From a virus (lineage: Duplodnaviria; Heunggongvirae; Uroviricota; Caudoviricetes), in the IMG/VR virus record IMGVR_UViG_3300007770_000878: 64,000 bases of DNA. The stretch is one strand, 5' to 3'. The notes under the pieces were generated by a model that saw only the letters and a program-made list of their open reading frames with translations, did not search any database and was not told the origin of the DNA. Shown here in pieces: positions 1 through 64,000 of this stretch; position 1 is the stretch's first letter, and each line of letters starts with the position of its first letter. The position numbers and the translations under genes were made by a program.

Positions 1-1101
1 ATCCTGAAGCATCGTCTGCGTCTGGATCTGCCGTAGCTGGGCTTCGTGAGCAGGATCAGCCAGATCATCCGCCATACCCTGCACCATGTTGCCCCGGTCC
101 GGCGGGCTGCCCAAGGTCGAGGCAACTCCTCGCACTGCTCCGCTTCCTAACATGGCCCCCAGAAAGGACGCTTCTTTCTCCTGAGCTGGCTGGCTCAAAA
201 TCCCGTCGTTCTTTTCCGTAGGGGCTGAGTCGAAAGGGCGGAGGGTCTCCGCAATCTTCTCGTTGAGGTGGGCTTCGTTGTCACGGAAGTCCTGCCGGAT
301 CACATTGACCTGTTTGGCCTTGTCGATGCAATAAGCTGCCAGTTTGAACGGGGTGTCGTTCCATTCGATAGGCCGAACGGTTTTCGGTGGGCCGCTGGCT
401 CGCTTTTCGGTTTTTGGCAACCGCGAGGTCACTGCTTGCATCAGCAATGATCCAGCTTTGCTAAACCGCTCACTCACAGCGTAGTCGACTTCCTCGAGCG
501 TCCATTTGCGATCGTAGGAACTGACCTTGAAGTAGTCCGTCAACCGGCTAATGCCTGACAGGAGTTCATCCTGGAGCCGCGTGTATGTGCGGCGAGACAA
601 TTCGTGGTCTCGCCGCATGCTCAAGGCTTCACTGTAGGCCCGCTTCATCTGGTCTGCTACGGGAATCTCGACAGGAGCCTGGTCTTGAATACCGTAGGCT
701 TCTTTCAAGTTGACTGCCAAGAGGTTCTTGCTGTCGGCTTCGGCCTCCTTGGCAAACACCTGCACAGGTTGCGAGTATTCGGCAGACACGGCACCAGCAG
801 CTTTCTCTTCCGCTGGTGACAGGACTTGTGAAGGGTACAACTTCTCCACAACCTGTTCCGTGCGGGAGAGAGGCACTTCGGCGAATTTCTCGAGAACGCC
901 GCTCCCCGACTCCCGCTGATATGTTGAAGCACCGGAGTTATACCCAGTGCACATGAGCTTGATGAAGTTCTTGGACAGACCGCGATCCTCAGCTACCTTA
1001 ACGGCGGCATCTGTGGGATCCGAGCCTGCGTTAACCTCACTGCACATGTCCTTGATAGAATCAAGGACGAGCTGCTCAGCTTCCTTGCCCATCGTCTTCA
1101 T
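1..1101 (-). CDS. hypothetical protein; gene truncated by the left window edge (N-terminus near 1101, C-terminus beyond position 1)
   Basis: Manual translation of the minus strand gives an uninterrupted protein-like frame from an upstream in-frame stop (plus 'cta' near 1276) down to position 1. It is not in the ORF track because it runs off the window. ATG near 1099-1101 is preceded by 'AAGAAGGAAAAC'. The start overlaps the stop of the upstream gene (1076) by about 25 nt. Confidence 0.5.
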   Translation of the reverse strand, partial: MKTMGKEAEQLVLDSIKDMCSEVNAGSDPTDAAVKVAEDRGLSKNFIKLMCTGYNSGASTYQRESGSGVLEKFAEVPLSRTEQVVEKLYPSQVLSPAEEKAAGAVSAEYSQPVQVFAKEAEADSKNLLAVNLKEAYGIQDQAPVEIPVADQMKRAYSEALSMRRDHELSRRTYTRLQDELLSGISRLTDYFKVSSYDRKWTLEEVDYAVSERFSKAGSLLMQAVTSRLPKTEKRASGPPKTVRPIEWNDTPFKLAAYCIDKAKQVNVIRQDFRDNEAHLNEKIAETLRPFDSAPTEKNDGILSQPAQEKEASFLGAMLGSGAVRGVASTLGSPPDRGNMVQGMADDLADPAHEAQLRQIQTQTMLQD

Positions 1102-2170
1102 CGGTTTTGTTTTCCTTCTTGCTAGGAGGCCGCAACTTTCGCTCGGAGAGATCAGCCAAGTGCGGGACCGGCTCACCAGCGGCGATCTTGTACATGTCGT
1201 CTGCACGAATTTCCGCTGCGTGTCCAGTATATTCGCCAAGTGGAGACGCTTCCAATACCTGTTTGCGGCCTTTGCCTACGCACCACGGAATGGACATAAG
1301 CATGGCTGACACATTCTCTTCGATCGGGGTCTTTGCCCCGTCCATCTCGTCTCGACGGTTAGCCTCAGCAATAAGCCGTTCGTGAACGTCAAACAGCTGC
1401 ATCACGTTGAACTGGTTAACGTCGAATGTATTTGCCGCCTCAGCTGATCGTCGACGAACCGCCGCGTCCCAATGTGCATTGAAAAACGGTGCCACGTCGT
1501 CATCTGGCTTAGACGGTTTTGCCACAGTCCCGTTGGAGCCCCGCAGGATGTATTCAAGCACATACGGACCACCGAAGTAGCCAAAGAACTTAGCCGACAT
1601 ATCCAAGGTGCTGCCAGCCAGGCCGAAGCCCACTGTAGGGCCGATGACATGATTGGAAATATAACCTTGGTTAGCTAGCCGGTCTCGTACGTTAAACCAC
1701 AACGCCTCGTACCATTTGATGGCTTCGGGACGTGTGCTTACTTTTTGTGCAATTTCCTCATCGGTCTGTCCAGCAAGTACGCGGGCGTCTATCTCTGTTC
1801 GGATCCAGTCGCCTTCGGGTCGCGAGTAGACCATGTACGCCCAGAACAGTCCGGGGAACTTGAGAGCAAGTCGCCGCTTACGTTCTTCGATTGTGTTGTC
1901 CGTCACGTTTCCTCGTGTGCATCGGCCCCACGCTCGAAGAAACTTAACGCATTCTCGGCTCTCGTTATCCGGAGCACTGTTCTCGGCATCGCGTAGCCGA
2001 GATTCGTTCAGACGGGCAGCCTCTTCGTAACGCCATGCTGGCGAACGATAAGGATCAAACTGTTGGAACTCTTTGCTAAGCAGCCGTGTGTTCATAATCC
2101 CATAAGCGACAATTGGTTTACGTAAGCTCAGCGACGGTAATAGTCCAGCTGGCGTGGAAAGTCTTGACAC
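1076..2170 (-). CDS. hypothetical protein (364 aa)
   Basis: Long minus-strand ORF, co-directional and tightly packed with neighbours. I recognise no motif. Confidence 0.55.
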   Translation of the reverse strand: MSRLSTPAGLLPSLSLRKPIVAYGIMNTRLLSKEFQQFDPYRSPAWRYEEAARLNESRLRDAENSAPDNESRECVKFLRAWGRCTRGNVTDNTIEERKRRLALKFPGLFWAYMVYSRPEGDWIRTEIDARVLAGQTDEEIAQKVSTRPEAIKWYEALWFNVRDRLANQGYISNHVIGPTVGFGLAGSTLDMSAKFFGYFGGPYVLEYILRGSNGTVAKPSKPDDDVAPFFNAHWDAAVRRRSAEAANTFDVNQFNVMQLFDVHERLIAEANRRDEMDGAKTPIEENVSAMLMSIPWCVGKGRKQVLEASPLGEYTGHAAEIRADDMYKIAAGEPVPHLADLSERKLRPPSKKENKTDEDDGQGS

Positions 2171-2534
2171 CGCTACCTGCGGGCACGACCTCTAGATAAA
2201 GCTTTGAAGTCGGTATTTGTCGGTCATCACGAGGGTCTTGATTGGTATACGGAGCCGCAATCCCGTATCGCTCGGAAATATCGGCAGCCGCTGAAACCGT
2301 ATCCGTAGCAAGGACACGGTGTAATTCGTCATCCACGTCGCCTGACGACGACGAGAGTGAGCTGCATGCGGTTTCGGAGTCGTAAAGATCCACGTCGAAA
2401 CCAGCCAACGCCCCGTCAACTTGTTTGACTACAAGCTTAGTGACCGCACCACGAGGCGGAGCATCAATAGCTACACACGTAGGCTCGCCGCTGGGTGCAG
2501 TAAAAATCAGCTTGTTGGTGTATGGTACGCTCAT
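2118..2534 (-). CDS. hypothetical protein (138 aa)
   Basis: ORF whose start abuts the stop of the 811-aa gene (2534). It overlaps the next gene by about 50 nt. Confidence 0.4.
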   Translation of the reverse strand: MSVPYTNKLIFTAPSGEPTCVAIDAPPRGAVTKLVVKQVDGALAGFDVDLYDSETACSSLSSSSGDVDDELHRVLATDTVSAAADISERYGIAAPYTNQDPRDDRQIPTSKLYLEVVPAGSGVKTFHASWTITVAELT

Positions 2535-4969
2535 TAGTTCCTCGCAGCTTCGTCGATACCCGGAACGCCCGCCTCAACGGCTGTTCCGAGAGGACTGATA
2601 GTTTTCTCTTTCAGCCAAAGCACTAGGTCACCCATGACCTCAAAAGCGTTACGTAGAGTATCTTCGAGTTCCGGTAAGTCCTGCTTACCGTAACGGCCCG
2701 TGAACTCTTCGTTGTGCCAGTAGAACATAAACAGGATTCTGCCTAGACGATCCAATGCTTTCATCAGGTCGCCAAGGTAACGATCTACGATAGAGTCTTC
2801 CCGTACAGCCTTGAGCATGCTCGAGAGCATAGCCGTGTCGAAGACTTCTTTCTGTCCCGTTTGTCCTGCCTGTTGAGCCACTTGCATGGCCATGGGGTCT
2901 ATATTTTGCATTGGATCGTACACTGACGGGTCAGTGTTGCCCGCACTGAGTTCCGGTACACCCATGTAGTCGGTTTGCGGGTTCTGCATTGGAACGCCAC
3001 CGTACGCTGGATCCATGCCGTATTGTGGGCCAGGCATACCTGGAGCACCAGGACCTTCCATGGCCGGATAAGGCTGGGCGTACTTGACGTAGTAGCGTTT
3101 ACCGCCTGTGCGGTCTAGCTCCGCTTCGCGAATCATTCGCTTAGCAACCTTCTCACGCAAACCATGCTCAACCACTAGGTGGAAGAGGGCAGCCTTCTTG
3201 GACATGCGTGCACGGTTAACGCAAACCTCTTGGTTGTCTACGATGATCTTCAACTGCGGCAGTTCGCCTGACGCCGACTTCTGCATGATCTCCATCTGCA
3301 AGTCAACTAGGTTGCCTGGCTTGACAGGATCACTCTTACGTTTGTGGTCGCGGCGGAAGTATTCGCAGGTGCAGTCGTATTCTTCTTTACTGCATTTCTT
3401 GCACTTGTCTGGGTCGTGGATCTTTACAACCTTGGCTTCCGGCGGGATATACAGTTTGCCGTTCACCGACTTAAAACCAGAGCCCTCGCGTTGATTGAAA
3501 TATATGATGTCACAATCGTTGCTGCACGTGTCAATACCCCGGTCGTAATCCACGTCGGGAAGATAATCAGGTCGGGTGTCTCCGCCGTAATCCTTCCAGT
3601 AGACCTGGTAGCAATCGTCGCCCAAGTCCTCTTCGACTTCGAAAGCACAGGTGCCCTGGCCGTTGTCTGATACGATAACCGCGACAGTGCCTTTTCGCAG
3701 ATCGGTCCTGTCACTGCCGTTATTCTTGTACCAGTCTGCCCACTCCTCTACGTCAGACTTACCGCGTGCTTGTTCTTTCACGAACAATTTGGTCTTGTGG
3801 ACGTTGCAGTAGTTTTTCTTGCCGTCAAGACGAATTACGACGCAGTGAGGCTTACGACCTCTTGGTCCGTGCGGGTGATGAATCACCAAGCACTTCTCGA
3901 AGCCGTTTGGCTTGACTAGGACTTCGTAGGTATCTGTGCAGTCTGGGTTGACCAACGACATCTCGACTTGAGTGTTGTAGACTCGCGAGACTTCTTTCCC
4001 GTCTCGATGATCTTTGATCAAGTAGCTGTCGGTTAATAGTTTGCCTCGCTCGGTCTCTGTCAGCTCCGGCATGTTCTCGGTGGTCACTTGATCTGTGATC
4101 ACCTTGACCTTGGGAGCCTTGTCTGCGGCGGCTTCCTTGGCGAGGATACCACCACTGACTACCGATTGTGCTGGTTGGCTGGCCGCGTCCAGGATAGACG
4201 AGTGGGAGGCCTCTTTCCGCATCCCCAAGAGCACGTCCCGGAAAAGCGTAGGCCCATAAAATTGCCGCATTGCCGACTTGACAGACGGGTACGACTTGGC
4301 GATGTCCATGGCCAGCTTGACCAGGCGAACGTCCGACTTGAGAAAATCCTGAAGACCTGAACGATCGTTCAGGCCAGCGAATTTAGTCAGGGTGTACGGA
4401 TTCTTAGTCGCCCAGGAGGCTAGCTTAGGCATAACCTCGTCGAGTGCCCGCTTAGGCAGTTTCGGAATGCGTGTACGATCCGAAGCGAACTTGCCGTCCT
4501 CGGGAGGATTGGACATGTCCGTAAGATCGGGCTGCAGAATACCGAGTTGGTTCTCGTTATCTGGAGTCGGCTCGCCGAGAATATGCGGGCGGTTGGAGAG
4601 CAGGTAGTTGATCCAGTTTTCCTTCATCGGGACAAAGGTGTCTTTGTTCTTGATGTAGAGCAGCTCGTGCCCTTTCAAGTCGCCGTTGATGAAGAAGACT
4701 GGTGCGTATACCCACTGCGGGCCTACCTTAAAACCAAAAATGCCAACCGCTTTGGTGTTGTCATCGTTGCGGTCGACAAGTTGGAAGCCCACCATGTAGT
4801 CCAAAAGACCGGGGGCCTTGTCCTGTATGTAGGCGTAGGCGAGGCTAGCGAAGGACTGTTCGAAGCCCTGCTCCTGATCGCCACCGATGGCCGCGAATTT
4901 CATACGATCCATTTTGTAGCTTGCGAGCTTCTTACGAAGTGCGGAGATGTTGTTCATTCTGCCGTCCAT
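2534..4969 (-). CDS. large hypothetical protein (811 aa), possibly virion-associated
   Basis: Long ORF with non-repetitive composition. It sits in a block with Gly-rich and Gln-rich proteins typical of phage structural modules. No catalytic motif recognised. Confidence 0.6.
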   Translation of the reverse strand: MDGRMNNISALRKKLASYKMDRMKFAAIGGDQEQGFEQSFASLAYAYIQDKAPGLLDYMVGFQLVDRNDDNTKAVGIFGFKVGPQWVYAPVFFINGDLKGHELLYIKNKDTFVPMKENWINYLLSNRPHILGEPTPDNENQLGILQPDLTDMSNPPEDGKFASDRTRIPKLPKRALDEVMPKLASWATKNPYTLTKFAGLNDRSGLQDFLKSDVRLVKLAMDIAKSYPSVKSAMRQFYGPTLFRDVLLGMRKEASHSSILDAASQPAQSVVSGGILAKEAAADKAPKVKVITDQVTTENMPELTETERGKLLTDSYLIKDHRDGKEVSRVYNTQVEMSLVNPDCTDTYEVLVKPNGFEKCLVIHHPHGPRGRKPHCVVIRLDGKKNYCNVHKTKLFVKEQARGKSDVEEWADWYKNNGSDRTDLRKGTVAVIVSDNGQGTCAFEVEEDLGDDCYQVYWKDYGGDTRPDYLPDVDYDRGIDTCSNDCDIIYFNQREGSGFKSVNGKLYIPPEAKVVKIHDPDKCKKCSKEEYDCTCEYFRRDHKRKSDPVKPGNLVDLQMEIMQKSASGELPQLKIIVDNQEVCVNRARMSKKAALFHLVVEHGLREKVAKRMIREAELDRTGGKRYYVKYAQPYPAMEGPGAPGMPGPQYGMDPAYGGVPMQNPQTDYMGVPELSAGNTDPSVYDPMQNIDPMAMQVAQQAGQTGQKEVFDTAMLSSMLKAVREDSIVDRYLGDLMKALDRLGRILFMFYWHNEEFTGRYGKQDLPELEDTLRNAFEVMGDLVLWLKEKTISPLGTAVEAGVPGIDEAARN

Positions 4970-4974
4970 GGACT

Positions 4975-6126
4975 TTAGTACGTAGAACCCAGAGAAAGGC
5001 CCGGTGGTTGGTCTTCAAAACGGAATATATGGCTGTTGGAGCCGCCGCCGGATCCGCTGCCACCTCGACCCGGGGCGTCGCCGCCCAAGCCGTCAATACT
5101 GATGCCCATGGCCTTTAATTGGGCCACGTCACGTTTGATCTGCTCCATGCGGCTAAGGAAGGCCGGGTCCATTTGACCCTTGCCGCCACCACCAAATCGG
5201 TAGCGTGCCTCCCCGGTCTGGGGATCCCAGCCCTGCGACTGAACGGTGGCGTCACCTTTATCAATGTTGTTGATAAAGTCGCCAGCACCGCCAGCTGGTG
5301 GTGTCCAGCCCATCGCGTGCATGGTGCTCTGAATTGGCCGAGTGGCCATTTGTGTTAGTGAGGCAAGTGGTCCGCGAGCGTTAGCCTCCTGGTTTCGCAA
5401 ACCTTGTCGGTGTGGTGACCAGTGTTCTGAACCGCCGATATGCGGTAGGCCAGCAGAAGCAAGGGCTTCGTTAGCCGCCGTACCACCAATACCGTAAGCA
5501 CCCAGGGTAAGTCCCTTCGGAATCAGCCCAGGTTGTTTCATACCGGTCATGAAGCCAGAGCCGAGAGCCTTGCCGCCGTAGCGGATAGCGTCATCGGCCA
5601 AACCACCGAGCCCTTTGAGGATACCGATGTTGGCTCGTTTCTCTGAACTGTTTTTGTCGAAGTAGCTACCGACGCCGCTCAACGCGGAACCGCCTAGTGC
5701 AGCACCTCCGAGGATACCAGCGAGTCCGCCGCCTACTGCACCGCCTCGGCGAAGCAACGACAAGTACTTGGCCAGCTTGCCCGCGAATCCTGGTGCGGAC
5801 GCCAAACCACTGCCCAAGGCACCCTTACCAACGGCCTTGGTGGCACTACCAAATCGATCAGCCAAACCGCTAAGGCCTTTTCCGGCCCGGCCTAGGTGAT
5901 CCATTACAGCGTTGCCTGCAACAAGGTCTTTGTTCTTTTGGCCCAACAAGTGCCCCAGATAGTCGCCAGCATCGGCACCAGCAAACCCACCAGCAGCTCC
6001 ACCGCCGAGCGTACCGAGAATGTTGCCAATACCCTCGTTAAGGCCAGGGCCTTCACCTTCCGCTTGCTTCTCGCGGGCTACTCGGGCCTGTGCTGCCAGC
6101 TTGAGCATGTTAAAACTGGTTGACAT
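4975..6126 (-). CDS. Gly/Ala-rich hypothetical protein (383 aa)
   Basis: ORF, about 30% Gly, with repeated GxxG/LGG segments. Resembles phage internal or ejection-type low-complexity proteins. Inference only. Confidence 0.5.
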   Translation of the reverse strand: MSTSFNMLKLAAQARVAREKQAEGEGPGLNEGIGNILGTLGGGAAGGFAGADAGDYLGHLLGQKNKDLVAGNAVMDHLGRAGKGLSGLADRFGSATKAVGKGALGSGLASAPGFAGKLAKYLSLLRRGGAVGGGLAGILGGAALGGSALSGVGSYFDKNSSEKRANIGILKGLGGLADDAIRYGGKALGSGFMTGMKQPGLIPKGLTLGAYGIGGTAANEALASAGLPHIGGSEHWSPHRQGLRNQEANARGPLASLTQMATRPIQSTMHAMGWTPPAGGAGDFINNIDKGDATVQSQGWDPQTGEARYRFGGGGKGQMDPAFLSRMEQIKRDVAQLKAMGISIDGLGGDAPGRGGSGSGGGSNSHIFRFEDQPPGLSLGSTY

Positions 6127-6179
6127 CCGTGTGTATCTCCAATGGTGGACTCGACTTTGATTGTAAACCCTTTGAGGGT

Positions 6180-6857
6180 TTAGAACCAGTCCTTATGAAT
6201 CCATGGCATGTTACGAATGGCCTCAGGCTTATTTGCCTGGTGGGCCGCCTGGCCCTTCTGAGCCTCGTGATAGACGTTTTTCATTCCGGAAGCCCATCGC
6301 CAAGGGGCAACTGCCCCGCCGACACGCCTGAATTTCTCACCAGCACTCATATCGGGGTCGATGTGGTAAGCATTCATATAGCTGCCAGGACGGTTGACAT
6401 CGTTGATCTGTGCTTTGCTCGGCATACCGTACAAACCCCAGCTGGCAGCCTCGCCCAGTGGGCCGAATACCATACCGGCAGGATTAGCTGACATTGCTGC
6501 CCAGCCGTAGTTCATACCGGCGTCGAGGTTATCGGGGGTTTGGTACTGGTGATATTCGTTTCGGCCCTGCGGACTACGAACATGGTTCCACCACTGGCCC
6601 CAGGTGCGGCCAGGCTGTTGTTTGAACTGTTGCTGGAAACGTTGTGGTACGTACTGCGACATTCCAGGAGTTTGCACAGGTGCCTGAGCCTGGCTTTGTT
6701 GGCCGAAGCCGCCAAAACTCTGCTGACCCATCGGGCCACCCTGCATGTACGGAGAGCCTTGCTGGCCGTGGGCTACAACGGCCTGCTTCTCTCTTGTCGC
6801 TTTCCCTAGCTCTTGTGCGTTCATTTTGGCAATGTGTCTACCGACACAACCTTCCAA
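6180..6857 (-). CDS. Gln-rich hypothetical protein (225 aa)
   Basis: ORF with a Q/G/P-rich N-terminal half and an aromatic-rich C-terminal half. Confidence 0.45.
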   Translation of the reverse strand: MEGCVGRHIAKMNAQELGKATREKQAVVAHGQQGSPYMQGGPMGQQSFGGFGQQSQAQAPVQTPGMSQYVPQRFQQQFKQQPGRTWGQWWNHVRSPQGRNEYHQYQTPDNLDAGMNYGWAAMSANPAGMVFGPLGEAASWGLYGMPSKAQINDVNRPGSYMNAYHIDPDMSAGEKFRRVGGAVAPWRWASGMKNVYHEAQKGQAAHQANKPEAIRNMPWIHKDWF

Positions 6858-7109
6858 CCGGCGTCCCAGTCACCTTGATCGTCTTTGAGTTTTAACACCT
6901 TACCTACCTTGGCAAACTTACCAGGGAGGTGAGTAACTTTTCGTTGTAACGCTCCAGGCATCTTTTTCTCGAGCCTGCACTGTTTGTAGGTAGTCTTGCT
7001 CATCGTTTGATTTTGAGGATACGGTAGATTGCGTACGCCCCAAGGGCAACTATGCTACCGAGCAGTCCGAGACCGAAAGCGATTTCAACAAATACGGCGG
7101 TAGGATCGA

Positions 7110-10100
7110 TCATGGTTTGGGAGGCTCCTTCGGAGTTTGGATAATACCTGTACGACCAAAGTCAACGGCCTTCGCCCGACCGGCCACAAAGCTGGTTCCG
7201 GTCTCCGACGAAGTGCCGCCTCGATGTACACCGCGAAGCAGGCTACCTTTCAGACCAGAACCGAACATACGGGTCATCCAGTCTGGGTCGTGTTGCAGGT
7301 TAGCCATGCCTCGGATCATTTCTGGTTCAAAAGGCGGTTCGTCGTCATGTACATCAACGCTTTTCACGCCAAAGTCTTTGAAGTCTTTCATCATCGATGG
7401 GCGGATCTTGGTGCCGATCGAATAGTGCAGGTAGGGCCTCTCAAGATACTTACCTGTTGCACGATTGGGATCCATTGTTTTGAACCCTTCTCGGGGAATG
7501 TACCGAGCGGCCATCATGGAGTAGGGCACCACGTCGTCAGGTGCAAAGTCCCCGATCTCGTCTGTAAGGCGAACGTGGTTGATAAGCCCTCTCGCTAGTA
7601 GTTCGACGTTGCGGCGGTGGGATTTGATGCCAGCAGAACTCATGGCGTCAGCAAACGACTTGATGTAGTAACGTCGGCCTTCGCCCACGCCTTTGTGTTT
7701 GGTAATCAACGAAGGGTTCGGAGTGCCGTCAGAAATAACGTCTCCAGCTTCGACGTGATCGCCTTTCTTAACCTTTGGCTCGAACCCTCCTGCGATGTAA
7801 TGTCGTTCTCCGTTGATGGAGACATAGGTACCACCGGCAGGAGCGGGCTCGACAGCTTGTACGATACCGTCAAGCGTTGAATGGGCTGCTCCGCCTTTGA
7901 AGGTTTTGGGAACTTGTACGAGTTGGTTGATGTAATCAAATCCAGAGACTGCTTGGGATTCGCCAGCCACCCCGCCTGTATGCTTCGCCGAGAGTTGAGC
8001 CTGAGACAGCGGTTCAGATAGGGCTTGAGCAGCTGTGAGTCCAACATTTTCGCCTCGTGTAGGAAGTCGACCGAATTCTCTAATACCGACGTCCCTGCCG
8101 TACACACCGCCGTCTGGCGTACCACCGATTGCTGGGCTTCGCACCAAGAGCCGTTTGATTCCCGCTTGCTTCAATTCGCGGATGATCTTAGGAGTGAGCA
8201 CTGTGTTTCGTTTATACTTGCCCGCAGGAGCCGCCAACAACGAACCCTCGCTGTCCATGTCGTCAGTATCGACAGGCAGACCAATGAGGGTGTCGGGCTC
8301 GCCATCGCTGTCTTCGTCGATCACGACTGAGCGGTGTGCGATTTGATTGAGTTGTTTGGAATTGGAGACAATTGCCCCGTTGGCCAGTACAAATAGGTGG
8401 TCCTCGTTGTCGACCTCGATATCGTAAGTAGGACCTTCGCCAACGTCCTCGGAGTCGAGGTAATGGAAGAGAAAGCGGCTGTGCCTCTCGCAAGGGTCGG
8501 CCTCGGCCAGCAGCGTCATTAGACGGGCCTGCTTACTACCAGCAACAAAACCTATGTGTTGTGCGAAGCGTTCCACCGACTGGGGATCGGAAATGGCAAG
8601 AACATGGCAGTCATGGTTGGCTTTAGGGCAGTTCTCCGCCTTGTCCATACTAATCTGACCGTAGATGCCAAAACGATCGGCCAACAAGCGTTCGACGCCC
8701 CGCACAACCGGCTCCGCTGTCATGCCCAACGTGACTACAGGCAGCGTAGCGTTGTTCGACGGACTGACACCCCCGTCACCGGCGAAGAGCCAACGAAGAA
8801 AACCGCAGACATGTGAGTTGGGCCACGCCCAAATTTGTTCGGGCAATTCCTTGTCCTGGGCCAGTTTACCTAGCAGCCCGTGTTCAGCCAGCTTGGCCTT
8901 GAGCCGGTTTCGGAAAGAACCGGTGGCAATGCCTCCGCCAGGCTTACCTTTTGCGGGCAAGGGCTGGGTGTCATAAAAGCTGTATTCGTACTGGGCATTT
9001 TTCTTTTGGCGTATCTCGAAACCCATTGGCTTTGTCAACCGTCGAGCCTCTTTTAGCAGCTCCGGATCTCCACAAGACAGTCCTACGTGATTCGTAGTTA
9101 AACCGCCTTCGGCAGTCAGGAGGCCTAGCAGCCAGCAGTACTCGTCTCTCGGACCGGTTTGCGGGCAGGAGTAGCCTTGAGGTGGGACTAGAGCGTGCCG
9201 CGAAACTGTCCGTCGTTCGAACGTACCCATTGGCATAACGTCTTGGCTGATCTCAATATGTAACCTAGGATCAGGGCGTTTGCGTCGGCGACGAAGATGC
9301 TCGGCCAGGGCTTTGTGTTTGTCGGTGGCTGTCACCTCAATAAAACGGTTGCGGGCCTTGCCGTACCGGAAGCGGAACTTTGTTAGCTGCCGCACACCGT
9401 TGTCAAAAGTGGCGGTCACTTTGACGGGAAAGGTCGTTCCGTACTTGTTAGCTCCCAGTACCGTGTCACCTACTTGGATCTCTTCGATAGGCTTGGTGCT
9501 CCAGTCAGCCATCCGCACTTCCGTGCCTTCCGCAAGGCATAGAAAGCCAGCGTCCTGTGTAGCGAACTTAACCGCCATAACACCTTGCCGGGCACCGTAA
9601 GTCCCGCCCCAATACTCTAGCGGCGAGAGCCCTTCTGAGTAACTCTTGAGTACAGGAATCGGGATGATGTTGTCACGGTGATCTTGATACAGCCCGTCGC
9701 TACCTCGTAACGAAGAGAGGTTCATCTTGTTACCGCGACCGGCACCTTTGAGTTGTTGGGCGAGCGGGTTACCTTCGGCGTCGCTCTCTTCAAGAATGGC
9801 GTCCTGCAGCTGCGGCATGGCCTTACCAACCAGTTTGATAATGGCTGCGTCTCTTGCGTCATCGTCAAGGCTGTCGTTGTCCAGCAATGCGTTGATACGG
9901 GTTTTCAGGCCAGACTGCATTTTGCGGGCGACCAAAGCACGCTTCATGTGGGCTAGGCCAAAAGAATTGCCGCCTGATGTAAAGGCGGCTTCGCGTCCGA
10001 TCTTGCCCAGTCGGTGGGAGATATCTCGATAGTCGTCCGGGTGCTTCTGGGCTACCTCGGTAAGCAGTTTGGACAGACCCTTCTTGTCGAGCGTGCGGTT

Positions 10101-10172
10101 GTAGTCCCGCATGTCTTCAGGCAACACTTCGTTGATGAGGATCTGGCCAGCAGTAGCCTTACGCTTTGCCAT
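7110..10172 (-). CDS. rpoC: DNA-directed RNA polymerase beta' subunit, C-terminal portion (1020 aa), interrupted by an intein
   Basis: Trigger-loop-like 'NVGLTAAQALSEPLSQAQLSAKHTGG' (compare bacterial '[21 protein letters not shown]'). After the intein, 'SKQLNQIAHRSVVIDEDSDG' aligns to beta' 'TRRLVDVAQDLVVTEDDCG'. The N-terminal half of beta' is encoded by the upstream fusion gene. Confidence 0.88.
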   Translation of the reverse strand: MAKRKATAGQILINEVLPEDMRDYNRTLDKKGLSKLLTEVAQKHPDDYRDISHRLGKIGREAAFTSGGNSFGLAHMKRALVARKMQSGLKTRINALLDNDSLDDDARDAAIIKLVGKAMPQLQDAILEESDAEGNPLAQQLKGAGRGNKMNLSSLRGSDGLYQDHRDNIIPIPVLKSYSEGLSPLEYWGGTYGARQGVMAVKFATQDAGFLCLAEGTEVRMADWSTKPIEEIQVGDTVLGANKYGTTFPVKVTATFDNGVRQLTKFRFRYGKARNRFIEVTATDKHKALAEHLRRRRKRPDPRLHIEISQDVMPMGTFERRTVSRHALVPPQGYSCPQTGPRDEYCWLLGLLTAEGGLTTNHVGLSCGDPELLKEARRLTKPMGFEIRQKKNAQYEYSFYDTQPLPAKGKPGGGIATGSFRNRLKAKLAEHGLLGKLAQDKELPEQIWAWPNSHVCGFLRWLFAGDGGVSPSNNATLPVVTLGMTAEPVVRGVERLLADRFGIYGQISMDKAENCPKANHDCHVLAISDPQSVERFAQHIGFVAGSKQARLMTLLAEADPCERHSRFLFHYLDSEDVGEGPTYDIEVDNEDHLFVLANGAIVSNSKQLNQIAHRSVVIDEDSDGEPDTLIGLPVDTDDMDSEGSLLAAPAGKYKRNTVLTPKIIRELKQAGIKRLLVRSPAIGGTPDGGVYGRDVGIREFGRLPTRGENVGLTAAQALSEPLSQAQLSAKHTGGVAGESQAVSGFDYINQLVQVPKTFKGGAAHSTLDGIVQAVEPAPAGGTYVSINGERHYIAGGFEPKVKKGDHVEAGDVISDGTPNPSLITKHKGVGEGRRYYIKSFADAMSSAGIKSHRRNVELLARGLINHVRLTDEIGDFAPDDVVPYSMMAARYIPREGFKTMDPNRATGKYLERPYLHYSIGTKIRPSMMKDFKDFGVKSVDVHDDEPPFEPEMIRGMANLQHDPDWMTRMFGSGLKGSLLRGVHRGGTSSETGTSFVAGRAKAVDFGRTGIIQTPKEPPKP
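8361..9539 (-). mobile_element. intein with LAGLIDADG homing-endonuclease domain inside the beta' C-terminal gene (about 393 aa)
   Basis: Begins 'CLAEGTEVRMADWS' (Hint block A) directly after extein 'AGFL'. Two LAGLIDADG-like motifs, 'LLGLLTAEGGL' and 'FLRWLFAGDGGV'. Ends 'LFVLANGAIVSN' and is followed by Ser, which resumes the beta' sequence. Coordinates are about +/-3 nt. Confidence 0.75.
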
Positions 10173-10443
10173 TTTGCCGTCCGATGAAAGGAACTGTTAC
10201 AATCCGGTGCCGCCCTAGATACCGCATGTTTGAAGCGACCATTTCCCCGTAGTCCAGTTGCTGCTCCCAATTTGCAAGCAGTCCACGCAGCTGGGCGTCG
10301 TCATCGCCAGATGCTATGGGCAGTAACTGCTGTTCTACTCCGTGCTGTACCCAGACAGACAGAACTTTGAGTGTGGGGGTAGCTGGTCGGGCCATTCGAG
10401 CCCGCAATTGCTCAGGAACCCCGAATCCGCCCTGCAGAGCCAT
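10159..10443 (-). CDS. hypothetical small protein (94 aa)
   Basis: ORF between the two RNAP genes, ending 13 nt into the beta'C start. A role as an extra RNAP subunit is speculation. Confidence 0.3.
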   Translation of the reverse strand: MALQGGFGVPEQLRARMARPATPTLKVLSVWVQHGVEQQLLPIASGDDDAQLRGLLANWEQQLDYGEMVASNMRYLGRHRIVTVPFIGRQNGKA

Positions 10444-10632
10444 CGCTTATTCCGTCCACTTTGTCTTCGAGCATATGTAGGAACGCATCTAGCTTATCAG
10501 ATTTTCTGTCGAACGCCGCCAGCTCCTCGGCTACTTGTAACAAAGCGGCGTCGTGGTCGGCAGGCGTCATGCCAAAATGCCGCTCGGAGGCGGCAATGCG
10601 TTTGGCTCGTTCGTCTTTTGCTCCGCGTCGTG

Positions 10633-10908
10633 TCATTGTACGCTCCCAAAGGGGCCAGAAATAAGTTTGGCCTCCGCAGGAATCTCCCTGTCAGGGATCA
10701 GCGGAGTATCTATCACAACCTTGTCAATACCCAGTCCGGCCATGATGCGATTGAAGTCCTTGTCGTTGGCAGCCACGCAAGTGTGAACACCCGGCTGAAC
10801 TTCCACCACAACCATTATAGGGTTATCGAACAGATCGTAAACGATTACTTGGGAAATGTTTTCCTGAGTAATCGATCTAAGCTGGCCATCAGTACTGACG
10901 ACTTTCAT
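10633..10908 (-). CDS. hypothetical small protein (91 aa)
   Basis: ORF abutting the start/stop of 10908..11591. It lies between the RNAP genes. Confidence 0.35.
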   Translation of the reverse strand: MKVVSTDGQLRSITQENISQVIVYDLFDNPIMVVVEVQPGVHTCVAANDKDFNRIMAGLGIDKVVIDTPLIPDREIPAEAKLISGPFGSVQ

Positions 10909-11591
10909 TACGAATCTTTCCGCCGCAGCACAGCAGCCAAAGCTGACGCCTTGTCTCGCAGACCTACCATATCAATCGGGTCTGCCGCAGTGCCCATATC
11001 GCAGCCGGACTTAGCAAGCTCGGGAGACGCCCCAGCCATCGGGCCAATCGGAGCAATCGCACTTCCGCCTGCACCACCAGCCGCAGCTGGGTCTCCGCCG
11101 GGAGCACCTCCGCCGCCAGCCATTGGGTCTTGACCCTGGGCCATCGCGGTGAGTTTGTCAGTCGTAGCTGTCATTTCTTCAGCAGGTACCGGAATACCAA
11201 GAGTGTCAACAACCTTGGCCAGCAGGTTCTTCATCTGCATGATCTCGACGTTGACATCGATTTTAGGTTTGAGTCCGGCTTCTCCGCCAGGACCTCCAGC
11301 ACCGCCCCCGCCACCAGCCATTACGGCTTGTTGAATCATTGCCTCGACTTCTGGTCGAGAAATACCTCCGCCACCAGCAGCAGGATCAGCCGGAGGGGCT
11401 CCACCCATCGCAGCAGGATCTGCAGGGGGAGCACCGCCCATTGCGGCAGGATCCATACCCATCGCGGCGGGATCGCCACCTGGGGGCATTCCACCACCCG
11501 CAGCCATTGCGGGGTCGACAAAGGCCTGTTTACCGTTTTGGGCTCGGGCGATCTTCACGAGTTCTTGGAGTTTTCCAGAAAACATGGTCAT
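10908..11591 (-). CDS. Gly/Ala/Pro-rich low-complexity protein (227 aa)
   Basis: Repeats of 'DPAAMGGAPPADPAAMGG' with a non-repetitive N- and C-terminus. The plus-strand ORF 10342..11133 is its low-complexity mirror and was rejected. Confidence 0.45.
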   Translation of the reverse strand: MTMFSGKLQELVKIARAQNGKQAFVDPAMAAGGGMPPGGDPAAMGMDPAAMGGAPPADPAAMGGAPPADPAAGGGGISRPEVEAMIQQAVMAGGGGGAGGPGGEAGLKPKIDVNVEIMQMKNLLAKVVDTLGIPVPAEEMTATTDKLTAMAQGQDPMAGGGGAPGGDPAAAGGAGGSAIAPIGPMAGASPELAKSGCDMGTAADPIDMVGLRDKASALAAVLRRKDS

Positions 11592-11652
11592 GAGGAATAG
11601 CCTTCCATTGGACGTAAAGGGTGTAGTAACCAGCAGTTTAGCACAGACTAGG

Positions 11653-14600
11653 CTACTCCATCACCTCCACTTCATCGTTGATGTCTAGCTCACCACGCCG
11701 ATAGGCTGCGAGCATATCCTTGGTATTGCGGAAGGTACGCACCCGCCGCTTAGATTTGGTGGACGACGCAGCGTACAATCCACCGGTGTATTCTTGACTC
11801 GGTACGTGGATAGGCGACTTGAAGTCAGCCGGGCTTAAGAGGTTGCGACTTGGCAACATACGGTCCACGGCCTCGTCTTTGGCCTCGTCGGAGACCGGTA
11901 CGTGGTATTGCATAGCATCCCCATCGAAGTCAGCTCCGAAGCCTTTCACGATCAACGGGGAGACCTCCAGAGTGTCGCTCTTGGTAAGTCTGGGGTAGAA
12001 AGCCATGATGCCGAAACGGTGCAAAACCGGGGCTCGGTTGATCACCACGGGCCGTTCGCCCATCTCTTTGACCAACTCTTGTTTAGCTACTTCTGAACGG
12101 TTCTCGACCTGCTTGGCCGCTTCGACCAGCGGCATACCCCGCCGCTTGAGTCTTCGTACGATGAAGTTCTTGTAGATGTCCCAGGCTCTATTCTCTGGAA
12201 GCCCAACATGGTCCATGTCCAGGTCAGGGTTAGGAGTAATAACTGCACGGCCAACAAGATCCACAGTACTGGATACAAGCCTACGCTGCACAGCACCCAG
12301 CTTAGGGCTAGAACCAAATACGTGCTTAAGAATCCCCTTGACGCGTTTCTCCTGCAGTTTTGGGTGTATTGGATCTCCAAGTCCTGTGACTGCTTTGAAA
12401 GCGTTGTAGACCGCAAGACGTTCGTCGGCGACATCGTCCACCTCTTTTGACATCTCTGTTAGGTTGTCGTTAGCTTCCAGTAATTCCTTGTAAAGGAAAT
12501 TAGCATCCGATACCAAAGGAAGGCGGTTGTCGGACATCACCGACACCGGACGAAACATCGGGGGCAATACAGGAGCCTTGGTCAGCATCCAGTCTTTAGG
12601 GTGTATGCCTAGTTTCTTGGCGGACTTGAGGTAACCCAGTTTACGTATGGCCATATCTCGAGAGGCCTTACGTCCGGATTTGAATTCCGCTTGTGCGTAA
12701 GCAATCTCTTTATCCAGGTCCATCTTACCTAGGGCCTTGGTAAAGGCTGCAGGACCACGGTGTCCTTGCAACTCTTCCTGCCCGGATAGGACGGCCTCGA
12801 ATCGCTTTTGTGTAAGTCCCAAGACGCGGCGAATGGGTTCTTCCATTACCGGGTTCGGCATAGGTTCTGCGAGTTTGATTGCCGACCAGCGATTGCCGTT
12901 GTGTCCGCCGGTTAGTGCGGGGTCGAACAGACCGCCGGTGATCGGTTTCAATCCTTTTTCAAATTGAACCGTGTCGCCGCTCTTGAGGTATCTCTGTCCC
13001 GCCAGCTCACCGACGTCTTTGTCGGTGAGGGCCATAATGTGTGTTTGTGTTCCGTCCTCCACCACGTTAATACCTGATGCCTTAAGCTCGTTCACGAACT
13101 TTTGATAGACAATGGGTACCTTGGGCTTTGGGGGAGTAACACCACGCATGAATGGGAGCCAGAACTCCTCATTACGTTGTCCTCGAATTGCTCCTGCGTC
13201 TCGAAGAACCTCAGTGGCACCGTGCGAGAGGAGTGCGTTGTTATCGAGAAGTGAAATTCGTTTGGAACCGGTCTCACCGCCTTTCGCGGGAGTACCTTCC
13301 ATCGTATAGCCTCCTGTACCACGACCCTGCCCCTTTCCCTCCGCCGTATGGTGGAGTTTCATGAAGAAGCGGTTGCCGGTGAAGACGCCGGGAATCTTTC
13401 TCTCGTTCGACGGGTCGGTTATGTCCTCCAGGTCCTCCATTTGGTTCTTCTTGAGTTCCTGGATCGCAAAGTCCGTCAAATCTTGTATGTCTTCAAAATC
13501 AACCACCTTGTAAGGTTTCCCTGTCTTGGCAGCAATCTTTCCCAGTGCGGCCTCAACCATTTGGGCCGGGTTTGTACGGGAGATAATACCAAGAGGGTTA
13601 AGCAAAACTTCGAAAGCCTGTCCGTCCTTTGAGTGGGGCATCTCGTTATCCGGCACGATCGCCGAGATAACACCTTTGTCACCGTAGCGGCCTGATAGCT
13701 TGTCGCCCTTTTGCATAGCTGAGAGCGATTTGACTAGGACCGTGGTGCCCTTCTTGCCCTTGAATACATCAGTAACCACGCCAGGGGCATGGTGCTTCCA
13801 GATCTCGGATTGGTCGGTAAAGCCAGGAGCCTTGCGACGATGGACTTTATGCTGAGCAACGTCCTTCTGCCGTGCCGACAGAATAAGGGGGTCGCCGTGA
13901 CTGACGATAGTGCCCTGCTTGATGACGCCGTCTTCGTCGATGCTCTCTAAAGTTTGTTTGTCATACTTGGATGGGAAGAGTGAGACATAGTCGCGTCGTT
14001 TGGTTTTCTTGTCGTCTGCGAAGTCCACGCCGTGTTGATACATGTGCTCCGAACTCATTCGCTTGGCGAAAGACTCGGAGATCACAAGAGCGTCCTCGAA
14101 GTTCTGCCCTCGGAATGGGATGTACGCAACGCGAGCGTTCTTACCGAGAGCGGTAGTGCCACCAGCATCGGTAAAGTTGGATTTAGCCAAGGCCTGCCCC
14201 ACACCAAAGGTGTCACCTGGCTTGACTGTCGGAGTATTGTGAATGTAGGTGTTGTGCACGAGCAGTCCGCCGTTGACGCAAAATGCCTCGGAGTGCTGGA
14301 CGCAAAGGTCATATACTCGTTCCTCGTAAGCAACAGGGATAATTTCTTCGATAGGGTCCCACAGTACATCAGAGCGTGCCCAGTCGCCGAACACGCCTGT
14401 ATTTTCTTTCAACCGGTGCTTAGCAACTGCTCCCTGGTTGGCGGTCTTATAGACATAGCTAGGAACCGTCCCGATATAACCCTTGTACAGAAGTTTACGG
14501 GCCTCGGCGGCTACCGGGACCAGGTCAAAGCTTGCGGCTCGATACGTAGGCTTTAGCAGCTCGTGGAGTTGTCGCTCACGGTCTGCGTAGTAGAACCACT

Positions 14601-17310
14601 TACGAAGTCGCCCTACGTGGCTACTGATTATGCGGCAACCGTACGCGTCACGCCAGTTGTCGTTGAGGTGCTTTCTAGGTGCATCGAAAAGCGTCGTCAT
14701 AATGCCTAGGCTTAACAGCAACTCGACAAATCCGTCGCGAAGCTCTCTAGAAACCGTAACGGCCTGCAGCTGTAGCGACCCGTTTGAGTCCTCCCACAAG
14801 CACCCGTCGCCAGCCATATAGCCTTGAACAAAACTTTCCCGAAACCAGACGGGAGTACCAAGCACCCAGGCGGGAATTCGCTTGTTGTGCGACAGGTGGC
14901 CAAAGTGCTCAGTCGCCTTGGCGGCGAAGGCGTGGTCAGTAAAGCATACGTTACCGCCATTGCGGTACGCCTCATAACCGCACTGACGAGCCACTTCCAA
15001 CACCTGTTCTGCACGGTCGTCTGGCTCTACTGCAATGTTAACTAGCCCTGGTTGGGTAGGCGGACAGTGCCCCTCGGCTACGTACAGCCCCCACAGAATG
15101 CCGCTCGGGTCTTTGCTAATCTCCTGGCCATGTCGCCGAGATCGATGACCCTGCAACATGGCTACAGGCAGGCGGGTTAGCCCGATCTCGCAGTCTTTAG
15201 GGTAGACCGGTACCAGTTCTCCGTGTTTGTCCAGCGTAATAAGGCTGTGGTCTTCCGTGACCACGACCGATCTCCCGGATTTAGTAGTTATCCGCAACAG
15301 CTGTTTGTCGTTGCAGTGCGTAATGTAACCTGTGACGCGTTTCCAGGCAGACTGCTTGGAGTCTGGGTCCACCGACTGCACTTGGTCGCTATCTTCCCAG
15401 TGGTACTTATCGATTGATCCAGTCCACAGTTCGCCATTCTTGCGTCGGATCACAATACGAGTGTCACCGGTTACGCTTTTGCGGTTGTACGGGAAGTTGT
15501 TATAGAGCTGCTTCTCTTCTGTAGTTCCGTCGTCGTACTTGACCTTAATCCCTTGGTCGCTTATTGAAACTACTCGTCCTGGCTTGTCGGCGAAGACGGC
15601 ACCCATCTTACGACCATATCGCTGCTCGTAACTTGTATCCTCTTCGCCAGAGATGCCGGTCTGTACAAGCGGACTCTCTGCGTTCTCGAGCGGCAAGGCC
15701 TGTGTGAGCATACGGCTAGCCATAGCCATACGCTGGGCCTTGACCGCTGACTTCATGGGAACCATGTTACCTAGCGGCGAGAAAGCGTTTTCGAAAGTGG
15801 GCACAACCAGGTCCACAGACTGTTTTGGGACAAACTTGAGTTTGCCGCCTTGCATGGCACCAACCCGCTTAGTTTCCCTACGCATTTCGCCGGGAAAAGC
15901 GACTGTGAGATCTGCAAGGTCCTGGGGCGACTTCCACACCTCTTTTCCGCTACGAGGATCAACGAACGGTGAGTAAATTCGGCCATCAGATCCTTTACGA
16001 GCCGTGTTGGCAATATGCACATCCACACCGACCTTAAATGATTCCGGCGTGCGTACTGGGTCCATGAAAGCCAAGTGGCTCGGCTGAACCGCCCTAGCTT
16101 CGTCTGGCACGGCGTCGATGGACGGGATGCCGCCCTCACCGAGACGTGAGATTCTTGATTGTTTGTCGAAGATGTCTGCTGGGTTGATTTCTTCAAGGCT
16201 TTGCCCTAATCCAGAATGGAGTAACGCGGCTTCTAACTGGCGACTTAGCATACCGGACTGTGCGGCTGACAAGTCTCCCTTAAAGCTAGATCTATGCAAA
16301 AGTTGTCGGCGGAGTCCGCCATAATCCTTTGCGATACGTTCCGCGAACAAATCTTCTGGGCCCAGGACATTTTGATAAGCGAGATGATCACGGTCATCGA
16401 CCTCCTGTTCTCCACGGGATACTGCGAGCAATTTATTGGTGGTGGCTAGAATCGCATCCAACCCCATCCTGTTGAAACTGTTACCTAAGGTTCGTTGTGT
16501 AACCTCGGGGTCCAGTTCCATTTTCTCCATGACTTCGGCAACGGCTAGGCGTTTAGCTGGCTCGTCGGCATCAGGGTCAATCTTACGTACCAGTTTTTGG
16601 TACAGCTTCGATAGGGTTCCTGGGTTGTCCTTTTGAGCGTTAGCTTGCCACAGTTCGTTGCCCCATGCTTCCTGCAATTGTTTGTCTGTTGCTCCGAGCG
16701 ACTTGAGAAGAGGCATCAGCGGTATTTTCGCCTGCCCCATCCGCATGTGGAAAATACCCTTCTCGGGGTCTAGGAAGTACCGGTGGCTGACGCCTTTACC
16801 CGGCAATAGGTTTGCGTGGGCTTCAATTTCTCCATTGTCTTTGACACGGGTAAACACGCCTGGCCGCAACCGCATCTGGTTGGACAGGGTGTACTCGTTA
16901 CCGTTGTGGATAAACGTACCGCGATCCGTCAGGTGCGGTACACGAGCAACTACGCCGGGCCTGCTGTCAAGCACTTCGCCAGTTTCGTTATCCGACAGCT
17001 CCCAGGTGCCTTGCAGTCGACGGTTGAGACTCTTACCGCCGAGGATGGCTTCCTTTTGCTGCTTGTACGAGAACTTGGGATCGTCAGCGTATTTAACATC
17101 ACGCAGTTGTAGCGTGTGGCGTTGGTTAGAGATCGGCTCAAGTGTTTGAGTCGACGCCAGCACGTTGTTGTAGATAAGCCGCCGCGTGGCCAAAGCGTCA
17201 CCGAACTCTCGCTTTTCCGGTTCCTCTTTTTGCAGAGGACGTACCGGTTGCGGCAGAGCAGGTTTGGTCCCGCTTAGCACGCCGGAGGGCGGTGACAGAA
17301 TGTTTGGCAT
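11653..17310 (-). CDS. rpoB-rpoC: fused RNA polymerase beta subunit + beta' N-terminal half (1885 aa), beta part interrupted by an intein
   Basis: Beta motifs: 'DRGTFIHNGNEYTLSNQMRLRPGVF' (compare '[26 protein letters not shown]') and 'GDKLSGRYGDKGVISAIVPDNEMPHSKDGQAFEVLLNPLGIISRTNPAQMVE' (compare 'GDKMAGRHGNKGVIS...LNPLGVPSRMNIGQ'). Beta' motifs: 'VVINRAPVLHRFGIMAFYP' and the catalytic 'GADFDGDAMQYHVPVSDEA' (NADFDGD). Confidence 0.9.
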   Translation of the reverse strand: MPNILSPPSGVLSGTKPALPQPVRPLQKEEPEKREFGDALATRRLIYNNVLASTQTLEPISNQRHTLQLRDVKYADDPKFSYKQQKEAILGGKSLNRRLQGTWELSDNETGEVLDSRPGVVARVPHLTDRGTFIHNGNEYTLSNQMRLRPGVFTRVKDNGEIEAHANLLPGKGVSHRYFLDPEKGIFHMRMGQAKIPLMPLLKSLGATDKQLQEAWGNELWQANAQKDNPGTLSKLYQKLVRKIDPDADEPAKRLAVAEVMEKMELDPEVTQRTLGNSFNRMGLDAILATTNKLLAVSRGEQEVDDRDHLAYQNVLGPEDLFAERIAKDYGGLRRQLLHRSSFKGDLSAAQSGMLSRQLEAALLHSGLGQSLEEINPADIFDKQSRISRLGEGGIPSIDAVPDEARAVQPSHLAFMDPVRTPESFKVGVDVHIANTARKGSDGRIYSPFVDPRSGKEVWKSPQDLADLTVAFPGEMRRETKRVGAMQGGKLKFVPKQSVDLVVPTFENAFSPLGNMVPMKSAVKAQRMAMASRMLTQALPLENAESPLVQTGISGEEDTSYEQRYGRKMGAVFADKPGRVVSISDQGIKVKYDDGTTEEKQLYNNFPYNRKSVTGDTRIVIRRKNGELWTGSIDKYHWEDSDQVQSVDPDSKQSAWKRVTGYITHCNDKQLLRITTKSGRSVVVTEDHSLITLDKHGELVPVYPKDCEIGLTRLPVAMLQGHRSRRHGQEISKDPSGILWGLYVAEGHCPPTQPGLVNIAVEPDDRAEQVLEVARQCGYEAYRNGGNVCFTDHAFAAKATEHFGHLSHNKRIPAWVLGTPVWFRESFVQGYMAGDGCLWEDSNGSLQLQAVTVSRELRDGFVELLLSLGIMTTLFDAPRKHLNDNWRDAYGCRIISSHVGRLRKWFYYADRERQLHELLKPTYRAASFDLVPVAAEARKLLYKGYIGTVPSYVYKTANQGAVAKHRLKENTGVFGDWARSDVLWDPIEEIIPVAYEERVYDLCVQHSEAFCVNGGLLVHNTYIHNTPTVKPGDTFGVGQALAKSNFTDAGGTTALGKNARVAYIPFRGQNFEDALVISESFAKRMSSEHMYQHGVDFADDKKTKRRDYVSLFPSKYDKQTLESIDEDGVIKQGTIVSHGDPLILSARQKDVAQHKVHRRKAPGFTDQSEIWKHHAPGVVTDVFKGKKGTTVLVKSLSAMQKGDKLSGRYGDKGVISAIVPDNEMPHSKDGQAFEVLLNPLGIISRTNPAQMVEAALGKIAAKTGKPYKVVDFEDIQDLTDFAIQELKKNQMEDLEDITDPSNERKIPGVFTGNRFFMKLHHTAEGKGQGRGTGGYTMEGTPAKGGETGSKRISLLDNNALLSHGATEVLRDAGAIRGQRNEEFWLPFMRGVTPPKPKVPIVYQKFVNELKASGINVVEDGTQTHIMALTDKDVGELAGQRYLKSGDTVQFEKGLKPITGGLFDPALTGGHNGNRWSAIKLAEPMPNPVMEEPIRRVLGLTQKRFEAVLSGQEELQGHRGPAAFTKALGKMDLDKEIAYAQAEFKSGRKASRDMAIRKLGYLKSAKKLGIHPKDWMLTKAPVLPPMFRPVSVMSDNRLPLVSDANFLYKELLEANDNLTEMSKEVDDVADERLAVYNAFKAVTGLGDPIHPKLQEKRVKGILKHVFGSSPKLGAVQRRLVSSTVDLVGRAVITPNPDLDMDHVGLPENRAWDIYKNFIVRRLKRRGMPLVEAAKQVENRSEVAKQELVKEMGERPVVINRAPVLHRFGIMAFYPRLTKSDTLEVSPLIVKGFGADFDGDAMQYHVPVSDEAKDEAVDRMLPSRNLLSPADFKSPIHVPSQEYTGGLYAASSTKSKRRVRTFRNTKDMLAAYRRGELDINDEVEVME
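14251..15477 (-). mobile_element. intein with LAGLIDADG homing-endonuclease domain inside the RNAP beta portion (about 409 aa, residues about 612-1020)
   Basis: Starts 'SVTGDTRIVIRR' (block A, Ser1) after extein 'FPYNRK'. Block B is 'GRSVVVTEDHSLIT'. LAGLIDADG motifs are 'ILWGLYVAEGH' and 'FVQGYMAGDG'. Ends 'GGLLVHN' followed by Thr. The extein resumes with 'YIHNTPTVKPGD...RVAYIPFRGQNFEDALVISE', which matches the beta 'MPWNGYNFEDSILVSE' region. Confidence 0.75.
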
Positions 17311-18218
17311 TACTTATCCAGTTGATCTTCTTGTTCGTCCAAGCTAGGTGCGGCCTGGAACGGGGACTTACTTGCCTGCAGCGGGTCCTGCTCATGCTGC
17401 TTAGGCACTGGCCGTACTTGGATCGGCACAGGTTGTCGTGCAAAGCGTTGTCGGCGGCGTTTCTCTTGTGCCGCTTCAAGCAAGGACCGGCGTTGTCGCT
17501 TCTTACCGTATTGGTAAGCCATAATGGCGGCCAACAAAGCTGAAGTACCGCCGTAGACTCCGTAGAGTCCTGTAGCCGTTCCTGCTGCGTCTGACGCGGA
17601 GACAGCTTGTTTCTCTACTGTGTCGTAGAGTTCGTCCAGGTCTTCCGCTAACTTGGTGTCGCCAGACAAGGCAGCTTCGTAGTCCATCTTGGCTTTTTCA
17701 AGCTCAGCCTCTAGTTCGCCTTTTCGTCTTTGCTCGAGCAGTGCGTCGATACCTTTCCAACCACCGTACGCTCCGGCAGCACCGGCACCAACAGCGGCAG
17801 GAATGGCCCAAGGCACACCAGAAGTCGATTTGGCATAGTCGCCTTTGAGGAAATCCGCCAAGGCAGCGATCTTCTCGTCGTCCACCGGGACCTCGATCTG
17901 ACCGGTAGGGGCTTGAGCCTGGGGCGGCTGGGCACCTTGCCTGCTCATTTCCAACAGGCCGAGGATACCTCGTAGACCTGCACCAGTACCGAGACCAGCT
18001 AGTGCCGCTGTACCTGCTCCAGCTAGAGCTTTACGTTGCAAAGCCTTAGCAGTGACGTGTTGTACAGCGTCGTAGAAGGTAGGTTGGTTAGCCGATTTCT
18101 CGGAGGATTGGCGGGACGCTTTTAGAACCAATGCTAGGTTGGTCATACTTTCGTTCCTTCTCGACCACTTGTGTTCTTGTACCGACGGAAGCAGACGCTC
18201 GTTCCGGAGCCAATTCAT
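17310..18218 (-). CDS. hypothetical protein (302 aa) with coiled-coil and Ala/Gly-rich segments
   Basis: ORF. Its stop coincides with the start of the RNAP fusion gene (17310). Confidence 0.5.
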   Translation of the reverse strand: MNWLRNERLLPSVQEHKWSRRNESMTNLALVLKASRQSSEKSANQPTFYDAVQHVTAKALQRKALAGAGTAALAGLGTGAGLRGILGLLEMSRQGAQPPQAQAPTGQIEVPVDDEKIAALADFLKGDYAKSTSGVPWAIPAAVGAGAAGAYGGWKGIDALLEQRRKGELEAELEKAKMDYEAALSGDTKLAEDLDELYDTVEKQAVSASDAAGTATGLYGVYGGTSALLAAIMAYQYGKKRQRRSLLEAAQEKRRRQRFARQPVPIQVRPVPKQHEQDPLQASKSPFQAAPSLDEQEDQLDK

Positions 18219-18561
18219 TGTAAGGTTCCGCCCACTCTATGTACACGTACATTTTGGGCGGTCCGTCAGTCTTTTCGGTCCAAGTGTACTGTCGCTCGCA
18301 TAATAGCCGGAACCAGTTAATAGCGGTTCCTTCTAGAATTTCGTGGTATCTTCGCCCGTGCTGGGTCATTGTTGCGTCGGAGGTGTCGAAAGTTCCGGAG
18401 TAGCAATCGTATACTTGTTCCGTAAGATCTTCGAACTCCGCGTCCCGCATAAGCGGGGCGGCTGGCCCACGAAACGGGGCACCATCTTGAGCAGCACGGT
18501 GGTAGTAGATGTTCCCACGACCATTCCCATTGGTCTGGTCGTGAAATTTTAAGAAGCTCAT
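18088..18561 (-). CDS. hypothetical protein (157 aa)
   Basis: ORF. Overlaps the downstream gene by about 130 nt, so the true start may be internal. Confidence 0.4.
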   Translation of the reverse strand: MSFLKFHDQTNGNGRGNIYYHRAAQDGAPFRGPAAPLMRDAEFEDLTEQVYDCYSGTFDTSDATMTQHGRRYHEILEGTAINWFRLLCERQYTWTEKTDGPPKMYVYIEWAEPYNELAPERASASVGTRTQVVEKERKYDQPSIGSKSVPPILREIG

Positions 18562-18566
18562 GCGTC

Positions 18567-18962
18567 TTACAGCGTAGCCTGCTGTTTACGACGAAGCTTC
18601 TCCGCATGCATACGGTAGGCCTCGATCAACTCTTTCTTCTTTGCAGCCTCGATGTCGTCGTCGTCAACGTCGCCAAGGCGAGAAGCTAGATAGCCTGCAC
18701 CTGCACCTGCTGCAGGCGGGCCAAGCACGAGTCCAGTAATACCGATATTGCCGAGAGTCTTCGCAGTGTCGCCAACTACGTCCCATGCAGTGTTGAGTGG
18801 CTTGGCCGTCAAGCTATTGATAGCCCCGAACAGGCCATCAGCCTGTTTCATGCTGTCCAGGGCTTCCTTGACGCATCCGTGCGTTTCCTCGATCGTCAGG
18901 CCTGCGTCGGCACAACGCTTTAGAAAGGCCACCTTAAAGGATTGTCGTTCCGTCAACATGTT
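18567..18962 (-). CDS. hypothetical protein. The track ORF is 18567..19100; I prefer the internal Met start 'MLTERQSFKV' (about 131 aa)
   Basis: The 5' 130 nt of the track ORF overlaps the GroES gene. The internal ATG lies just downstream of the GroES stop. Confidence 0.4.
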   Translation of the reverse strand, partial: NMLTERQSFKVAFLKRCADAGLTIEETHGCVKEALDSMKQADGLFGAINSLTAKPLNTAWDVVGDTAKTLGNIGITGLVLGPPAAGAGAGYLASRLGDVDDDDIEAAKKKELIEAYRMHAEKLRRKQQATL

Positions 18963-18969
18963 CGGTTCC

Positions 18970-19242
18970 TTAGAACGCCAGTAGGATATCGTCTTCGCGG
19001 ACGACCAACAAATCTTCTCCGTCGATTTTGACGGTATCGCCCGAGTAAGGGTTGAAGACCACACGTTGGCCCTCGGTAAATTCGTGTTCGCACTTGGCAC
19101 CGGCGGTGATTACGTTACCCTCACTCAGCTTCTCTCGTACCTGCTCGGGTAGATGAATACCGCCTTCGCTCTTTGTTGGGGCAGTATCGCGGCGAATGAG
19201 TAGTCGTTGGCCGATAACGGTGAGCATCGTTGCAGTGGTCAT
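18970..19242 (-). CDS. groES: co-chaperonin GroES (Cpn10) homolog (90 aa)
   Basis: 'LTVIGQRLLIRRDTAPTKSEGGIHLPEQ...EGNVITAGA...GQRVVFNPYSGDTVKIDGEDLLVVREDDILLAF' aligns along its length to GroES ('IRPLHDRVIVKR...TKSAGGIVL...GEVLAVGNG...[28 protein letters not shown]'). Confidence 0.8.
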   Translation of the reverse strand: MTTATMLTVIGQRLLIRRDTAPTKSEGGIHLPEQVREKLSEGNVITAGAKCEHEFTEGQRVVFNPYSGDTVKIDGEDLLVVREDDILLAF

Positions 19243-19250
19243 GTGGGTCC

Positions 19251-19715
19251 TTAGTCAAAAGCGGAAGTGTCAATAACGTTTGGCTGTACTTTTACCTTCT
19301 TCCTAGAACGGTTTTCGTCAGCCGAAGCGATGTTGCGGCTTACCTTGGCTCCGTTAGGTAAGGTAAACGTCTTAGCTCGTCGGCGATTAAGATCGCGAAT
19401 GGCAGACTCGTCGGTGGGTTGTCCCTGCTCCTGGGCCTGCTTGATGATGTCGATCATGTCTTCCAGGTACTTTTGAATCATCGTGCGGTAGGCACTATCG
19501 ATGATCGACTCGTCGGAGGTGGTCTTGTTGCCTAGCATATCGCTAAGACCAGCCATACGTGTCAATACTTCCTTGACTGACAATGTTTCGAAGGAGTTAT
19601 CGCGGGAGTCCTCCACGCAAATGAGGCCACGCTCAGCCCAGAACCGGAGTTGGGTTCTCCCGTCCATTGAGCGAAGGATAGCCATCCGGGTGTTGCCACC
19701 TAGAATATGTGTCAT
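19251..19715 (-). CDS. hypothetical protein (154 aa)
   Basis: ORF; no motif recognised. Confidence 0.45.
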   Translation of the reverse strand: MTHILGGNTRMAILRSMDGRTQLRFWAERGLICVEDSRDNSFETLSVKEVLTRMAGLSDMLGNKTTSDESIIDSAYRTMIQKYLEDMIDIIKQAQEQGQPTDESAIRDLNRRRAKTFTLPNGAKVSRNIASADENRSRKKVKVQPNVIDTSAFD

Positions 19716-19783
19716 CCGTCTTCCTCGTGTGTTGGTTGCCGCACTTTATCTTTAGACATTCTAGCCTCCAGAGGGAAAGTACG

Positions 19784-20428
19784 CTAGAGTTCGTAGCCAA
19801 GTAGTTGTAACGTCTCGCGGTCTAACTTGCTGTCCGCATAAGCTTTCTGCCCTGGCAACAGCTGCTGATTCCGTTTTTGGTAAGCTGAAGTCGGCTTCAG
19901 ATTAGGCCGCACACTACGGTGCTCCAACTGCCAATCTGTATGAAGGCGGGGCAAGTCGAATGCTTTTTCGACGCGAGCTAATACCTTGCCTTGGTCTGCT
20001 TCCAGTTCTTCCTGGGTAACTTGCTGCAAAATGGCTGGGTCGTCTGAAAGCGTTAGCCAGTGCTTGTTGAGTTCGTTGTAGGCTTTGAACGGACACCCTT
20101 GATAGGTGTTGGAGTATTTGAGCAAGTCGTCCATATTCCGACGAAATCCGCCTTGCCGGTTCTCCCAACGCAACTGCGAGAAGAACCAAGTGTATGGATG
20201 TTTGGTACAGATAACGAAGCGGATGTCCTCTGCAACCATGTTACGCTCAGGTAGATTTACCTTGCGGTTCTCGATTTTGTTTCTGCCGTGTTTCCAACTG
20301 TCACCTTCGTTCGACCAGACGGTGCAATCGAAATTTCGCTGTAGCAACAGCATGGTGAGGTTGGTGCAAGTACGTGTCAGCCCGTAGATCTTGATGCAAC
20401 GCTTGGCCACATTAGCCTCCAAAGGCAA
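19784..20428 (-). CDS. hypothetical protein (214 aa)
   Basis: ORF. A weak resemblance to sulfotransferase-like folds is not supportable. Confidence 0.45.
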   Translation of the reverse strand: MPLEANVAKRCIKIYGLTRTCTNLTMLLLQRNFDCTVWSNEGDSWKHGRNKIENRKVNLPERNMVAEDIRFVICTKHPYTWFFSQLRWENRQGGFRRNMDDLLKYSNTYQGCPFKAYNELNKHWLTLSDDPAILQQVTQEELEADQGKVLARVEKAFDLPRLHTDWQLEHRSVRPNLKPTSAYQKRNQQLLPGQKAYADSKLDRETLQLLGYEL

Positions 20429-21251
20429 TAGGAACTAGATTAGCCACCATACCTGCCCACATACCGGTACTTTTTAGCCGGTCCTGCGTAGACGGCGGCA
20501 TTCCCATCATAGTGCCGAGGGCTTTACCGACAAGGGCCCCAGAGAGGTAACCCGAGCCCATACCTGCGGCCATACGTCCAATATCCATTGGTGTGACAAA
20601 GTTCACATTACGTCGGCCCGGCAGATTAGCGGCTCCGGTAACAAGCCCGGTGGCTGCAGCTTGAACGGCCGGTGAGAGAGGTCGCGACACTCGAGGATCT
20701 TTCCAGATGATCTGGTTGAACTCGTTAACTGGGATCGGTGTAAAGGAACCCTCCAGGCCTGTATTATCATAGGACTGTTTGATCTCATCGTGAACCGCTG
20801 TCTTCTCTCCCTGGTACGGAGAAGCCGGTCCTGTGATTAGCGAGGGGTCGTTGAAGTTGCGATCATCCCCCATGTTTACCATGCCCCAGGCGGCTCCGGG
20901 AGCCATTCCGGCTCCGGCACCCAGTAGGGCGAGGGTTCGGCGAAGTCGTCTACGTTTCCATTCCTTGGGTAAGACAGCTTCGCCAACAGTACCCAGACCG
21001 TAGCCTAGAGCACCGCCAGCCATGCCGCTGACCAGCATTGAGGCCAACGGGGAGGGGGCGTTGGGTATGCCGCCAGGAAACTTGCCCGGCAACAAATTCA
21101 TGGATTCGCCTAAAGTACGCAACGTGGGCGAGTAGGCGTCCTTTTCAAACGCCTCAAGGATTTCGGCTCGTTTCTCGTTAAAGAGAGCCACAGCCGTCTC
21201 GGGCACACGTTGCCATTCAATTAGCTCGCGAGTCTTTTCCAGTAGGTCCAT
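20412..21251 (-). CDS. Gly-rich putative membrane protein (279 aa)
   Basis: ORF with Gly/Ala-rich hydrophobic stretches (GxxxG-like). It starts 7 nt downstream of the conserved 18-nt motif copy 1. Confidence 0.5.
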   Translation of the reverse strand: MDLLEKTRELIEWQRVPETAVALFNEKRAEILEAFEKDAYSPTLRTLGESMNLLPGKFPGGIPNAPSPLASMLVSGMAGGALGYGLGTVGEAVLPKEWKRRRLRRTLALLGAGAGMAPGAAWGMVNMGDDRNFNDPSLITGPASPYQGEKTAVHDEIKQSYDNTGLEGSFTPIPVNEFNQIIWKDPRVSRPLSPAVQAAATGLVTGAANLPGRRNVNFVTPMDIGRMAAGMGSGYLSGALVGKALGTMMGMPPSTQDRLKSTGMWAGMVANLVPIAFGG

Positions 21252-21258
21252 GGTTTCT

Positions 21259-21276
21259 CTGATAGCTAAAAAAAGG
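21259..21276 (-). promoter_or_regulatory. conserved 18-nt intergenic motif copy 1 ('CTGATAGCTAAAAAAAGG' on plus; 'CCTTTTTTTAGCTATCAG' in gene orientation)
   Basis: Identical 18-mer at three sites. It lies 7 nt upstream of the start at 21251 and overlaps the stop of the upstream gene. Confidence 0.55.
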
Positions 21277-24200
21277 TCATACGTACGGACGACTCAGCTG
21301 CGGGGTTGCTGGCATCATGTGCAACACCCGATCAAGGGGATTGGACATGATGGGATCGTAACCCTCAAGACTGGCCAAGGCTCGTTGCCAACGTTGCCCC
21401 ATCGGAGCCAAGGCCAGGTTGAGGCTATCAGTATTATAGGCTTTGGCGACGTTTTGCCGACCCTGTATTAACAAGGCGTTGATGTAGTTGCTAGCGTTAC
21501 GCAGAGCAGACTGGTCGCCTCGGTAAAGGTGTGCAGGGTTTACTTGGGAGAAGGCTCGCAGGTAGTGCGAATCTGTGCTGTGCTTGACTTCAGGTACTGT
21601 TGGCTGCTCAGCAGCTTCCCTGGCTTTCTCTACTGCCCGGTGAGTGTAGTAGGTTCCGACGCCGCCTTTGGCACCGCCTAAGATAGGCCCAGCAACACCA
21701 AGGGTACTACCGATTTGACCAGACAACGCTTGCGATAAGGGCTGCATCGTAACTAGCCGCCGCAACGCGTTGGCACTGCCTACGGCGGCTTGGGCCGCGT
21801 GACGGCCCACACTACGGCCACCAGCAATACCTGCTGCTGTCCACAATGGGATGTTATATTTCTCCGGGATAACTGTAGACCATTCCAGCGGCTTTTGGAT
21901 GATCGGGTCGTGTAGAATGTCGCCTGGAGTTTGCCAGTCGCCTTGGCCCATCCGGTAGCCGCCGTAACCGGCACCGCCTACGACGCCTGCGGTGCCCAAC
22001 GCGGTTCGGCGATTTGCGGTTAGCAGTTTGTTCCACAAGTAGTCGTTAGCCTTCCGACCAAGCTTTGACTGCCAGCGAAGTAGGTGCTTGACGCCAGGTA
22101 GTGTCAGAAGTCTAGCAAGTGAGGCTTCTTTTTCCAGGGCTGTGTGCTCGTCGGGATCTATTCCGATCCCGAGTTCAGCGAGTTTTTCAGACGTGAGTCC
22201 GAGGTCTGGCTGGACGAGAATTGATTTTTGCCTACTACTGGCTTCTCGGTTAGTGCACGCTGCACGGACCAACCTCGCTGAAGACGCCTGGTCAATGTCT
22301 GCTGCCTGATTCCCGACTCTCTCGCCCATTGTGTCAGATGCTTGGTTTCGCCGCGAAAAGTCAAGCACACGTTGCTCCGAGTGTTTGCTGCCTGTTTCTC
22401 GAGAGGTATCCAAGTGCAATTCGTGGGACAGTAGTCTTTGTCGTTGTTCTCCCTCTCCAGCGAATAACCGTCTGGGCACGTTCCCATGTCTTCCAGAAAG
22501 TTCTCGAAGGAGTCCCGCCACCTTGCACATATCTTTATGCCTCGTCCTCCGTAGTGTTTGTAATTGTGCCGTTTTGGGTCCAGGCAGCGGCGTTTCATCC
22601 CCGCCCACACCTTGTATGTTTTCGTTCCACTTTGTCCGTGAGTCGTTCTGGATTTGTGTCCTTGCAGAAACCTGCCTAGACTGTTTCGTTGTTGCATAAG
22701 GTTGATCCTCGTGAAAAGCCAGAAAGCTCGGTGCTCGATAAGCTCCGCTAGGAAGCTGTTCTTGCGATTGGATTCGTGCAATCCTTCCGGCATAGTCTTG
22801 ATCGTTCTCGAAAAGGGACCTGCGTAACTCGTCCGTGAAACCTGTTCCTACCTTACCAATTATAGGCCCGTCAGGTGTGAGTGAGTATTCGAAGCCGCCA
22901 GCACCCGATCCTTCGTGTTTACCTTTGCCCGGAAATGCTTGGCGATAATACACGTCTACGTCTTCTAAAATTTTTCCTTTCGTGGGGGGACCGTGTAGCG
23001 GATGCATGACTACACCCTCTCGAGTAATCGGGTGCTCACCAGACTGTATTTGTTGCCAGAGTCTCTGGGCGGCTTCGGGCGTCTCTGCGGCTTCTGAGAT
23101 GTGAAACGTCTCGGGCGGTAGGTGCTCAAGAACTTTTCGAATCATATCCCTACGCTCGAGCCGGGGAGTCACATGCCAGTCGATTGGTTTGTTGCCTAGC
23201 TGTTGGATATCGTAAACGGCATTTCTGAGTTTTACTTGTCGCTCTCGCTGGTCTTGGATTGATTTGGCGACGGAGGAGTTGAGCAGTCCTCCAAGTTCTT
23301 GAGGGCGGAGTACTCGCTCTCGCTGAGTTGGTCTACCGGTACCGGCGGAAAGAGCCTCTTGAAGATATTCTCCGAGTCCGTCGTCTTGGGGCCTAACAGT
23401 TCCGGGAACATCCTCCTGGTCTGCTCTCTCTGAAACTCGAGTATCTCTTTCTCGCCCTCCGTCAGGTTCAAAGCTCCCTTCCGCCAGCTGAGGTTCATCA
23501 GCAACATGGCCGCGTAGAGGGTCTCCCTTGTCAGCGGAGCCATCACCATCTCCGGATCCTCCAGGTCGCACTCCGTAGAGTTCGCCTTTAAGTACCGTGC
23601 CAACCAGGTCGTCTGGGATGTTGTAAGCGGGGAGACCATGAAGCAATCTTTCTGTGTGAAGTATCGGTCGGCCCGTTTCCTTGGACGTACGGTAGGACAT
23701 CACCTCGACGCCCTCTTTCATTAGTTTAATCAGCGAGGAGGCCCCGTCAACCTTTGCCTCCAGAGTATCGCCTTTTTGCATTTGGCCGATGTACTTGTCG
23801 ACCTGCTCCGCTGGAATCTTTTTGTACCGTACTTTCTCGTACGGCAATTGCTCAGTCGGGGTCTTGTTGATAAGCAACCAGTCTTTATCTTTCCAGCCCT
23901 TCGGTTTGATCATCACGAAGCGTTGCGGGTGCTTCTTGTGGGCCATGGTGAAGTGGATAGATTCCGGACTGGCTTTGGTAATGAGAAGTTTGCCATCCTC
24001 TTGTTTCTTAACCCGTCCAGCCCCATAGCGTCCGCTAGGAATTGTGCCCTCCCAATCTTTGTACTTGTAGGAGTGCATGGGCTGCTGGAATAGGGCGGTT
24101 CGTCCGCCAATGCCGGGCATCGGTTTTCTGGTTGCCCAGGAGAAGAGCCCTTTGGGGTCTCCGAATCGGAAATCAAAGTGAGGGCCAGCTCTCTCGGCAA

Positions 24201-24474
24201 GATGCCGTTGGATAACGAAGTCCAGTAACTGCGGAGAAACTCTAGATAGGTCGCCATAGTACTTTCGGTCTGGAATGCCTTTCGCGTCTTCACCCCTCTT
24301 TTCGTGAATTTCCCCATGGAGGCGATTTTCCCGAACGGGAAGATACGAAAGAAGTTCTGGCCACAAACCCCCTGTTAGGGGTGATGATACCTTCTCCAAA
24401 TTCCCGATCGGGAATCCGAGCATAGACATCTCTTCGGCGTCAGTGCTGAGTTCAGGCAGCAAGATATTGGGCAT
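21277..24474 (-). CDS. LigD-like 3'-phosphoesterase (PE) domain + ATP-dependent DNA ligase. The track ORF (1065 aa) continues without a stop into a Gly-rich C-terminal region
   Basis: PE domain: 'HFDFRFGDPKGLFSWATRKPMPG...DWEGTIPSGRYGAG' matches LigD PE 'HYDFRLE..G.LKSWAVPKGPS...DFEGSIPQGHYGAG'. Ligase motif I is 'EAKVDGAS', motif III is 'VLKGELYG', motif IV is 'REGVVMH', and motif V is 'KGKILEDVDVYYRQAFPGKG'. The GTGF region is 'IIGKVGTGFTDELR'. Residues about 560-772 overlap the HNH-like ORF in another frame and look compositionally non-native (Arg/Ser/Gln-rich). Confidence 0.7.
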   Translation of the reverse strand: MPNILLPELSTDAEEMSMLGFPIGNLEKVSSPLTGGLWPELLSYLPVRENRLHGEIHEKRGEDAKGIPDRKYYGDLSRVSPQLLDFVIQRHLAERAGPHFDFRFGDPKGLFSWATRKPMPGIGGRTALFQQPMHSYKYKDWEGTIPSGRYGAGRVKKQEDGKLLITKASPESIHFTMAHKKHPQRFVMIKPKGWKDKDWLLINKTPTEQLPYEKVRYKKIPAEQVDKYIGQMQKGDTLEAKVDGASSLIKLMKEGVEVMSYRTSKETGRPILHTERLLHGLPAYNIPDDLVGTVLKGELYGVRPGGSGDGDGSADKGDPLRGHVADEPQLAEGSFEPDGGRERDTRVSERADQEDVPGTVRPQDDGLGEYLQEALSAGTGRPTQRERVLRPQELGGLLNSSVAKSIQDQRERQVKLRNAVYDIQQLGNKPIDWHVTPRLERRDMIRKVLEHLPPETFHISEAAETPEAAQRLWQQIQSGEHPITREGVVMHPLHGPPTKGKILEDVDVYYRQAFPGKGKHEGSGAGGFEYSLTPDGPIIGKVGTGFTDELRRSLFENDQDYAGRIARIQSQEQLPSGAYRAPSFLAFHEDQPYATTKQSRQVSARTQIQNDSRTKWNENIQGVGGDETPLPGPKTAQLQTLRRTRHKDMCKVAGLLRELSGRHGNVPRRLFAGEGEQRQRLLSHELHLDTSRETGSKHSEQRVLDFSRRNQASDTMGERVGNQAADIDQASSARLVRAACTNREASSRQKSILVQPDLGLTSEKLAELGIGIDPDEHTALEKEASLARLLTLPGVKHLLRWQSKLGRKANDYLWNKLLTANRRTALGTAGVVGGAGYGGYRMGQGDWQTPGDILHDPIIQKPLEWSTVIPEKYNIPLWTAAGIAGGRSVGRHAAQAAVGSANALRRLVTMQPLSQALSGQIGSTLGVAGPILGGAKGGVGTYYTHRAVEKAREAAEQPTVPEVKHSTDSHYLRAFSQVNPAHLYRGDQSALRNASNYINALLIQGRQNVAKAYNTDSLNLALAPMGQRWQRALASLEGYDPIMSNPLDRVLHMMPATPQLSRPYV
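22158..22793 (-). CDS. HNH/AP2-type homing-endonuclease-like protein (211 aa), embedded in an alternative frame of the ligase ORF
   Basis: 'TYKVWAGMKRRCLDPKRHNYKHYGGRGIKICARWRDSFENFLEDMGTCPDGYSLERENNDKDYCPTNCTWIPLEKQAANTRSN' is the signature of phage free-standing HNH/AP2-domain endonucleases ('Y..W..M..RC.......Y..YGGRGI.VC..W..F..F..DMG.RP.G.SLDRID....Y.P.NCRW....EQ..N.R'). Confidence 0.65.
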   Translation of the reverse strand: MPEGLHESNRKNSFLAELIEHRAFWLFTRINLMQQRNSLGRFLQGHKSRTTHGQSGTKTYKVWAGMKRRCLDPKRHNYKHYGGRGIKICARWRDSFENFLEDMGTCPDGYSLERENNDKDYCPTNCTWIPLEKQAANTRSNVCLTFRGETKHLTQWARESGIRQQTLTRRLQRGWSVQRALTEKPVVGKNQFSSSQTSDSRLKNSLNSGSE

Positions 24475-24506
24475 AAGGATCTCCTCCCAAAGATTCTAGC
24501 AGGCCC

Positions 24507-24545
24507 TGATAGCTAAAAAAAGGCCCCGACTTTCGTCGGGACCCA
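24507..24545 (-). promoter_or_regulatory. conserved 18-nt motif copy 2 plus adjacent hairpin (terminator-like: stem 'GGCCCCGAC TTTC GTCGGGGAC' then T7 in minus sense)
   Basis: 'ctgatagctaaaaaaagg' then 'ccccgactttcgtcggggac'. In minus sense this is a hairpin, then TTTTTTT, then 'AGCTATCAG'. The next start codon (24474) is 32 nt downstream, after SD 'GGGAGGAG'. Confidence 0.6.
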
Positions 24546-24565
24546 CTAGTGTGACTTCTCGCAGC

Positions 24566-24901
24566 CTAACTCATGAACGCGGCCAGTGGTCGCGATCGTC
24601 TGTTAAGCGACGTAGATTCGGCACGTATGGCCGCGAGCTGGCTTGCAATCTCAGGGGGGAAGAAGCCATACGGGAAGAAGTCAAGTACCCGTCTGCCCAG
24701 TTCACAGAGTGTCGGGATCTCGTTGCGGTAAAGTCCGCCTTGCTTAACTGAAATGTTGCCATTGCTGTTGGCGTATATCACATCGAACCCAAACGTATGG
24801 ATGTGACTATTCCAGTGTAAGACAAGTTGTCGGACGTCCACATCCAGGTAGTCTGGCCCGACCTCGACACTTCGCTGGCTTTGCATGAAAGCCTCCATCA
24901 T
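24566..24901 (-). CDS. hypothetical protein (111 aa)
   Basis: ORF. Lies upstream of the terminator-like hairpin at about 24523-24545. Confidence 0.4.
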   Translation of the reverse strand: MMEAFMQSQRSVEVGPDYLDVDVRQLVLHWNSHIHTFGFDVIYANSNGNISVKQGGLYRNEIPTLCELGRRVLDFFPYGFFPPEIASQLAAIRAESTSLNRRSRPLAAFMS

Positions 24902-24990
24902 CTGACGGCAATAAAAGAGGGCTTAGCATCCGAGCTAAGCCCTTACCAATTTATTGTGACGCGAAGGTCTGGCTTATTTAGATCACCATC

Positions 24991-26184
24991 TCACTGGATG
25001 ATCCCCCGGTTCTTGAGTGCCGACATGACTCGCGTGCCTGACGGGAATCGATCACACAGATAGAACGTGTGTTCGCTAATCGGTCCCAATTCCGGATCGT
25101 AGAACACTGCCGATTGACTCGGAGGGTTCGCCGACATGAGTTCCTTTCGGACGAACGTTGTGCTGGACTCGATCGCCCCGTTCACGAACACCTGCCGATA
25201 ATTCGACGGGATGCTTGCATGTACGTGGATATGACCCATGTACATAAAGTCGATCGGGTCGTCGAGGATGGCGTCGTATCGGGTAACCATCTTTTCGACA
25301 GCGTAGAACGGAATACCGCCCCAACCTTTACCCCTGAGGTTTTCACCATGGGCTAGGCAGTTACACCAATCGAACACGTAGTCGATTGCCAAGTAGTCGT
25401 CGTCCGGACAGTCTTCGTCCAACGAGCGATCGGTAGGCAGATTCCACTTGATACGCTTCCACAGCTTCTCGCCTTTCTTACCCAGCTTGAGTAAGGCAGA
25501 CTCGACCATGTGTCGACAGGTTTGGTAGGCTACGCGATCCCAGTTAGTCATGGGGTGGGCACCGTTACCGAACCGCCCGTTACGTCCGTGGTTGCCCGGG
25601 ACTGCGACGATGATCAGTTCTTTGAACTCAGCCGCCAGGGCTACGATGGCTTCAGCCATAGCACCAGGGGCGTGATACATCGCCTGCAGGAACACAGGGC
25701 TATCGATACCGTGTGCTTGCCCCAGCCGCATCATCTCACCTTCGACCATATCGCCGATGAAGTAGAGATGGCACGTATCAATACGGGCACTGCTTCGCCT
25801 GTCCCTTGTAGTAGCAATGAACTTGCTAGTGGCTTGCAGCACACGTTCGCGGGCGATGTCTTTATCGAACTTGTGCGGGCCTTTGGGCTCGTAGTGTCCG
25901 AAGTGAGCGTCACCCAAACAGAATACGGGGCGTTCCTCGCGAATGCCCTTACGCTTGTCGTCAGGGGCAACCTCGGGTGGGGCAAGCACAAATGTAACTT
26001 GCTCTCCGAGAATGTCTTTGGCCTCTTGAATGTACACAGCCGCGTCGGACTTGGCCCGCGATAGCTGTGAAGAGAGGCGTTTGTTTTCCTTGGTCAGAAG
26101 CCGCACACGGTCGTCTGCGGCTACCTGGGCCTCCTGTCCTCGAGCTTCTACCTGCTCTTTGAGGGACTGCTTCTTTTTGGCCAT
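24991..26184 (-). CDS. calcineurin-like metallophosphoesterase (397 aa), possibly Mre11/SbcD-like nuclease, with N-terminal coiled coil
   Basis: Metallophosphatase motifs in order: 'LGDAHFGH', 'FIGDMVEG', 'VPGNHGRN' and 'MGHIHVH'. Confidence 0.65.
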   Translation of the reverse strand: MAKKKQSLKEQVEARGQEAQVAADDRVRLLTKENKRLSSQLSRAKSDAAVYIQEAKDILGEQVTFVLAPPEVAPDDKRKGIREERPVFCLGDAHFGHYEPKGPHKFDKDIARERVLQATSKFIATTRDRRSSARIDTCHLYFIGDMVEGEMMRLGQAHGIDSPVFLQAMYHAPGAMAEAIVALAAEFKELIIVAVPGNHGRNGRFGNGAHPMTNWDRVAYQTCRHMVESALLKLGKKGEKLWKRIKWNLPTDRSLDEDCPDDDYLAIDYVFDWCNCLAHGENLRGKGWGGIPFYAVEKMVTRYDAILDDPIDFMYMGHIHVHASIPSNYRQVFVNGAIESSTTFVRKELMSANPPSQSAVFYDPELGPISEHTFYLCDRFPSGTRVMSALKNRGIIQ

Positions 26185-26187
26185 GGG

Positions 26188-26544
26188 TTACTTGTCAGTG
26201 CTTTCTCGGTTAGGCATGAGATTGTTGTCCTGCAAATACTTGATGAAAGTATTTGGCGAGGGCGTACGTGGCATGAAACGTTTAATCTCTTTTTGCAGCG
26301 TCCATACAGTCATTTCGGCTAATACCGGGTTGTCGCCGTCGTACCATGCCTGAATCAGCTCCATCAGTTCTGCCCACTCTTCCTCTGAGTACTCGACGCG
26401 ACCAATCTTGCGTTCAGCTCGTTGCTCTCCTGCTGCCATGATTTGCTCCAATAGGCGGGGGCTGTTCCCCTGGCTTGTTTGTGGGCCTCCTAGCTCGCCT
26501 TGTGCCGCTGTTGCGATGCGGCTCTGGAGATCTGCTTTAGTCAT
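26188..26544 (-). CDS. hypothetical protein (118 aa)
   Basis: ORF, tightly coupled to neighbours. Confidence 0.45.
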   Translation of the reverse strand: MTKADLQSRIATAAQGELGGPQTSQGNSPRLLEQIMAAGEQRAERKIGRVEYSEEEWAELMELIQAWYDGDNPVLAEMTVWTLQKEIKRFMPRTPSPNTFIKYLQDNNLMPNRESTDK

Positions 26545-26552
26545 TATGTCCT

Positions 26553-27005
26553 CTAGAACAATAGTCGAAAATACAACATCTCTCTACCAGACCATGCGAA
26601 GCTTGGGCTGTAAAGCCGAAAGCCTTGGCTGACGAGAGAATTTGCCGACGGATAGTTGTCGGCGGAAGTGTACGTCAAAACACCCGACCAACCTTGCCGC
26701 CTTGCATACGCCACTCTGGCCCGTATGAGGCGTTTTTGCAACCCCTGTCCACGATGCGAGGCAATCACCCCAGCTCGGCAGAAGTAGGCACAGTCATCGG
26801 GTTTTGTAAGATACCTGAGGCCAGCATAGCCAACAGGTGATCCGTTAGTCTTATCCCTGGCGATCCACCACCAGGTTGTACCAAACGGCTCTCGATGTAC
26901 GTCCTTGTCCGGAAAGCACTTTTCGTCCAGGCGACGGATGACCTCGGCGAGATGGTCGTTCTTGTCCCCTGGCCTGTATTCAAGTCGCACAGTGTAGTCG
27001 CCCAT
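26553..27005 (-). CDS. GNAT-family N-acetyltransferase (150 aa)
   Basis: GNAT motif A-like 'AGVIASHRGQGLQKRLIRARVAYARRQGWSGVLTYTSADNYPSANSLVSQGFR'. Confidence 0.6.
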   Translation of the reverse strand: MGDYTVRLEYRPGDKNDHLAEVIRRLDEKCFPDKDVHREPFGTTWWWIARDKTNGSPVGYAGLRYLTKPDDCAYFCRAGVIASHRGQGLQKRLIRARVAYARRQGWSGVLTYTSADNYPSANSLVSQGFRLYSPSFAWSGREMLYFRLLF

Positions 27006-27027
27006 TACTACTCCGTTAGGGTAGACG

Positions 27028-27543
27028 TTACTTGAATGCGTTCTTGCGTCGGACTCCTATGGTGATATGGAACTTGAACCTATTGTCCTTGGGCAACGCA
27101 GATAGCCCGTAGCTTTTCCGCAGGTTCTGTAGTTCGGGTGAGTGGACCTCGATCATCCACACTTTGGACATTTCGTCCCAACCATAGGGCTTCACACATT
27201 TTACCGGTCCGAGGGTGTACCGAAAAGTGTGACCGCGTTCCCTGATTTTGCCAGATCCCCCGATTTTATCGATTTCGTCCTTGCGAAAGACAGAAATATG
27301 GGCATTAAATGTCCCGCTGTCCTGTCGCGGCAGCTCTACGCCGGGTTCTTCCAGGGCGTCGAAAGCACCGTGAACAAGGGCGTTTGGGACGCTAAGCAGG
27401 CCCCAGCCGGAGTTGGAGATATAGAGTTTGCCTGCCAGCCCATACGACAGCCATGGTTTGCTGGAGACCTTCACGAAGTCGTGAGACAGCTCGTAGAGGG
27501 CCTGGCCTGGCGTCGTTACTGTACTGGGACGATACAGGCTCAC
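27028..27543 (-). CDS. 2H-family phosphoesterase (LigT/ThpR or Acb1-like 2',3'-cyclic phosphodiesterase; 171 aa)
   Basis: Two H-x-(S/T)-x motifs about 78 residues apart, 'FNAHISVFR' and 'FKFHITIGV'. This is the hallmark of the 2H phosphoesterase superfamily. Confidence 0.55.
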   Translation of the reverse strand: MSLYRPSTVTTPGQALYELSHDFVKVSSKPWLSYGLAGKLYISNSGWGLLSVPNALVHGAFDALEEPGVELPRQDSGTFNAHISVFRKDEIDKIGGSGKIRERGHTFRYTLGPVKCVKPYGWDEMSKVWMIEVHSPELQNLRKSYGLSALPKDNRFKFHITIGVRRKNAFK

Positions 27544-27989
27544 GGTTTGTTACCTCTAACTTGTTCCTGTAATGCCTGGATCTGTCGACGGATCTCTGCG
27601 ATGGTTTCGTCGTCGCGAATCTCTCGGGCGTCGTCGGCTTTCATTCGCTCGAGAATGAGTTGAATGTTTTGTGTGTTATTCGTGCTGGTACTGAGTGCCC
27701 CAGTACGTAAGTCGCGAACCTCCGCCTTGAGTTCGGCGACTGTCTGGCTCTGGTGTGAAACGTTGGCCTGAAGCTCGATCACCTTTTGAGTCATCGTGGT
27801 CAAGGATGATCCAACCCAAAGACATACACCGGTGACAAGTAACATGATGACCGCCGCGACGATCTTTTCGATCGACAACAGGCCGGACGGTTGTTCCTGA
27901 TCGTGTAGCCGATCAGCGAGCCGGTCCAAGACTTCAATGATTTTACCGTCCATGGCTGCCCCTTCTGGATGTTCATCGTGATGATTCAT
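27540..27989 (-). CDS. hypothetical membrane/coiled-coil protein (149 aa)
   Basis: One hydrophobic segment ('IVAAVIMLLVTGVCLWVG') followed by a coiled-coil-like region. Confidence 0.45.
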   Translation of the reverse strand: MNHHDEHPEGAAMDGKIIEVLDRLADRLHDQEQPSGLLSIEKIVAAVIMLLVTGVCLWVGSSLTTMTQKVIELQANVSHQSQTVAELKAEVRDLRTGALSTSTNNTQNIQLILERMKADDAREIRDDETIAEIRRQIQALQEQVRGNKP

Positions 27990-28250
27990 TCAGTTAGTTT
28001 CCATTACGAGTGCTCAACACCCCGGATTCCCCTCCCGAGGACCTACCGGCTTTTCTGACCGGTTACTGTGGCGTCTAATAGGCACACCCACCACTCCACC
28101 TCCCGTACCACGGTTGTTACCAAGTACGGTTGCCGGACGCTTGCTCGTTTCCTTTTCCGGAGCAGAGGCGTCTCCAAACCAGCCGGTGCCTTCGGCCTGT
28201 TGAACAGCCCAATAGTTTACCACGATCGCATGTGCTGCACCAATATGGAC

Positions 28251-29183
28251 TTAACTCTCGTAGTCAAGCGAAAATTGCTCGACACCTTCCCGCCAATCCG
28301 GCAGAGGAATAGGTACTACATCAGCGAATTTGCTACAGTCGAGAGCCGTATGGTATGGCAGGAGCTTAGCGTCCCAGCCACCGAAGGCCTGCGACATCTG
28401 TTCGCGTGTAGTTGACCGGATCTTTAGCGGACGTCGTGAATTTGACGAGATTTCTTGCCCAAACTGGTAGGCAGAACAGTGACCTAGATTGCCAACGTGG
28501 TATACACCCGACGGCATTTCACGGTAGTGCCGCACCAACCAGACCAGAGCCTTGGCCAGGTGCGGAGCGTATGTCGGAGTGAAGATCATGTCGGAAGCAA
28601 GGGACACCTCTTCGCCACGGCGGTTATCCGCTTGACGAAGTATCCGGCTGACGAGGTTCTGGTTTTGTCGCCATGGGCGTTCGTACAGAAGTCCTGTGCG
28701 AATAACCCAGTACCGGAAGCCTTTTTGCCAAAACTCGGGGCAAACACATTGCCCAAGTCGGAGCACGCTGTGCTCAGCACATGCTTTCGTAATAGCCAGT
28801 TGGTGGCAAGGCACCACCGGATCGGTCTCCGTACGCGGCCTAGGGTCGCGGTTGGAGCCGAAAACACTGTCACAACTGATATGTACAAAAGGAATCCCGT
28901 GCAAGGCACATACCTTAACGAGATTGTCCGTCCCCTGAACGTTAGTCTGCCAGCAATCATTCCGCTTGTGTTCGGCAGTAACCCAATCCGTCATAGCAGC
29001 GGTATGGATAACAGCGGCTGGTCGCAGCAAAGGAATCAGTTCCTTGACCTTCGTCATGTCGGATACGTTGAAGGTCTCGCGGGGCTTGGCTATTACAGAC
29101 TCCTCGCCCAGCTGCCGCACCAGTTCCATCCCTAGCTGGCCGTTGGCTCCAGTGATCAGATATTGTTGGATGGATTCTGGCAT
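28251..29183 (-). CDS. NAD(P)-dependent sugar epimerase/reductase, dTDP-4-dehydrorhamnose reductase (RmlD)-like (310 aa)
   Basis: N-terminal Rossmann motif 'YLITGANGQLGMELVRQL' (RmlD: 'LLTGANGQVGREL'). Length and layout fit the RmlD/SDR extended family. Confidence 0.65.
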   Translation of the reverse strand: MPESIQQYLITGANGQLGMELVRQLGEESVIAKPRETFNVSDMTKVKELIPLLRPAAVIHTAAMTDWVTAEHKRNDCWQTNVQGTDNLVKVCALHGIPFVHISCDSVFGSNRDPRPRTETDPVVPCHQLAITKACAEHSVLRLGQCVCPEFWQKGFRYWVIRTGLLYERPWRQNQNLVSRILRQADNRRGEEVSLASDMIFTPTYAPHLAKALVWLVRHYREMPSGVYHVGNLGHCSAYQFGQEISSNSRRPLKIRSTTREQMSQAFGGWDAKLLPYHTALDCSKFADVVPIPLPDWREGVEQFSLDYES

Positions 29184-29918
29184 TTAGCTAACCGCAAATT
29201 TGTAGTGGGTGTCAATGACCGTACGAAGGTAATCAGAAGATTCTTCTGGTAAGGTCCACCTACCTTTATGGTCCGGGTTAGCGTGCAGACCCATGACGTG
29301 GAAATGGTCCCACGTGTTGTGTCCTGTGAAAAACCGCAAGTAGAGGTGCGGGTTGGCTGCATTATCAAGAACGATCATTTTGTCCTTGAAGTGGTCTTGC
29401 AAAAAGTGGTCGTCCTCAGCTTTACGCTCAGAACGATAGGCCAGGCCTGGTTTGTTGGGGTGCAGAACGGTGCCGGGAATGGCCGGGTTGGGTTTGTAAG
29501 GCCACCGAAAAGCTTTCGCAGAATCGTTAGGAAAACTGTATCGGACTTGACACTTTAGCAAAACGGCGTGGTCGTCAACGGCCTCGTCCATCTGCATAGC
29601 GATTCGCCAAGGATGGTACCAGTCGTCATCGTCCCACTGTATAACCCATTCGCCGTCAGCTTTCTCTAAGCCTTTGTTACGAAGATCGCCTAGTGTGTAA
29701 GCTCCTGACGGAAATGTCGATTCTCTAATATCGGTACCAGGGGGTAAACTGGTAGACAGGAACGGTAACAACGGCACTTTGCCGTCATTGATGATGACCA
29801 ATTCCTTATTGGGCCAGGTTTGCGACAAGAAGCTCTGTACTGCCGCCAGAGCATACGGTGCTCTTTCAGGATCCTTCCCGGTGACCATTACAGCAGTCAC
29901 TAACGGGATGTTGGACAT
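29184..29918 (-). CDS. glycosyltransferase, GT-A fold / family 2-like (244 aa)
   Basis: 'VTAVMVTGKDPERAPYALAAVQSFLSQTWPNKELVIINDG' and an acidic 'WDDDDW' (DxD-like) motif. Confidence 0.55.
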   Translation of the reverse strand: MSNIPLVTAVMVTGKDPERAPYALAAVQSFLSQTWPNKELVIINDGKVPLLPFLSTSLPPGTDIRESTFPSGAYTLGDLRNKGLEKADGEWVIQWDDDDWYHPWRIAMQMDEAVDDHAVLLKCQVRYSFPNDSAKAFRWPYKPNPAIPGTVLHPNKPGLAYRSERKAEDDHFLQDHFKDKMIVLDNAANPHLYLRFFTGHNTWDHFHVMGLHANPDHKGRWTLPEESSDYLRTVIDTHYKFAVS

Positions 29919-29985
29919 TCGCTGCTCCTAAGGAGGATGAACCGGTTCTCCTTTAGATTATCCCTGTCAAGAGCAATTTGTCAAG

Positions 29986-30035
29986 CAGCAGCTAATAGCT
30001 AAAGCGAGGGGGAGTGGTTCGGATAGAGCCCTCCC
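29986..30035 (-). promoter_or_regulatory. degenerate fourth copy: 'TAATAGCTAAAG' + hairpin ('GCGAGGGGGAG...CTCCCTCGC')
   Basis: Same architecture (AGCTA core next to a GC hairpin) in the intergenic space upstream of the GT gene starting at 29918. The T-tract is only 3 nt. Confidence 0.35.
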
Positions 30036-30056
30036 TCGCCCTAGCCACCTCTCCGA

Positions 30057-30719
30057 TTAGGAGCGGCGGCTATCCTGCACCTCGAAGCAACGCCGCCTAA
30101 TCAGGACGGCTTCGTACTGCTCAGCAGCTTTTCTCGTAGCGAATGGTTGGCCTTGGTCGTCCAGGTAAGTTCGATGCCCGAATAATACCCGAAACTTTGG
30201 TTCCCACTCGATTACAAACGCGGAAGGATGCAAAGCAGCGAACTCGAGGTAACATCTTCCCCCCTGGGAAAATGAGGCACACAGCCGATCCCAGAAGGTG
30301 GGTGGCTTAACTCGGTCGATAGTGCAAACTATGCCCAGCTTGGGTAGAGGCTTGAGGGGCGGGTAATCCGATGTTTCGTCGAGATCGACCACGTTAGGCC
30401 GGGCCGGGCGGTTGTAGTTAGCCACAACCCCGCGTTCGCCGTTATTCCAGCGATCACGTAAATCTGGAACATCTACTCCCATAATAAATTGGCCACTGCA
30501 GGTCGGGCAGCGGATACTCAGCATCAGGGCTTCGCCAAACACCACAGGCTTGACGCCGCAATCGCAAGGTTTCAACTCAGGTATGGTGGTCATGTGCCCT
30601 CCATGTAAAAAAGGTGTTCTGGCAAGAGCCAACTCCAATTCGGCGGCGACTGCCCTCGCCACTGGATAATCCCTGATCCTTGTTGGGACTCCGTCCCAAA
30701 GCGATGAGGGCTCCTCCAT
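30057..30719 (-). CDS. hypothetical Cys-rich protein (220 aa), putative zinc-binding
   Basis: 'CDCGVKPVVFGEALMLSIRCPTCSGQF' CxC...CxxC cluster. Confidence 0.45.
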   Translation of the reverse strand: MEEPSSLWDGVPTRIRDYPVARAVAAELELALARTPFLHGGHMTTIPELKPCDCGVKPVVFGEALMLSIRCPTCSGQFIMGVDVPDLRDRWNNGERGVVANYNRPARPNVVDLDETSDYPPLKPLPKLGIVCTIDRVKPPTFWDRLCASFSQGGRCYLEFAALHPSAFVIEWEPKFRVLFGHRTYLDDQGQPFATRKAAEQYEAVLIRRRCFEVQDSRRS

Positions 30720-30750
30720 GAAAAATCACTCGCCAGAACACCACGATCGT

Positions 30751-31152
30751 CTACTTCTTTGCTTTGGACGGTTTTGGCGAACCGTACTTGCTGCGGCCTT
30801 GGTTTCGCCGCTGCTTGTTAGCACCTTCGGTAACGCCGATACAGTCAAGCGTACCGCGAACAACACGGTACTTAACGCCGGACAGATCAGGTGGGCCGCC
30901 GCCTCGCACGAGCACGGTGTTGTGCTCCACGATGTTGTGGCCTTCGCCCGGAATGTGGCACGTCGCCTCGTTGCCATCGGCAAACCGGACCCGACACACC
31001 TTGCGGTTAGCTGAGTTGGGCTTACGCGGCAACATCACCCAAGCCTTTAGCACTGTTCCTCGCCGCTGCGGGTTTTCCTGCATCAGCCGGTGCTTGGACT
31101 TGTTCCTTGGCTTTCTGCGGTTCTTGCGAACCAGTTGGTTGGTTGTTGGCAT
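30751..31152 (-). CDS. rpsL: ribosomal protein uS12 (RpsL) homolog with C-terminal basic extension (133 aa)
   Basis: '[10 protein letters not shown]...[65 protein letters not shown]...RSKYGSPKP' aligns residue-for-residue with bacterial S12 ('NQLVRK...[65 protein letters not shown]...RSKYGVKRPK'). SD 'AGGAG' lies upstream. Confidence 0.85.
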
Positions 31153-31185
31153 CCGTACTCCTAGCCATGGTTGTTAAAAGCAAAA

Positions 31186-31211
31186 GCACCGGGATCTTTG
31201 GGTCCCGGTGC
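31186..31211 (-). terminator. intrinsic-terminator-like hairpin + U-tract (minus-strand sense) between the SPFH gene and rpsL
   Basis: Plus strand: A-rich 'aaaagcaaaa', then 'gcaccggga tctttggg tcccggtgc' (9-bp stem). In minus orientation this is a hairpin followed by 'TTTTGCTTTT'. Confidence 0.55.
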
Positions 31212-31243
31212 TTCACTTCAGCAGTTGCGTTGGCAACTCACGT

Positions 31244-32725
31244 TTACTCGACGGGCTTCGTCGCGTCTTTGGGAATGATCCCCAGGGCTCGCAACAGTGT
31301 AAGGTTGATCAGATTGCTTTGGAGATTTTCTCCGCCACCACCTGAGTCACTACCTTTACCGCCGACGATGACGACGCCTGGTACCTTTAACCCAGCAAGG
31401 GCTGTGGCGACCTTAGCATCGCGTTCGGCAGCGATCTCTGCAAGAACGCGTTCTTCTTCCGACAGAGCACCGCCGATCTCCAGAGCCTTTTGTTTGGCTT
31501 CGGCGACGGCAATCTCGGCCTTCTTATCCTCTTCCGCGATCTTGACCTGGACTTCGGCAATCTCAAATCGGGTGTCGGCTTCCAGCTTTTCTTGCTGGGC
31601 CACCTCGACCTTTTGTGTAGCCTCGGTCACGGCTTTATCTTTGTTGATGATTGCCACAGCCGCCTCTTTCTCGGCGGATACTGTCGCGGCCATCTTCTCT
31701 TTGTTTCCCTCTTGCTCGATACGGGCAACTTCAGATTCACCTTCAGCGATGATCTTCAGCTTCTCTTGTACGAACTGCTGTCGTTGGGCCTTAGCCTGTT
31801 CCGCCAGCAAGAACGATTCTTTCTTCGCAGCGAACTGTTTGAGGGTCTCTGGATCATAGTCAATATCGGTAACCGAGAATTGCTCAACCCCGATACCGTA
31901 CTTGGTCAGTGGCGATGCTTCAGCGATCAGCGGCTTACCTGTCTCGGTATCTCGCACGATCTCTGTCGCCATAACCTCGGTAGGCTTCTCGCGAAGAACG
32001 GGAGCCTTACCGTCCGCGTTGGCCTCTACTTCGATCAACGCCTGATCTTCGAGAGTAACTCTTGTTTGTCGCATCACGTATAGGCCGTCTTGCATCATGT
32101 TCTGAATGACTTGAGCAAACTCGGCTTTGCGTGACGCCTGGTTCTCGCTAGCAGACATTAGCGGTGCCGCCGCTTTAACGCAGTTAACAAGGTGAGCCCG
32201 TACCGCCTGCGAGGTGTTGTCAATGTTCGCAGAATACACACGGTGGAATGCTCGACGTTGGTCCTCCTCTGGGGGAGTGGAGAACCTAACGTACACCGAC
32301 ACCTTAGCGGTGCCGCCGTCGTTAAAGGTGCACCGAATCGAATCGTCCTCTTCACCGCCTTCCTTGTGGTGGGCCGAGTAGAACGAGTCACGGTAACGCG
32401 GGTAGTCAGTTACGGTACCGAACATGTTGAGGTAGTAACCGCCACGGTCAATCACCGTGATCTTGCCCGTAACAGACTGGTGGATTTGCCACTGGTCGTC
32501 GCGGTTGTACCCCATATTTCCAAACAAAACAATCAGTGCGACGACGCCGAGAACGGCGGCGGCTGCGTAGGCAAAGTGCTTACGTTCCATGGGTGAATTG
32601 CTCCTACCTGGGTTTGCCAGGATTTGCATGGTCTTGTTTGTCTGCAAGGCCGTGTGCCTCCAGACGTCTACGCGATGCGTCAAGACGTTCGGCTTCAAGA
32701 CGGTTAGCCTCGACCCTGTTCGCAA
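31244..32725 (-). CDS. SPFH/band-7 (flotillin/HflKC-like) membrane protein (track ORF 493 aa; likely start at internal 'MERKHF...')
   Basis: N-terminal TM 'AAAVLGVVALIVLFGNM'. SPFH core followed by a long Ala/Glu/Lys coiled-coil ('IAEGESEVARIEQEG...EIAAERDAKVATALAGL') and 'LINLTLLRALGIIP'. Confidence 0.7.
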   Translation of the reverse strand: MRTGSRLTVLKPNVLTHRVDVWRHTALQTNKTMQILANPGRSNSPMERKHFAYAAAAVLGVVALIVLFGNMGYNRDDQWQIHQSVTGKITVIDRGGYYLNMFGTVTDYPRYRDSFYSAHHKEGGEEDDSIRCTFNDGGTAKVSVYVRFSTPPEEDQRRAFHRVYSANIDNTSQAVRAHLVNCVKAAAPLMSASENQASRKAEFAQVIQNMMQDGLYVMRQTRVTLEDQALIEVEANADGKAPVLREKPTEVMATEIVRDTETGKPLIAEASPLTKYGIGVEQFSVTDIDYDPETLKQFAAKKESFLLAEQAKAQRQQFVQEKLKIIAEGESEVARIEQEGNKEKMAATVSAEKEAAVAIINKDKAVTEATQKVEVAQQEKLEADTRFEIAEVQVKIAEEDKKAEIAVAEAKQKALEIGGALSEEERVLAEIAAERDAKVATALAGLKVPGVVIVGGKGSDSGGGGENLQSNLINLTLLRALGIIPKDATKPVE

Positions 32726-32897
32726 GGTCGGCTCGAGCTTCGTCGATGTTGCCAGTCAATTCACTGTCAGTGGGCTTGTGCCCCAGAAATACGTCAACAA
32801 GGCGTCCAAACCATGGGCTATGCGTCAGCTTAGTGGCTAACCACACGATGGCCGCGACTAGCCCCAAAACAATCAGCAAGCGAATCAGAATGAACAT
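32604..32897 (-). CDS. small single-pass membrane protein with coiled-coil (about 98 aa; internal start 'MFILIRLLIVLG...' of track ORF 32604..32981), possible SPFH partner
   Basis: TM 'FILIRLLIVLGLVAAIVWLA' then a charged helix. The start codon overlaps the stop of the upstream gene, which suggests translational coupling. Sits immediately upstream of the SPFH gene, as NfeD-like partners do (inference). Confidence 0.4.
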   Translation of the reverse strand: MFILIRLLIVLGLVAAIVWLATKLTHSPWFGRLVDVFLGHKPTDSELTGNIDEARADLANRVEANRLEAERLDASRRRLEAHGLADKQDHANPGKPR

Positions 32898-33547
32898 TAC
32901 CTTAACCCTTCTTCCTCCCACATCCTTTGAGCGATGCGATCTCGAGACAAACGACACCGCTCGCAACCGCAGGTTTGACAACCCGCACTGTATGTCCGTC
33001 CGGACATTTCGTCGTGAAACGGCTGGGAGAATATGGCAGAACCGTGTTCGTAGTAATTGTGGGGCGATGCTGGCGGATCACCGTTACGCCCAGGGTTTCG
33101 TAACCGACGCGACCGGCGGTAAGTATCGGTACCGGTACGGTCAGGAAACGGGATCGGTTTCTGTCGCCGACGAAACTCGTCCAGCAGCGACTGTCGAAGT
33201 TTTGACAGATCAACAGACCAGGCGTTGTCGTCGAAGAAGTTTAGGACACTGATTTCCTGACGTTCGCGACTGCAATTGGGACAACGTGCTGTCCACCTAC
33301 CGGCCTCGTATCTGATCGTGTCCATGACCGCGATCAGTGGTCGTATGCTGCCACAATAGCTGCAGTCACCTACGGACGGGTGAATTACTCCTTCGGAACT
33401 TACAGTTAGCTCCAGGTACCGCTGACACTGTGTAGTCATTGTTTCGATCCTTCCTTTGTTGTCGGGACCATGCGACTCCTCTCTAGTTATCGCTAAACGG
33501 TGCGTAGTACGGGTGTGCTCGCTCCTCAGGCTTGTCAAAAAGTTCAA
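32897..33547 (-). CDS. hypothetical zinc-ribbon protein (216 aa)
   Basis: 'CSYCGS...CPNCSRERQ' and 'CQTCGCERCRLS' Cys clusters. Confidence 0.45.
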   Translation of the reverse strand: MNFLTSLRSEHTRTTHRLAITREESHGPDNKGRIETMTTQCQRYLELTVSSEGVIHPSVGDCSYCGSIRPLIAVMDTIRYEAGRWTARCPNCSRERQEISVLNFFDDNAWSVDLSKLRQSLLDEFRRRQKPIPFPDRTGTDTYRRSRRLRNPGRNGDPPASPHNYYEHGSAIFSQPFHDEMSGRTYSAGCQTCGCERCRLSRDRIAQRMWEEEGLR

Positions 33548-34085
33548 ACCCGGTCTCCTCGTGTAGGGCCGAGAGTCCCGCTACGCCTAAGGCTTTGAAG
33601 ATTTCGTCAGACAGATCACTGCTGTTTTCTGCATGGTAGGTAGCCATGGCATTGATCTCGACTTCGGCGGATACGAGCTTAGAGAGCCAGGACAGCATCG
33701 CCGCCAACTCTTGTGGCGGACACGTCGGAGTAATAACGTTTGCGTGCTCAACTCGCTCGATCCAGTCGGCTGATCCTAAGTCAGGTGGAAGTTCGTTTAC
33801 AGCCTGTAGTCGCTGAAGTAGCTTAGCAGGTGTAAGAAGTTCCTTCGGGAAGGCCAGCAGGTAGATCGTGCCGCCCTCAGAGGTTTCAATAGTGTACGCG
33901 TCAACGGCCTCAGCCGCAACTTCCTCATCGTCCACGTCAACCAGCGGTTGTATTATACGTAGGACGGTGAGGAAGGATTTCTCGGATGGGCTTACAAATA
34001 ACCACTTGTGTGCGTCCCGCAGCATCGAAAGTAGTCGACGACGAATCTCGCCTTCCGGGAGAGATTCACCTGGTAGTGGTTGCAC
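33483..34085 (-). CDS. hypothetical acidic protein (200 aa)
   Basis: ORF; no motif. Confidence 0.45.
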   Translation of the reverse strand: MQPLPGESLPEGEIRRRLLSMLRDAHKWLFVSPSEKSFLTVLRIIQPLVDVDDEEVAAEAVDAYTIETSEGGTIYLLAFPKELLTPAKLLQRLQAVNELPPDLGSADWIERVEHANVITPTCPPQELAAMLSWLSKLVSAEVEINAMATYHAENSSDLSDEIFKALGVAGLSALHEETGFELFDKPEERAHPYYAPFSDN

Positions 34086-34235
34086 GTGGTCTCCAGTGTT
34101 GTCGTTGTTACGACTTGAAGATCGACATTAGTAGTCGGCTGCCACCGATACAGAAGACGATGAACAGCATACCTTTTAGCCAGTCAGGGAATTGACCAAC
34201 TTCCGTAGCGAACAAATCCATTGTGCACCTCTTCC

Positions 34236-35066
34236 TCAATAGAGTACGATTTGGCTCGGGTTCATGAAAATACGGCCCATTCCGGCTTCCCGCATTTTGC
34301 GGTGAAATGGGACATGCTCGCAGTCCGAACCGTCGTACGAGCACCGCAACATTGCCTCTACACGATAAACCCCTAACCCGCCGAAGCAGGAGTAGAGCGG
34401 AACTAAAGCTTCGCCCCGGTTCCAGCGTCGGGGATTGATCTTTGGTGCAAAGCAAGGTTGATAGGTGCCTTGCCAGCGAAATGCCCAGACGTCGAAGTAG
34501 ACTGGGTAGTTGTTCTGGCCGTTAAAGTGTTTGAACATGATCCCGTTGCTTCCAACGAAGTCCCATGCCTCGGTCTTGGAAAAGGTGTGGGCGATGCCGT
34601 CGTAGCTCCACCCGCCAGTCAGGTCGGTATCAAGTACGATGACGTTATCTACGTCAGGGTACTTCTCCGCAATTTTGAGTCGGCACTGATTTCGGTAGTG
34701 AGCCATACGGGCTGCCCGGTTTAGACACCGGATTTGCGGATTCACAGGATCGCCCCGGCGTTCAGACGTAAGGTCTACGCTGGAGTTGGAATCAGCCCAA
34801 GCCTGTAACAATTCAGGCGTACGGTCGCGAGAGTCGTTTTCGTAAAGCACCACACGGTAGTCCTGAAACAGCTCTCCTAGCCGCTCAATGCGGGAGGTTG
34901 TTATCGGGACTGCCTTTTCGATGTTACGAGCGAGACCAGCGATCACTACCGATCGTTCCTTCATTACCTCGTATCCGTAGGTAACCTCTTGCTGATATGC
35001 TTCGGCGAGGTTACTCGTGGGAGGAAATCGGTCTTCGTCAAATACCGCAAAACTGGGATCAGTCAT
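34236..35066 (-). CDS. hypothetical protein, possible glycosyltransferase-like enzyme (276 aa)
   Basis: 'VIVLDTDLTGGW' (DxD-like) and 'CFGGLGVYRV...CEHVPFH'. Assignment is weak. Confidence 0.4.
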   Translation of the reverse strand: MTDPSFAVFDEDRFPPTSNLAEAYQQEVTYGYEVMKERSVVIAGLARNIEKAVPITTSRIERLGELFQDYRVVLYENDSRDRTPELLQAWADSNSSVDLTSERRGDPVNPQIRCLNRAARMAHYRNQCRLKIAEKYPDVDNVIVLDTDLTGGWSYDGIAHTFSKTEAWDFVGSNGIMFKHFNGQNNYPVYFDVWAFRWQGTYQPCFAPKINPRRWNRGEALVPLYSCFGGLGVYRVEAMLRCSYDGSDCEHVPFHRKMREAGMGRIFMNPSQIVLY

Positions 35067-35125
35067 TTGGGTTCCTAGAATCAGGTGGCGATCTACCTGA
35101 TTCTACCCTACCTCTCCGGAACTGG

Positions 35126-35587
35126 CTACAGATCGAGACGGGCGTCTGCGTACAGTGCTTGGAGCTTACCGTACGCTCGAGCTATATTACCGACCAACCG
35201 TGTTCGGTCGAACGCCTCTTGCATAAACGAAAGGCGTTGGCCAGCGGCAGCTTCGAGCATTGCTGTTCGGTAATCTTCCATTACCTTGTCAGCGTCTTTT
35301 GCCGCGTACTGATACTCGGCGGAAGCGGTGTCTATGTTACCAATAACTCGGCAGAAGTGACGAAACTGCCGAGTGCCTGGATACAGCTGCGTAAAGTCGA
35401 AGAAAGGTAACTCCGTACGCAGCTGTACGTTCATGGCTGCAGAGTACAGTACACGCCATTCCGCGTCTATGTAGTTTTGAAACCCAGGTAAGATTACCGC
35501 AACATCGTCGAGATGCAACTCTCGCCTGAAATTCGGCAACAAGGGAGGTAGAGGCAATATTGTGCTGGTCATATGTAAGAAAAACAC
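35126..35587 (-). CDS. hypothetical protein (153 aa)
   Basis: ORF. Confidence 0.4.
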   Translation of the reverse strand: MFFLHMTSTILPLPPLLPNFRRELHLDDVAVILPGFQNYIDAEWRVLYSAAMNVQLRTELPFFDFTQLYPGTRQFRHFCRVIGNIDTASAEYQYAAKDADKVMEDYRTAMLEAAAGQRLSFMQEAFDRTRLVGNIARAYGKLQALYADARLDL

Positions 35588-35636
35588 CCCTGGATTTCTT
35601 ACAATCCAGGGGTGTTAGTTGTGACCGCCGGACCGG

Positions 35637-36182
35637 CTACGACGAAACCGGGTTGGCAGGGTTGGGGTCAACCGCTTGGTCGCTAGTGTCCGAGGACGCA
35701 CCATCTTCGGAGGTTTCCGAAGACATGGTTGGCGAAAGCTGCGATGAGCCGTCCTGGGCAGTAGGTTCTTCGATCACGGTACCCGGGCCAAAGAGTTCAG
35801 CCAGACTCAGGCTTCTGCCCGTGTTCGATCCGCCGCCGCTGTTGAGCATCGTCATGAGTCCGCCAAGCCGTTCGGTCATTAGTTCCGCTAGGCCTTGCCG
35901 ATGCGGGCTCTCCGCCGCGAGTGCTGTCGCCAGTGTCGTTGACGTCGCGTCGGCCATGGCGTTGATCTCGTCGATGGCACCGTCGATGATGTCCCGACAG
36001 GCCGCGAGGTCTGTGGCCTCGCAACACAACGTAAGGTTGTTGACGGATTGTCGAAGGGCCTGCAGTGCCTCAACGGCTGCGTTGGCCTTCTCCATTGTGG
36101 TTTCCAAAATGCCGTGGGTCAGGATCCCGGCCTTGGCATTCTCTTCCGTACCGACATAAATCATCTGGGGTCGTGTGGTCAT
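35637..36182 (-). CDS. hypothetical protein (181 aa)
   Basis: ORF; Ala-rich helical N-terminus, Ser/Asp-rich tail. Confidence 0.4.
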   Translation of the reverse strand: MTTRPQMIYVGTEENAKAGILTHGILETTMEKANAAVEALQALRQSVNNLTLCCEATDLAACRDIIDGAIDEINAMADATSTTLATALAAESPHRQGLAELMTERLGGLMTMLNSGGGSNTGRSLSLAELFGPGTVIEEPTAQDGSSQLSPTMSSETSEDGASSDTSDQAVDPNPANPVSS

Positions 36183-36272
36183 GTTCCTCGTAGCTCCTAG
36201 CTAAGGAATAAGGGGGAAATCGTCCCGACATAATTGGGGGCGTATCATTTCATTATGACACGTTTCGCCACG

Positions 36273-36584
36273 TTATTCAGAGCTAGGGAGCGAGTTGACC
36301 ACGAGCTTCCCTTCGAAGTCAAAATCCAGGTCGGTGCCAGGATAGTGTAGCGTAAAACGACAATGGGTACCTTGTGGGTTGACCTGGAAAGAGTTCTCTA
36401 ACCGGTCTACGAATTCGGCTCCTTGTTGAATAGACTTCTCGAGTTTGCGGAGGGAGTCGGGGGTCTCCGGAGCGGCTAAATCTGGCCCCAGGTTTTCTGC
36501 AAACCGGTGTAGTACAGCCTCGATTAGCCCACGTGTAGTGCACATGGCCATTCGATTGAGTTCGTCTTGTTTTGGTTTGTTCAT
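36273..36584 (-). CDS. hypothetical protein (103 aa)
   Basis: ORF, followed downstream by a 330-bp non-coding region. Confidence 0.4.
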   Translation of the reverse strand: MNKPKQDELNRMAMCTTRGLIEAVLHRFAENLGPDLAAPETPDSLRKLEKSIQQGAEFVDRLENSFQVNPQGTHCRFTLHYPGTDLDFDFEGKLVVNSLPSSE

Positions 36585-36911
36585 AATAAAAATGGTGCTA
36601 GGTAGTCACACCCTGACCGTTTAAGCTTTCAGGTAAGCAACGAACCCCAAAGGCTCCGTATCACAGGTTATAACGCCGTTCGATTTCAAGGGGAGGATAC
36701 GCCCTTACGCAAAAACCCTCGAGGCCATAAGGCCGTCGTCCACTAACTACCAGAACGGTCTACGTGCGGGGTAAGGGAGACCGTCGCCAAAGTTGGCCCC
36801 ACTATGCAAAACCAACAGCGGCTAAGAGTGGTTGTTACTGACCGCACTCAAACCACTCCAACTCACACCGCCCCTAGTATACCATCAGGGCGGTGTGAAG
36901 CCGTATAGGGC

Positions 36912-37736
36912 TTACGACATCGAACGAGGATTACATGGCACCGATTCCGACAACATTCGCTCAACGCGGATGTTATTGTCTTTGCAGTATGCCAGAGTTT
37001 GCTCCTGATCGTAAAGCGGGTCGCAGACAAAGATGCTCGGAGCTAAAACGCTAAGTACACTGGACTGGTCGGGTTCGGTATAGGTTACCGTTGCATCTAC
37101 AACAGGCAACGCGTTAAGCAGCCGCCTACGCGATGAAAGTGTCAAGAGCGGCGGGTTTCCATGCTCGTTCTCGACGGCAGCGTCAGACTGGACGCCGACT
37201 ATCAGGCTGCTGCCCAACTCGGCAGCACGCTCCAACTGCATGTAATGACCCACGTGAAATGGGTCAAATACGCCAAACATGTAGGTGACCGGCTTCGCTG
37301 AACTGGGCGACAGTCTAACGTCCATGCGAAGCTGCTCAACAGTCCGTGAGCCTACTTTGCTAAGCAGATCAAGCCACATACTGTCTTCTTCGTCCAGTAT
37401 AGCCAGTAGCAGATGCTCAGTTCCTACGTACAGACCATCCACGTCACTTGAGTAGGTTATCGCCTTGTCCGTCACACGTTTACAGCGAGGAGTCCTCGGT
37501 AGGCTGTCCACATAGACTATATAGCTAGGACCGTCGCCAAGCCGAGCAGCCATAAATCGTTCGACATCTCCGGCAAAGACATTAGCGTTGTTGAGCACGG
37601 TCTGGGCAATGCCACCGCTTTTGAGCAGACCGTACACGACATGCTCTACGCCGATGTACTCGTGCCGCAGGCGTTTGGCAAAACGCTTGGCTTCGGTGAA
37701 GCTATGGTGTGCTCTGTCGGTAAATCGTTCAAACAT
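36912..37736 (-). CDS. fusion of Clp N-terminal (Clp_N double repeat) domain with a class-I nucleotidyltransferase (cytidylyltransferase-like) domain (274 aa)
   Basis: 'MFERFTDRAHHSFTEAKRFAKRLRHEYIGVEHVVYGLL' and the second repeat 'LYVGTEHLLLAILDEED' match ClpA/B/C N-domain repeats ('MFERFTDRARRVL..A..EA.RL.H.YIGTEHLLLGLL'). The C-terminus 'MFGVFDPFHVGHYMQLERAAELGSSLIVGVQSD' carries the (H/T)xGH nucleotidyltransferase motif. Confidence 0.6.
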   Translation of the reverse strand: MFERFTDRAHHSFTEAKRFAKRLRHEYIGVEHVVYGLLKSGGIAQTVLNNANVFAGDVERFMAARLGDGPSYIVYVDSLPRTPRCKRVTDKAITYSSDVDGLYVGTEHLLLAILDEEDSMWLDLLSKVGSRTVEQLRMDVRLSPSSAKPVTYMFGVFDPFHVGHYMQLERAAELGSSLIVGVQSDAAVENEHGNPPLLTLSSRRRLLNALPVVDATVTYTEPDQSSVLSVLAPSIFVCDPLYDQEQTLAYCKDNNIRVERMLSESVPCNPRSMS

Positions 37737-37744
37737 GTTGTCCT

Positions 37745-38221
37745 TTACGGGACCAGAAGGCCCTTCAAAACCTCGATACCTTCTTCTAGCGTCTCGATAT
37801 GAAACGCACAGACCTCCTCGAGGAGTGGGTGAGAATGCATCCCGTCCTGCTCCATCACCAAGACGATTGGTTTACGGAAAGCATCAGCCCAGGCGATTTC
37901 CATCACCGTGCCGATTGAGATGCGATTGGTGTTGAGCAAGTTAACAAACACTACGTCGGACCGCATCACATCCCACCGATCGCGGTTAGTGATGGACTTT
38001 TGCTTAGACATCGTGTGCTCCTCGTACGAGGGAGCAATCTCAGTCTCGCCTGCCAAGTAGTGTTTGTGTCGTAACGGCGACAGGGCTGTAATTCCGTAGC
38101 CCGCTAGAACGTCAGATGTTTCTTTTCGCCAGTCAGTGACCGTGTCGTAGCCCTCACCGGTAATAGGTCCGGACAGATACACGTTCACGCCAGAAGACAC
38201 GTTTGTTTGGGTCTCGTACAT
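37745..38221 (-). CDS. nucleoside 2-deoxyribosyltransferase-like protein (158 aa)
   Basis: 'VYLSGPITGEGYD' near the N-terminus and 'TNRDRWDVMRSDVVFVNL...GTVMEIAWADAFRKPIVLV' with the conserved Glu-Ile-Ala context of the NDT family. Confidence 0.6.
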   Translation of the reverse strand: MYETQTNVSSGVNVYLSGPITGEGYDTVTDWRKETSDVLAGYGITALSPLRHKHYLAGETEIAPSYEEHTMSKQKSITNRDRWDVMRSDVVFVNLLNTNRISIGTVMEIAWADAFRKPIVLVMEQDGMHSHPLLEEVCAFHIETLEEGIEVLKGLLVP

Positions 38222-38260
38222 TTGAATTCCTAGAACTCGTTAGTCGAAGACCGCCCTTGG

Positions 38261-38758
38261 TCAGTTGGAAGTAGCCGTGCGGGCTACTTTAGTAATCACG
38301 TCAGATAGGCCCCTACGTTTCGAATCCTTGCTCCAAATCCTACGTTCCCAGACTTCGGGGTCGAAAGCAGTGTGGGTCTCTTCGTACACTGGTGCAGTGA
38401 CCTTCCGTAACACGCCGCTGTTGTCGTGATAAATCATCGTGTACAGCCCAGATTTGGCTTTGTGCGGATACAGAGCCGGTTTGTCGACCCTGATCATATG
38501 CCAGTGCTGTACCACATATCTTCGCGGTAACTGGCCATTCTTTTTCTGATACCAAAGCGGGCCGTCCAGGTATTCCCGCTGCTTCGCGTCCAGGTAGATC
38601 TCTTTGAAGTCACAGCACAGCAACTGGGTCAGCTGCCAACGGCCAGCATCGTCATACACATGGTTGATCTCCAATCGATCGAAGTGATCGTGGATGATCA
38701 ACGAAGGCATGCCGTGACCACTGGCTCCGAACAACAGAATAAGAGTGAAAGCGTTCAT
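38261..38758 (-). CDS. hypothetical secreted protein (165 aa, N-terminal signal-like segment)
   Basis: 'MNAFTLILLFGASGHGMPS' hydrophobic N-terminus. Confidence 0.4.
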   Translation of the reverse strand: MNAFTLILLFGASGHGMPSLIIHDHFDRLEINHVYDDAGRWQLTQLLCCDFKEIYLDAKQREYLDGPLWYQKKNGQLPRRYVVQHWHMIRVDKPALYPHKAKSGLYTMIYHDNSGVLRKVTAPVYEETHTAFDPEVWERRIWSKDSKRRGLSDVITKVARTATSN

Positions 38759-39033
38759 TGGATCAGTCCGTCGATAATGGTTTCGAGTTTGGCCACTCGC
38801 AACTCAAGGCGAGGCGTATGGTAGTAGCAAGCTTCTTCGTAAAGCATATCGGCAGACTCCTGGATCTTTCGCAGGGAACTGTATAGTATTTCGCGAGTAT
38901 CAGAGCCGTCTACAAGATTGTCAATGATCGACTGCATGGTTGCATGCATTGCTTGGCAACGCCGCTTTATTCGATCCTGTGCTTTCAGGGTGGCGAGCTT
39001 GTGCCGCCCTAACTGTGCATCGTAATCTGTCAT
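38755..39033 (-). CDS. hypothetical small protein (92 aa)
   Basis: ORF; start/stop coupling with neighbours. Confidence 0.35.
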   Translation of the reverse strand: MTDYDAQLGRHKLATLKAQDRIKRRCQAMHATMQSIIDNLVDGSDTREILYSSLRKIQESADMLYEEACYYHTPRLELRVAKLETIIDGLIQ

Positions 39034-39042
39034 CGTAGTGCC

Positions 39043-39804
39043 CTAGAAAGGAAACCATTGACGACGAATAACTTCTCGCCGCTCGTAATGCCCCTGTCCG
39101 CTCGACACCGCTTCCTTTCCTTCGGGTAAATTGTGAAAGCGACCGTGAAGCATGCCCGGAACGCAGTGAAAACACTTTCTTCCGTTGGCCAAGAAGCCGG
39201 GCCAGCTCACGTCGCCATCGTGGGCAATCGCCCCGAATGGTGCTTTGAGTAAGGCGGATCTACGGGCTATCCAAAATCTGCCTTTGACTATGTCCACCGG
39301 CGAGTCGACCTTAGGTAGGTTGACGCCGGGGCTCTCTCGGTAGGTCTTGTCGGGTTCGAGAACAATCCCGTGAGACCCGATAATGACATCGTCGTCCTGC
39401 TTGGCCAAGAAGCCCAAACAATCCTGCAAGACTGCCGGATCGGCCAGCGATAGGTCGTCGTCAATTTTGCCAACGAACTCGGTGTCACAAAGAGCCATCA
39501 TGCTGGCCCAAGCTCCGCACCGCAGATTGCGGCTGCTACGAATAATCGTATCGCACCTAGCAACAAGGTCGCTAGGAAGCTTGTCAGGAGAGTTGTTCCA
39601 CATCCAGATAGCCGGTGAACAGCTTTGGGCTGCTACACTGTTCACAACGCGTCGTACGTTATTGGGCCGACGGTGTGTCAGCAACCCCATCGTCAGTTTC
39701 GCGGTCATTGTAAAACACCATAAACCGGTGAGGACTAAACTGGCCAACGCTGGGCAGTAACGCGGCGAGCTTATTGATTTGAGAAGTGTATGCCTGCCCA
39801 GCAA
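39043..39804 (-). CDS. putative glycosyltransferase (GT-A-like; 253 aa)
   Basis: 'FVGKIDDDLSLADP' and 'KQDDDVIIGSHG' acidic motifs. Weak assignment. Confidence 0.4.
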   Translation of the reverse strand: MLGRHTLLKSISSPRYCPALASLVLTGLWCFTMTAKLTMGLLTHRRPNNVRRVVNSVAAQSCSPAIWMWNNSPDKLPSDLVARCDTIIRSSRNLRCGAWASMMALCDTEFVGKIDDDLSLADPAVLQDCLGFLAKQDDDVIIGSHGIVLEPDKTYRESPGVNLPKVDSPVDIVKGRFWIARRSALLKAPFGAIAHDGDVSWPGFLANGRKCFHCVPGMLHGRFHNLPEGKEAVSSGQGHYERREVIRRQWFPF

Positions 39805-40510
39805 CAGGTACGTTCAACTTGTCCTTGAGAACGCGGGTGATAGCGAAGTAGGTGCTGTGGTTGTCGTATGGCCTAGCAAGCAGGCGAAAGCCTAGGTCAT
39901 GTAGCCACTTTGTTGTCAACTCGCCATTAAGATAGAGATTTTGCTCCGGCATCTGTAACGCAGGTAGCCCGACCTCAACTCGAAATGCATTCAGCGTACG
40001 GAACCCCTCGCCAATAGGCTCCTGCAATATCAGCTGCTTGCGGCTTGCATCGGCTAGGTTCTTGATCGCCTGATGTTGTCTGGCTCGAGTGCCTAGGTTA
40101 CAGAGAACGCGAGACGTATACACGGCGTCCCATTGCCGATCAAAGGGTTCGCAAACGTCGTGCTGGAAGTAGTTGGGGCAATCGGCTGAGGCTATATCGA
40201 TCGCTTGCTGGTTTAGATCACAGCCGTAAAAATCAATTTCGGGAAAATTCTTGCGGTAAACCGCAGTAGAGTGCCCGTTGTTGCAGCCAGCGTCTAGAAA
40301 TGAGTCGATTTGTCGGATCACAGACGCCCGCGTAGGCTCGAGTGTGATCGGGTAGGGGGTTAGCCAAGGGGTCAACCATCTGATCAACGACTCCCGCTCT
40401 TTCTCTACGGCAAAAATGTCAGCCCAGGAAGAGTCGGAAGAGTTGGCATGTTTCTGGATACGTTGTTCCCAGAACTCAGCGTTGCCCTCGGGCAAACGGT
40501 AGTCGGTCAT
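39659..40510 (-). CDS. class I SAM-dependent methyltransferase (283 aa)
   Basis: Motif I 'SFLDAGCNNGHSTAVY' and motif II-like 'IDFYGCDLNQ'. Confidence 0.55.
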   Translation of the reverse strand: MTDYRLPEGNAEFWEQRIQKHANSSDSSWADIFAVEKERESLIRWLTPWLTPYPITLEPTRASVIRQIDSFLDAGCNNGHSTAVYRKNFPEIDFYGCDLNQQAIDIASADCPNYFQHDVCEPFDRQWDAVYTSRVLCNLGTRARQHQAIKNLADASRKQLILQEPIGEGFRTLNAFRVEVGLPALQMPEQNLYLNGELTTKWLHDLGFRLLARPYDNHSTYFAITRVLKDKLNVPVAGQAYTSQINKLAALLPSVGQFSPHRFMVFYNDRETDDGVADTPSAQ

Positions 40511-40511
40511 G

Positions 40512-41069
40512 TTATAGCTTTCTAAAAGCGACCATCATCCCGGCCAGGCCGAGAAGTTCCCAGTCAGAGCTGTTGGTTAGCCTCTGGTCTACCACGTCGG
40601 TGATCTCGGGCCATTTAGCACTACCGTAGTCATGCAAGATGATCACACCACCATCGACGATCTTAGGCAGCCACTCATCTAGCTCTTTGTTTAGGACCGA
40701 CGCCTTGTGATCGGTATCGATGATCAGTGCTGAGACTTGTTTGATGGAGGGCTGAGGTTTGGTGGATTCGGCTCGCATAAGTCCGGGAAAGTACCCCAGT
40801 GCCGCCAGGTTGTTGTGGGTAGTCCACAGGTCATTCTTGCCGTGGTGCTGCATCTTGAAATGATCGATGCCGATCACAAATAGGTGACCAGGTCGATCGA
40901 CTACAGCTCCGCAAATAGCGGCGGTGGAGCGGCCTTTGAAGGTTCCTAGCTCTACCACCAACCCGATAATTGGAACCTCGTTTAGAATCGTGTCATATAG
41001 GAATTCGAGTTCTTTGACTGTTGTCAGCCCCTCAATTCCCATAGCCATGCTAACTCGCTGAAACTTCAT
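40512..41069 (-). CDS. SAM-dependent O-methyltransferase, TylF/MycF (Methyltransf_24)-like (185 aa)
   Basis: 'GLVVELGTFKGRSTAAICGA' and 'GVIILHDYGS'. Confidence 0.55.
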   Translation of the reverse strand: MKFQRVSMAMGIEGLTTVKELEFLYDTILNEVPIIGLVVELGTFKGRSTAAICGAVVDRPGHLFVIGIDHFKMQHHGKNDLWTTHNNLAALGYFPGLMRAESTKPQPSIKQVSALIIDTDHKASVLNKELDEWLPKIVDGGVIILHDYGSAKWPEITDVVDQRLTNSSDWELLGLAGMMVAFRKL

Positions 41070-41676
41070 CGGTCATCCCCTGGAAGCACGCAAATTGAGA
41101 GAGGTCTGGGTAGATTTCCTGTTGATCGGCATTGTAATCCGGCAAACGACTCAGCCGTAGAAGGCCTGCTGCTGCGAAGACAGGGTCGAGCGTGTAGTGC
41201 CAGCCCACCATTTCGATATCATCCTCTCGTAGTGGCACCTCCGGATGTCGTCCCGAAAAGCGAGCTTCACGGAGCCACCGATCGGCGTCCGGATCGTCGT
41301 GAAGAATCATACCACCGCGACCGGCGTTGAGGATTTTGGAGAAGTGGAAGGACAGGCATTGCATACGACCAGGTACGAACATGCCGCTGGTGAATCTCTT
41401 GGCCGAATCCCAAATACAGGTGTCACCAAGCTGGTATTCACCAGACCAGGTCCAGTCGGCGAAGCGGACGCGGCCGCCTGCATGAATGATCTCGCAAGGT
41501 ACAGACACATAGGTCCGCTTCGGAATTTTGATGTAAGGTTGTTTGTCTACGTGTTCGTGTTTGCAGCAGAGAAAGAGGGCGTGGGTGCAACTATCGACTG
41601 CCACCGCATAAGGGGCACCGCAGTACTTGGCCACCTCTCGCTCAAACTCTTCAACCACTACATAGGGGTTGCTCAT
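41050..41676 (-). CDS. DegT/DnrJ/EryC1/StrS-family (sugar aminotransferase/dehydratase-like) protein, short form (208 aa)
   Basis: 'EFEREVAKYCGAPYAVAVDSCTHALFLC' (compare 'FE.EFA.Y.G.KYAVAV.SGT.AL.LAL') and 'LSFHFSKILNAGRGGMIL' (PLP-Lys context 'SFH..K...GEGGMI'). Confidence 0.5.
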   Translation of the reverse strand: MSNPYVVVEEFEREVAKYCGAPYAVAVDSCTHALFLCCKHEHVDKQPYIKIPKRTYVSVPCEIIHAGGRVRFADWTWSGEYQLGDTCIWDSAKRFTSGMFVPGRMQCLSFHFSKILNAGRGGMILHDDPDADRWLREARFSGRHPEVPLREDDIEMVGWHYTLDPVFAAAGLLRLSRLPDYNADQQEIYPDLSQFACFQGMTDEVSAS

Positions 41677-41678
41677 AA

Positions 41679-42719
41679 TCAGTCCTCATAAATCCAGTTA
41701 GGATTCGCCCGTACCCACTCGATGATACGGTCTAGTGTTGTGTCTAGTTCGAACGGGTAGTTAAACCCGCTCGCTCGCAATAAGTTGTCTTGCAGTGCGT
41801 ATCGGCGATCGTATCCGGGTCGAACAGTGTCGCCGTGTACCAGTCGTGTTTTGGCGACCACACCTAGCTTGCCCGCCACTCTGTGCACAAGCTCGCCTAC
41901 ATTAAGCTCAGTCTCTCCGATTATGTGAAATCGATCGGGGCGGTCTTCTGGGTGCCGGAAAGCAGTCGGTGGGCCCTGTTTACAGATATAGACTAGTGCC
42001 GCCGCCATGTTTTTTGCGTCGAGCCAAACTCGCCTAGCCAGTTTGTTATCCGACTCACCGTGCAGCACGATTGGTTTGTCGTTGGTAAGCCTGTTGATAA
42101 CCATTGGCAAGAATTTCTCTGGATCTTGCCACTCACCTACTGCGTTCATGGTATTGGTGATTACCACGGGAACGTTGTACGTTCGCCAGTAAGATGTGGC
42201 AAGAGCCTCTTGAGCTGCCTTGCTTGCTGCGTAAGGGTTGCTAGGCAGCATTGAAGACCACTCTGCGTGACCAGGCCCACTCCAGCCGGAGTCGCCGTAA
42301 ACCTCGTCAGTGCTAACCTGTATAAAAACTCGCGGCTTGCCAACGCGAGCCAGTTCCAACATGTTGTAGACCAGGTGTACGTTGTTCAGCCAGCAAGCCC
42401 CTGGGCGGTCAATAGAGCGAGCAACATGGCTATCGCTGGCCATGTTAATCCAGTAGTCAATCGGTCCGGCGTCAAATAGTTCGTTACGGAATGGGGTTGT
42501 GAATTCGTGGGATAAATCCCATTGCATTAGCTTGAGACGATCCCATTGCTCTGGTGTTACGTTTTTTTGAACGGCCTGCAGTCGCGACGGGCTGCTTCGA
42601 TGTCGGAGTTGCCAGCTATCGATTCCGACCAGGTCCCAGTCGGTATGTTCCAAAATCCACTGGGCGGTGTGCGACCCGATGAATCCGCCGACACCTGTCA
42701 ATAATGCTCTGGTCGTCAT
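41679..42719 (-). CDS. rmlB: dTDP-glucose 4,6-dehydratase (RmlB)-like NAD-dependent epimerase/dehydratase (346 aa)
   Basis: 'LLTGVGGFIGSH', 'VSTDEVYG', 'YAASKAAQEALATSYWRTYNVPVVITNTMNAVGEWQDPEKFLPMVI' (YxxxK catalytic context and the RmlB-specific 'QxPEKLIP' motif). Confidence 0.8.
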   Translation of the reverse strand: MTTRALLTGVGGFIGSHTAQWILEHTDWDLVGIDSWQLRHRSSPSRLQAVQKNVTPEQWDRLKLMQWDLSHEFTTPFRNELFDAGPIDYWINMASDSHVARSIDRPGACWLNNVHLVYNMLELARVGKPRVFIQVSTDEVYGDSGWSGPGHAEWSSMLPSNPYAASKAAQEALATSYWRTYNVPVVITNTMNAVGEWQDPEKFLPMVINRLTNDKPIVLHGESDNKLARRVWLDAKNMAAALVYICKQGPPTAFRHPEDRPDRFHIIGETELNVGELVHRVAGKLGVVAKTRLVHGDTVRPGYDRRYALQDNLLRASGFNYPFELDTTLDRIIEWVRANPNWIYED

Positions 42720-43606
42720 GCCGTAAATTCCTTGCGGTCAGTATCGTCGGGGAAGACGTCAAGCTTGACATCGTCGTAGCCCCATGCCTTCCAATTCTGG
42801 TCAGTGCCGTGGATTCCATGGCGACCAGTGTATTGCACGCGGTTGACCACCGTATGCACTTTGCATAATCCTTTGTTGAAGCAGGCAAGGGCCGTACAGG
42901 CGTCTTGCCCGCTCGGCCATTTGCTGCCTCGTTGAAGCATTTCCGCCCCTAGACCGCACCAAGTGCCAGCCGTAAAGGGTCGGGGACCACGCGGAGCCAC
43001 GGCGTTCTGCACCAATCCTCGCATGAAGGTTCGGATGTGCTCATGGGGTCGCTTGGAATAGTGTCGCCCGTCGAGGAAGTTCCGCTCGTACTCGTATAGA
43101 ATCGCCTTAATACCTTCCCAGGCATTGCGGGGCATAACGTATGCCGTCCAGTGCACGTTGCTGGCCGTAACCTTGTCTAGCAAGGGTTTCTTGGCTTCAC
43201 TAGACAGCTTGCAGAGATTCCACACACTGGTCGCCGCGACGTTGTCGTAGTTCGCTTCCGCCCAGTCCTGGAGGTTCTCAGACAAGGCAAAGAAGTTAGG
43301 AGCAACAACCACGTCGTCTTCCAGAAGGATCATTCGGTCGAATGCCTCTAGGTCGAGAATGGTTCTGCGGGCGTTTATGATGTTACGTCCGCAACCGAGA
43401 CCTACCCTGTTCCGAATCACCCGCAAGTCCTTAATACCCGACTCACGAAGGATTTTCTCGTTCTCGTCCTGCGTTGACCCGGAACCTCCGTCCAGAAACG
43501 CGTAGAACGGTAGCGTCTGGGATTCAGGGTTACTGACAATAGACGCTACCAGCATTCGGAAATAATCAGGGCGGTTAAAAGCTACTAGGGCTACGGCAGT
43601 CGCCAT
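42716..43606 (-). CDS. putative glycosyltransferase, GT-A fold (296 aa)
   Basis: 'VALVAFNRPDYFRMLVASI' and 'MILLEDDVVVAPNFF' (DxD-type). Confidence 0.5.
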   Translation of the reverse strand: MATAVALVAFNRPDYFRMLVASIVSNPESQTLPFYAFLDGGSGSTQDENEKILRESGIKDLRVIRNRVGLGCGRNIINARRTILDLEAFDRMILLEDDVVVAPNFFALSENLQDWAEANYDNVAATSVWNLCKLSSEAKKPLLDKVTASNVHWTAYVMPRNAWEGIKAILYEYERNFLDGRHYSKRPHEHIRTFMRGLVQNAVAPRGPRPFTAGTWCGLGAEMLQRGSKWPSGQDACTALACFNKGLCKVHTVVNRVQYTGRHGIHGTDQNWKAWGYDDVKLDVFPDDTDRKEFTA

Positions 43607-43866
43607 CAGATCTCCTCGTCGTCGTCAGCTATTGGCAGTGTGCAGAGGTGGGATGCTTCGCAAAAATCACACACTACCACTTCTGGTAGGCAGATCACGA
43701 TGCGGTCCACTACCTCCTCGAAGTAGTCATACGAGGACTCCGAGTCCTCGTCGGTGTCGTCGGCCTCAGCAGCAGGAACGTCATCCCAAATGATCCGCTC
43801 TAGGTTCTCGCGGCCACAGGAGTTGCAGTCCCAGATAAACGCTTGGTGTAGCTCAGCCTTGTCCAT
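43606..43866 (-). CDS. small acidic Cys-containing protein (86 aa)
   Basis: ORF with start/stop coupling. Confidence 0.35.
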   Translation of the reverse strand: MDKAELHQAFIWDCNSCGRENLERIIWDDVPAAEADDTDEDSESSYDYFEEVVDRIVICLPEVVVCDFCEASHLCTLPIADDDEEI

Positions 43867-44013
43867 TGGACATCCTTTCTAAAAGGGGCGTACACAAGCA
43901 TTCTATCGTAGATACCTAGTTCTCCGCAAATATCAACGCCGCAACGACGATGTAGGCCATGGCCACAAACAACCAAACGGCGATTGTGTAGGCTACGTCG
44001 AGTAGTCGATTGT

Positions 44014-44505
44014 TCATCGAGGTGCCTCGGTAAGTAGGTCCACTGAATTCTCGAAGATCTGCACCAGGATAGGTGGCATCCCAAAACGGTCGGCGTTGTG
44101 CTCGATCGATTTGCGAATATTGCCGTCGTTGTGCCGCTCGCTTGCGGCCTTCCAGTCGCAGAGCATCTCGAGCAAGTCGACGAGATTCATGTCGGCGATG
44201 CCGTTTTTGTGATGTTCTGGATGGTGCCGGTTGTTGGCGTAATGATGCTCGAGTGCCGGGCCCAACGCCTGACGAAACTCTTCGTACTGGGCCGAGCCGT
44301 AAGTTACGTCGCGTAATTTGTCGGTGTACTCTGCGAATAGCTCCACCTCCGGTGTTGCCAGCTTAGACTGGTCGTGTAACTCGCCACGTCGTAGCAATTC
44401 GGTAGCCATGCAGTTGAGCAAGTTACGCACACGCTCAATATGCCGCATGGTTTCATAGTTGGCCGTAGCTTGGTCGAGGGTGAGTCCCTCAATCGTCGTG
44501 GACAT
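44014..44505 (-). CDS. HD-domain phosphohydrolase-like protein (163 aa)
   Basis: 'LLRRGELHDQSKL' (LHDxxK) and 'NNRHHPEHH'. Confidence 0.45.
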   Translation of the reverse strand: MSTTIEGLTLDQATANYETMRHIERVRNLLNCMATELLRRGELHDQSKLATPEVELFAEYTDKLRDVTYGSAQYEEFRQALGPALEHHYANNRHHPEHHKNGIADMNLVDLLEMLCDWKAASERHNDGNIRKSIEHNADRFGMPPILVQIFENSVDLLTEAPR

Positions 44506-44597
44506 TTCTGTCCTCCGTCAGTATGATACTTTGCCGTAACGACAAACCACCACAGTCGTGCCGGTCCTTAGCTGCGTGGTAGTGAAACAGGTCGGGG

Positions 44598-45005
44598 TTA
44601 TTCTCCGCAGCTCGGCGAATGTGCCCGATCAGGGCTCCCCGTCCCGCACGCCGCTGCCATCGCTTCGGGAATGCTCTCTGAGCCACTTGCCAAGTGCTCA
44701 CTATTGTCTCCGGCGATCGCTGTAAGCATTCGGTAATCGATCGGACGAAGTCCGTCATTGATATCTCCTTCGTCAGCCGGACTGGCGGCTACGAAAGTGT
44801 CCGCTGTCATTTGTGCGATAGTCTCGGTGACTCGGCGGGCCATCTGCCAGTGCCGCTCGTGCTGGCCTTCTGGGCAGCCTTCGGCTTCCCATATGGTGTA
44901 GGCAATGTCGGCTATAAATTGGTCATCGTTGTAGGCGAAACGAAACAACTCCAGCACGTAACCGCTGTAGTCAGCTCCAAGGTCTGCATCAGGTACAAGT
45001 GCCAT
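44598..45005 (-). CDS. hypothetical protein (135 aa)
   Basis: ORF. Confidence 0.35.
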   Translation of the reverse strand: MALVPDADLGADYSGYVLELFRFAYNDDQFIADIAYTIWEAEGCPEGQHERHWQMARRVTETIAQMTADTFVAASPADEGDINDGLRPIDYRMLTAIAGDNSEHLASGSESIPEAMAAACGTGSPDRAHSPSCGE

Positions 45006-45536
45006 TTAAGGCTCCCAAGTATGGTCGGCAGTTCTGGCTATCGATCCGCTGCCAATCTTGCCGGTGATTAGTAAGTGTTCTACGTTGGCCTCTTTGAACA
45101 TTTCCTTGGCCTTCGCGATCTCTTCCGCCCAAGCGTTACTTGGCTTGAGTTTCGTGTACATGTCGTCGAAGTCCTGATGGGAAACTACCGTCGTGATGCC
45201 CGCCTCGATAATGGCTCGGCAACAACGTAAGCAAGCAGCCCAACAGACTACGAGGTGCATTCCCTCGGTCTTAACGCCGTCCCTTGCTGCACGGAGAATT
45301 GTGTCTTCTTCCCCGTGAATCATGTAGTCGTACTTGTGGGTTGTCTGGCGTGTAACGGAGACGTTGATTCCTTCCGGAAACTTGTTACATCCGCCAACAA
45401 GTACGACACCCGTTGCCGGATCCACTAGGACCGCTCCGTTACGGGTGTTTGGATCGTCGCTAGCCCATGACTGCCGGTAGGCGTACATCATAAGACGGCG
45501 ATAATCCATATTGGGAACGACGATTTGACCGGGCAT
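45006..45536 (-). CDS. dCMP deaminase (CMP/dCMP-type zinc deaminase; 176 aa)
   Basis: 'HGEEDTILRAA...GMHLVVCWAACLRCCRAIIEAGITTVV' matches the (H/C)AE...PC..C zinc-binding signature. Confidence 0.7.
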   Translation of the reverse strand: MPGQIVVPNMDYRRLMMYAYRQSWASDDPNTRNGAVLVDPATGVVLVGGCNKFPEGINVSVTRQTTHKYDYMIHGEEDTILRAARDGVKTEGMHLVVCWAACLRCCRAIIEAGITTVVSHQDFDDMYTKLKPSNAWAEEIAKAKEMFKEANVEHLLITGKIGSGSIARTADHTWEP

Positions 45537-45910
45537 TAGCTGCCTCTGTATCCGGGGAACATGGCTTTGAATTCCCTTAAGATTACAGAGGCTCGTCCCT
45601 TCTTCTCTAACAACTCGGCCATAGTTTCAGCGGCCCTGTGGTTGTGTGAGTGTACGACGTACACGGACACAGGGTCAGTGAACTTCAACGGGTCAGTGAT
45701 CCATCGAACTACAGCCATGCCGCAGTCGTCCCGCAGCGGGTCCACAAAACTCTCGCCACCTAGGTCGTGGTCAAGAAACACCACGTCATAAGGCTTCTGC
45801 TGCATGGCCTTGATACAGTCGACGGCGGTGTCGACCGTATCCGCGTGAGGGTAGTAGGTGAGAAACACCTTAGTCCTCGCCGGATTGTCGTCGAGAAATA
45901 GCACGTTCAT
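45536..45910 (-). CDS. stand-alone CheY-like receiver (REC) domain protein (124 aa)
   Basis: 'MNVLFLDDNPARTKVF...KPYDVVFLDHDLGGES' (acidic pocket and phospho-acceptor Asp context). No output domain. Confidence 0.55.
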   Translation of the reverse strand: MNVLFLDDNPARTKVFLTYYPHADTVDTAVDCIKAMQQKPYDVVFLDHDLGGESFVDPLRDDCGMAVVRWITDPLKFTDPVSVYVVHSHNHRAAETMAELLEKKGRASVILREFKAMFPGYRGS

Positions 45911-46036
45911 TTTCCAGCTCCGCTATGCGTCGCTTTGCGTTAGTCAACTCGGCCTTGAGACGTTTGCGTTCCTTTGCAAATGTGTTAATCAGTGACCGCA
46001 GTAAGCGGATTTGGATCTTGTCGACGGTAGACATGG

Positions 46037-46357
46037 CTAGAACCCAAAATGCTCAAGGTCGTCGAGGTAGTCCTCCCAGGTATAGTTGCCGTAGTTGGTC
46101 TCCTCGTTGTACTCCATAATGCTGCGAGAGTTATCGGCTAGATCCTCTCGCCACCAGTTTTCGTCGGCCCAGTCGTGTTCGAAGTCTTGTTCCTCTTGTA
46201 CCAGCCGCAACGGGTCTAACGCAGCCTGGTCGCGGATCTCGAGTTCGTCCTTACGACGGAACCGCCCTTTGGAGTTCCCCATGTAGCGATGTGGTGTGCA
46301 GATTGAGCACCGTACCTTCCGTCGTCGCTTCCCGCTTAACTTTGATCGCTTTTTCAT
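46037..46357 (-). CDS. hypothetical basic/acidic small protein (106 aa)
   Basis: ORF. Confidence 0.35.
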   Translation of the reverse strand: MKKRSKLSGKRRRKVRCSICTPHRYMGNSKGRFRRKDELEIRDQAALDPLRLVQEEQDFEHDWADENWWREDLADNSRSIMEYNEETNYGNYTWEDYLDDLEHFGF

Positions 46358-46592
46358 AAGCTGGTACCAATCCTAAAGCGTAGTTATTTGCTAGCAGCCC
46401 GACAGATATGGAGCTGACTAGTACCCAAAAGTAGACGTAAGACCTTCTGTTGGCAAACAACGAGAAAAGGTATCTCGGGTCTGTCGGCATTTCGCCGGAT
46501 GCCCGCCACCACAACAGCCAGGAGAACACTGCCGCAACCATGCAGGCAATGTCTAAAGCACAAACTATAGGAAACAAAATCAAGATGTCCAT
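46251..46592 (-). CDS. small membrane protein (113 aa)
   Basis: Three hydrophobic segments. Confidence 0.35.
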   Translation of the reverse strand: MDILILFPIVCALDIACMVAAVFSWLLWWRASGEMPTDPRYLFSLFANRRSYVYFWVLVSSISVGLLANNYALGLVPAYEKAIKVKREATTEGTVLNLHTTSLHGELQRAVPS

Positions 46593-46705
46593 AGCATCCT
46601 CGTTAGTTGGGCGGGGGTGACATTTTGCTAACTAGGAAGCACAGTACGACCAAGAACAGAAACGCACCCGTGCAAATCAAAACCGTATAGAGCATTTGAA
46701 TACCC

Positions 46706-47140
46706 CTAGTACGAACAGTGGATACTGCCCCAGATTCCGAAGAGGTCATCGTCCCACAGCCCGGCGGCAGTAAGGTCGGACTTGAGTTTGCCATATGTGT
46801 CGTCAATGCTGTCGGCGTCCAGCACGGACATGCTTTCGCCGTTCCAGCCGCCGCAAGTGATCCCGCGACCAATAAGAATGTTACCCCGGTCCGTAGTGTA
46901 TTGTACGTCCCATTCTTCACCGGATGGGCCAGTCCATTTATCGCCACCGTCAAATGACGGTCCGAGTCGGTTGATCTTATCGACCTTTTCAACACGTATT
47001 GGTGCTCCGCACTCGGAACAAAAAAGACTGTCGGTCTCTTTGTGTTCGCAGCCACGGACCTCGTAGGCCTTTTCCTTGAAGATTTCTTCGTATTCCCAGG
47101 AGACACCGATCATGGTTTGGGCATAGTAGTCAGCTCCCAT
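46706..47140 (-). CDS. hypothetical Cys-containing protein (144 aa)
   Basis: 'CEHKETDSLFCSECGAP' zinc-ribbon-like. The overlapping 46603..47106 ORF in another frame was rejected because it is Ala/Ser/Thr-rich out-of-frame-like. Confidence 0.4.
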   Translation of the reverse strand: MGADYYAQTMIGVSWEYEEIFKEKAYEVRGCEHKETDSLFCSECGAPIRVEKVDKINRLGPSFDGGDKWTGPSGEEWDVQYTTDRGNILIGRGITCGGWNGESMSVLDADSIDDTYGKLKSDLTAAGLWDDDLFGIWGSIHCSY

Positions 47141-47585
47141 AAGCTAGATCTCCACTTCGAAAAAGCTGCGTTCCGAGACCGGCTGATTCGCTGGTTGAAA
47201 TTTGTTCGGCTGGTCTTGCTTGATCTGGTAGTACACCAACCAACCTGCAGCTGTTGTCAAGAAAATAAGTACTGCCGAGGCCCAGACAAACCAGATGAAT
47301 GCTTGGACGGCGTAAAGCCAAAAGTCAACCCGGCTCTCGCAGTTAGCTGGGGGGAGTTTCCTGCGAGGAGGGGTACAAGGATTCGGGAAGTGCATTTTGT
47401 GCCCTTCTGTGTTTCCGCCATTTGCGGAGTCCGTCCCAGGTCAGGCCCATAATCACAATTGGGCCAACATAAAGCCATGACCCCAGCTGAATATGTTCAG
47501 AAGGAATCATTAGTGATCCGATCGCTACGGCAAGGTAGATAGCTAGCCATGCGATGTTGTTGAGAACTTGGGAAGCCATAAGCGG

Positions 47586-48116
47586 CTATGGGGTTTTCTT
47601 CTTGGTAGGAGGGTAGATTATATGCTCGCCCTTGAGCAGCCACAAATACCTACCGTGGGCTTTGACAGTTAGCAGCTGGGGCCGTCTGAAACGTTTACGA
47701 GAACGATCCATTGGCGGCCAGCCCATCAGATTGTCTTCCAGATGCATGGCTACGATTAAGTAAGTTCCGGGCGGCAGATTCAGTACGTAGTCGCCGTTTT
47801 CGTCGGCCTTAGTTTTCGCAACCAGATACTTTTTCCAGTGGGGCATCAGTTGTTTGAAGCGAGCGGGGTGGCAATGCCCTATGTCGTAGTTGTAGGCCAT
47901 AACGTCGTAGCCTGCCCCTTTGTGCACACTTCGAGCAGAAAGCCCTTGGCTGCTGCCCCACTCGACAAGCACTGACTGCGTACCAATTCGAACAAAACCT
48001 TTCACTTCGCCAGTCGCTGGTGGTGCTGCAAGCACAACCAGCAGAAGCAGTAAACTCATGACTACCCTCTTCAATAGTAGTGCTGAACTCAAATTTGTCC
48101 AATAGGTAAAAAACAC
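47586..48116 (-). CDS. secreted beta-sandwich (carboxypeptidase-regulatory-domain-like) protein (176 aa)
   Basis: Signal-like 'LLLLLVVLAAPPATG' and 'ADENGDYVLNLPPGTYLI'. Confidence 0.45.
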   Translation of the reverse strand: MFFTYWTNLSSALLLKRVVMSLLLLLVVLAAPPATGEVKGFVRIGTQSVLVEWGSSQGLSARSVHKGAGYDVMAYNYDIGHCHPARFKQLMPHWKKYLVAKTKADENGDYVLNLPPGTYLIVAMHLEDNLMGWPPMDRSRKRFRRPQLLTVKAHGRYLWLLKGEHIIYPPTKKKTP

Positions 48117-48297
48117 TCAGCAGGACAACACCCGGTAAAATAAGGGTACGGTCCGCCAATGCGTCGAAACTGGACGGCATGGCGGACCTTCGCCTTCGTT
48201 TGTGTCAACCGCTCGCTTCCCGTCGTGGAATGCGTTTGTGGGAAGCTCGCGGAGGAATTGGTAGCTAAGTGCTTCTCATTCTATTATGACGCGTTCG

Positions 48298-48666
48298 TTA
48301 CTGGACTTTAGGTACCGAGGGTTCGTCACGTACGGAACCACTCTCATCCCAGTTGACGACCCCAGGGTGGGCAGCGTATTTGATTACGGTACGTGTTTCT
48401 TCCTTTTTCTGCTTTCGCCGTTGAAGCCACCAGGCCTTGATCTTGTCCGGTGCTGCCCGCCCTGCCTCCATACACCAGATTAGCGAGCATACAATGGCGA
48501 CGATCGGCCAGACGGCGGTGCCGATAATATAGCCAACGTGCATATCGTTGTTGTAATCTCTCTCAGGAAGTCCGACGATCTCTGACACAGCCCCACCAAG
48601 AGCTATGTACAAAGGCACGCCCAGCACTATGCCTAAAATTACATATGCGAGATTCAGACTGGCCAT
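48298..48666 (-). CDS. small membrane protein, paralog 1 of a tandem triplet (122 aa)
   Basis: 2-3 TM segments and a Lys/Arg-rich tail ('QRRKQKKEETRTVIKYAAH'). Confidence 0.45.
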   Translation of the reverse strand: MASLNLAYVILGIVLGVPLYIALGGAVSEIVGLPERDYNNDMHVGYIIGTAVWPIVAIVCSLIWCMEAGRAAPDKIKAWWLQRRKQKKEETRTVIKYAAHPGVVNWDESGSVRDEPSVPKVQ

Positions 48667-48669
48667 TGC

Positions 48670-49017
48670 TCAAGCCTCCTTGTACTTGATTAGGTTCCGT
48701 TCGGCCTCCTTGCGTTTCTTCCTCGCCTCGAACCACCAGAGGAAGGCTGAGCGACCGAGATAGTAACTGTGGCGAGATGTAACGTAAACGCAAAACTTCA
48801 CGGTCAGGATGAGAAGCACAATTGGCCAGAAGATGCAGGATGCGGCGAAGTCGCCAGCACGATCCCTCTGGTCGGCTTCTTCGTACGGATCAAGCGTAGT
48901 AGGACGCTTGAAGTCGATATGGTACCAAATCGCGGCAACAAACCCGCCAATGAGAAAATAGAGGGCAGTGCCAAGCGGAACGAGCACCGTTACGGCAATA
49001 ATGTATAACCAGCTCAC
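48670..49017 (-). CDS. small membrane protein, paralog 2 (115 aa)
   Basis: Same architecture; tail 'WWFEARKKRKEAERNLIKYKEA'. Confidence 0.45.
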   Translation of the reverse strand: MSWLYIIAVTVLVPLGTALYFLIGGFVAAIWYHIDFKRPTTLDPYEEADQRDRAGDFAASCIFWPIVLLILTVKFCVYVTSRHSYYLGRSAFLWWFEARKKRKEAERNLIKYKEA

Positions 49018-49466
49018 GACTTCCCCTCCTTGACAGGTTTACGTGTGGCGTATTCGTACTCGGTCATCTCCGCTTGCTTTTTGCGGTACTCCTTGTACTC
49101 GTCCATAACCTCGCTGGATTTTGTAGCGGCTGAGTCGCCAACACCGGCAACGGCCATAACGATCTTCCCCGCCAGTACGACAATACCGATTAGGGCAAAT
49201 ATCAGCCCGACAACCGGCCAGAACAGGGCTAGGAGAACGTAGTCAGGCGAGAGGTTTTCTCGATCGTCATATCTGTTCGTATTGCTGAAGCGGGCAATGG
49301 CCCCGCCGACGAAGAGATACGCGAGCATACTGGTCACGCCTATTGACGTCCAAAACAAAATTGTCCACCACATAGCAGTTCCTTTGCTAGTTACGACCCA
49401 GTTTGAAGCCAGGCCCAGTACAGAAGGGCGACGGTGACGCCCACAACCATAAACGCGTCTCGACAC
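49014..49466 (-). CDS. small membrane protein, paralog 3 (150 aa)
   Basis: Same architecture; tail 'EYKEYRKKQAEMTEYEY'. Confidence 0.45.
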   Translation of the reverse strand: MSRRVYGCGRHRRPSVLGLASNWVVTSKGTAMWWTILFWTSIGVTSMLAYLFVGGAIARFSNTNRYDDRENLSPDYVLLALFWPVVGLIFALIGIVVLAGKIVMAVAGVGDSAATKSSEVMDEYKEYRKKQAEMTEYEYATRKPVKEGKS

Positions 49467-49498
49467 TCCATTGGAAAACGCCTGAACATCGGTTCCTC

Positions 49499-49849
49499 CT
49501 ATGAACCTTCGGGCTCCACAAACATCGTTTCAGGAACGGCCACACCGGTATAGGCTAGCCGTAACGGATAGTACTGGTCGGTACCAGGTTTCTTAGCAAA
49601 CCACTGCGGCTCACTGACGCCGCCATCACGCAACGTGACGCGAGCTAGCCGTAACTCAGGGGCTGCTTCGTCAGCGACATACGCCCGCTCCAAACTGCAC
49701 TGCTCGCAGTAGTTGTACGATACTTGTACGTGTTTAACTGGGCAACCTTTAAGACCGTACTTGCAGCCGTGGATTACACAACAATCCGACGGACAGAGCC
49801 CGTAGTTGGTACCCGCAGGGTCGCCTAATTCGTTGAGTTCTTTGGTCAA
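49499..49849 (-). CDS. hypothetical Cys-rich protein (116 aa)
   Basis: 'CPSDCCVIHGCKYGLKGCP...CEQCS'. Confidence 0.4.
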   Translation of the reverse strand: MTKELNELGDPAGTNYGLCPSDCCVIHGCKYGLKGCPVKHVQVSYNYCEQCSLERAYVADEAAPELRLARVTLRDGGVSEPQWFAKKPGTDQYYPLRLAYTGVAVPETMFVEPEGS

Positions 49850-50232
49850 TTGTTTTCGCTCCTTCGAAAGTGGGGCTTGCCTCGGAACGTAAATTCCTCG
49901 GTGTACCCCAGTTTGTGCATGGCCTCATTCCAAATGCAGGCCAGCTCCTCTTTAGATACGGTACGGTGATCGTTGACCGCTATGATCAAGTCGACTGCCG
50001 AACAGTGGTACGGCGGGATCTGTTTTGGGTAATCCCGTTTACAAAGATCGCGTAGTGCATAGGTTACGCTTTTCCATTTCGGGCCGAATATCGTAACCGC
50101 CCACCCGGTTAGACAGTACCGGTCGGGGTGCCCTCGTCGCTTACCGCCGAAACATCCTCGAATGATATCCGCTGCGGTGAGCTTCCGGACCCTGCTTGGC
50201 GGAGCATGCTTAGTCACAGCTAGGTTCTCCAA
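49846..50232 (-). CDS. hypothetical protein (128 aa)
   Basis: ORF, start/stop coupled. Confidence 0.4.
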   Translation of the reverse strand: MENLAVTKHAPPSRVRKLTAADIIRGCFGGKRRGHPDRYCLTGWAVTIFGPKWKSVTYALRDLCKRDYPKQIPPYHCSAVDLIIAVNDHRTVSKEELACIWNEAMHKLGYTEEFTFRGKPHFRRSENN

Positions 50233-50237
50233 CGAAT

Positions 50238-50275
50238 AAAAAAAATGTCCCCCACGCCGCCCGTGGAAGGCGGCG
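50238..50275 (-). terminator. intrinsic-terminator-like hairpin + U8 (minus-strand sense)
   Basis: Plus: 'aaaaaaaatgtcccccacgccgcccgtggaaggcggcg'. In minus orientation this is 'CGCCGCCTTCCACGGGCGGCG' (7-bp GC stem) followed by 'TTTTTTTT'. Confidence 0.6.
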
Positions 50276-50302
50276 AAGGGAACGGGGCGATAAACGCAGC
50301 GA

Positions 50303-50947
50303 CTAGCTATCGTCGGCCAGGCGTTGGAAGTGTTTTGCTAGCTGCGAGTAGGCGACCTTGGGGCTGATCTCCCCGAGAACCACCTTACACACGTAGTGCT
50401 TGCGTTCCACCTTGACTGTCTCGCTGACGTCACTCTCAGGGGCGAAAGGCTGCGAGCCGATGCCCCGTCTCTTGAGAAACTCTTGAACGCGAATACGAAA
50501 GGCCGATAACGGCACGGCCTTCTTCTGATTGATTTGCCGCGTGTACATACGCAACAACTCGGCTCGCGTGTGCTTGTTGAGTTTGTTGTTGCTCTGCAGG
50601 GCCAGCAGCACCGCGTAGTCGACATAGGGTTGTTGGTCGTGGGTAAAGTGGCCACGCCATTTGGCGTCAACTTTGCAGTACGCGTCGACGCGTGGTCGAC
50701 TCATGCCTAGCTCTTCCGTACACCAGGCGTAAAAGATCGGCAGGCTGAGCGATGACAGCTGCACATGGAGTTCGCGAACCTCGTTAAGTTCGCGGGCGAA
50801 CTCGGCTTCTTCCTTGTAGACGGTACGTCGTCGATGGCGGGCCGAGGCCGCTAGTCGTGACAGCTCGTCTTTGATCGGTTTTCGCAGAGTCAGGATTTCA
50901 GCACGTGGGGGGAGTGTTTGCGTAGTCATTGGTGGGCATCTCCTCAA
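50303..50947 (-). CDS. hypothetical basic protein (214 aa)
   Basis: ORF; Arg-rich, possibly nucleic-acid binding. Confidence 0.45.
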   Translation of the reverse strand: MRRCPPMTTQTLPPRAEILTLRKPIKDELSRLAASARHRRRTVYKEEAEFARELNEVRELHVQLSSLSLPIFYAWCTEELGMSRPRVDAYCKVDAKWRGHFTHDQQPYVDYAVLLALQSNNKLNKHTRAELLRMYTRQINQKKAVPLSAFRIRVQEFLKRRGIGSQPFAPESDVSETVKVERKHYVCKVVLGEISPKVAYSQLAKHFQRLADDS

Positions 50948-51044
50948 TGACAGGTTAATAGTGCGGACTCACCGATAAAACACCGGATAAGCTTGTCCAT
51001 CTAATGATGACGCAAATTCCCTCGCTATTTAGGCATAAAGAAAG

Positions 51045-51092
51045 CCCGCCCAGGACCGAGTCCCGAGCGGGCTTATTAGGAGATGACGTGTG
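51045..51092 (-). terminator. terminator-like hairpin downstream of the 1533-aa gene region (minus sense)
   Basis: 'aaagcccgc ccaggaccgagtcccga gcgggcttatt'. In minus sense an 8-bp GC stem is followed by 'TTCTTTAT'. Confidence 0.45.
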
Positions 51093-51334
51093 CCAGCACG
51101 CCATGGACATCGCCAAACATCCTCTCCTACTAGTTGTCGTCACCTTCGTCCTCTGGTGTATGCTGCTCCAAGTAGCTCTCCAGCTCATCGTACAGCTTAC
51201 AGAAGCGGGCGAGTTTCTTTGTGAAGGTGGGATGGCCTTCGACGTTAACCGGTCCGGCATAGTCGACCATGCCGGTTAGTCCACCCTCCCACTCCGTCTT
51301 TTGAGCGTAGTCTGCTAAAGTCCACGTGTCGTTA

Positions 51335-54300
51335 TCAGCCACGAGCTGTTCCTCCTACTTGTCCGTTTTGAAGTTGTGCGAGTATTCTTTGCATCAATCC
51401 TTGTTGTTGGTCGGGCGGCAAATTTTGGAAGCCAGGTTGGTTCTGCAGGTTTGCCATTGCTTGCTGAGCGTAGTGCTGCATCGACGGAGATCCGCCAAGT
51501 GCCCCTAACGCACCCAAGCCTGCACCGGCTCCCATCATTCCCAATCCGCCTCCTGTCGAGCCGCCTGCGGCCATCATCCCGAGGCCGCCAAGTCCTAATG
51601 CTCCGCCGCCAAGCAGTCCAGCTTTCATGCCGGGCGACATGTTGCCCCACATCCCCATCATTTTAGCCGCAGGGCTGTTGATGAAGGATTGTGCATCGGG
51701 GTAGCCGAATTGTTTGGCGTACTGGTCAACATAATCTTGGGCACGCGATTCCGCCATTCCACGAATGCCTTCGGCGGCCAAGCCACCGCCAGCGAGTGCG
51801 GAGAAAACTCGTTGACCGGTATTCTGTCCTGAGGCCCACGGGTTGAACATCCGGTGACCTTGATAAACAGCACGCCGTCCGAGGTTAGATATATTCTTGC
51901 CAAGCGGCCCGCCTTTGACCCACTGCAGAGCTTGCGGACTTTTTGGCATCGTTCCCATTTGCATGAGCGACTTAGCCGCACCTTGTCCACGAGCACCGCC
52001 GAGGGTTTTGCCCATCTGCATCATTCGTCGCGGGCCAAGAAAGGCTGAACCGCCTCCAAGAGCACCGCCGATATGTGAAAGGGCACCGCCAGTATCGTAA
52101 CCAGCTAATCCGGCAATTTGGTCAGCACCGTAGCCCGCACCACTTCCGCCCAGATATCCGAGCCCTGTTCGGAGCAACTTTCCTCCCAGTTGCTTGAAGG
52201 CTTGTTTCTCTAACGCGGCCATTTTTGGAGCCAAAGGTTGCTGGTGGGGAACTTTCCCTACTTGCGGACCTTGGCCGCCTGCTCCCATCTCATGTGGTTT
52301 GATCACTTTGAAGGGTTGCGGTTTAGCAGCACGCGACTTCATCGCTCCAGGCAGATTCTGGGCCAGATTGCTCTGGATAGCCGATTGTCCGGCCAAATGC
52401 GACTCCATCCCACGCATTCGGTTGAAGGCATTGGGATCTTGACCACTAGCGAACATATCGTATCGCTTGGTGAAGGCTTGGTGGGCCGGAGTACCTGCTT
52501 GCGAAGCGTAACTGGCTGGAGTTCGTTGTTCCAGGCCTTGCAAGCGTCGAACTTCCCTCATATTGCCTGCCTGCTGTGCTCGAGCGATTTGCGAGGCATA
52601 TCGCCCCGGTTTTGGCCCTGGCGACGGAATTGGCTGGGAACCGGGCGAAATAGCCCCAATCCCAGGCGTTGGCTGGTATTCGTGGCCACCTTGGCCTTGA
52701 ACACGCTGCATTCCACCCATTCCGGGCACATTTTGCTCCAAAACCGTCCCAACAGCTGGTTGTGGCGGCATTGCCGGTTTTTGCGGTGCAATTGGTGCAG
52801 CAGGAGCCTGCTGGGGTTGTGGGCCCGCTTGAGCCGGTGGAACCGCCGATTCCGGGTGTTCGGAACCAGATTCGAAGCGTTGGATGCGTTGAGCCATCTC
52901 TGCGGGGGAAATACCGGCAATTTGGGCTGCTTGTTGCTGTTGAGCGTCGAGGCCCGGGGATACGGGCGGATTTACCGCACTCATTCCTGGCGTCGGCCCT
53001 GCAAACTGCTGCTGAGGTGCCTGTGGGATCTCCTGGCTCAATTCTCCCGCACTTGGAAGCCCCATTCCGATTGATGAGGCCCCTGGCGTGAAAGTGGGCT
53101 CAGGCGGCCCCTGAGGAGCCTCAGGAGGTTGCTGTTGTTGCTGAACGCCAGGAGCGGGCATTTGAGGGACTTGCGGTCCAGGCGTAATGCGATCGTAGCC
53201 AGTGCCATCTTGATCCCAGTTGCCTTGGTAGTATCCTTCGGGCGGTATAGGTTGAGTTTCTTGCCGCATCATTTCAGCTGGCCACTCGTCAGCTCGAGCA
53301 TCCGCACGTGCCCTGGCAAACGGGTCTTGAGCCTGCATTTGCTCCTGAATAGGCCGATCTGGCGGTGTTTCGGTGCCAGGAATGCCTAACAGGCCGTCTG
53401 GCCGTTGATCGAACTCTTCAGGAGCTGGTTCGCCCCTTCCTTCCCACAAGCGGCTTGGTTCGGTCTGAAATGGCGATTGACCGCCCATACCGCCGCCGAT
53501 CTGCGTTCCTGGCGTATGTGGCTTAAAACCGCTGATATCACCACTCGTGAAGGGATCGGTCCCGTCGTCGGGCAGATCATAGGCTTCGGGCGGGATATTC
53601 TGGCCAGCATGGCTGATTTGCTTCGGAGGCCAGGTTGAAGGGAAATCGACCTCGTTCAACGGATCGTACTGGTTCTGCTGAAACTGCGGATCGTTGGCCA
53701 AGTGCGGCGGAATCATTTCAGTCGTAGGATGCCACCCGTACGGATTGGTGCTACCTGGCGGAAATGCCTCGTCATTCGTCTGGGGAAGGCCGCTGGCGTC
53801 GAATGCCTGCTTTTGGCCCGGTTTTGACGCCAAGGAGCGAATACCGGGTGCCTGGGCCTTTTTGAGCTGATTTTCCGGATCTGGGGCCACGAACAGCGAT
53901 TCGGAGGTTCCCCCTGGCGTCAACATGGAATCTACCCCCTTTTCACGCTTTACGTCGCCAAGATCGACTTCCCGGCCAGATTGATCGGGTGCCACCTTGT
54001 ATGGCTTGCGGTATTCACCCGCTGCCGACGCGTTGGTGGTATTTGTGGCTCCTGCGAGTTTGCGGAGATATAGCCAGGGCTCGCGATTGTCTGGGTCACG
54101 CCTGGCCTTTAGCTTGTGTAGCATTTCATCCCAATCAGTAGGGGCTCTTGCCAATTTCTCCGCGATATATCCAGAGGGACCCGCACTACCGGGTGTTGGG
54201 ACCCCTATTTGACCTGTAGTATGTGTGGAGACCTCCCGCACCTCCCCTGCTTGGGGACCCCCTATTCCTGCCTGGCCAAGAAATGTTGAGGGATAGGCTA

Positions 54301-55936
54301 GCTTGTCTGTCCCCGTCTTTTCTGGCAGATGAAGCAGTGTTCGCATACGTTTGTTGGCTGAGCCTGCCATGTGTGAGCCTAATCCCTTTATGTCCTGTAG
54401 ATTGGGTGGGTTTGTGATGAGGTGGTGTAGCTTGGTCCACTTACTGGCGTTTCCCTGGGGTTTTGGCCTGAATCGGTCGTATGCGGCCTCGCCTGCCATG
54501 TAACCAGCGGGAATACCAGCCAATCCGCCGCCAAGTCCTGCCCTAAGCTCCCCTGGCGATGTGAGTTTGACGCCTGGGATCGGTGAGAGGCCAGTGGGGC
54601 GAAAACGGCGATAAAGAGCCCTGGCACCGTGAGAACCAAGCCCCATTCCAAGCCAAGATGCCAAAAGACCAGGCAAAATGGCATCTTTCTCCATGTGAAT
54701 CCCTTGGTCGCTTGTGGAATTGCCCTGGCCAGCCGAACTGGACTTTCCATAAGCACCCATAAGCACGCCAGAGTCTTGGCGATCACGCTCCGGCCCCATT
54801 AATTCATCAGCCAGGTAATCTCCGCCCTTCCCTGCAGCATAAGAACCCAAACCACCGGAACCGAAGATTGCAGCAAGACGAAGCCAAGGATTATCAACAG
54901 ATGAAGAGAGTTCGTTCCCGGCCATCGCACCAATGCCAAAACCTGCTCCGGATGCTCCGCCCGTCAAAGCACCACGGGCCATGCCGTGTAACTTTGAATC
55001 GTCGGGAGCACGGCCTAAGCCACGAGCGGCACCCCATCCTGCACCTAAACCCAATGATAGCAAGGGGTTGGCTCGTTTCTCTGTCGTCGCTCTTTTACTG
55101 GCCGTGGCGTGATGTCGGTCGCCAGAAGGGTCTGGCGTCAAGTACGGAGACTGAATACCGGACAGATTAGCCCTGGCGTCAAGACCGTAAGTGTTGCCCT
55201 GGCCATAGGTTGCGTGTTTGTGTCGATCGAGCGTTGTGTTAGGAACACGCCCTGCCTCCGTCCGAGCAACCTCTTCACAAACCCCCGTCGGAAGGGCATT
55301 GGCGGATGACTTCGAACGAACAGGGTAAGCCCGAGCAACCGCTTTTCGTGTCTTTTCTTTACCTATCAGAGCCAGATTACGTGGGGTATTAGCCATCTTT
55401 GGCAACATTCCCCCCATCGGTACCTGATCCTCTGGTGAAAGCGGCTGTGGAGTCTGAGTACTCGCCATAACAGGACTACGCAACGGCACTTGGCTCGTAA
55501 TTGGCCCCTCACCCGGCTTCTGAATAGCTCCAGTCGCTCCAAACCCTGGAACTGGTGACTGTGGAGGCAACATAGGCTGTTGTGGGGGTTGCTGAGGCAT
55601 TTGACCCTGGCCAGCTACCTGCATTGGCATATTAGCCATTTTAGGCTGAAGCCCTGGCAGCTTATGTGGAAGAGCCGCCTGTCCAGGTAACGGTTTAGGC
55701 AACAAACCAGGAGCTATCGTATTCATAGCTGCAGGCGATTGAGCTACACCCTGTGGAGTAGCCAATACCGGGGGCTTGTGAAGAGGTGTTGCTCCTGGAG
55801 CTGGTCCTGCTACACGTCCTGCCTGTGGGGAGTTAATACCAGAAGTACGTGCCATCTGGTGTGGGCTCTCAGTAGTTGGCATCTGCATGTGATCAACCGC
55901 ATTAGTTGTTAACGGTTGAGGTGTGAGATTTGGCAT
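51335..55936 (-). CDS. giant Pro/Gln/Gly-rich low-complexity protein (1533 aa)
   Basis: Single uninterrupted ORF. The first roughly 450 and residues 900-1200 are extremely P/Q/G/A-rich with 'PQQPPQQP' runs. The central and C-terminal parts are Gly-rich with aromatic residues. The antisense plus ORFs were rejected. Confidence 0.6.
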   Translation of the reverse strand: MPNLTPQPLTTNAVDHMQMPTTESPHQMARTSGINSPQAGRVAGPAPGATPLHKPPVLATPQGVAQSPAAMNTIAPGLLPKPLPGQAALPHKLPGLQPKMANMPMQVAGQGQMPQQPPQQPMLPPQSPVPGFGATGAIQKPGEGPITSQVPLRSPVMASTQTPQPLSPEDQVPMGGMLPKMANTPRNLALIGKEKTRKAVARAYPVRSKSSANALPTGVCEEVARTEAGRVPNTTLDRHKHATYGQGNTYGLDARANLSGIQSPYLTPDPSGDRHHATASKRATTEKRANPLLSLGLGAGWGAARGLGRAPDDSKLHGMARGALTGGASGAGFGIGAMAGNELSSSVDNPWLRLAAIFGSGGLGSYAAGKGGDYLADELMGPERDRQDSGVLMGAYGKSSSAGQGNSTSDQGIHMEKDAILPGLLASWLGMGLGSHGARALYRRFRPTGLSPIPGVKLTSPGELRAGLGGGLAGIPAGYMAGEAAYDRFRPKPQGNASKWTKLHHLITNPPNLQDIKGLGSHMAGSANKRMRTLLHLPEKTGTDKLAYPSTFLGQAGIGGPQAGEVREVSTHTTGQIGVPTPGSAGPSGYIAEKLARAPTDWDEMLHKLKARRDPDNREPWLYLRKLAGATNTTNASAAGEYRKPYKVAPDQSGREVDLGDVKREKGVDSMLTPGGTSESLFVAPDPENQLKKAQAPGIRSLASKPGQKQAFDASGLPQTNDEAFPPGSTNPYGWHPTTEMIPPHLANDPQFQQNQYDPLNEVDFPSTWPPKQISHAGQNIPPEAYDLPDDGTDPFTSGDISGFKPHTPGTQIGGGMGGQSPFQTEPSRLWEGRGEPAPEEFDQRPDGLLGIPGTETPPDRPIQEQMQAQDPFARARADARADEWPAEMMRQETQPIPPEGYYQGNWDQDGTGYDRITPGPQVPQMPAPGVQQQQQPPEAPQGPPEPTFTPGASSIGMGLPSAGELSQEIPQAPQQQFAGPTPGMSAVNPPVSPGLDAQQQQAAQIAGISPAEMAQRIQRFESGSEHPESAVPPAQAGPQPQQAPAAPIAPQKPAMPPQPAVGTVLEQNVPGMGGMQRVQGQGGHEYQPTPGIGAISPGSQPIPSPGPKPGRYASQIARAQQAGNMREVRRLQGLEQRTPASYASQAGTPAHQAFTKRYDMFASGQDPNAFNRMRGMESHLAGQSAIQSNLAQNLPGAMKSRAAKPQPFKVIKPHEMGAGGQGPQVGKVPHQQPLAPKMAALEKQAFKQLGGKLLRTGLGYLGGSGAGYGADQIAGLAGYDTGGALSHIGGALGGGSAFLGPRRMMQMGKTLGGARGQGAAKSLMQMGTMPKSPQALQWVKGGPLGKNISNLGRRAVYQGHRMFNPWASGQNTGQRVFSALAGGGLAAEGIRGMAESRAQDYVDQYAKQFGYPDAQSFINSPAAKMMGMWGNMSPGMKAGLLGGGALGLGGLGMMAAGGSTGGGLGMMGAGAGLGALGALGGSPSMQHYAQQAMANLQNQPGFQNLPPDQQQGLMQRILAQLQNGQVGGTARG

Positions 55937-56009
55937 GGAGACGGCTTCCCTGACTATGGTGTAGTTGCCGAGTTTTGACGTTTGGCGATAAGCGGATTAT
56001 AGCGTAACG

Positions 56010-56060
56010 CTGATAGCTAAAAAAAGGGGAGAACCAAAGCGACTGCCTGGCTAACTCCCC
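56010..56060 (-). promoter_or_regulatory. conserved 18-nt motif copy 3 plus adjacent hairpin ('GGGGAG...CTCCCC')
   Basis: 'ctgatagctaaaaaaagg' then 'ggagaaccaaagcgactgcctggctaactcccc'. It lies 73 nt upstream of the start of the 1533-aa gene. The intervening sequence contains 'GCTATAATC'. Confidence 0.55.
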
Positions 56061-56069
56061 GGCTGGCTA

Positions 56070-56369
56070 CTAGAAGATCGCCTTGCCTGTAGCAGCGTGA
56101 CAATGCTTCTCCAATTGAGTTCGTTGGTGGGAAATGGTCCGCTGCTGCTCCTGGGCAACACGCTCCGCCTCCTTCAAACGGGTTAACAGCTTACCAAGTG
56201 CCCGCTCCTGGCGTACCGTGTGCTTAACCAACTCGTCAAGCAAGTTTGGGCCAGTCATAGGGGCTTCAAGCTGCCCCTGTAGCTCGCTTGGCTGCAAAAT
56301 ATCGTGAATCATCAGACTACCTCTGCCATTGTGTATAAAAGGGAGCAGCCCTCCAGTTAATCCTGGCAA
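56070..56369 (-). CDS. hypothetical protein (99 aa)
   Basis: ORF. Confidence 0.4.
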   Translation of the reverse strand: MPGLTGGLLPFIHNGRGSLMIHDILQPSELQGQLEAPMTGPNLLDELVKHTVRQERALGKLLTRLKEAERVAQEQQRTISHQRTQLEKHCHAATGKAIF

Positions 56370-56436
56370 GGCCCTCAGCGAAGGCCCCGTTAAACGGCAC
56401 CGCTCCCCCGCACACTTGGCGTCAAATGGATTAAAA

Positions 56437-56730
56437 TTAGTCTAGCTCGATCACCTGGTCGGACATGCCCGTCCAGTATTTCTTCCTGAACGCCAGCATC
56501 ACGAGAGCCGACGGGCGACAGATACTCGCGACGTCCTCCTTGAACGCCAGCATCTCTTCCTGCATAAAAATGACTGGCTCGGTTGTGAAGCTGCCGCCGC
56601 TTTGGTGCTTGACCCAACCCTTGATAGCGTCGATTTGGGCGTCGTAGTCCTCAGCAGGTATGTCCAGCTCGAACCGGCGAAGGTAAACGCCATCCTCGTC
56701 CCCCCAAGCCGCGAGTGCCTTGGTAGCCAT
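56437..56730 (-). CDS. hypothetical protein (97 aa), preceded by conserved leader module
   Basis: ORF. The upstream leader 'CCAATAAGCGACCAAGGAATT' is shared with two other genes. Confidence 0.4.
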   Translation of the reverse strand: MATKALAAWGDEDGVYLRRFELDIPAEDYDAQIDAIKGWVKHQSGGSFTTEPVIFMQEEMLAFKEDVASICRPSALVMLAFRKKYWTGMSDQVIELD

Positions 56731-56760
56731 AATCCGTCCTCTCCTTAGGGTTTACTGCAA

Positions 56761-56785
56761 TTCCTTGGTCGCTTATTGGGTTGAA
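56761..56785 (-). promoter_or_regulatory. conserved 5' leader element copy 1 ('ttccttggtcgcttattgggttgaa' on plus; 'TTCAACCCAATAAGCGACCAAGGAA' in gene sense)
   Basis: Same about 24-nt element upstream of three minus-strand starts, with SD 'AAGGAG' at its 3' end. Here it is preceded (minus sense) by T6 and a long inverted repeat, 'GGCCAGTCTCAAGT' at about 56835-56848 paired with 'ACTTGAGACTGGCC' at about 56941-56954. Confidence 0.5.
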
Positions 56786-57108
56786 ATGAGCACCGCTCCC
56801 CGAATTAGTCGCCTGACGTAGAAAAAAGGCCAGTCTCAAGTTTAGCCTACCACTCGTTCCCCATAGCCGCAGCAGTACATACGTGTGAAGGGGGTTAGCC
56901 TTCGGAATACCGCTGACCGACTACGTATCCCAAGCAGACACCACTTGAGACTGGCCCTGGATCGCACTTTAGCTTTCCGTAGCTCGCCCGCCACTGGCGG
57001 GTGGGTGTTTTGTCCGGCACCCAGATGACGTACCGGCCTCCGTGCTCACCTGGCCGTGCTGCGTATTATCGGCGGGGACCTAACACAGTACGGCTTTACG
57101 CTCGTAGA

Positions 57109-57612
57109 CTATGCGTACCACGCCGCCGTAGCATCTACCTCGTACTGCGTTCTACCACGTAACCTCACCTCGCAACGACGTGGCTTTGTGCGAATACCAG
57201 TTGATGACAATCCATCAAATACAAGCACGTTGGCGTAACCGTCCCACTCCTCGAAATCCACTGGATGAGCGAAATCCCAACCAGCCGGAATGCCGTGAGC
57301 AAGACCACCCCAGTAAAACATGGGACGAATCGCTCCTGAAACAAACGTAGGAGCCGGTATGCAGTCGTAATGCAATACCAGCCTGTCCTCGCGTCCGCCA
57401 ATGTCCCGCAAAAACGCTGCTACCGTGTCTACTGTCTCCACTGGACAAAGCGGACCATCCAACACCTCAGGATGTGTTGCTAACCACCTATCCACAGCAG
57501 CATTCAATAGCTCCCTCCGTGTCGCTACCATGTAACCACCTCGTGTGTAAGGACTTGTGTAGAAAAAAGAAAGAGAGGGCATGCATCGCAGCACTAGCCT
57601 CGCTTGGATCAA
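57109..57612 (-). CDS. hypothetical protein (167 aa)
   Basis: ORF. Contains a degenerate 'TRRELL' but no hydrophobic h-region. Confidence 0.4.
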   Translation of the reverse strand: MIQARLVLRCMPSLSFFYTSPYTRGGYMVATRRELLNAAVDRWLATHPEVLDGPLCPVETVDTVAAFLRDIGGREDRLVLHYDCIPAPTFVSGAIRPMFYWGGLAHGIPAGWDFAHPVDFEEWDGYANVLVFDGLSSTGIRTKPRRCEVRLRGRTQYEVDATAAWYA

Positions 57613-57613
57613 A

Positions 57614-58174
57614 CTAGACTATTAGACCAACTGACCTGGCGACGCCTTGAAGATCTCTCCAGTAACCAATCCTCGTGTAGTTGGCGTCGAAACTCTTGAC
57701 GTGGTTGTGATGATCGCGAATATCGATCGGCAACGCCGCCGCTGATGCTGTACGCCTAATCGCACTAAACTTAGGGCAGAAACGGAATCTACCCTGTGCA
57801 TCGAAACACCAATCAAGCGGGTGCGGCGTGTGTTCGACCCAAGCGGCACGTTCTGATGTTCCGTAAGGAGCGTAGTACCGTGCCTGGCGAATGTGCGAAC
57901 GGCGATAGTGATACGATGCAGCGTGTGCAACGGCCAACTTCAACAGGACGTGGAGTTGGCCGTCGCGTTCGTCGTATGTCTCGGTAACCTTGAATATGTC
58001 CAGTACCTCGGAAAACGCGTAGCTGTCAATGTCAATGCGTAACGCCAAATAGCCTAGGGCAGGTTTGCACGGCTTCTGGACAGCACCTTCGACCAATGGT
58101 GTAGTTGCCAAGATCGGAACTGCCGCCAAAGCAGCTGCAGTTCCTTTGAGCATGTCTCTGCGTGTTGTTTCCAT
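57614..58174 (-). CDS. Tat-signal secreted protein, family member D (track ORF 57614..58240; likely start 'METTRRDMLKG')
   Basis: 'METTRRDMLKGTAAALAAVPILATTPLVEGA' is a twin-arginine motif plus h-region plus AxA-like site. Shares 'GYLAL' and 'WCFDAQGRFRFCP' with members A and B. Confidence 0.55.
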   Translation of the reverse strand: METTRRDMLKGTAAALAAVPILATTPLVEGAVQKPCKPALGYLALRIDIDSYAFSEVLDIFKVTETYDERDGQLHVLLKLAVAHAASYHYRRSHIRQARYYAPYGTSERAAWVEHTPHPLDWCFDAQGRFRFCPKFSAIRRTASAAALPIDIRDHHNHVKSFDANYTRIGYWRDLQGVARSVGLIV

Positions 58175-58191
58175 ACTGTTGAACTCCTTCG

Positions 58192-58231
58192 TTTGGATCA
58201 TGTTGTTGTGGGAAAAAGTGGTGTCTTTTTC
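58192..58231 (-). promoter_or_regulatory. perfect 17-bp inverted repeat hairpin immediately upstream of the SD/start of Tat member D
   Basis: 'gttgttgtgggaaaaag tggtgt ctttttcccacaacaac'. In gene sense this is followed by 'ATGATCCAAACGAAGGAGTTCAACAGTATG', related to the 'ATCCAA...AAGGAGTTCA' leader consensus. Confidence 0.5.
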
Positions 58232-58262
58232 CCACAACAACTGTAACCGCTACGACCTGGCG

Positions 58263-58895
58263 TCAAGCACCGCGACCAAGTATGTGATCGCTTACGCCCA
58301 AGTACATGCTCGCCGCTGCCTGCTTCTCAGAAAGCATCGTCCAAGCGTGCAACGCACCACACTCTTTGTATCGCTCAAGATACTGCGTGACTGCTTTGGG
58401 CAACTGCTCACCGTCAAGCAGACTGCCTTGTGCTTTGCTGGCCTTGAAGTACAAACGATGGCTGGCAATGTCGTAATGCCAGCCGTTTGGATCAACGTTG
58501 TTGCCGTGAAGCAAATGCTCGAGCCACAAGACCTTGACGCCGCCAAGCCTCGTGGATAAAGGATACGGCCGGTAATGAGCACACCATCGCACGTCGTTCT
58601 TGAGATAGTACTGCAAGTTGTGCTCGTACAAAACGCGTTTTGGGAAGCGTGGGCCAGTCAAACCAGCCTCTACGCACAACCGCGTGGCCCAAACACCGAT
58701 CATCGTCTCGTACTGGCCAACCGGAACATCCGATGACACCAGTAGAATGCCTTCCGGCAATTCTGACATCAGTTCGTTAACCTTAGCTTGCGGCGAAGAG
58801 CTGGCCTGGGCCGATGGTGTAGTTGCCAAGATCGGACCTGCAACCAACGCTGCCGCCGAAGCCTTGATCATCTCTCTGCGTGTTGTTTCCACAAC
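58263..58895 (-). CDS. Tat-signal secreted protein, family member C (track ORF 58263..58961; likely GTG start 'VETTRREMIK' with SD GGAGGA)
   Basis: 'ETTRREMIKASAAALVAGPILATTPSAQA'. Confidence 0.5.
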   Translation of the reverse strand, partial: VVETTRREMIKASAAALVAGPILATTPSAQASSSPQAKVNELMSELPEGILLVSSDVPVGQYETMIGVWATRLCVEAGLTGPRFPKRVLYEHNLQYYLKNDVRWCAHYRPYPLSTRLGGVKVLWLEHLLHGNNVDPNGWHYDIASHRLYFKASKAQGSLLDGEQLPKAVTQYLERYKECGALHAWTMLSEKQAAASMYLGVSDHILGRGA

Positions 58896-58942
58896 GTCCT
58901 CCATTTCGTAAGTGTATACCAGAACAACTAGCGTCGTCGGCC

Positions 58943-59476
58943 CTAAAGCGATTCGTACCAAGCCTTTTGCTCAGCAACCTCCTGTTCCGATTCCGGTTCG
59001 GGCTCAGGCTCCGACGGACTATTTAGGTCTAGCCCAGACTGATACGCGTCTGATGCTTGGCCCAACGTGGCGAGCAAGATGCACAACACACGACCGATAG
59101 TGACACGAGGCAGGCCTGACGACTCCATCATACGGCCCCGAAAAACAGGCAGCTCCACACGGAATTTACGAAGTGCTGTTGTTAGCGAGTGGTGGTTGGC
59201 TTTCAACAGCTCGGGACGATACTCCCCTGTTTCGTTCATAACTTTGGCCAAAAGCTCTACCAGCTGCACCCATTCGGCAAGTTCGGTGCCTAGATAGGCC
59301 AGAGCCTGTGCGTCTGACAGCTGGACCGCCGTCAGCTCCTTGTCGGTAAGCTTGTCAACTAGGTGCAGCTCGTCAATGCTCCCAAGACCCGATCGAGTGA
59401 CCGCGTCAGTCGCCAAACGAGCCCGTAAACCCTCAAGAGTCGAATCAGTATTTGAGTAGATCGCGTAAATATTCAT
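58943..59476 (-). CDS. hypothetical cytoplasmic protein (177 aa) interleaved in the Tat-family array
   Basis: ORF with no signal peptide. Preceded by the conserved hairpin + leader. Confidence 0.45.
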   Translation of the reverse strand: MNIYAIYSNTDSTLEGLRARLATDAVTRSGLGSIDELHLVDKLTDKELTAVQLSDAQALAYLGTELAEWVQLVELLAKVMNETGEYRPELLKANHHSLTTALRKFRVELPVFRGRMMESSGLPRVTIGRVLCILLATLGQASDAYQSGLDLNSPSEPEPEPESEQEVAEQKAWYESL

Positions 59477-59486
59477 GTCGCAGCAA

Positions 59487-59556
59487 CTCCTTGGTCGCTT
59501 GTCGGATTAGAGCACAGCACGCCTGCAAACTACGTCGTAAGCAAAACGTGCTGTGC
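59487..59556 (-). promoter_or_regulatory. conserved leader element copy 2 plus upstream 10-bp hairpin ('GCACAGCACG...CGTGCTGTGC')
   Basis: 'ctccttggtcgcttgtcggattag' directly before ATG 59476. The hairpin is at about 59512-59556. Confidence 0.5.
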
Positions 59557-59583
59557 CTCTCCTGGCTTCACGCCTTGCGGCTG

Positions 59584-60249
59584 CTAGCCGTTGTACACCA
59601 TTGGATTAAAATGTGTACTCCACGCTGACGTGACTGCAACGTTGCGAAGATGCCTAACCATCGTCGCTGGCAGCTCCTCGCGAGTCAGCAGACGCCTGTT
59701 GGGCGGACGTTTGCTGACTAAAACCCTGCCATCGAATAGATCGCGGCGACGGTAATAGGGATCGAAGCAAAAATGCTCGCCTTCCCACCACCAACGGTCG
59801 GAATACCTGTGGAACTTGTACTCTAGAAACGTGTCAACGGCCTTGCCTGGCCATTTGTGACTGCTCTGAGGTAGGAAGTGGTAGTACCAAGTGACGACGT
59901 CGATATCTTGGTCCCGAAACCACCAGCTCGTGCTCTTTGATGACCACAGCTCTACTTTTAGGTAGCCGTGGTGACTGTGGGGCGTAGCCCTTACCGCAGG
60001 CATCACCTTTTTCGACGAGAATATGCTCGTGGCTTTGCCTTGCAACAAACCATAAGCACAGGCCCTGTCGTCAGTGCCGAGCAGTAAGTAGCCTTGCTTG
60101 CCGGGGCAGCCCGATGTAACCCTTGGCCCTAGCTTTGTTGTGAATTCGTCGTGGTGGTGGGCCTGTACCAACGACGTCGCTGTTGCGAGAGAGCCAGCAA
60201 CCAACGCGGCGGCTGTGCCCTTGATCATTTCTCTACGTGTTGTTTCCAT
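59584..60249 (-). CDS. Tat-signal secreted protein, family member B (221 aa)
   Basis: 'METTRREMIKGTAAALVAGSLATATSLVQA'. The mature part shares 'GYLLL', 'FSSKKV', 'WW..D..FCFDP' and 'PPNRRLLTREEL' with member A. Confidence 0.55.
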   Translation of the reverse strand: METTRREMIKGTAAALVAGSLATATSLVQAHHHDEFTTKLGPRVTSGCPGKQGYLLLGTDDRACAYGLLQGKATSIFSSKKVMPAVRATPHSHHGYLKVELWSSKSTSWWFRDQDIDVVTWYYHFLPQSSHKWPGKAVDTFLEYKFHRYSDRWWWEGEHFCFDPYYRRRDLFDGRVLVSKRPPNRRLLTREELPATMVRHLRNVAVTSAWSTHFNPMVYNG

Positions 60250-60302
60250 ACGATTAGATTCCTATTTTGTTGTGACGTTCGGGTGCCGACGACGGCTAGT
60301 CT

Positions 60303-60911
60303 TCAGCTTATCGCATACGTGGGATCAAGCTCAGCATCTAGCGTTATGCGATTAGGAGGATAGCTGAGCACCGTAGTTGTCATTTGGTACGTGTCCACCC
60401 TCGTCAGATGCGTTCGCACGCAACCCGGCAACCGCTCACGGGAGCGGAACGAGTGGCACGCAGAACTGCCTTGTGGTTCAAAGCAAAACGTATCGTCTCG
60501 CCACCACCACGCGGACAAACTGGGCAGTCGGTATTCAACCCAAACCTCACTCACCCAGTTCCGCTCAGGAAGGTGAGCGTACCAACGAGCTTCTACAATC
60601 CCCAGTGCTCGCAGTATTCGGGGGTACGTGGTGTCAGCAAGTTGCACCTCCCGGTGAAACCGGCGACCAGGTATGCCGCAGTGCGTTGAGCACACGGCTT
60701 TAGATGAGAATACGCCCACCGCTTTGGCAGGAGCATCTCGGCGTTCAGCCGACAATAGCACAAGATAGCCGTTGTGCATGTTTATCGGTTGAACACGCAC
60801 TCGGCCAACGGCTGCGGGTGCACATCCTTGAACTTGTGTGGCAGCTAAAACCGGACCAGCGGCCAACGCGGCTAGACTGCCCTTTATCATCTCTCGCCGT
60901 GTTGTCTTCAT
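60303..60911 (-). CDS. Tat-signal secreted protein, family member A (202 aa)
   Basis: 'MKTTRREMIKGSLAALAAGPVLAATQVQG'. Preceded by the conserved hairpin + leader. Confidence 0.55.
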   Translation of the reverse strand: MKTTRREMIKGSLAALAAGPVLAATQVQGCAPAAVGRVRVQPINMHNGYLVLLSAERRDAPAKAVGVFSSKAVCSTHCGIPGRRFHREVQLADTTYPRILRALGIVEARWYAHLPERNWVSEVWVEYRLPSLSAWWWRDDTFCFEPQGSSACHSFRSRERLPGCVRTHLTRVDTYQMTTTVLSYPPNRITLDAELDPTYAIS

Positions 60912-60912
60912 G

Positions 60913-60982
60913 CTGAACTCCTTGGTCGCTTATTGGATTAAAGCCAGGGCGTACGGAGCAATAAACGCACGCCCTGGCCGCA
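60913..60982 (-). promoter_or_regulatory. conserved leader element copy 3 plus upstream 9-bp hairpin ('CCAGGGCGT...ACGCCCTGG')
   Basis: 'gctgaactccttggtcgcttattggattaaag' directly before the start of Tat member A. The hairpin is at about 60945-60980. Confidence 0.5.
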
Positions 60983-61159
60983 ATATGCAACAATTGGGTT
61001 GCTGAGTGTCTACACAACACAAAGCATGCTGCATACTGATTTGAAAGCCAAGCCAGGCGTCGTGAACACACCTGCCTTGGCAACAAAGTACGTAGCCGAT
61101 GGATAGACCATCCGTGCTAACAGACACAAATGGTGCGACTACGCACCTGTACGTAAGTA

Positions 61160-61200
61160 AAGAAACAAAGGCTGGGCGGTTTTAGGCCGCCCAGCCCGAA
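61160..61200 (-). terminator. intrinsic-terminator-like hairpin (minus-strand sense)
   Basis: Plus 'aagtaaagaaacaaaggctgggcggttttaggccgcccagcc'. In minus orientation a 10-bp GC stem 'GGCTGGGCGG/CCGCCCAGCC' is followed by 'TTTGTTTCTTTACTT'. Confidence 0.55.
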
Positions 61201-61424
61201 ACGAGGTGCCGCCGGAGAGAGGAGAGTGTTACCTGTCCTTGGCTCCATCGACAGCTGACGTGCACTGACACCGTGTGTTCAACTGTCCACTTCCAGATCC
61301 TACCTACGCCTAACACTGCAAGCAGCACGGCGAAACAGTTACCACTGGAGAAACGTTGAACGGCTCAGCTCGCAAAGCCGATCGTCTGTGCCCGCCCATC
61401 CTGATGCGAAACAACAATGATTGG

Positions 61425-61841
61425 CTATACTGCACAGCTACTACACAGCCGCACATCCTCTCCGACACTGCGGTTAGTAACGGAGAGACGGCTGCCGCAC
61501 TCTTGGCAAGCGGGATGCAACGTACTAAGTCGTAACCAGTTTAGGTTGGATCCTTGTCCTGGCCATTTCTGAAAACAGTGCTCGATGACTCGCTGACGGT
61601 AGTCTTCTGTCTCCAACGTCAGGTTATCGAACATGTAGGCGTAACGCTTAGCGGTGTCCAGGGCTATGTCAGCCTTGTCCGCCGAGTCCGCCTCACGCAA
61701 ACAATTTAACATAACGTAACCATCGCCCTCGGCGTCTCGTTCCAGTAGATACTGGACGATAGCCTTAACCTCGCGGCGGGCTGCTCGCATCTCGTCGGCT
61801 AGCCTTACAAATGGTTGAACCGGCATTCTGCTCCTCCTCAT
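61425..61841 (-). CDS. hypothetical protein with C-terminal zinc ribbon (138 aa)
   Basis: 'CQECGSRLSV...CSSCAV'. Confidence 0.4.
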   Translation of the reverse strand: MRRSRMPVQPFVRLADEMRAARREVKAIVQYLLERDAEGDGYVMLNCLREADSADKADIALDTAKRYAYMFDNLTLETEDYRQRVIEHCFQKWPGQGSNLNWLRLSTLHPACQECGSRLSVTNRSVGEDVRLCSSCAV

Positions 61842-62107
61842 AGGTACTGGGGTCTAGCAAGCAGCTGCTTGCTAATCGCAACGTTCGTCAAAAGCCCCGC
61901 CAGAGCGGTAGGGCTTACCTCGCTCTGGTAGATCCTCTTGAGCAGTTGGGGCTTGGCCCTCGAACTGCCCGTTGACGACAAGCCTGCCGGAACACGTGTA
62001 GTGTGGGCAGGCTTGCACAAGAAAACGATAACCGCCGGATACGCGGTACTCACGCCTGCATGTATCGCAGACAAACTCTCGTGTGGAAATGGTAACAACT
62101 CCTTTTG

Positions 62108-62815
62108 TTAGTATGCTTCGCCGGTCCACCAACCGTCCTCGACTGCCTCATCGACCCAGCGGTACAGTTCGTAATACAACGGGCCGGGAACAGGCAAGTT
62201 GCCGGTCTTGAACACTCCGACGAGTATTGGGTCAGGATCAGGAATACGCGTGACCAGCACGTCGTTCGGAACCCACCACACCTCGCAGCTGTCAAACAGA
62301 GCCCTGCTGGCTGTGTATGCCGACATGGCCGCTGCGGGTGGACTCGGTGTCTTGGCGGTCACTTTACACGCACCACAGTCCGACTTTTCCATGACTTGGA
62401 ACGGTGCAGGCAGTGGGGCTCTGAAAATTAGTGGCACCTTCACTACCTTGTTGCCGTACCGTGCCTCACGCTTGAGGCTGCCATCAAGCGTGACCCTCCG
62501 AAACCGCTCCTCGGCGTTGGTGACAGCGATGGCCCGCTCACGGTTTACGTCTAGTCTCGATTGCAAGTCACCGAGCAGACTGTTAGTTACTTCTCGCTCG
62601 GCACTAGTGATCGTGTCCAACTTCTCTGTAACGCTTTGTATCTTCTCCAAGACAGGGCTGCCGACAGGCTCTGCTTCCGCAATGCCTAGTGCAGATAGAT
62701 CGTCCATCCTTGCTCTCCTCGAGTTGGTGTGTAGAAATACAAAAGGGGTGGCTCGAAAGCCAAACATACGCGGCGTGTTAAGACATCCTTGCCAGCCCCT
62801 TTCGACGTATCGCAC
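62108..62815 (-). CDS. hypothetical protein (235 aa)
   Basis: ORF. Confidence 0.4.
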   Translation of the reverse strand: MRYVERGWQGCLNTPRMFGFRATPFVFLHTNSRRARMDDLSALGIAEAEPVGSPVLEKIQSVTEKLDTITSAEREVTNSLLGDLQSRLDVNRERAIAVTNAEERFRRVTLDGSLKREARYGNKVVKVPLIFRAPLPAPFQVMEKSDCGACKVTAKTPSPPAAAMSAYTASRALFDSCEVWWVPNDVLVTRIPDPDPILVGVFKTGNLPVPGPLYYELYRWVDEAVEDGWWTGEAY

Positions 62816-62824
62816 GTAGCCGTG

Positions 62825-63052
62825 CTAAGGGCTACTCGACGTACTCGTTTGTGGTTCCACGGCAGTTGAGAATCGCCGTATGTACTTACCAAAGCAAAGC
62901 AACGCTACGGCAATGACTACTACCGCGATGGTGTAGCACATGTTGCTAACAGCGTACGCGTGCTCCGGCTCTACCGTTTTCTTGTGCGGCTTGCTAGGTG
63001 GTGGTCCACTGCGAAGCTGCCCAAAAAAGCCATCGTTATCCAAATCGGTCAT
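62825..63052 (-). CDS. small membrane protein (75 aa)
   Basis: C-terminal TM 'IAVVVIAVALLCFG'. SD 'AGGAG' sits inside the repeated 'CTACGCCTAA..GCAAGCAGCACG' element upstream. Confidence 0.35.
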   Translation of the reverse strand: MTDLDNDGFFGQLRSGPPPSKPHKKTVEPEHAYAVSNMCYTIAVVVIAVALLCFGKYIRRFSTAVEPQTSTSSSP

Positions 63053-63168
63053 ATAGGCATCTCCTACGCCTAAGAATACGCAAGCAGCACGCCTGGCCGG
63101 ATGTCCGGCCTTTGCTGTTGTTTGGTGGAACGCAGGCGGAACGCCAGGCGTGCTGCAACAGAATTGGT

Positions 63169-63939
63169 TTAGTCCTCAGCCGCTAGGGCCTCAGCCTTGA
63201 CGTAATACTTCTCTTCAAACTTCTCGTGCTCCTCCTTAGCGATGACGCGGCATCGGACCATCGCGTTGTTAGCCCCGTCTCTGTGGGAGTTCCACATGTG
63301 TCGCACATGTATCCTGGCTAGCTCGAGCCGTTCGAAATGGCGGCTGGCGTCAACGTTGGCAAGCAGATGCTTAGTCAGCTTGTCGTCTGCGTCCATGAGA
63401 GCTATGTCAACGTCCAGGTTAAGCATGAACGTCTCGACCTCCGCTGGCGGTAACTTATACACCGTGCCGATGTCCTGGTGCTTGCTTAACCACTTTACCG
63501 CAGACGCTTGAGGGTCGTGATTGGCGTACCAAGCCAGGGCTGTTTGCACTTTGTCAACGAGGGCCATTTCTTGCACAGAGGCCATAACGATGTCACCGTC
63601 GCCGCCAAGTGCGGGGCGGGAAACCGGTATTGCCACCTCGTGCTGATTTCTCGAGTGAGACTGTACGCCTGCCTGCACCCTGGCAAGCTGCCGGGAGCGT
63701 TTGAACGCTTGCTCCTCCATCTCGTCGAAGTGCTGTACAAGGAACTCGTCCTTGGGATACAGCTCGAACTCACCAGTCTCGGAGTCTGTTCTACCGTAAC
63801 CCTCGTCCGTCAGCTGTTGAAGCAGTTGGATGTAAGGGTTGGGCCACAATTGGGTTTTGGCGATGTTGACGCCCATTGCACCGATGATTAGTCCGATGAC
63901 ACAAAAGACGAACCCAAAACGCGATGCGTAGCTGTTCAT
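63169..63939 (-). CDS. hypothetical protein with N-terminal TM (256 aa)
   Basis: 'FGFVFCVIGLIIGAMGV' then a soluble domain. Confidence 0.45.
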   Translation of the reverse strand: MNSYASRFGFVFCVIGLIIGAMGVNIAKTQLWPNPYIQLLQQLTDEGYGRTDSETGEFELYPKDEFLVQHFDEMEEQAFKRSRQLARVQAGVQSHSRNQHEVAIPVSRPALGGDGDIVMASVQEMALVDKVQTALAWYANHDPQASAVKWLSKHQDIGTVYKLPPAEVETFMLNLDVDIALMDADDKLTKHLLANVDASRHFERLELARIHVRHMWNSHRDGANNAMVRCRVIAKEEHEKFEEKYYVKAEALAAED

Positions 63940-64000
63940 GTCTTCTGCCGCTAGGCTAACTGCGTTACGGGCTATGTCCTGACCGTCAGCTTTCAGCCCG

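What the first reader, a model, noticed from the sequence alone, without database searches (positions are those of the whole stretch)
7110..17310. Phage-style minimal multisubunit RNA polymerase: beta fused to the N-terminal half of beta', separate beta' C-terminal half, each carrying a LAGLIDADG intein
Seen directly in the sequence: an 1885-aa ORF carries beta motifs (including 'GDKLSGRYGDKGVIS...LNPLGIISRTNP') followed in the same polypeptide by beta' motifs up to the catalytic 'GADFDGDAMQYHVP'. The rest of beta', with the trigger loop 'AAQALSEPLSQAQLSAKHTGG', is a separate downstream 1020-aa ORF. Both genes are interrupted by full-length inteins, with Hint blocks A and B ('SVTGDTRIV...GRSVVVTEDH'; 'CLAEGTEV') and twin LAGLIDADG motifs. 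Both sit at highly conserved catalytic-core positions (beta 'TRSNQNT' region; beta' 'SGYL|TRRLVDV' region). Established knowledge: jumbo phages (phiKZ, AR9) encode split multisubunit RNAPs that are extremely divergent. This one is readily alignable to bacterial RpoB/RpoC. A beta-beta' fusion split in the middle of beta' is an architecture I do not recognise from those described. No alpha or omega homolog is evident. Three small ORFs and a G/A/P-rich protein (10159-11591) lie between the two genes and could be accessory subunits.
Basis: partly seen in the sequence, partly recalled or inferred. Interest (0 to 1): 0.8.

Follow-up and report, generated by a model that had tools for sequence, protein, structure and literature searches.

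The report
Phage RNA polymerase, fused/split, with inteins
Two phage genes encode the catalytic core of a bacterial-type RNA polymerase in an unusual layout (beta joined to the first part of beta-prime, with the rest of beta-prime made separately), and each gene carries a self-splicing intein; this layout is standard in a large group of uncultured big phages but seems never to have been described or studied.

Summary
ORF 11653-17310(-) (1885 aa) is RpoB joined end-to-end to RpoC residues 1 to ~552. ORF 7110-10172(-) (1020 aa) is the rest of RpoC. Each is interrupted in frame by a full-length LAGLIDADG intein: nt 14251-15477 (Ser1...HisAsn|Thr) and nt 8361-9539 (Cys1...SerAsn|Ser, inside the bridge helix).

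The layout is not unique. More than 100 metagenomic homologs (57-77% identity, contigs up to 235 kb) have it. So do cultured Salmonella phage Arash and Vibrio phages D69/D181/D148 (~30% identity), where it is annotated simply as "beta" and "beta-prime". I found no paper that describes the fusion/split. The published mReC phage RNAPs have separate, unsplit beta and beta-prime.

Inteins are frequent in this gene family: at least 11 insertion sites in the fusion protein and 4 in beta'C. Relatives carry both full and mini inteins at the window's two sites.

No sigma, alpha or omega homolog lies in the 64-kb window. The four small intervening ORFs keep their order only in close relatives, and nothing ties them to the polymerase.

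Likely function (inferred): a self-sufficient, possibly virion-carried phage RNAP that becomes active only after both inteins splice.

Verdict: a new variant of a known kind, of moderate interest.

The parts
11653..17310 (-). Gene for an 1885-aa precursor: beta fused to beta' residues 1 to ~552, interrupted by intein 1. The spliced product would be 1476 aa. The beta-to-beta' junction lies near nt ~13050 ('...KASGINVVEDG|TQTHIMALTDKD...').
   Evidence: blastp to E. coli aligns RpoB 124-1337 and then RpoC 160-550 in one polypeptide.
14251..15477 (-). Intein 1, 409 aa, class-1 type with a LAGLIDADG homing endonuclease. It has Ser1, block B 'VVVTEDH', LAGLIDADG motifs 'LWGLYVAEGH' and 'FVQGYMAGDGC', block F/G 'VYDLCVQHSEAFCVNGGLLVHN', and +1 Thr. 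It sits at E. coli beta ~N762|T763.
   Evidence: It resembles PI-PkoII (2cw7, E 7e-12). Inteins at the same site: P0069 (409 aa, 63% identity) and a 182-aa mini-intein in P0059.
11917..11931 (-). Catalytic Mg-binding triad D-F-D-G-D of beta' ('GADFDGDAMQYHVP').
   Evidence: D1794, D1796, D1798 invariant; aligned to E. coli NADFDGD.
7110..10172 (-). Gene for a 1020-aa precursor: the C-terminal part of beta' (from ~E. coli residue 567), interrupted by intein 2. The spliced product would be 627 aa and contains the bridge helix and trigger loop.
   Evidence: The AF2 model of the extein has pLDDT 77.6. Its best Foldseek matches are bacterial beta' (E 7e-26, TMq 0.55).
8361..9539 (-). Intein 2, 393 aa, with a LAGLIDADG homing endonuclease. 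It has Cys1, block B 'VTATDKH', motifs 'LLGLLTAEGG' and 'FLRWLFAGDGG', block F/G 'TYDIEVDNEDHLFVLANGAIVSN' (penultimate Ser, not His), and +1 Ser. It is inserted in the bridge helix at E. coli beta' L796|T797.
   Evidence: Inteins at the same site: P0148 (398 aa, 59% identity) and mini-inteins in P0136, P0135 and P0168, all ending VSN|S.
7971..8042 (-). Trigger-loop segment 'GLTAAQALSEPLSQAQLSAKHTGG'.
   Evidence: aligned to E. coli beta' 912-939.
10908..11591 (-). 227-aa G/A/P/M-rich low-complexity ORF immediately downstream of the fusion gene. Function unknown.
   Evidence: no family hit. It is 48% identical to the 220-aa ORF at the same position in L004.
10633..10908 (-). 91-aa ORF from a small family of unknown function. 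Its start overlaps the stop of the 227-aa ORF by one base.
   Evidence: 53 cluster representatives at E<=0.001, mostly 66-98 aa; AF2 pLDDT 85.6; no PDB fold match.
10159..10636 (-). Two small overlapping ORFs (74 aa at 10412-10636; 94 aa at 10159-10443). They are conserved only in position, and the second was not called in a near-identical contig.
17310..18218 (-). 302-aa Gly/Ala-rich ORF whose stop codon overlaps the ATG of the fusion gene by one base. The same overlap is seen in relatives.
   Evidence: It is 53% identical to the L004 411-aa ORF.
2534..4969 (-). 811-aa ORF downstream of beta'C, homologous to Arash gp218 (a protein found in Arash virions) and to the D69 622-aa ORF. It places the RNAP genes beside a virion-protein gene.
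   Evidence: tblastn to L001 21538-21996, L002, L004; gp218: 1149 spectra in Arash virions.

Best explanation
These two genes encode the catalytic core of a phage-encoded, bacterial-type multisubunit RNA polymerase made from two polypeptides instead of beta plus beta'. One polypeptide is beta joined directly to beta' residues 1 to ~552. [quoted passage not shown] The other polypeptide is the remainder of beta', with the bridge helix, the trigger loop and the C-terminal modules. The break lies just after the beta' barrel, in the same linker that is split in cyanobacteria, plastids and phiKZ/AR9 phages.

Each precursor carries a LAGLIDADG intein at a buried, conserved site. Both inteins must excise by protein splicing before the enzyme can fold and work. 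Their endonuclease domains probably spread them to intein-free copies of the gene during co-infection.

Shown here: the homology, the domain order, the splice-junction residues, the in-frame insertions that orthologs lack, the recurrence of the layout, and the recurrence of inteins at the same sites.

Inferred only:
- The covalent beta-beta' link replaces the alpha-dimer and omega as the assembly aid.
- By analogy with Salmonella phage Arash, the enzyme is carried in the virion and uses phage sigma-70-family factors encoded elsewhere in the genome.
For: Homology and order of domains.

Fusion point: the beta C-terminal motif (E. coli '...LKEIRSLGINI') aligns to ex1 (the 1476-aa intein-free fusion product) up to residue 1007. 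Beta' N-terminal sequence follows without a linker, and the segment that holds the four Zn-binding cysteines in E. coli contains no cysteine.

Split site: the fusion protein ends at about E. coli beta' 552 and at about cyanobacterial gamma 557-560 of 626. Residue 4 of beta'C aligns to E. coli 570, and residue 23 to cyanobacterial beta' residue 9. The literature places the phiKZ/AR9 and cyanobacterial splits after the same barrel.

Recurrence: all 120 best fusion homologs carry both the Rpb2_6 and Rpb1_2 domains. The intein-free ones are 1442-1526 aa. Beta'C homologs are mostly ~620-665 aa, and contigs reach 234,752 bp. Arash gp206 (1525 aa) + gp216 (606 aa) and D69 (1527 + 609 aa) have the same layout.

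Inteins: all splice-block residues are present. Similarity to PI-PkoII and PI-SceI. Full and mini inteins occur at the same sites in relatives. The predicted bridge helix is continuous across the splice junction (helix 184-218).

Virion and sigma inference: Arash gp206, gp216 and sigma gp10 were detected in virions, with gp206 giving the most spectra (PMC10585845). Arash gp10 and gp196 are genuine sigma-70-family proteins. The window's 811-aa ORF is homologous to the Arash virion protein gp218. The beta' clamp-helix segment that binds sigma in bacteria is retained in the alignment.
Against: - No sigma, alpha or omega homolog is detectable in the 64-kb window (Pfam and PHROGs; phmmer with the Arash sigmas). 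Two chosen ORFs of 60 aa or more were left out of these family scans: the 1533-aa ORF at 51335-55936 and the 256-aa ORF at 63169-63939. The phmmer search did cover all six frames. Sigma dependence therefore rests on a relative that is only ~30% identical.
- Virion association is not shown for this phage, and the Arash virion proteome also contains clearly non-structural enzymes.
- Intein 2 lacks the usual penultimate His (it has Ser), and no splicing has been demonstrated.
- Intein and extein divergence are similar (63 vs 61%; 59 vs 67%). There is therefore no sign of recent homing, and endonuclease activity is only inferred from intact motifs.
- That the fusion replaces alpha/omega is purely an inference.
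Confidence: 0.85

Rival explanations
1. The enzyme is a non-virion (middle/late) phage polymerase that does not use sigma. It would recognise promoters through a phage-specific factor, possibly one of the neighbouring small or low-complexity proteins (227, 91, 74, 94 or 302 aa), as phiKZ gp68 and AR9 gp226 do.
For: No sigma gene lies in the window. The beta' Zn-binding element is missing. The small ORFs form one tightly packed, same-strand block with overlapping start and stop codons between the two RNAP genes. The 227-aa and 91-aa ORFs are 48% identical to ORFs in the same order in a relative whose RNAP is 71% identical. Jumbo-phage RNAPs are known to use non-sigma-like fifth subunits.
Against: Arash and D69 have different genes between their two RNAP genes, and tblastn of the four window ORFs found no match in those loci. 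In a 46%-identical relative the downstream genes differ: PhoH, DUF5856 and a ligase. The 91-aa protein has no fold match to any RNAP subunit or sigma. The 227-aa and 302-aa proteins are mostly low-complexity. Arash encodes two sigma-70-family proteins, one of them found in virions.
Confidence: 0.25
2. One or both intein-bearing genes are decaying. The inteins no longer splice, so the polymerase is inactive in this particular phage.
For: Intein 2 has Ser instead of the canonical penultimate His. No experimental data exist.
Against: Both reading frames are intact over 1885 and 1020 codons. All nucleophiles and the block B/F/G residues are present. VSN|S ends every intein found in beta'C homologs, at all four sites, which argues for selection rather than decay. 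Both LAGLIDADG motif pairs keep their acidic residues and are conserved in homologs at ~60% identity. An essential bridge helix cannot tolerate a 393-aa insert, so a non-splicing copy should be lost quickly.
Confidence: 0.05
3. The region is cellular (an unusual bacterial rpoBC locus), or the fused ORF is an assembly or frameshift artefact, rather than a phage gene layout.
For: The enzyme is clearly of bacterial type. Three relatives are filed inside metagenome-assembled 'bacterial' genomes.
Against: Of the 89 ORFs chosen across the window, 76 are on the minus strand, and none was identified as a ribosomal-protein gene or as any other usual rpoBC neighbour. There are no tRNAs. Most neighbours have no family hit. 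The hits that exist are phage-like or auxiliary functions. The nearest cultured relatives are phages. The same fused length recurs in more than 100 independently assembled contigs of up to 235 kb.
Confidence: 0.02

Closest known systems
Salmonella phage Arash gp206 + gp216, and Vibrio phages D69/D181/D148 (GenBank OQ632216, OZ195729, OZ196140, OZ196545)
   Same: Same two-polypeptide layout. A ~1525-aa beta::beta'N fusion ends at the same point, and a ~606-aa beta'C begins at the same point. The gene for the virion protein gp218 lies close to the beta'C gene in Arash, and its homolog does so in the window.
   Different: Only ~30% identity. These phages have no inteins. In D181/D148 the fusion gene is instead interrupted by a free-standing homing-endonuclease ORF. 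The genes between the two RNAP genes differ. Their genomes are 181-187 kb, whereas contigs of the window's clade reach 235 kb. They are annotated only as 'beta' and 'beta-prime'. The Arash paper does not mention the fusion; no paper on the Vibrio phages was looked for.
mReC, the multisubunit-RNAP-encoding Caudovirales (Weinheimer & Aylward 2020, PMC7481178)
   Same: Tailed phages with RNAP large subunits that still align to cellular COG0085/COG0086. They were found in metagenomes, and some contigs exceed 200 kb.
   Different: mReC beta (999-1365 aa) and beta' (899-1208 aa) are listed as separate, unsplit proteins. The paper does not mention a fusion of their own enzymes, a split or inteins. 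Their selection rule (each subunit at least 800 aa) would not describe the window's 627-aa beta'C.
phiKZ / AR9 jumbo-phage virion and non-virion RNAPs
   Same: Phage-encoded multisubunit RNAPs without alpha or omega. Beta' is split after the catalytic barrel, at the cyanobacterial position (PMC7598289).
   Different: In those enzymes beta is also split (4-5 polypeptides in all). They have no beta-beta' fusion, are very divergent, have no sigma-70-family factor, and occur as two paralogous sets. Here there is one set in the window, beta is intact and fused, and sequence identity to bacterial enzymes is 24-31% over long stretches.
Helicobacter/Wolbachia rpoB-rpoC fusion (from my own knowledge of Zakharova et al. 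1998-99; not checked here)
   Same: The beta C-terminus is joined directly to the beta' N-terminus in one polypeptide.
   Different: In those bacteria the whole of beta' is fused, and alpha, omega and sigma are present. Here only the first ~40% of beta' is fused.
Cyanobacterial and plastid gamma/beta' (rpoC1/rpoC2) split
   Same: Beta' is divided in the linker after the NADFDGD barrel. The phage break is about 15-25 residues upstream in E. coli numbering.
   Different: Gamma is not fused to beta. Cyanobacterial gamma extends ~66 residues beyond the point where the phage fusion protein ends.
RNA-polymerase inteins: Mja rPol A'/A'', Nph rPol A'', eukaryotic RPA2/RPB2/RPC2 and giant-virus RPB2 inteins (Goodwin et al. 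2006, PMC1635734)
   Same: LAGLIDADG inteins sit at highly conserved, buried sites near the active centre of the two largest RNAP subunits. The same genes carry inteins at several different sites.
   Different: The hosts are archaea, eukaryotes and their viruses. I found no report of inteins in a phage bacterial-type RNAP. I could not test whether the window's two sites coincide with any of those published sites.

Membership tests
Bacterial-type multisubunit RNAP catalytic core (RpoB/RpoC) | Beta domains in canonical order, including the beta double-psi barrel with the 'GDK...G.KG' lysine motif | tested here: met
   Pfam Rpb2_2, Rpb2_3 and Rpb2_6 (E 1.5e-49). 'GDKLSGRYGDKGVIS' aligns to E. coli 'GDKMAGRHGNKGVIS'. 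PDB beta chains match at E 4e-69.
Bacterial-type multisubunit RNAP catalytic core (RpoB/RpoC) | Beta' DxDxD Mg-binding loop, bridge helix and trigger loop | tested here: met
   'ADFDGD', 'YGARQGVMAVKFATQDAGFL|SKQLNQIA' and 'AAQALSEPLSQAQLSAKHTGG' align to E. coli 458-464, 769-805 and 912-939. The model matches beta' structures.
Bacterial-type multisubunit RNAP catalytic core (RpoB/RpoC) | Companion alpha dimer, omega and a sigma factor | tested here: not met
   None was detected in the 64-kb window. Two chosen ORFs of 60 aa or more (51335-55936 and 63169-63939) were not scanned against the family libraries. The rest of the genome was not available, so absence from the phage is untested.
Bacterial-type multisubunit RNAP catalytic core (RpoB/RpoC) | Beta' N-terminal Zn-binding element (four Cys) | tested here: not met
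   There is no cysteine in the segment 'GGLFDPALTGGHNGNRWSAIKLAEP', which replaces E. coli beta' ~58-105.
Class-1 intein with LAGLIDADG homing endonuclease | In-frame insertion that orthologs lack, at a conserved host-protein site | tested here: met
   Alignments to Arash, D69, P0002 and P0121. The sites lie in the beta 'TRSNQNT' motif and the beta' bridge helix.
Class-1 intein with LAGLIDADG homing endonuclease | N-terminal Cys/Ser, block B TxxH, C-terminal Asn, +1 Cys/Ser/Thr | tested here: met
   Intein 1: S1, TEDH, N409, T+1. Intein 2: C1, TDKH, N393, S+1.
Class-1 intein with LAGLIDADG homing endonuclease | Penultimate His in block G | tested here: inconclusive
   Met in intein 1 (VHN). 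Not met in intein 2 (VSN). VSN|S ends every beta'C intein found in relatives, so it looks like a family trait rather than decay.
Class-1 intein with LAGLIDADG homing endonuclease | Two LAGLIDADG motifs with acidic catalytic residues | tested here: met
   Pfam LAGLIDADG_3 in both. Motifs 'LWGLYVAEGH'/'YMAGDGC' and 'LLGLLTAEGG'/'LFAGDGG'. Intein 1 aligns to PI-PkoII.
Class-1 intein with LAGLIDADG homing endonuclease | Protein splicing and endonuclease activity | not testable with these tools
   This needs expression, mass spectrometry and cleavage assays.
mReC phage RNAP (Weinheimer & Aylward 2020) | Separate beta and beta' proteins, each at least 800 aa, with NADxDGD in the beta' protein | tested here: not met
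   Here NADxDGD lies in the beta-containing fusion protein, and the separate beta' piece is 627 aa.
phiKZ/AR9-type jumbo-phage RNAP | Both beta and beta' split into N and C polypeptides, with two paralogous sets | tested here: not met
   Beta is intact and fused. Only the beta' split is shared. A second set was not seen in the window, and the rest of the genome is untested.
Arash/D69-type fused-split phage RNAP (unnamed) | A beta::beta'(1 to ~550) fusion protein plus a separate beta'(~570 to end) protein with the same end points | tested here: met

The most novel reading that the evidence does not exclude
This is a previously uncharacterised class of phage transcription machine. It would be a self-sufficient RNAP whose entire core is two polypeptides. 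The covalent beta-beta' link would replace the alpha2/omega assembly platform. The enzyme would be packaged in the capsid with a phage sigma factor and injected to start early transcription. Its activity would be gated by protein splicing of one to five inteins, which would also act as weapons against co-infecting intein-free relatives. The clade is abundant (hundreds of contigs, genomes of ~180-235 kb), so this would be a major, overlooked phage transcription strategy. It would also be a natural minimal, still bacterial-like RNAP that aligns to cellular enzymes.
Probability: 0.3. Interest if true: 0.75.

Novelty: new variant of a known kind. Interest (0 to 1): 0.55.

Why it matters
Phage-encoded multisubunit RNAPs are known mainly from the very divergent phiKZ/AR9 enzymes. 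The mReC phage enzymes have been analysed only phylogenetically.

This enzyme is close enough to bacterial RNAP to align residue by residue. Yet it appears to run without alpha or omega, lacks the beta' zinc element, and divides its core in a way no cellular lineage does (a Helicobacter-like fusion plus a cyanobacteria-like split).

That makes it a tractable natural experiment on what the minimal bacterial-type RNAP needs for assembly and initiation. A cultured model, phage Arash, already exists.

The gene family also accumulates inteins to an unusual degree: 15 insertion sites, up to four or five per protein, including one inside the catalytic DFDGD loop. It is therefore a useful data set for intein site choice and the homing cycle, and a possible source of new split or conditional inteins.

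The finding itself is an extension of known principles, not a new one.

Tried and rejected
1. Accessory-subunit idea. An exhaustive HMMER search with the 91-aa ORF found only 53 cluster representatives at E<=0.001, mostly small proteins. Its AF2 model is confident (pLDDT 85.6), but Foldseek against the PDB gave nothing below E=1. Pfam and PHROGs found nothing for any of the four ORFs.

2. Gene-fusion clue. 19 of 120 beta'C homologs carry 90-440-aa low-complexity C-terminal tails. I tested whether these tails match the window's downstream or neighbouring low-complexity ORFs. BLAST found no similarity.

3. Sigma hunt. I ran Pfam and PHROGs on nearly all chosen window ORFs of at least 60 aa, concatenated into polyproteins. 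I also ran phmmer with Arash gp10 and gp196 against six-frame ORFs. Nothing was found.

4. Recovering the window's source contig for more context. Exact-protein look-ups of terminal ORFs and exact 44-mer scans of IMG/VR and JGI metagenomes found nothing.

5. Promoter and terminator consensus scan of 6-19 kb: no more sites than in shuffled sequence. tRNA scan: none.

6. Recent homing. Intein identity is not higher than extein identity in relatives with an intein at the same site, and intein GC (0.55-0.56) is close to host-gene GC (0.53-0.54). No signal.

7. Is the window's clade part of mReC? A near-identical contig is not listed in their supplement, and their subunit lengths show a different layout.

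8. The GTDB genome scan returned three phage-like contigs filed in metagenome-assembled genomes. The remaining loci matched at 29% identity or less, on contigs filed under bacterial names. I took them to be ordinary adjacent bacterial rpoB-rpoC without inspecting them. It gave no reliable host hint.
Full report
**What is there.** ORF 11653-17310(-) encodes 1885 aa and ORF 7110-10172(-) encodes 1020 aa.

- Pfam on the long ORF finds RNA_pol_Rpb2_2/_3/_6 (Rpb2_6 E 1.5e-49), followed by RNA_pol_Rpb1_1/_2 (Rpb1_2 E 5.6e-23). It also finds Intein_splicing and LAGLIDADG_3.
- Pfam on the second ORF finds RNA_pol_Rpb1_5, LAGLIDADG_3 and Hom_end_hint.
- PHROGs gives matching hits to phage RNAP families.

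These are not chance matches. With the inteins removed, the 1476-aa and 627-aa products hit solved bacterial beta at E 4e-69 and beta' at 1e-49 and 3e-35.

**Anatomy of the polymerase.** Below, ex1 is the 1476-aa intein-free fusion product and ex2 is the 627-aa intein-free beta'C product. I aligned both to E. coli RpoB and RpoC, fetched.

- Beta part: ex1 121-1007 corresponds to RpoB 124-1337, ending in the RpoB C-terminal motif ('KFVNELKASGINV' against 'LLKEIRSLGINI').
- Fusion point: beta' N-terminal sequence follows at once. The stretch that carries the four Zn-binding cysteines in E. coli is replaced by a short cysteine-free segment ('GGLFDPALTGGHNGNRWSAIKL').
- Beta'N part: ex1 1090-1474 aligns to RpoC 160-550 and includes 'ADFDGD'.
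- Beta'C part: residue 4 of the second protein aligns to RpoC 570. It then runs through the bridge helix and trigger loop.
- Split site: against cyanobacterial chains, the fusion protein ends at gamma ~557-560 of 626, and beta'C residue 23 aligns to beta' residue 9. The break therefore lies in the same post-barrel linker as the cyanobacterial and plastid split, but about 15-25 residues earlier. According to the literature, phiKZ and AR9 beta' subunits are split at the cyanobacterial position (PMC7598289).
- Structure check: an AF2 model of the beta'C extein, built with 45 homologs, has pLDDT 77.6 and a continuous helix 184-218 across the splice junction 211|212. Its best Foldseek matches are bacterial beta' chains (E 7e-26, TMq ~0.55, ~590 columns).

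**The inteins.** Boundaries were computed.

- Intein 1 is aa 612-1020 (409 aa, nt 14251-15477): '...FPYNRK|SVTGDTRIV...GGLLVHN|TYIHNTP'.
- Intein 2 is aa 212-604 (393 aa, nt 8361-9539): '...QDAGFL|CLAEGTEV...NGAIVSN|SKQLNQ'.

Both have a block B TxxH (TEDH; TDKH), a block F 'YDL'/'YDI', a terminal Asn and a +1 Thr or Ser. Both also have two LAGLIDADG motifs with acidic residues. Intein 1 resembles PI-PkoII over its N-terminal splicing, endonuclease and C-terminal splicing regions (E 7e-12). The termini of intein 2 resemble PI-SceI.

Intein 2 has Ser instead of the usual penultimate His. However, VSN|S ends every intein found in beta'C homologs, at all four sites, so it looks like a family trait.

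The insertion points map to E. coli beta ~N762|T763 and to beta' L796|T797 in the bridge helix. Intein-free orthologs show both as clean in-frame insertions.

**How common the layout is.** Protein searches with the two exteins each returned more than 1100 hits at E<=1e-10.

- All 120 best fusion homologs (57-75% identity) carry both beta and beta' domains. When intein-free they are 1442-1526 aa.
- The 120 best beta'C homologs (59-77% identity) are mostly ~620-665 aa.
- Contigs reach 234,752 bp, and about a dozen fall between 200 and 235 kb.
- Among cultured phages, Salmonella phage Arash (gp206, 1525 aa; gp216, 606 aa) and Vibrio phages D69, D181 and D148 have the same layout with the same end points, at ~30% identity.
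- A 46%-identical example sits in a contig binned with a Methylococcales genome.

The layout is therefore the norm for a large, mostly uncultured clade of big tailed phages. It is not a peculiarity of this window.

**What the literature says.**

- The Arash paper reports gp206 as the protein with the most spectra in virion preparations. It also detects gp216, a sigma factor (gp10), a helicase (gp217) and gp218. It calls gp206 and gp216 simply beta and beta', and never mentions a fusion (PMC10585845).
- The mReC paper lists separate beta (999-1365 aa) and beta' (899-1208 aa) proteins and required each to be at least 800 aa. It does not mention a split or inteins (PMC7481178).
- Reviews of jumbo-phage RNAPs, including one from June 2026, cover only the phiKZ/AR9 type.
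- Two further full-text searches found nothing on a phage beta-beta' fusion of this kind.
- RNAP inteins are known in archaea, eukaryotes and giant viruses (PMC1635734). I found no report for a phage bacterial-type RNAP.

**Many intein insertion sites.**

- Among the 120 best fusion homologs, 20 carry inteins (at least 26 inteins in all) at 11 sites: ex1 positions 142, 404, 423, 611, 796, 836, 915, 939, ~1060, 1257 and 1389. Position 1389 lies immediately after the third Asp of DFDGD. One protein can carry three to five inteins (P0067, P0059).
- Seven of the 120 beta'C homologs carry inteins at four sites: ex2 positions 203, 211, 325 and 334. The last two are in the trigger loop.
- Both of the window's sites recur. 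Site 611 has a 409-aa intein in P0069 and a 182-aa mini-intein in P0059. Site 211 has a 398-aa intein in P0148 and ~150-aa mini-inteins in P0136, P0135 and P0168.
- Full and endonuclease-less forms at one site, together with absence from the closest relatives (P0002 at 75%, P0121 at 77%), is the expected picture of the homing cycle.
- Identity between same-site inteins (63%, 59%) is about the same as extein identity (61%, 67%), so there is no sign of recent transfer.
- In Vibrio phages D181 and D148 the same gene is instead interrupted by a free-standing homing-endonuclease ORF.

**Context.**

- Of the 89 ORFs chosen across the window, 76 are on the minus strand.
- The upstream 302-aa ORF overlaps the fusion gene's ATG by one base. 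The four ORFs between the RNAP genes (227, 91, 74 and 94 aa) are tightly packed.
- A relative whose RNAP is 71% identical has the same order: fusion, 220, 94, 95, 69, beta'C, 267, 215, 811 aa. Its 220-aa and 94-aa ORFs are each 48% identical to the window's 227-aa and 91-aa ORFs.
- Arash and D69 have different genes between their two RNAP genes, and tblastn of the four window ORFs found no match in those loci. In the 46%-identical relative no beta'C gene was found within 10 kb downstream of the fusion gene.
- The 91-aa protein folds confidently but matches no known fold.
- The 811-aa ORF downstream is homologous to the Arash virion protein gp218.
- No sigma, alpha or omega was found in the window. 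The Arash sigmas are genuine sigma-70-family proteins.

**Mechanism.**

Shown here:
- A complete set of beta and beta' catalytic elements is distributed over two precursors.
- Each precursor carries an intein with apparently competent termini at a site where an insert is incompatible with function.

Inferred:
- Splicing yields 1476-aa and 627-aa chains that assemble into an active core.
- The covalent beta-beta' link helps assembly in the absence of alpha and omega.
- By analogy with Arash, the enzyme is virion-associated and uses phage sigma factors.
- The endonucleases drive homing during co-infection.

Rivals:
- A sigma-independent enzyme that uses a phage-specific factor (about 0.25).
- Non-splicing, decaying copies of the genes (0.05).
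- A cellular origin or an assembly artefact (0.02).

**Verdict.** Both the observation and the core interpretation are correct. The thing is a new variant of a known kind: a phage-encoded bacterial-type RNAP. Its layout is already present, though not described in any paper I could find, in deposited phage genomes, and its inteins are new members of a known class. Interest is moderate (0.55). The value lies in a tractable, minimal, alignable RNAP architecture and in a gene family with an unusually large number of intein insertion sites, not in a new principle.

Noticed in passing
window 57614-60911 (-): Four neighbouring paralogous ORFs (57614-58240, 58263-58961, 59584-60249, 60303-60911), each with a twin-arginine-type signal near its N-terminus ('ETTRREMIKG..AAALAAGP'; Pfam TAT_signal hit). 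A family of apparently exported proteins in a phage genome.
   Followed up: no
window 51335-55936 (-): A 1533-aa ORF made almost entirely of P/Q/G/A-rich low-complexity sequence. It was not scanned against any family library. Several other neighbours (302, 227, 225 and 383 aa) are also Gly/Ala/Pro/Gln-rich.
   Followed up: no
window 28251-43606 (-): A cluster of sugar-nucleotide and modification genes: RmlD-like reductase, two NAD-dependent epimerase/dehydratases, GT2 glycosyltransferase, DegT-type aminotransferase, several methyltransferases and a cytidylyltransferase. Nearby are a nucleoside 2-deoxyribosyltransferase, a dCMP deaminase, a cREC_REC domain and a Clp_N protein. This may reflect DNA hypermodification or surface-glycan modification.
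   Followed up: partly
window 21277-24474 (-): A 1065-aa protein combining a LigD 3'-phosphoesterase domain with an ATP-dependent DNA ligase. The LigD_N-containing gene recurs near the RNAP in relatives L004 and L013.
   Followed up: partly
homologs P0149-P0238 (beta'C family): 19 of 120 beta'C homologs carry 90-440-aa low-complexity P/Q/A/G-rich C-terminal tails that evolve fast. They show no similarity to the window's downstream ORFs. Their role is unknown; they could be a packaging or tethering signal.
   Followed up: partly
L008 (Vibrio phage D181) 4073-9587: The beta::beta'N gene is annotated as two pieces (514 aa and 1006 aa) separated by ~950 bp that contain a homing-endonuclease ORF. 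Sister phage D69 has the gene uninterrupted. This could be a group I intron or a truly split gene.
   Followed up: no
homologs P0067, P0110 (site after DFDGD): Inteins inserted immediately after the third catalytic Asp of DFDGD end in Asp instead of Asn ('IIYD|T', 'VVYD|T'). P0099 and P0105 have HN|T at the same site.
   Followed up: no
window ~12990-13060 (-), ex1 aa ~1050-1075: The beta' zinc-binding element is deleted. No cysteine occurs where E. coli has C70/C72/C85/C88. In relative P0027 an intein sits exactly at this spot ('GGNNG|C...SN|SRWS').
   Followed up: partly
L006 (JGI Ga0105023_1000853, 32,399 bp): A near-identical copy of the RNAP region, including intein 1 (its protein differs from the window's at a few residues), exists in a JGI metagenome. 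The window's own 64-kb source was not found by exact-match scans of IMG/VR or JGI metagenomes.
   Followed up: partly

Follow-up and report, generated by a model that had tools for sequence, protein, structure and literature searches.

Does a short repeat between phage genes mark where a phage-encoded RNA polymerase begins transcription, or where transcription ends? The question is raised by the 18-mer CCTTTTTTTAGCTATCAG (coding strand), which occurs exactly three times in the window analyzed here, a 64,000-nt stretch of tailed-phage DNA. On the + strand it reads CTGATAGCTAAAAAAAGG and lies at 21259–21276, 24506–24523 and 56010–56027. A sequence-only reading of this DNA had already pointed to the three identical sites (the second at about 24507) and to the unrelated bases around them, and exact matching and comparison of the flanks of the three copies bore out both observations. 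With up to 3 mismatches allowed, 4 matches are found in the window against 0.04 expected, and none of the shuffles reached 4. Since all long ORFs of the window are on the minus strand, the element, followed along the direction of transcription, is CC-T7-AGCTATCAG, and 3 of the 4 coding-strand runs of seven or more Ts in the window are part of it. Copies are sparse, with only 3–4 in 64 kb and about 85 genes.

Copies and hairpins in the window

Copy 2 (24506–24523, minus strand), an exact match to CC-T7-AGCTATCAG at a site called terminator-like by a terminator scan, adjoins the GC-rich hairpin GGGTCCCGAC-GAAA-GTCGGGGCC (24522–24544, minus strand). This hairpin folds at −25.5 kcal/mol (z −3.3), is assigned a 10-pair stem by the scan (24544–24521) and stands 48 nt past the stop codon of a 111-aa ORF (24566–24901). 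The T7 of this copy is the U-tract of the hairpin immediately upstream. Copy 3 (56010–56027, minus strand; exact match) adjoins an imperfect hairpin, GGGGAG...CTCCCC (56026–56060, minus strand; −21.6 kcal/mol, z −2.9), located after a 99-aa ORF (56070–56369); the simple terminator scan made no call on this hairpin. Copy 3 itself is followed after 8 nt by TATAAT (56001–55996), and the ATG of a 1533-aa ORF comes 73 nt later. Copy 1 (21259–21276, minus strand; exact match) directly follows the TGA of a 1065-aa ligase-like ORF, and 7 nt separate its end from the ATG at 21251. Its fold (−9.3 kcal/mol, z −0.34) amounts to no real hairpin, so the earlier distinction between two copies with strong hairpins and one with a weak palindrome holds.

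The degenerate fourth copy, suspected near 29990, was located by sequence and terminator scan as CGCTTTAGCTATTAG (29992–30005, minus strand), with a short T-run and one change in the box. It lies behind a long hairpin (30006–30049, minus strand; −31.2 kcal/mol, z −2.8) and is followed by a near-consensus promoter, TTGACA-16-GATAAT, at 29984–29957. The AGCTATTAG variant is found again after hairpins in the relatives L153, L180 and L200. Copies 2 and 3 and the degenerate copy have the anatomy of intrinsic terminators (stem-loop, T-run, 3' of a co-oriented gene), and copy 1 does not. The earlier description of the element as lying between transcription units is supported: it stands directly behind terminator-type hairpins, with the T-run as U-tract. 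A further terminator, with a run of eight Ts, had been proposed at 50238 together with a flanking motif. The terminator is present (50245–50238; −31.7 kcal/mol), but GATAGCTAG is not equivalent to the box, being located some 20 nt before the hairpin, where it overlaps the upstream stop codon.

Distribution among phages and bacteria

A scan of IMG/VR for T6-AGCTATCAG returned at least 120 matches, many of the contigs having 2–4 copies; the control, a 15-mer with the same bases in scrambled order, was found in 88 stretches, every one with a single copy. An adjoining hairpin (ΔG ≤ −9 kcal/mol) accompanies 59% of the IMG/VR instances among the matches listed, versus 4% in the control, and 77% of metagenome instances adjoin a hairpin. 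Many carriers are related to this phage and have a gene for a fused beta/beta'-N RNA polymerase, and among the motif loci 11 contain an RNA polymerase homologue in the same locus. When 80 loci were picked by polymerase alone (1.52 Mb), exact matches to the 12-mer occurred 8 times against 0.18 expected, and runs of five or more Ts were followed by 21 9-mers within 2 mismatches of the box, versus 5–7 in controls.

The 18-mer is also present in 51 genome stretches, about 30 of them from Planctomycetota, where some contigs are megabase-sized. Most of these copies are behind hairpins of −20 to −36 kcal/mol, the contexts include a ThiF gene beside RepB/ParB partition genes, and homologues of phage-clade proteins are found in only 1 of the 51 loci. 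The Planctomycetota carriers comprise chromosomes and plasmid-like islands, on contigs without the phage polymerase. Neither the whole genome of the cultured relative Arash nor the initial 50 kb of phage D69 contains the element; both encode the same polymerase type as this phage. Judged by sequence matches, then, the element is real, is common to hundreds of uncultivated, deeply diverged phages and to Planctomycetota, and occurs in genomes that lack the phage polymerase. In the window, the relatives and the Planctomycetota loci alike, only a minority of terminators have the box, which indicates that it is no general requirement for termination.

Junction type and the promoter question

Junction types were counted for about 100 independent instances and the junctions of the sampled loci. 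A hairpin-bearing copy is present at 53 of the 1030 co-directional junctions, at 19 of the 83 convergent ones and at none of the 72 divergent ones (p about 7e-6); in these loci the element is thus found at 23% of convergent versus 5% of co-directional junctions, an enrichment expected of intrinsic terminators. The gene upstream of hairpin-bearing intergenic copies is co-oriented in 75 cases and opposite in about 5 (about 94% co-oriented). Individual convergent sites were checked: terminators stand face to face in L075, L077 has a ribonucleotide reductase as its converging gene, and L002 and L087 show synonymous differences in the converging gene. One verified converging gene has its own stop codon within the element. 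The 3'-end context and the absence from divergent junctions are accordingly features of the sequences themselves.

A phage RNA polymerase promoter was considered as a candidate and rejected on these counts, and also because the element is neither confined to genomes with the polymerase nor found throughout the clade. The idea is that the T-run plus AGCTATCAG would be a short promoter or re-initiation signal of the phage multisubunit RNA polymerase, with the start at or near CAG and the hairpin ahead being merely the terminator of the previous gene. Several observations fit it: conservation is exact past the U-tract; conserved hairpin-less copies lie 7–34 nt before start codons (copy 1 of the window, L119); a cluster of copies lies 7–11 nt before an ATG, with a ribosome-binding site beginning at CAG|AGG; the element recurs upstream of the same families (a 302-aa family at 9 loci; a 279-aa family in the window, L037 and L090); and many carriers encode the polymerase. 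Short promoters beside the start site are known for the AR9 and phiKZ polymerases and give this idea a precedent. Against it stand the junction counts and the co-orientation of the upstream gene, the copies in Planctomycetota chromosomes that lack the polymerase, the polymerase-encoding Arash and D69 sequences without the element, and the small number of copies for so many genes. At the convergent site of L072/L075, moreover, the perfect copy faces the converging terminator and it is the copy before the inserted promoter and gene that has decayed. We consider a promoter quite unlikely.

The surroundings of the box agree with this assessment in that no partner element at a fixed distance on either side is conserved across instances, and separate promoter-like elements are found downstream of copy 2 (TAGAAT) and copy 3 (TATAAT). 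Taken over all instances, none of the positions past CAG is conserved. A −10-like hexamer, present 4–8 nt past CAG in about 1 in 5 co-directional cases by our own count, weighs against the terminator reading favored below, and some lineages (L425, L072/L075) repeat a longer motif plus promoter block. The sequence-only reading is therefore upheld for an intergenic, terminator-linked element with a conserved box, and fails where it made TTTTTTTAGCTATCAG a promoter or pause signal of the phage polymerase, given the empty divergent junctions and the occurrence in polymerase-free Planctomycetota.

Certain copies fit less readily. Besides copy 1, hairpins are lacking at copies in L119, L103b, L052, L105 and L111, and the cluster of copies ending 7–11 nt before a start codon leaves no space for a separate promoter. 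The hairpin-less copies and those near start codons may be either leaky terminators or sites of some initiation or processing activity; at the hairpin-less copies 7–8 nt before start codons, re-initiation or RNA processing retains a low probability. In the relative L388 the exact 18-mer is read in frame as part of a gene, where it falls at a domain boundary, a position not easily squared with a terminator.

The element as a proposed seam for cassette exchange

Related loci that share sequence on one side of the element only were compared for the point at which similarity stops. In pairs sharing the upstream side it stops 0 nt after CAG in 59 of 60, and in pairs sharing the downstream side 0 nt before the T-run in 10 of 11, in a test that sampled around the element itself and is blind to breakpoints inside it. 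Breakpoints in the aligned sequences thus coincide with the element. Relative to L005 and L099, L072 has an insert of 415 nt and L075 one of 570 nt at the same site, each with a promoter-like TGnTATAnT and its own hairpin, flanked by two copies. In L425 the same 45 nt follow each of three copies, and the hairpins upstream of them are unrelated.

The window contains a comparable arrangement. A ligase-like cassette (21277–24505, minus strand) lies between the 18-nt direct repeats formed by copies 2 and 1, and consists of TAGAAT (24498–24493), the ribosome-binding site GGGAGGAG and the 1065-aa ORF, which has LigD phosphoesterase and ligase OB domains. A hairpin-less copy occupies the equivalent place in L119, whose ligase is 45% identical. 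In L009 and L037 a single copy stands between homologues of the window ORFs 27028–27543 and 20412–21251, with no ligase there. By analogy with L072 and L075, we infer that the ligase-like cassette, bracketed by two copies, was inserted, and this bracketing would explain why copy 1 has no hairpin.

The closest parallel is the PeSL (promoter-early stem-loop) cassettes of T4-type phages, in which a terminator/promoter junction module is repeated (Arbiol et al. 2010, PMC2839356; Comeau et al. 2014, PMC4122927). In both systems small intergenic junction motifs with a stem-loop terminator flank variable genes, indel and replacement crossovers between relatives fall in the motif, and cassettes lie between two copies, here including the ligase-like gene. 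The conserved part of a PeSL, however, combines a sigma-70 consensus promoter, an AT-rich region and a polyG/polyC stem-loop. In the present element conservation covers the U-tract and the 9-nt box, whereas the stems are unrelated and no promoter is fixed. Its carriers also belong to another phage lineage with its own polymerase, and the element is kept over much deeper divergence (G+C 31–60%, proteins 31–57% identical), extending to bacterial chromosomes.

The same breakpoints could be read as the work of a dedicated sequence-specific cassette-mobility enzyme, with the element as its recognition or crossover site, as for integron attC, and termination secondary. Such an enzyme would account for hairpins that vary beside an invariant core, for cassettes between direct repeats with breakpoints exactly at the element, for tandem copies in L396 (exact) and L180 (variant box AGCTATGCAGG), for the spread over phages, plasmid-like islands and bacteria of very different G+C content, and for the in-frame copy of L388. 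As with attC, cassettes end on their 3' side in a short conserved core, oriented like their genes; attC cores, in contrast, lie within the stem and are recombination sites for IntI, while the core here is outside the stem. No recombinase is consistently nearby, and no integrase was seen, among the proteins scanned at the examined loci. The T-run adjoining the hairpin is standard terminator anatomy, and homologous recombination over 16–18 shared bases, as proposed for PeSLs, predicts the same pattern. A mobility enzyme is accordingly an improbable explanation.

Proposed role of the element

We favor, at a probability of about 0.58, a terminator U-tract with a conserved distal box, located at the 3' ends of transcription units and serving also as a recombination seam. 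The 18-mer would be the core of a repeated intergenic junction element composed of a U-tract (T5–8, here T7) and the fixed box, sited at the 3' ends of co-oriented genes, normally against a GC-rich hairpin of freely varying sequence. From its anatomy, the hairpin plus T7 probably terminates transcription, and the 9-mer may be kept as a protein target that strengthens termination, through polymerase contacts with downstream DNA, a termination factor or a bound roadblock. Because the same 16–18 nt recur at many gene boundaries in many genomes, they could act as a seam for module exchange, presumably by homologous recombination across the shared bases, and inserted cassettes, with promoter, gene and their own hairpin, would finish up between two copies.

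Known termination signals resemble parts of this arrangement. Signals that work independently of a hairpin include class II termination by T7 RNA polymerase (ATCTGTT plus a U-run), the poxvirus early signal TTTTTNT, T-run termination by Pol III and archaeal polymerases, and the T-rich element of Pol I with its downstream Reb1/TTF-I roadblock. They share with the element a T-run beside a specific sequence, although no sequence similarity to it, and action of this kind without a hairpin would account for copy 1. The order in Pol I, a T-rich release element and then a protein-bound site, parallels T7 followed by the box and serves as a working analogy only. Intrinsic (Rho-independent) terminators have the same GC-rich hairpin and T-run 3' of a co-oriented gene and the same convergent enrichment, but here nine invariant bases follow the U-tract, hairpin-less copies look functional, and the box marks a subset of each genome's terminators. 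The argument made at the outset, that nine bases kept past the U-tract mean more than a terminator, is sound: the conservation is real and an ordinary terminator is insufficient to explain it. For phiKZ and 201phi2-1, which have their own multisubunit polymerase, recurring terminator motifs were found by MEME at mapped 3' ends (PMC11512511). These too are sequence-conserved terminators in polymerase-encoding phages; their motif, however, forms the stem-loop itself and is genome-specific (PMC11512511), whereas the conserved part here is outside the stem and common to many genomes and to bacteria.

A bolder form of the proposal, which we regard as rather unlikely, would make the T-run plus AGCTATCAG, beside hairpins of free sequence, the target of a dedicated candidate protein, either a termination factor or roadblock, or a cassette recombinase with hairpin-plus-core sites as its substrate, in much the way that attC is the substrate of IntI. 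Very improbable is action at the RNA level, with UUUUUUUAGCUAUCAG as an endonuclease processing site or protein-binding site where cleavage would give a hairpin-protected 3' end upstream and set the 5' end of the downstream mRNA: it agrees with the 3'-end context, the convergent sites, the hairpin-less copies and those adjoining ribosome-binding sites, and has precedent in phage mRNAs processed at conserved intergenic hairpins such as the RNase III sites of T7, but a 16-nt single-stranded specificity is unusual for an RNase, the 9-mer adds no pairing with upstream RNA, no Rfam family matches, and the breakpoints at the element are left unexplained.

Implications for the phage group

In polymerase-encoding phages, orientation and junction type should be checked before conserved intergenic motifs are named "phage promoters". 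The invariant 9-mer past the U-tract, for which the standard model of intrinsic termination offers no account, points to a candidate reader, whether a polymerase contact, a termination factor, a roadblock or a recombinase. The element provides a searchable marker of module boundaries in a large, wholly uncultivated group of phages of about 180–225 kb with their own multisubunit RNA polymerase, and indicates that phages other than the T4 type also show PeSL-style plasticity, in which cassettes are exchanged at conserved terminator/promoter junctions. The sharing of 16–18 bases with Planctomycetota genomes and plasmid-like islands suggests this phylum as a possible host for these phages and a common cassette pool of phages and other mobile elements. 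Were the recombinase interpretation true, cassettes would move among large virulent phages, plasmid-like elements and Planctomycetota chromosomes.

The element and its copies in the window

The repeated element of the window would consist of the U-tract of a terminator followed by a conserved distal box. Its sequence, CTGATAGCTAAAAAAAGG, was said in the sequence-only reading to be identical at three sites, and exact copies are indeed present at 21259–21276, 24506–24523 and 56010–56027 (copies 1, 2 and 3, minus strand); allowing up to three mismatches, the window contains four matches where 0.04 are expected, a count never reached in shuffles. Because every long ORF of the window lies on the minus strand, the element is read along transcription as CC-T7-AGCTATCAG. 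The hairpin proposed to precede it was confirmed by folding at copy 2 (a GC hairpin of −25.5 kcal/mol, z −3.3, in agreement with a terminator scan) and copy 3 (an imperfect hairpin of −21.6 kcal/mol, z −2.9), but not at copy 1 (z −0.34), which fills a 25-nt gap between a 1065-aa ligase-like ORF, ending in TGA, and the next ATG. The degenerate fourth copy noticed near 29990 is present as CGCTTTAGCTATTAG at 30005–29992 (minus strand), behind a strong hairpin. On the coding strand, the element accounts for three of the four runs of at least seven Ts; the remaining run is a T8 terminator at 50245–50238 that lacks the box. Pairing of the 9-base box with RNA upstream of the hairpin was ruled out as its function, as the gain in stability was the same as that obtained with shuffled 9-mers. 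A search for Rfam families and tRNA matches found none for the element.

The phage, its polymerase and the spread of the element

The window derives from a large phage (G+C 54%), for which a megablast comparison of 20 kb with INPHARED gave no relative; GenBank phage records contain no close kin. A 1885-aa protein (Rpb2 domains, a LAGLIDADG intein and Rpb1 domains 1–2) and a 1020-aa protein (another intein and Rpb1 domain 5) form a multisubunit RNA polymerase whose beta is joined to the N-terminal half of beta'. Among cultured phages, Salmonella phage Arash and Vibrio phages D69, D181 and D148 come closest, at 31–33% identity. The abundant virion proteins of Arash include the polymerase subunits and a sigma factor (PMC10585845). 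Homologues of the Arash sigma factors were not detectable in the window, and Pfam scans of its mid-size ORFs revealed sugar-modification enzymes, not a sigma factor.

Each of the two polymerase genes (11653–17310 and 7110–10172, minus strand) contains a LAGLIDADG intein with matches to Intein_splicing, LAGLIDADG_3 and Hint; in relatives such as locus L103 the polymerase gene is recovered as several separate tblastn pieces, which suggests further insertions. The window also contains a sugar-nucleotide/glycosylation cluster (28251–29918, 34236–35066, 36912–37736 and 39659–43606, minus strand) comprising an RmlD-like reductase, GT2 glycosyltransferases, an NAD-dependent epimerase/dehydratase, a cytidylyltransferase fused to Clp_N and a methyltransferase, which may serve DNA glycosylation or virion glycosylation or may represent auxiliary genes.

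At least 120 matches to TTTTTTAGCTATCAG were found in IMG/VR, many contigs having two to four copies; among the matches listed, the carrying contigs range from 31 to 60% G+C and many are 180–225 kb long. A control, a scrambled 15-mer of equal composition, was found in 88 stretches with one copy each. Among the IMG/VR matches listed, a hairpin adjoins 59% of true instances versus 4% of control instances, a homologue of some window or Arash protein occurs in 53% of hairpin-bearing loci versus 12.5% of control loci, and a polymerase homologue (31–57% identity) shares the locus with the motif in 11 cases. The 18-mer itself is matched by at least 120 metagenome loci, and a hairpin precedes 83 of the 108 distinct instances listed.

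A sample of 80 loci (1.52 Mb) was gathered by polymerase alone, using an alignment query, as a single-protein query retrieved none. These loci contain eight exact copies of the 12-mer core versus 0.18 expected and 21 near-variants following T-runs versus 5–7 in controls. The T-run and AGCTA are the best-kept part of the variants (AGCTATTAG, AGCTAACAA and AACTATCTG), and in L180 a variant is found in tandem, as T-run-AGCTATGCAGG. Orthologous hairpins display compensatory changes alongside an unchanged box, and a search on both sides for a partner at fixed distance revealed no information content beyond the T-run and box. In cultured relatives, no copy of the element was found in the Arash genome or in the first 50 kb of D69, and no cultured phage with the element came to light. 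The box is missing in Arash (L121–L124), where AGC follows 5 of the approximately 45 strongest hairpin-plus-T-run sites listed and may be the trace of a shorter ancestral version; several of these sites look like bidirectional terminators with the layout AGCTAAAAAG-hairpin.

Gene junctions carrying the element

Genes were called in each locus with a codon-usage-trained caller, as the longest-ORF rule miscalls genes in G+C-rich loci. Hairpin-bearing intergenic copies follow a co-oriented upstream gene in 75 cases and an opposite one in about five; on the downstream side the gene runs the same way in 53 cases and converges in 19–23, and no such copy lies between diverging genes. When set against all junctions in the sampled loci (1030 co-directional, 83 convergent and 72 divergent), the element occupies 5% of co-directional, 23% of convergent and 0% of divergent junctions (convergent versus divergent, p ~7e-6). 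Several convergent sites were checked: at L075, two terminators stand face to face with three ORFs downstream on the opposite strand, and at L077, a 754-aa ribonucleotide reductase stops 3 nt short of the element. At two more of them, L002 and L087, the product of the converging gene has the C-terminus ...RWVEKNKR*, with synonymous differences between the two loci, and the stop codon of the gene is the TGA within the reverse complement of the element. The pattern of junctions appears to mark an element linked to terminators, not a promoter.

The element as a probable cassette seam

Breakpoints of similarity were compared among 254 distinct instances, flanks of 40 nt per side being scored as shared at 80% identity or more. 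Sixty pairs share only the upstream flank, and in 59 of them similarity stops 0 nt after CAG; of the 11 pairs sharing only the downstream flank, 10 lose similarity 0 nt before the T-run. The clearest case comes from four related contigs: in L005 and L099, hairpin A is followed by the element and then by a converging terminator, while at exactly the same point L072 is longer by 415 nt and L075 by 570 nt of different sequence. These inserts have a common promoter-like start (TGnTATAnT), separate cargo, their own hairpin and an element copy at each end; the upstream copies are slightly decayed (AGCTACCAG and AGCTGTTAG), the perfect copy being the one that faces the converging terminator. In L425, which has three copies, a 45-nt downstream block is identical while the upstream hairpins are unrelated.

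The ligase-like gene of the window has a TAGAAT and a ribosome-binding site of its own and sits between copies 2 and 1, which would explain why copy 1 lies at a stop codon without a hairpin. L009 and L037 have a single copy between homologues of window ORFs 27028–27543 and 20412–21251 and no ligase at that place; L119 retains a hairpin-less copy behind the ligase module.

Two further arrangements were observed. Right after the polymerase gene, L103:9696–10130 (equivalent to L146:12684–13110) carries two copies 394 nt apart, the second hairpin-less, and a perfect palindrome, ATTAACGTTAAT, 10 and 23 nt after the two copies looks like an operator. In L388, the exact 18-mer (3089–3106, minus strand) is read in frame (EPFFSYQ) within a 48% identical homologue of window ORF 20412–21251, at a poorly conserved linker joining the two halves of the gene; no copy is found upstream of this homologue.

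Other motifs near the element

A second intergenic motif has promoter geometry, CT(A/G)AA(T/G)-17 nt-CA(T/C)AAT, often with CG(N)GT in front. It occurs three times on the coding (minus) strand of the window (24981–24953, ~48311–48283 and ~36280–36252) and in relatives L010, L019, L045, L051, L083, L090, L116, L371 and L441; in relatives, CTAAAT-N14-CGGCATAT lies 6–7 nt downstream of the element. As a candidate for a promoter specific to the phage or to its host, this motif is stronger than the 18-mer. A block, A(C/T)AAGCGACCAAGGA(G/A)TTGC, is common to intergenic regions 59583–59477 and 56841–56731 (minus strand), shortly before two start codons, and a looser version, CTAGCGACCTTGTTGCTAG, is found in intergenic region 39658–39489. 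In low-G+C relatives (L030, L041, L091, L114, L057, L074, L075, L120 and L071), TATAAT precedes the ATG of many downstream genes by 6–9 nt and these genes have no Shine-Dalgarno sequence, implying leaderless or near-leaderless mRNAs.

The element in bacterial genomes

Species-representative bacterial genomes contain 51 stretches with the exact 18-mer, against about 17 expected by chance by our estimate. Approximately 30 of these are from Planctomycetota (Pirellulaceae, Planctomycetaceae, Phycisphaerae and Gemmataceae), including some contigs of 0.9–3.7 Mb and two isolates. Hairpins of −20 to −36 kcal/mol precede most genome copies. In the largest family, the 18-mer lies in the terminator of a ThiF-family gene, where it is kept in nine Pirellulaceae species, in some of them beside RepB/ParB partition genes; in another, it lies at the end of a gene for a 56-aa membrane protein. 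The box is missing from other terminators of these Planctomycetota loci. Phage-clade genes are found at only one of the 51 loci, which looks like a misbinned phage contig. The element does not appear to be tied to the phage polymerase.

In some non-planctomycete genomes, 7-nt repeat arrays (AGCTNTC) follow the 18-mer (among L295, L296, L315, L323, L341, L397, L398 and L410; in L410, GATAGCT is repeated three times in the opposite orientation), and the opposite strand of the 18-mer is the ribosome-binding site of a gene (AAAAAAAGGAG). These matches may be an unrelated use of similar sequence, or AGCTATC may be a protein-binding unit.

Interpretation

The earlier description of a terminator plus something more, placed at module boundaries, was right. 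The closest described system is that of the PeSLs of T4-type phages, composite terminator/promoter motifs around variable genes that mediate modular shuffling (PMC2839356, PMC4122927), and we regard the element as a PeSL-like terminator junction whose core is unusually invariant and shared by many genomes. It differs from PeSLs in that its stems are unrelated to one another, its invariant core lacks a promoter, its carriers belong to another phage lineage and it is conserved far more deeply, also in bacteria. In phiKZ-type phages, too, mapped 3' ends are reported to carry conserved terminator motifs (PMC11512511). Literature searches with the 18-mer returned only unrelated primers and the like, and those on Planctomycetes terminators nothing relevant.

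There is room for a role in re-initiation or processing: some copies are hairpin-less, a cluster of copies precedes start codons by 7–11 nt, the ribosome-binding site beginning at CAG|AGG, and a −10-like hexamer lies 4–8 nt past CAG in about one-fifth of co-directional cases. The 9-mer could be read through polymerase contacts, by a roadblock, or by a termination factor or recombinase, perhaps one dedicated to it. The proposal of a promoter or pause signal for the phage polymerase is unsupported, given the occupancy of 0% of divergent and 23% of convergent junctions and the presence of the element without phage-clade genes in Planctomycetota. A sigma-70 promoter composed of the element and TAGAAT or TATAAT was rejected, as the T-run takes up its −35 position and the site is not called by the promoter scan, as were resemblances to IHF, LexA, ops and tRNA D-arm sequences, in which spacing or partner half-sites are missing.

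Being identical at many gene boundaries, the terminator junction would provide a crossover point for the gain, loss and replacement of cassettes. The strong excess of the exact 18-mer in Planctomycetota genomes (among L294–L344; for example L310, Novipirellula rosea; L335, Rhodopirellula maiorica; L301, L316 and L338) suggests that the hosts of the window phage and at least some of its relatives are Planctomycetota, and that these regulatory junctions are common to phages and plasmid-like islands carrying ThiF together with RepB/ParB.

Follow-up and report, generated by a model that had tools for sequence, protein, structure and literature searches.

Does a virus carry a gene of its own for ribosomal protein uS12 (RpsL), and if so, what would the product do to the ribosomes of an infected cell? 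Together with 16S rRNA, S12 checks codon-anticodon pairing, and the protein is the classic point of genetic access to translational accuracy and to the action of streptomycin. The question is raised by a 64,000-nucleotide stretch of DNA (hereafter the window, meaning the whole stretch that was analyzed) from a virus of the class Caudoviricetes (IMG/VR record IMGVR_UViG_3300007770_000878). Within it, a first-pass annotation had recognized a 133-amino acid ORF as an S12 homolog that aligns over essentially its whole length.

An intact uS12 gene outside the str operon

The exact residues of this 133-amino acid ORF were recovered on the minus strand at positions 30751–31152, where the coding sequence begins with ATG and ends with TAG. 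The proposed homology is borne out by profile searches, which the first-pass annotation had recommended as confirmation, and by structural comparison. The protein scores 82.1 bits against Pfam PF00164 (cutoff 22.3) and 146.1 bits against the NCBIfam equivalog model TIGR00981 (rpsL_bact; cutoff 112.95). In the latter alignment, residues 1–129 of the protein pair with positions 1–123 of the 124 in the model. A phmmer search of the PDB aligned the protein colinearly and over its full length with uS12 chains from a wide range of bacteria and organelles (E = 5e-38). An AlphaFold2 (AF2) model, built on 70 homologs, contains the OB-fold core and the extended N- and C-terminal tails of S12; the core (residues 11–100) has pLDDT values of 85–94, and the tails score low, as expected. 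The 50 best Foldseek matches to this model are S12 chains without exception (50/50; TM 0.66–0.80, normalized to the target), and the top matches, again exclusively S12 chains, reach TM 0.72–0.80 with an rmsd of ~2.1–2.4 Å over ~100 residues. The full architecture of S12 is present in the protein, including the N-terminal segment that threads into rRNA, the OB-fold core, loop residues P44-N45-S46, H76, and D88, and the RSKYG tail. The window at 30751–31152 unambiguously encodes an intact uS12 of the bacterial type. Its homology to bacterial uS12 is colinear and full length, with about 52–60% identity, the same predicted fold, and basic N- and C-terminal extensions that are found in the phage protein too.

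Bacterial uS12 is encoded in the rpsL-rpsG-fusA operon, whereas the phage gene stands alone. Neither S7 (rpsG) nor EF-G (fusA) was found in the 64-kb window, which places S12 outside the str operon. Its upstream neighbor (31244–32590, minus strand) encodes an SPFH/Band_7 protein (PF01145; phrog_11908, E = 2e-43) that is called at 448 amino acids, the longest ORF extending to 32725. The downstream neighbor (30057–30719, minus strand) is an ORF of 220 amino acids (178 in some assemblies) without a family match, which starts 31 nt past the S12 stop codon. The opposite strand carries an ORF at 30764–31177 that is an antisense shadow of the S12 gene.

The gene had also been credited with its own Shine-Dalgarno sequence and with two flanking terminator hairpins. 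The Shine-Dalgarno sequence is indeed present: read from the minus-strand sequence, AGGAG lies at 31158–31162, 5 nt before the ATG. Only the upstream hairpin stood. A terminator scan located an intrinsic-terminator-like hairpin with TGCTTTTAAC at 31173–31214 (minus strand), between the stop codon of the Band_7 gene (31244) and the S12 Shine-Dalgarno sequence, and found no second hairpin in the 31 nt between the S12 stop codon and the next gene. The upstream hairpin (31214–31183) has a 12-bp stem with seven GC pairs and an 8-nt loop, and is followed by a T-run. Terminator-like sites in the S12 region are no more numerous than in shuffled sequences, and the call therefore depends on how long the stem is and on its location between genes. 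Transcription of S12 must either read through this hairpin or start at an unrecognized phage promoter; a strong hairpin just upstream of the gene could perhaps keep S12 expression low.

The carrying phage and the integrity of the assembly

The minus strand carries nearly all genes of the 64-kb window, and coding density is ~90%. GC content is uniform across the window (0.52–0.58), and the genetic code is standard. No tRNAs were found in the window, and an Rfam scan of the 64 kb returned no group I/II intron, leader, or other structured RNA family. Most of the ~45 window and flank proteins compared with PHROGs and Pfam fell into no family, and IMG/VR peptide scans with S12, its Band_7 neighbor, and an exonuclease found no close relatives. 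The window encodes a fused multisubunit RNA polymerase. A protein of 1885 amino acids that comprises the beta subunit and the N-terminal part of beta′ (11653–17310, minus strand; identified by tblastn and by Pfam Rpb2_6, Rpb1_2, and Intein_splicing) is followed by a 1020-amino acid protein that corresponds to the C-terminal part of beta′, and LAGLIDADG inteins interrupt both. In tblastn searches, the best matches of the polymerase were to Salmonella phage Arash and Vibrio phages D69, D181, and D148 (E = 1e-112 to 1e-126), compared with only E = 1e-36 to 1e-41 for bacterial rpoB/C.

The 811-amino acid virion protein in the portal position (2534–4969, minus strand) is homologous at both of its ends to Arash gp218, annotated as a structural protein (BLASTP E = 4e-10 and 4e-8). 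This relationship is visible only in direct pairwise comparison; tblastn of the 811-amino acid protein and of a 364-amino acid protein against phages gave no match. A JGI contig (L012) that is 99.7% identical to positions 1–14969 of the window reaches 7.5 kb past the window start. Its extension encodes a 490-amino acid protein that shares 41% identity with Arash gp222 (E = 1e-29) and is weakly similar to annotated prohead proteases, as well as a 314-amino acid protein that matches the Arash major capsid protein gp226 over its full length (29% identity, E = 2e-34). The gene order of RNA polymerase, portal-position protein, protease, scaffold-like acidic protein, and capsid is common to Arash. 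The RNA polymerase, the capsid, the protease, the portal-position protein, and the Arash-like gene order mark the element as a tailed phage. It is a large, uncultivated marine phage, and its lineage is a distant relative of Salmonella phage Arash and Vibrio phage D69. The longest contig that carries the S12 gene puts the genome at 88 kb or more.

S12 is universal in cells and most S12 matches in phage databases are contamination, which favors the explanation that the gene belongs to a host, its contig being misassembled or cellular, rather than to a virus. Indeed, the S12 matches in GenBank phage entries (15 records; 50,697 searched) look like bacterial contamination, such as contigs of Salmonella genomes; where match tables could be checked, the records also contain rpoB/rpoC or are bacterial genome contigs. 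For the gene in the window, however, such an origin is very improbable. The phage S12 occurs on 13 contigs, and the 10 that are listed, from 10 JGI, ENA, and Logan samples, have identical neighbors. The source samples are JGI 3300007510–12, 3300007754, 3300007760, 3300008952–54, and 3300009008, and SRR8062325. The listed contigs match the window with at least 99.9% identity, and all loci compared are at least 99.67% identical. The Band_7 gene adjoins S12 in every contig listed, and the gene set around S12 on these contigs comprises Band_7, S12, an unknown ORF, a GT2 glycosyltransferase, and an epimerase. The S12 copies are near-clonal, with N61D as the single variant. Neither S7 nor EF-G follows the gene, whereas rpsG, which encodes S7, lies directly downstream of rpsL at 79 of 80 cellular loci. 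Finally, genes for the capsid, the protease, the portal-like protein, and the phage-type RNA polymerase reside on the same molecule, and the window is uniform in GC. The earlier judgment that the gene is phage-encoded and that a chimera with host DNA is unlikely has held, given the reproducible synteny and the phage structural and RNA polymerase genes on the genome.

Divergence of the decoding-center loops

A protein search for relatives of the phage S12 covered ~5.8 billion proteins. The best 120 matches consist of the phage protein itself and ordinary bacterial S12s with 54–62% identity, the closest at about 60%. Mean identity between the phage S12 and these 120 matches is 58%, compared with 74% for the matches among themselves. 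The second-best match (P0002) was rejected as an artifact; it is an internally duplicated but otherwise ordinary S12, encoded on a contig of 993 bp, and no relative of the phage protein. In a neighbor-joining (NJ) tree, the terminal branch of the phage S12 is ~10 times the median, and its distance to every bacterial phylum resembles that of the most divergent S12s in the sample. Attempts at phylogenetic placement and donor inference (NJ, 67 bootstrap replicates) produced no node with support above 15%.

As an independent cellular control, we aligned 80 S12 loci taken from GTDB genomes that represent many phyla; 41 columns of this alignment are invariant. The best 80 cellular matches to the phage S12 span many phyla with 49–58% identity. 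The phage protein deviates at eight of the 41 cell-invariant columns (C33V, V36A, T38V, Y65H, L73I, Q74V, V86P, and P90S), compared with none (0/41) in the host-type S12s found in IMG/VR. It is also changed at the near-invariant sites K42R, R85G, K87P, S77N, and R93K. Loop 1 (E. coli residues 41–47, P-K-K-P-N-S-A) reads PRKPNSA in the phage protein; P44, N45, and S46 are kept and K42, which is lysine in 79 of the 80 controls, is replaced by arginine. Loop 2 departs from the motif G-G-R-V-K-D-L-P-G (E. coli residues 83–91) through R85G, V86P, K87P, and P90S, and retains D88, L89, and G91. V86 and P90 are each invariant in the cellular controls (80/80). Changes also occur in the strand leading to loop 1 (C33V, V36A, and T38V) and in the 73–77 segment (L73I, Q74V, and S77N). 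Residues kept in the phage S12 include P44-N45-S46, K43, H76, D88-L89, and G91, together with all 22 columns in which the 70 aligned family sequences do not vary. P44, N45, and S46 are the codon-monitoring residues that contact the codon-anticodon helix, and D88 is the target of RimO. K42R, R85G, V86P, K87P, and P90S sit at residues that hold both decoding-center loops to 16S rRNA and make up the streptomycin pocket.

These results shift attention to parts of the protein other than those first singled out. The first-pass annotation had proposed that conservation of the residues equivalent to K42, K87, and P90 be checked; all three are altered (K42R, K87P, and P90S). Conversely, the lysine-rich tail that was described as modified is ordinary, since KAKK-type tails occur in ~30–40% of the 120 closest bacterial S12s. 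The six-residue insert TEGANK that precedes RNQGRSKYG has counterparts at the same site in about one quarter of those 120 proteins, and the tail of Thermus S12 is longer than that of the phage protein. The N-terminal region, which was likewise considered modified, is a basic segment that varies in all S12s, and only L23M stands out within it. Judged against the cellular alignments, the truly unusual features are the substitutions that went unremarked, namely K42R, R85G, V86P, K87P, P90S, C33V, V36A, T38V, Y65H, L73I, and Q74V.

Several of these positions are familiar from bacterial genetics. P90 and G91 variants of S12 classically have restrictive or dependent phenotypes. The K42R substitution confers high-level streptomycin resistance and is non-restrictive, causing no hyperaccuracy because the salt bridge to h27 is preserved, and substitutions of K87 confer streptomycin resistance as well (PMC2916820). 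With the streptomycin-resistant and fidelity alleles of rpsL (K42R, K42T/A, K87, and P90), the phage protein has in common K42R together with substitutions at K87, P90, R85, and V86. Laboratory and clinical alleles are single changes in an otherwise host-identical protein, whereas in the phage S12, a natural diverged protein, five residues of the pocket and loops are changed together. A cellular lineage (P0017) carries K42R and P90A within a normal S12-S7-EF-G operon; thus, changes of the K42R/P90A type are compatible with a working ribosome and are not confined to phages. Mitochondrial uS12m and other divergent S12s also resemble the phage protein in loss of K87 and in an NSANRK-type loop 1; in human mitochondrial S12, for example, position 87 is glutamine (PMC2916820). 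Mitoribosomal S12 chains are good Foldseek matches to the phage model. However, mitochondrial S12s give lower sequence scores than bacterial S12s, and the phage gene resides in a Caudoviricetes genome.

The gene does not look like a recent acquisition. A top identity of ~60% among the best 120 matches and changes at eight of the 41 invariant columns argue against recent pick-up from a host, and the phage S12 has diverged for a long time from any cellular source sampled. Its GC3 is 0.69, compared with a phage average of 0.59 ± 0.04, and its synonymous codon choice fits the codons preferred by the phage better than that of ~90% of the phage's own genes, which is consistent with a resident and possibly well-expressed gene. 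Nor does the gene appear to be decaying, judging from the intact ORF, a score above the equivalog cutoff, and retention of the 22 family-invariant columns. These kept residues, together with the codon usage, would indirectly favor purifying selection.

Recurrence in viruses and possible roles

Virus-encoded ribosomal proteins as such are known. Mizuno et al. 2019 (PMC6375957) searched viral genomes, both isolate and uncultivated, with a set of HMMs, Ribosomal_S12 (PF00164) being one of them; they reported 13 ribosomal proteins in metagenomic viruses, S12 not among them, and noted that viruses favor dynamic, exchangeable proteins (bS21, bL12, bL9, bL31, and bL33), a set to which the phage S12 does not belong. 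The list that Al-Shayeb et al. 2020 (PMC7162821) give for huge phages comprises only S4, S1, S21, and L7/L12. No PHROGs v4 family matches the phage S12, and a full-text literature search for S12/uS12 with phage terms returned no report of a viral uS12. The suggestion in the first-pass annotation that uS12 is not among reported virus-encoded ribosomal proteins agrees with its absence from both surveys and from PHROGs v4, and we could not find a description of a class of stand-alone phage uS12 in the literature searched. The phage S12 resembles the known viral ribosomal proteins (bS21, bL12, bL9, bL31, bL33, uS9, bS6, and others) in being the product of a single cellular ribosomal protein gene resident in a phage. 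The known examples are mostly peripheral and exchangeable, whereas S12 is a core protein of the decoding center, buried at the ribosomal interface; moreover, the phage S12 is far more divergent from its cellular homologs than they are. What appears to be new here is a virus-encoded ribosomal protein that is the core decoding-center protein S12 with remodeled functional loops.

Is the gene confined to one phage population? A scan of IMG/VR with the S12 alignment yielded 19 loci, comprising five of host type, three that are too short downstream of S12 to classify, and 11 that are stand-alone. The five host-type loci have the S12-S7-EF-G order and canonical sequences and were dismissed as contamination. 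The 11 stand-alone loci lie on contigs of 11–442 kb, and neighboring genes were checked at nine of them. At three loci (L031, L025, and L035), the neighbors are typical of phages and include a phrog_17 DNA polymerase, a phrog_62 helicase with an exonuclease, and a minor-head-protein domain. A fourth (L023) has only a weak match to a tail fiber in its neighborhood. The neighbors of L020, L022, and L026 are less specific (an RCC1-repeat protein, a transposase, and an HNH endonuclease), and for the neighbor of L028 no family was matched. The contig of L036 encodes a fused RNA polymerase of the type present in the window (36% identity over 763 amino acids, E = 6e-133), which indicates that at least one related phage lineage carries S12. 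Stop-codon recoding was considered for related viral loci with low ORF density and was rejected for L036, where an ORF that runs off the end of the locus accounts for the apparent low density. Three Logan contigs also carry a stand-alone S12, which adjoins tail-fiber genes on L017, the gene for a CCA-adding enzyme on L018, and a TROVE/Ro60-like gene on L041.

In these viral stand-alone S12s, 1–10 of the 41 cell-invariant columns are altered, compared with none in the host-type sequences. Changes that they have in common with the window protein include C33V, T38V/I, variants at Y65, K87P, and replacement of P90 by S, A, G, or R. K87P occurs in five of the 11 stand-alone IMG/VR loci and in none of the 80 cellular controls (Fisher p = 1e-5); P90 is changed in three of 11 versus 0/80 (p = 0.0014) and K42 in three of 11 versus 1/80 (p = 0.005). 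Every NJ tree places the window protein among the divergent stand-alone S12s; with no meaningful bootstrap support at any node, these trees do not distinguish shared descent from convergence or long-branch attraction. The recurrence of stand-alone S12s with changes at the same sites points to selection. It is tempting to speculate that stand-alone uS12 constitutes a recurrent class of phage genes in which the loops of the decoding center and streptomycin pocket are systematically remodeled (K42R/C, K87P, P90S/A/G/R, C33V, and T38V). Through replacement of a core protein, such genes might create specialized ribosomes, the new 30S subunits differing in accuracy, speed, or drug sensitivity; we offer this broader proposal tentatively.

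For the phage in the window, the reading that we favor, with a probability of roughly 0.55, is that the S12 gene is functional and long resident and that its product takes the place of host S12 in 30S subunits that assemble during infection, altering tRNA selection and/or the aminoglycoside pocket. The protein would be made during infection from its own Shine-Dalgarno sequence, after read-through of the hairpin or initiation nearby, and would be built into 30S subunits of the infected cell, displacing host S12. Ribosomes that contain it would then differ in the kinetics or fidelity of tRNA selection and in the aminoglycoside pocket, to the benefit of the phage. Exchange of S12 in mature ribosomes is unlikely, which would confine the effect to new subunits; ongoing assembly of 30S subunits, which incorporation requires, is shut off by many phages. 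Against incorporation, S12 is deeply embedded and lies outside the exchangeable set that viruses tend to encode. The idea of the first-pass annotation that a phage copy could retune translation fidelity is plausible.

A protein so poorly exchangeable in mature ribosomes might instead act outside them, as a free RNA-binding protein or RNA chaperone that folds or splices phage RNAs or titrates a host factor. E. coli S12 has RNA-chaperone activity on group I introns of phage T4 in vitro, and the residues that have drifted in the phage protein are those of the decoding loops, which are relevant solely within the ribosome. We nevertheless regard an extraribosomal role as unlikely. The Rfam scan offers no intron or structured RNA family in the 64-kb window on which a chaperone might act, and the mobile elements that are seen, the inteins, operate at the protein level. 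In addition, P44, N45, S46, H76, and D88, which a free chaperone would not need, are kept, as are the N- and C-terminal segments that thread into rRNA. The substitutions at K42 and K87, where streptomycin makes contact and resistance arises, and at P90, all three being positions that are repeatedly changed in other stand-alone phage S12s, suggest a different purpose, in which the altered S12 serves as a counter-defense or antibiotic decoy. It would render translation insensitive to a weapon aimed at the S12/h44/h18 pocket, such as an aminoglycoside-like compound, a toxin, or a modifying enzyme. Streptomycin-resistant rpsL alleles are recessive in merodiploids, however, so mixed ribosome populations would stay sensitive and any resistance gained by partial replacement of S12 is doubtful. 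PHROGs, Pfam, and the gene neighborhood revealed no companion resistance or anti-defense gene beside S12, and we know of no defense system directed at S12. This alternative seems to us quite unlikely.

Could the gene simply be a neutral passenger, or a slowly decaying remnant of an old host capture under relaxed constraint? Its high divergence, the loss of cell-invariant residues, and a very narrow distribution in one near-clonal population would fit such a history. Yet the ORF is intact with a good Shine-Dalgarno sequence, the equivalog cutoff is passed, and 33 of the 41 cell-invariant columns are kept along with all that are invariant in the 70-sequence family. Codon choice that suits the phage better than ~90% of its genes, and the maintenance of stand-alone S12s with similar changes on independent phage contigs, also argue against a remnant, as does the rapid purging of useless DNA by phage genomes. 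We therefore give this explanation little credence, and replacement of host S12 in newly assembled 30S subunits remains our preferred reading.

A phage-borne S12 breaks the accepted pattern in which viruses take peripheral, exchangeable ribosomal proteins such as bS21 and bL12. The comparison with cellular loci also provides a rule for telling real viral S12 genes from contamination, namely the lack of S7/EF-G downstream combined with deviations at cell-invariant columns. If the protein is incorporated into ribosomes, it would supply naturally evolved variants of the S12 loops for studies of fidelity and aminoglycoside binding, and would represent a natural case of a virus that reprograms decoding itself.

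Polymerase and head genes of the phage

The window encodes a phage multisubunit RNA polymerase that is most closely related to the fused polymerases found in Salmonella phage Arash and Vibrio phage D69. A fusion of the beta subunit to the N-terminal part of beta' (1885 amino acids; 11653-17310, minus strand) is followed by the C-terminal part of beta' (1020 amino acids; 7110-10172, minus strand). Each of the two genes is interrupted by an intein containing a LAGLIDADG homing endonuclease; the inteins span approximately amino acids 640-1020 of the fusion protein and 212-756 of the C-terminal beta' protein.

The head module lies directly to the left of the window start, at positions 16425-21644 of L012, a JGI contig that derives from the same phage genome. 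Its proteins matched no capsid family in PHROG or Pfam, and their identities became visible only through pairwise comparison with phage Arash. That comparison revealed a prohead-protease-like protein (490 amino acids), a scaffold-like protein (522 amino acids) that is very acidic and rich in Gly, Asp, and Pro, and a major capsid protein (314 amino acids).

Three additional proteins of note are encoded on the minus strand of the window. Two of these, 1533 amino acids (51335-55936) and 383 amino acids (4975-6126) in length, carry an extreme amount of low-complexity sequence made up of Gly, Ala, Pro, Gln, and Met, and family searches yielded no match for either. In the third (1065 amino acids; 21277-24474), a LigD 3'-phosphoesterase domain is joined to an ATP-dependent DNA ligase (OB) domain; one assembly gives this protein as a single call, and in the others it is split or shortened.

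S12 proteins in other contigs

One database match with the appearance of a close relative of the window S12, P0002 (L011, a 993-bp contig from ENA ERZ933706), was rejected as an ordinary S12. Approximately residues 10-83 of the ordinary S12 are tandemly duplicated within this 195-amino acid protein, which inflates its HMM score and gives a false impression of close kinship. P0017 is a cellular S12 located in a normal S12-S7-EF-G operon (L039, 6001-9025; ENA CARD22-1 scaffold_547) that naturally carries K42R, P90A, and G91N. Judged from this sequence, its source looks like a bacterial lineage in which the streptomycin pocket is naturally altered.

Other S12 genes stand alone. P0020, which is divergent, is found in a 17-kb Logan contig (SRR29078269; L041, 258-2322) directly downstream of a gene for a TROVE (Ro60-like) plus VWA protein; the contig also encodes a helicase and a Laminin_G_3 protein. 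P0099, which carries K42R, is encoded by a phage-like Logan contig (SRR29078151; L018, 1903-8024) together with a tRNA nucleotidyltransferase (phrog_2244, E = 3e-52) and a phage phosphoesterase. Two IMG/VR loci with stand-alone S12, L021 and L024, exhibit a very low ORF density under the standard code (0.51-0.58) that did not clearly recover when single stop codons were read through, each in turn. The low density could reflect an abundance of small genes, a non-standard code, or some other cause.

Genes that surround S12 in the window

A GNAT acetyltransferase and a 2H-SAK domain protein are encoded 4 kb from S12 (26553-27543, minus strand). The acetyltransferase matches Acetyltransf_1 and, weakly, Acetyltransf_3, the RimJ/RimL-type family; any connection to modification of ribosomal proteins is speculative.

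S12 is also surrounded by sugar-nucleotide and modification genes (28251-29918 and 36912-43606, minus strand). Among them are two NAD-dependent epimerase/dehydratases, a GT2 glycosyltransferase, a DegT/DnrJ aminotransferase, SAM methyltransferases, a Clp_N-cytidylyltransferase fusion, and a nucleoside 2-deoxyribosyltransferase. These genes may serve in hypermodification of DNA or remodelling of surface glycans.
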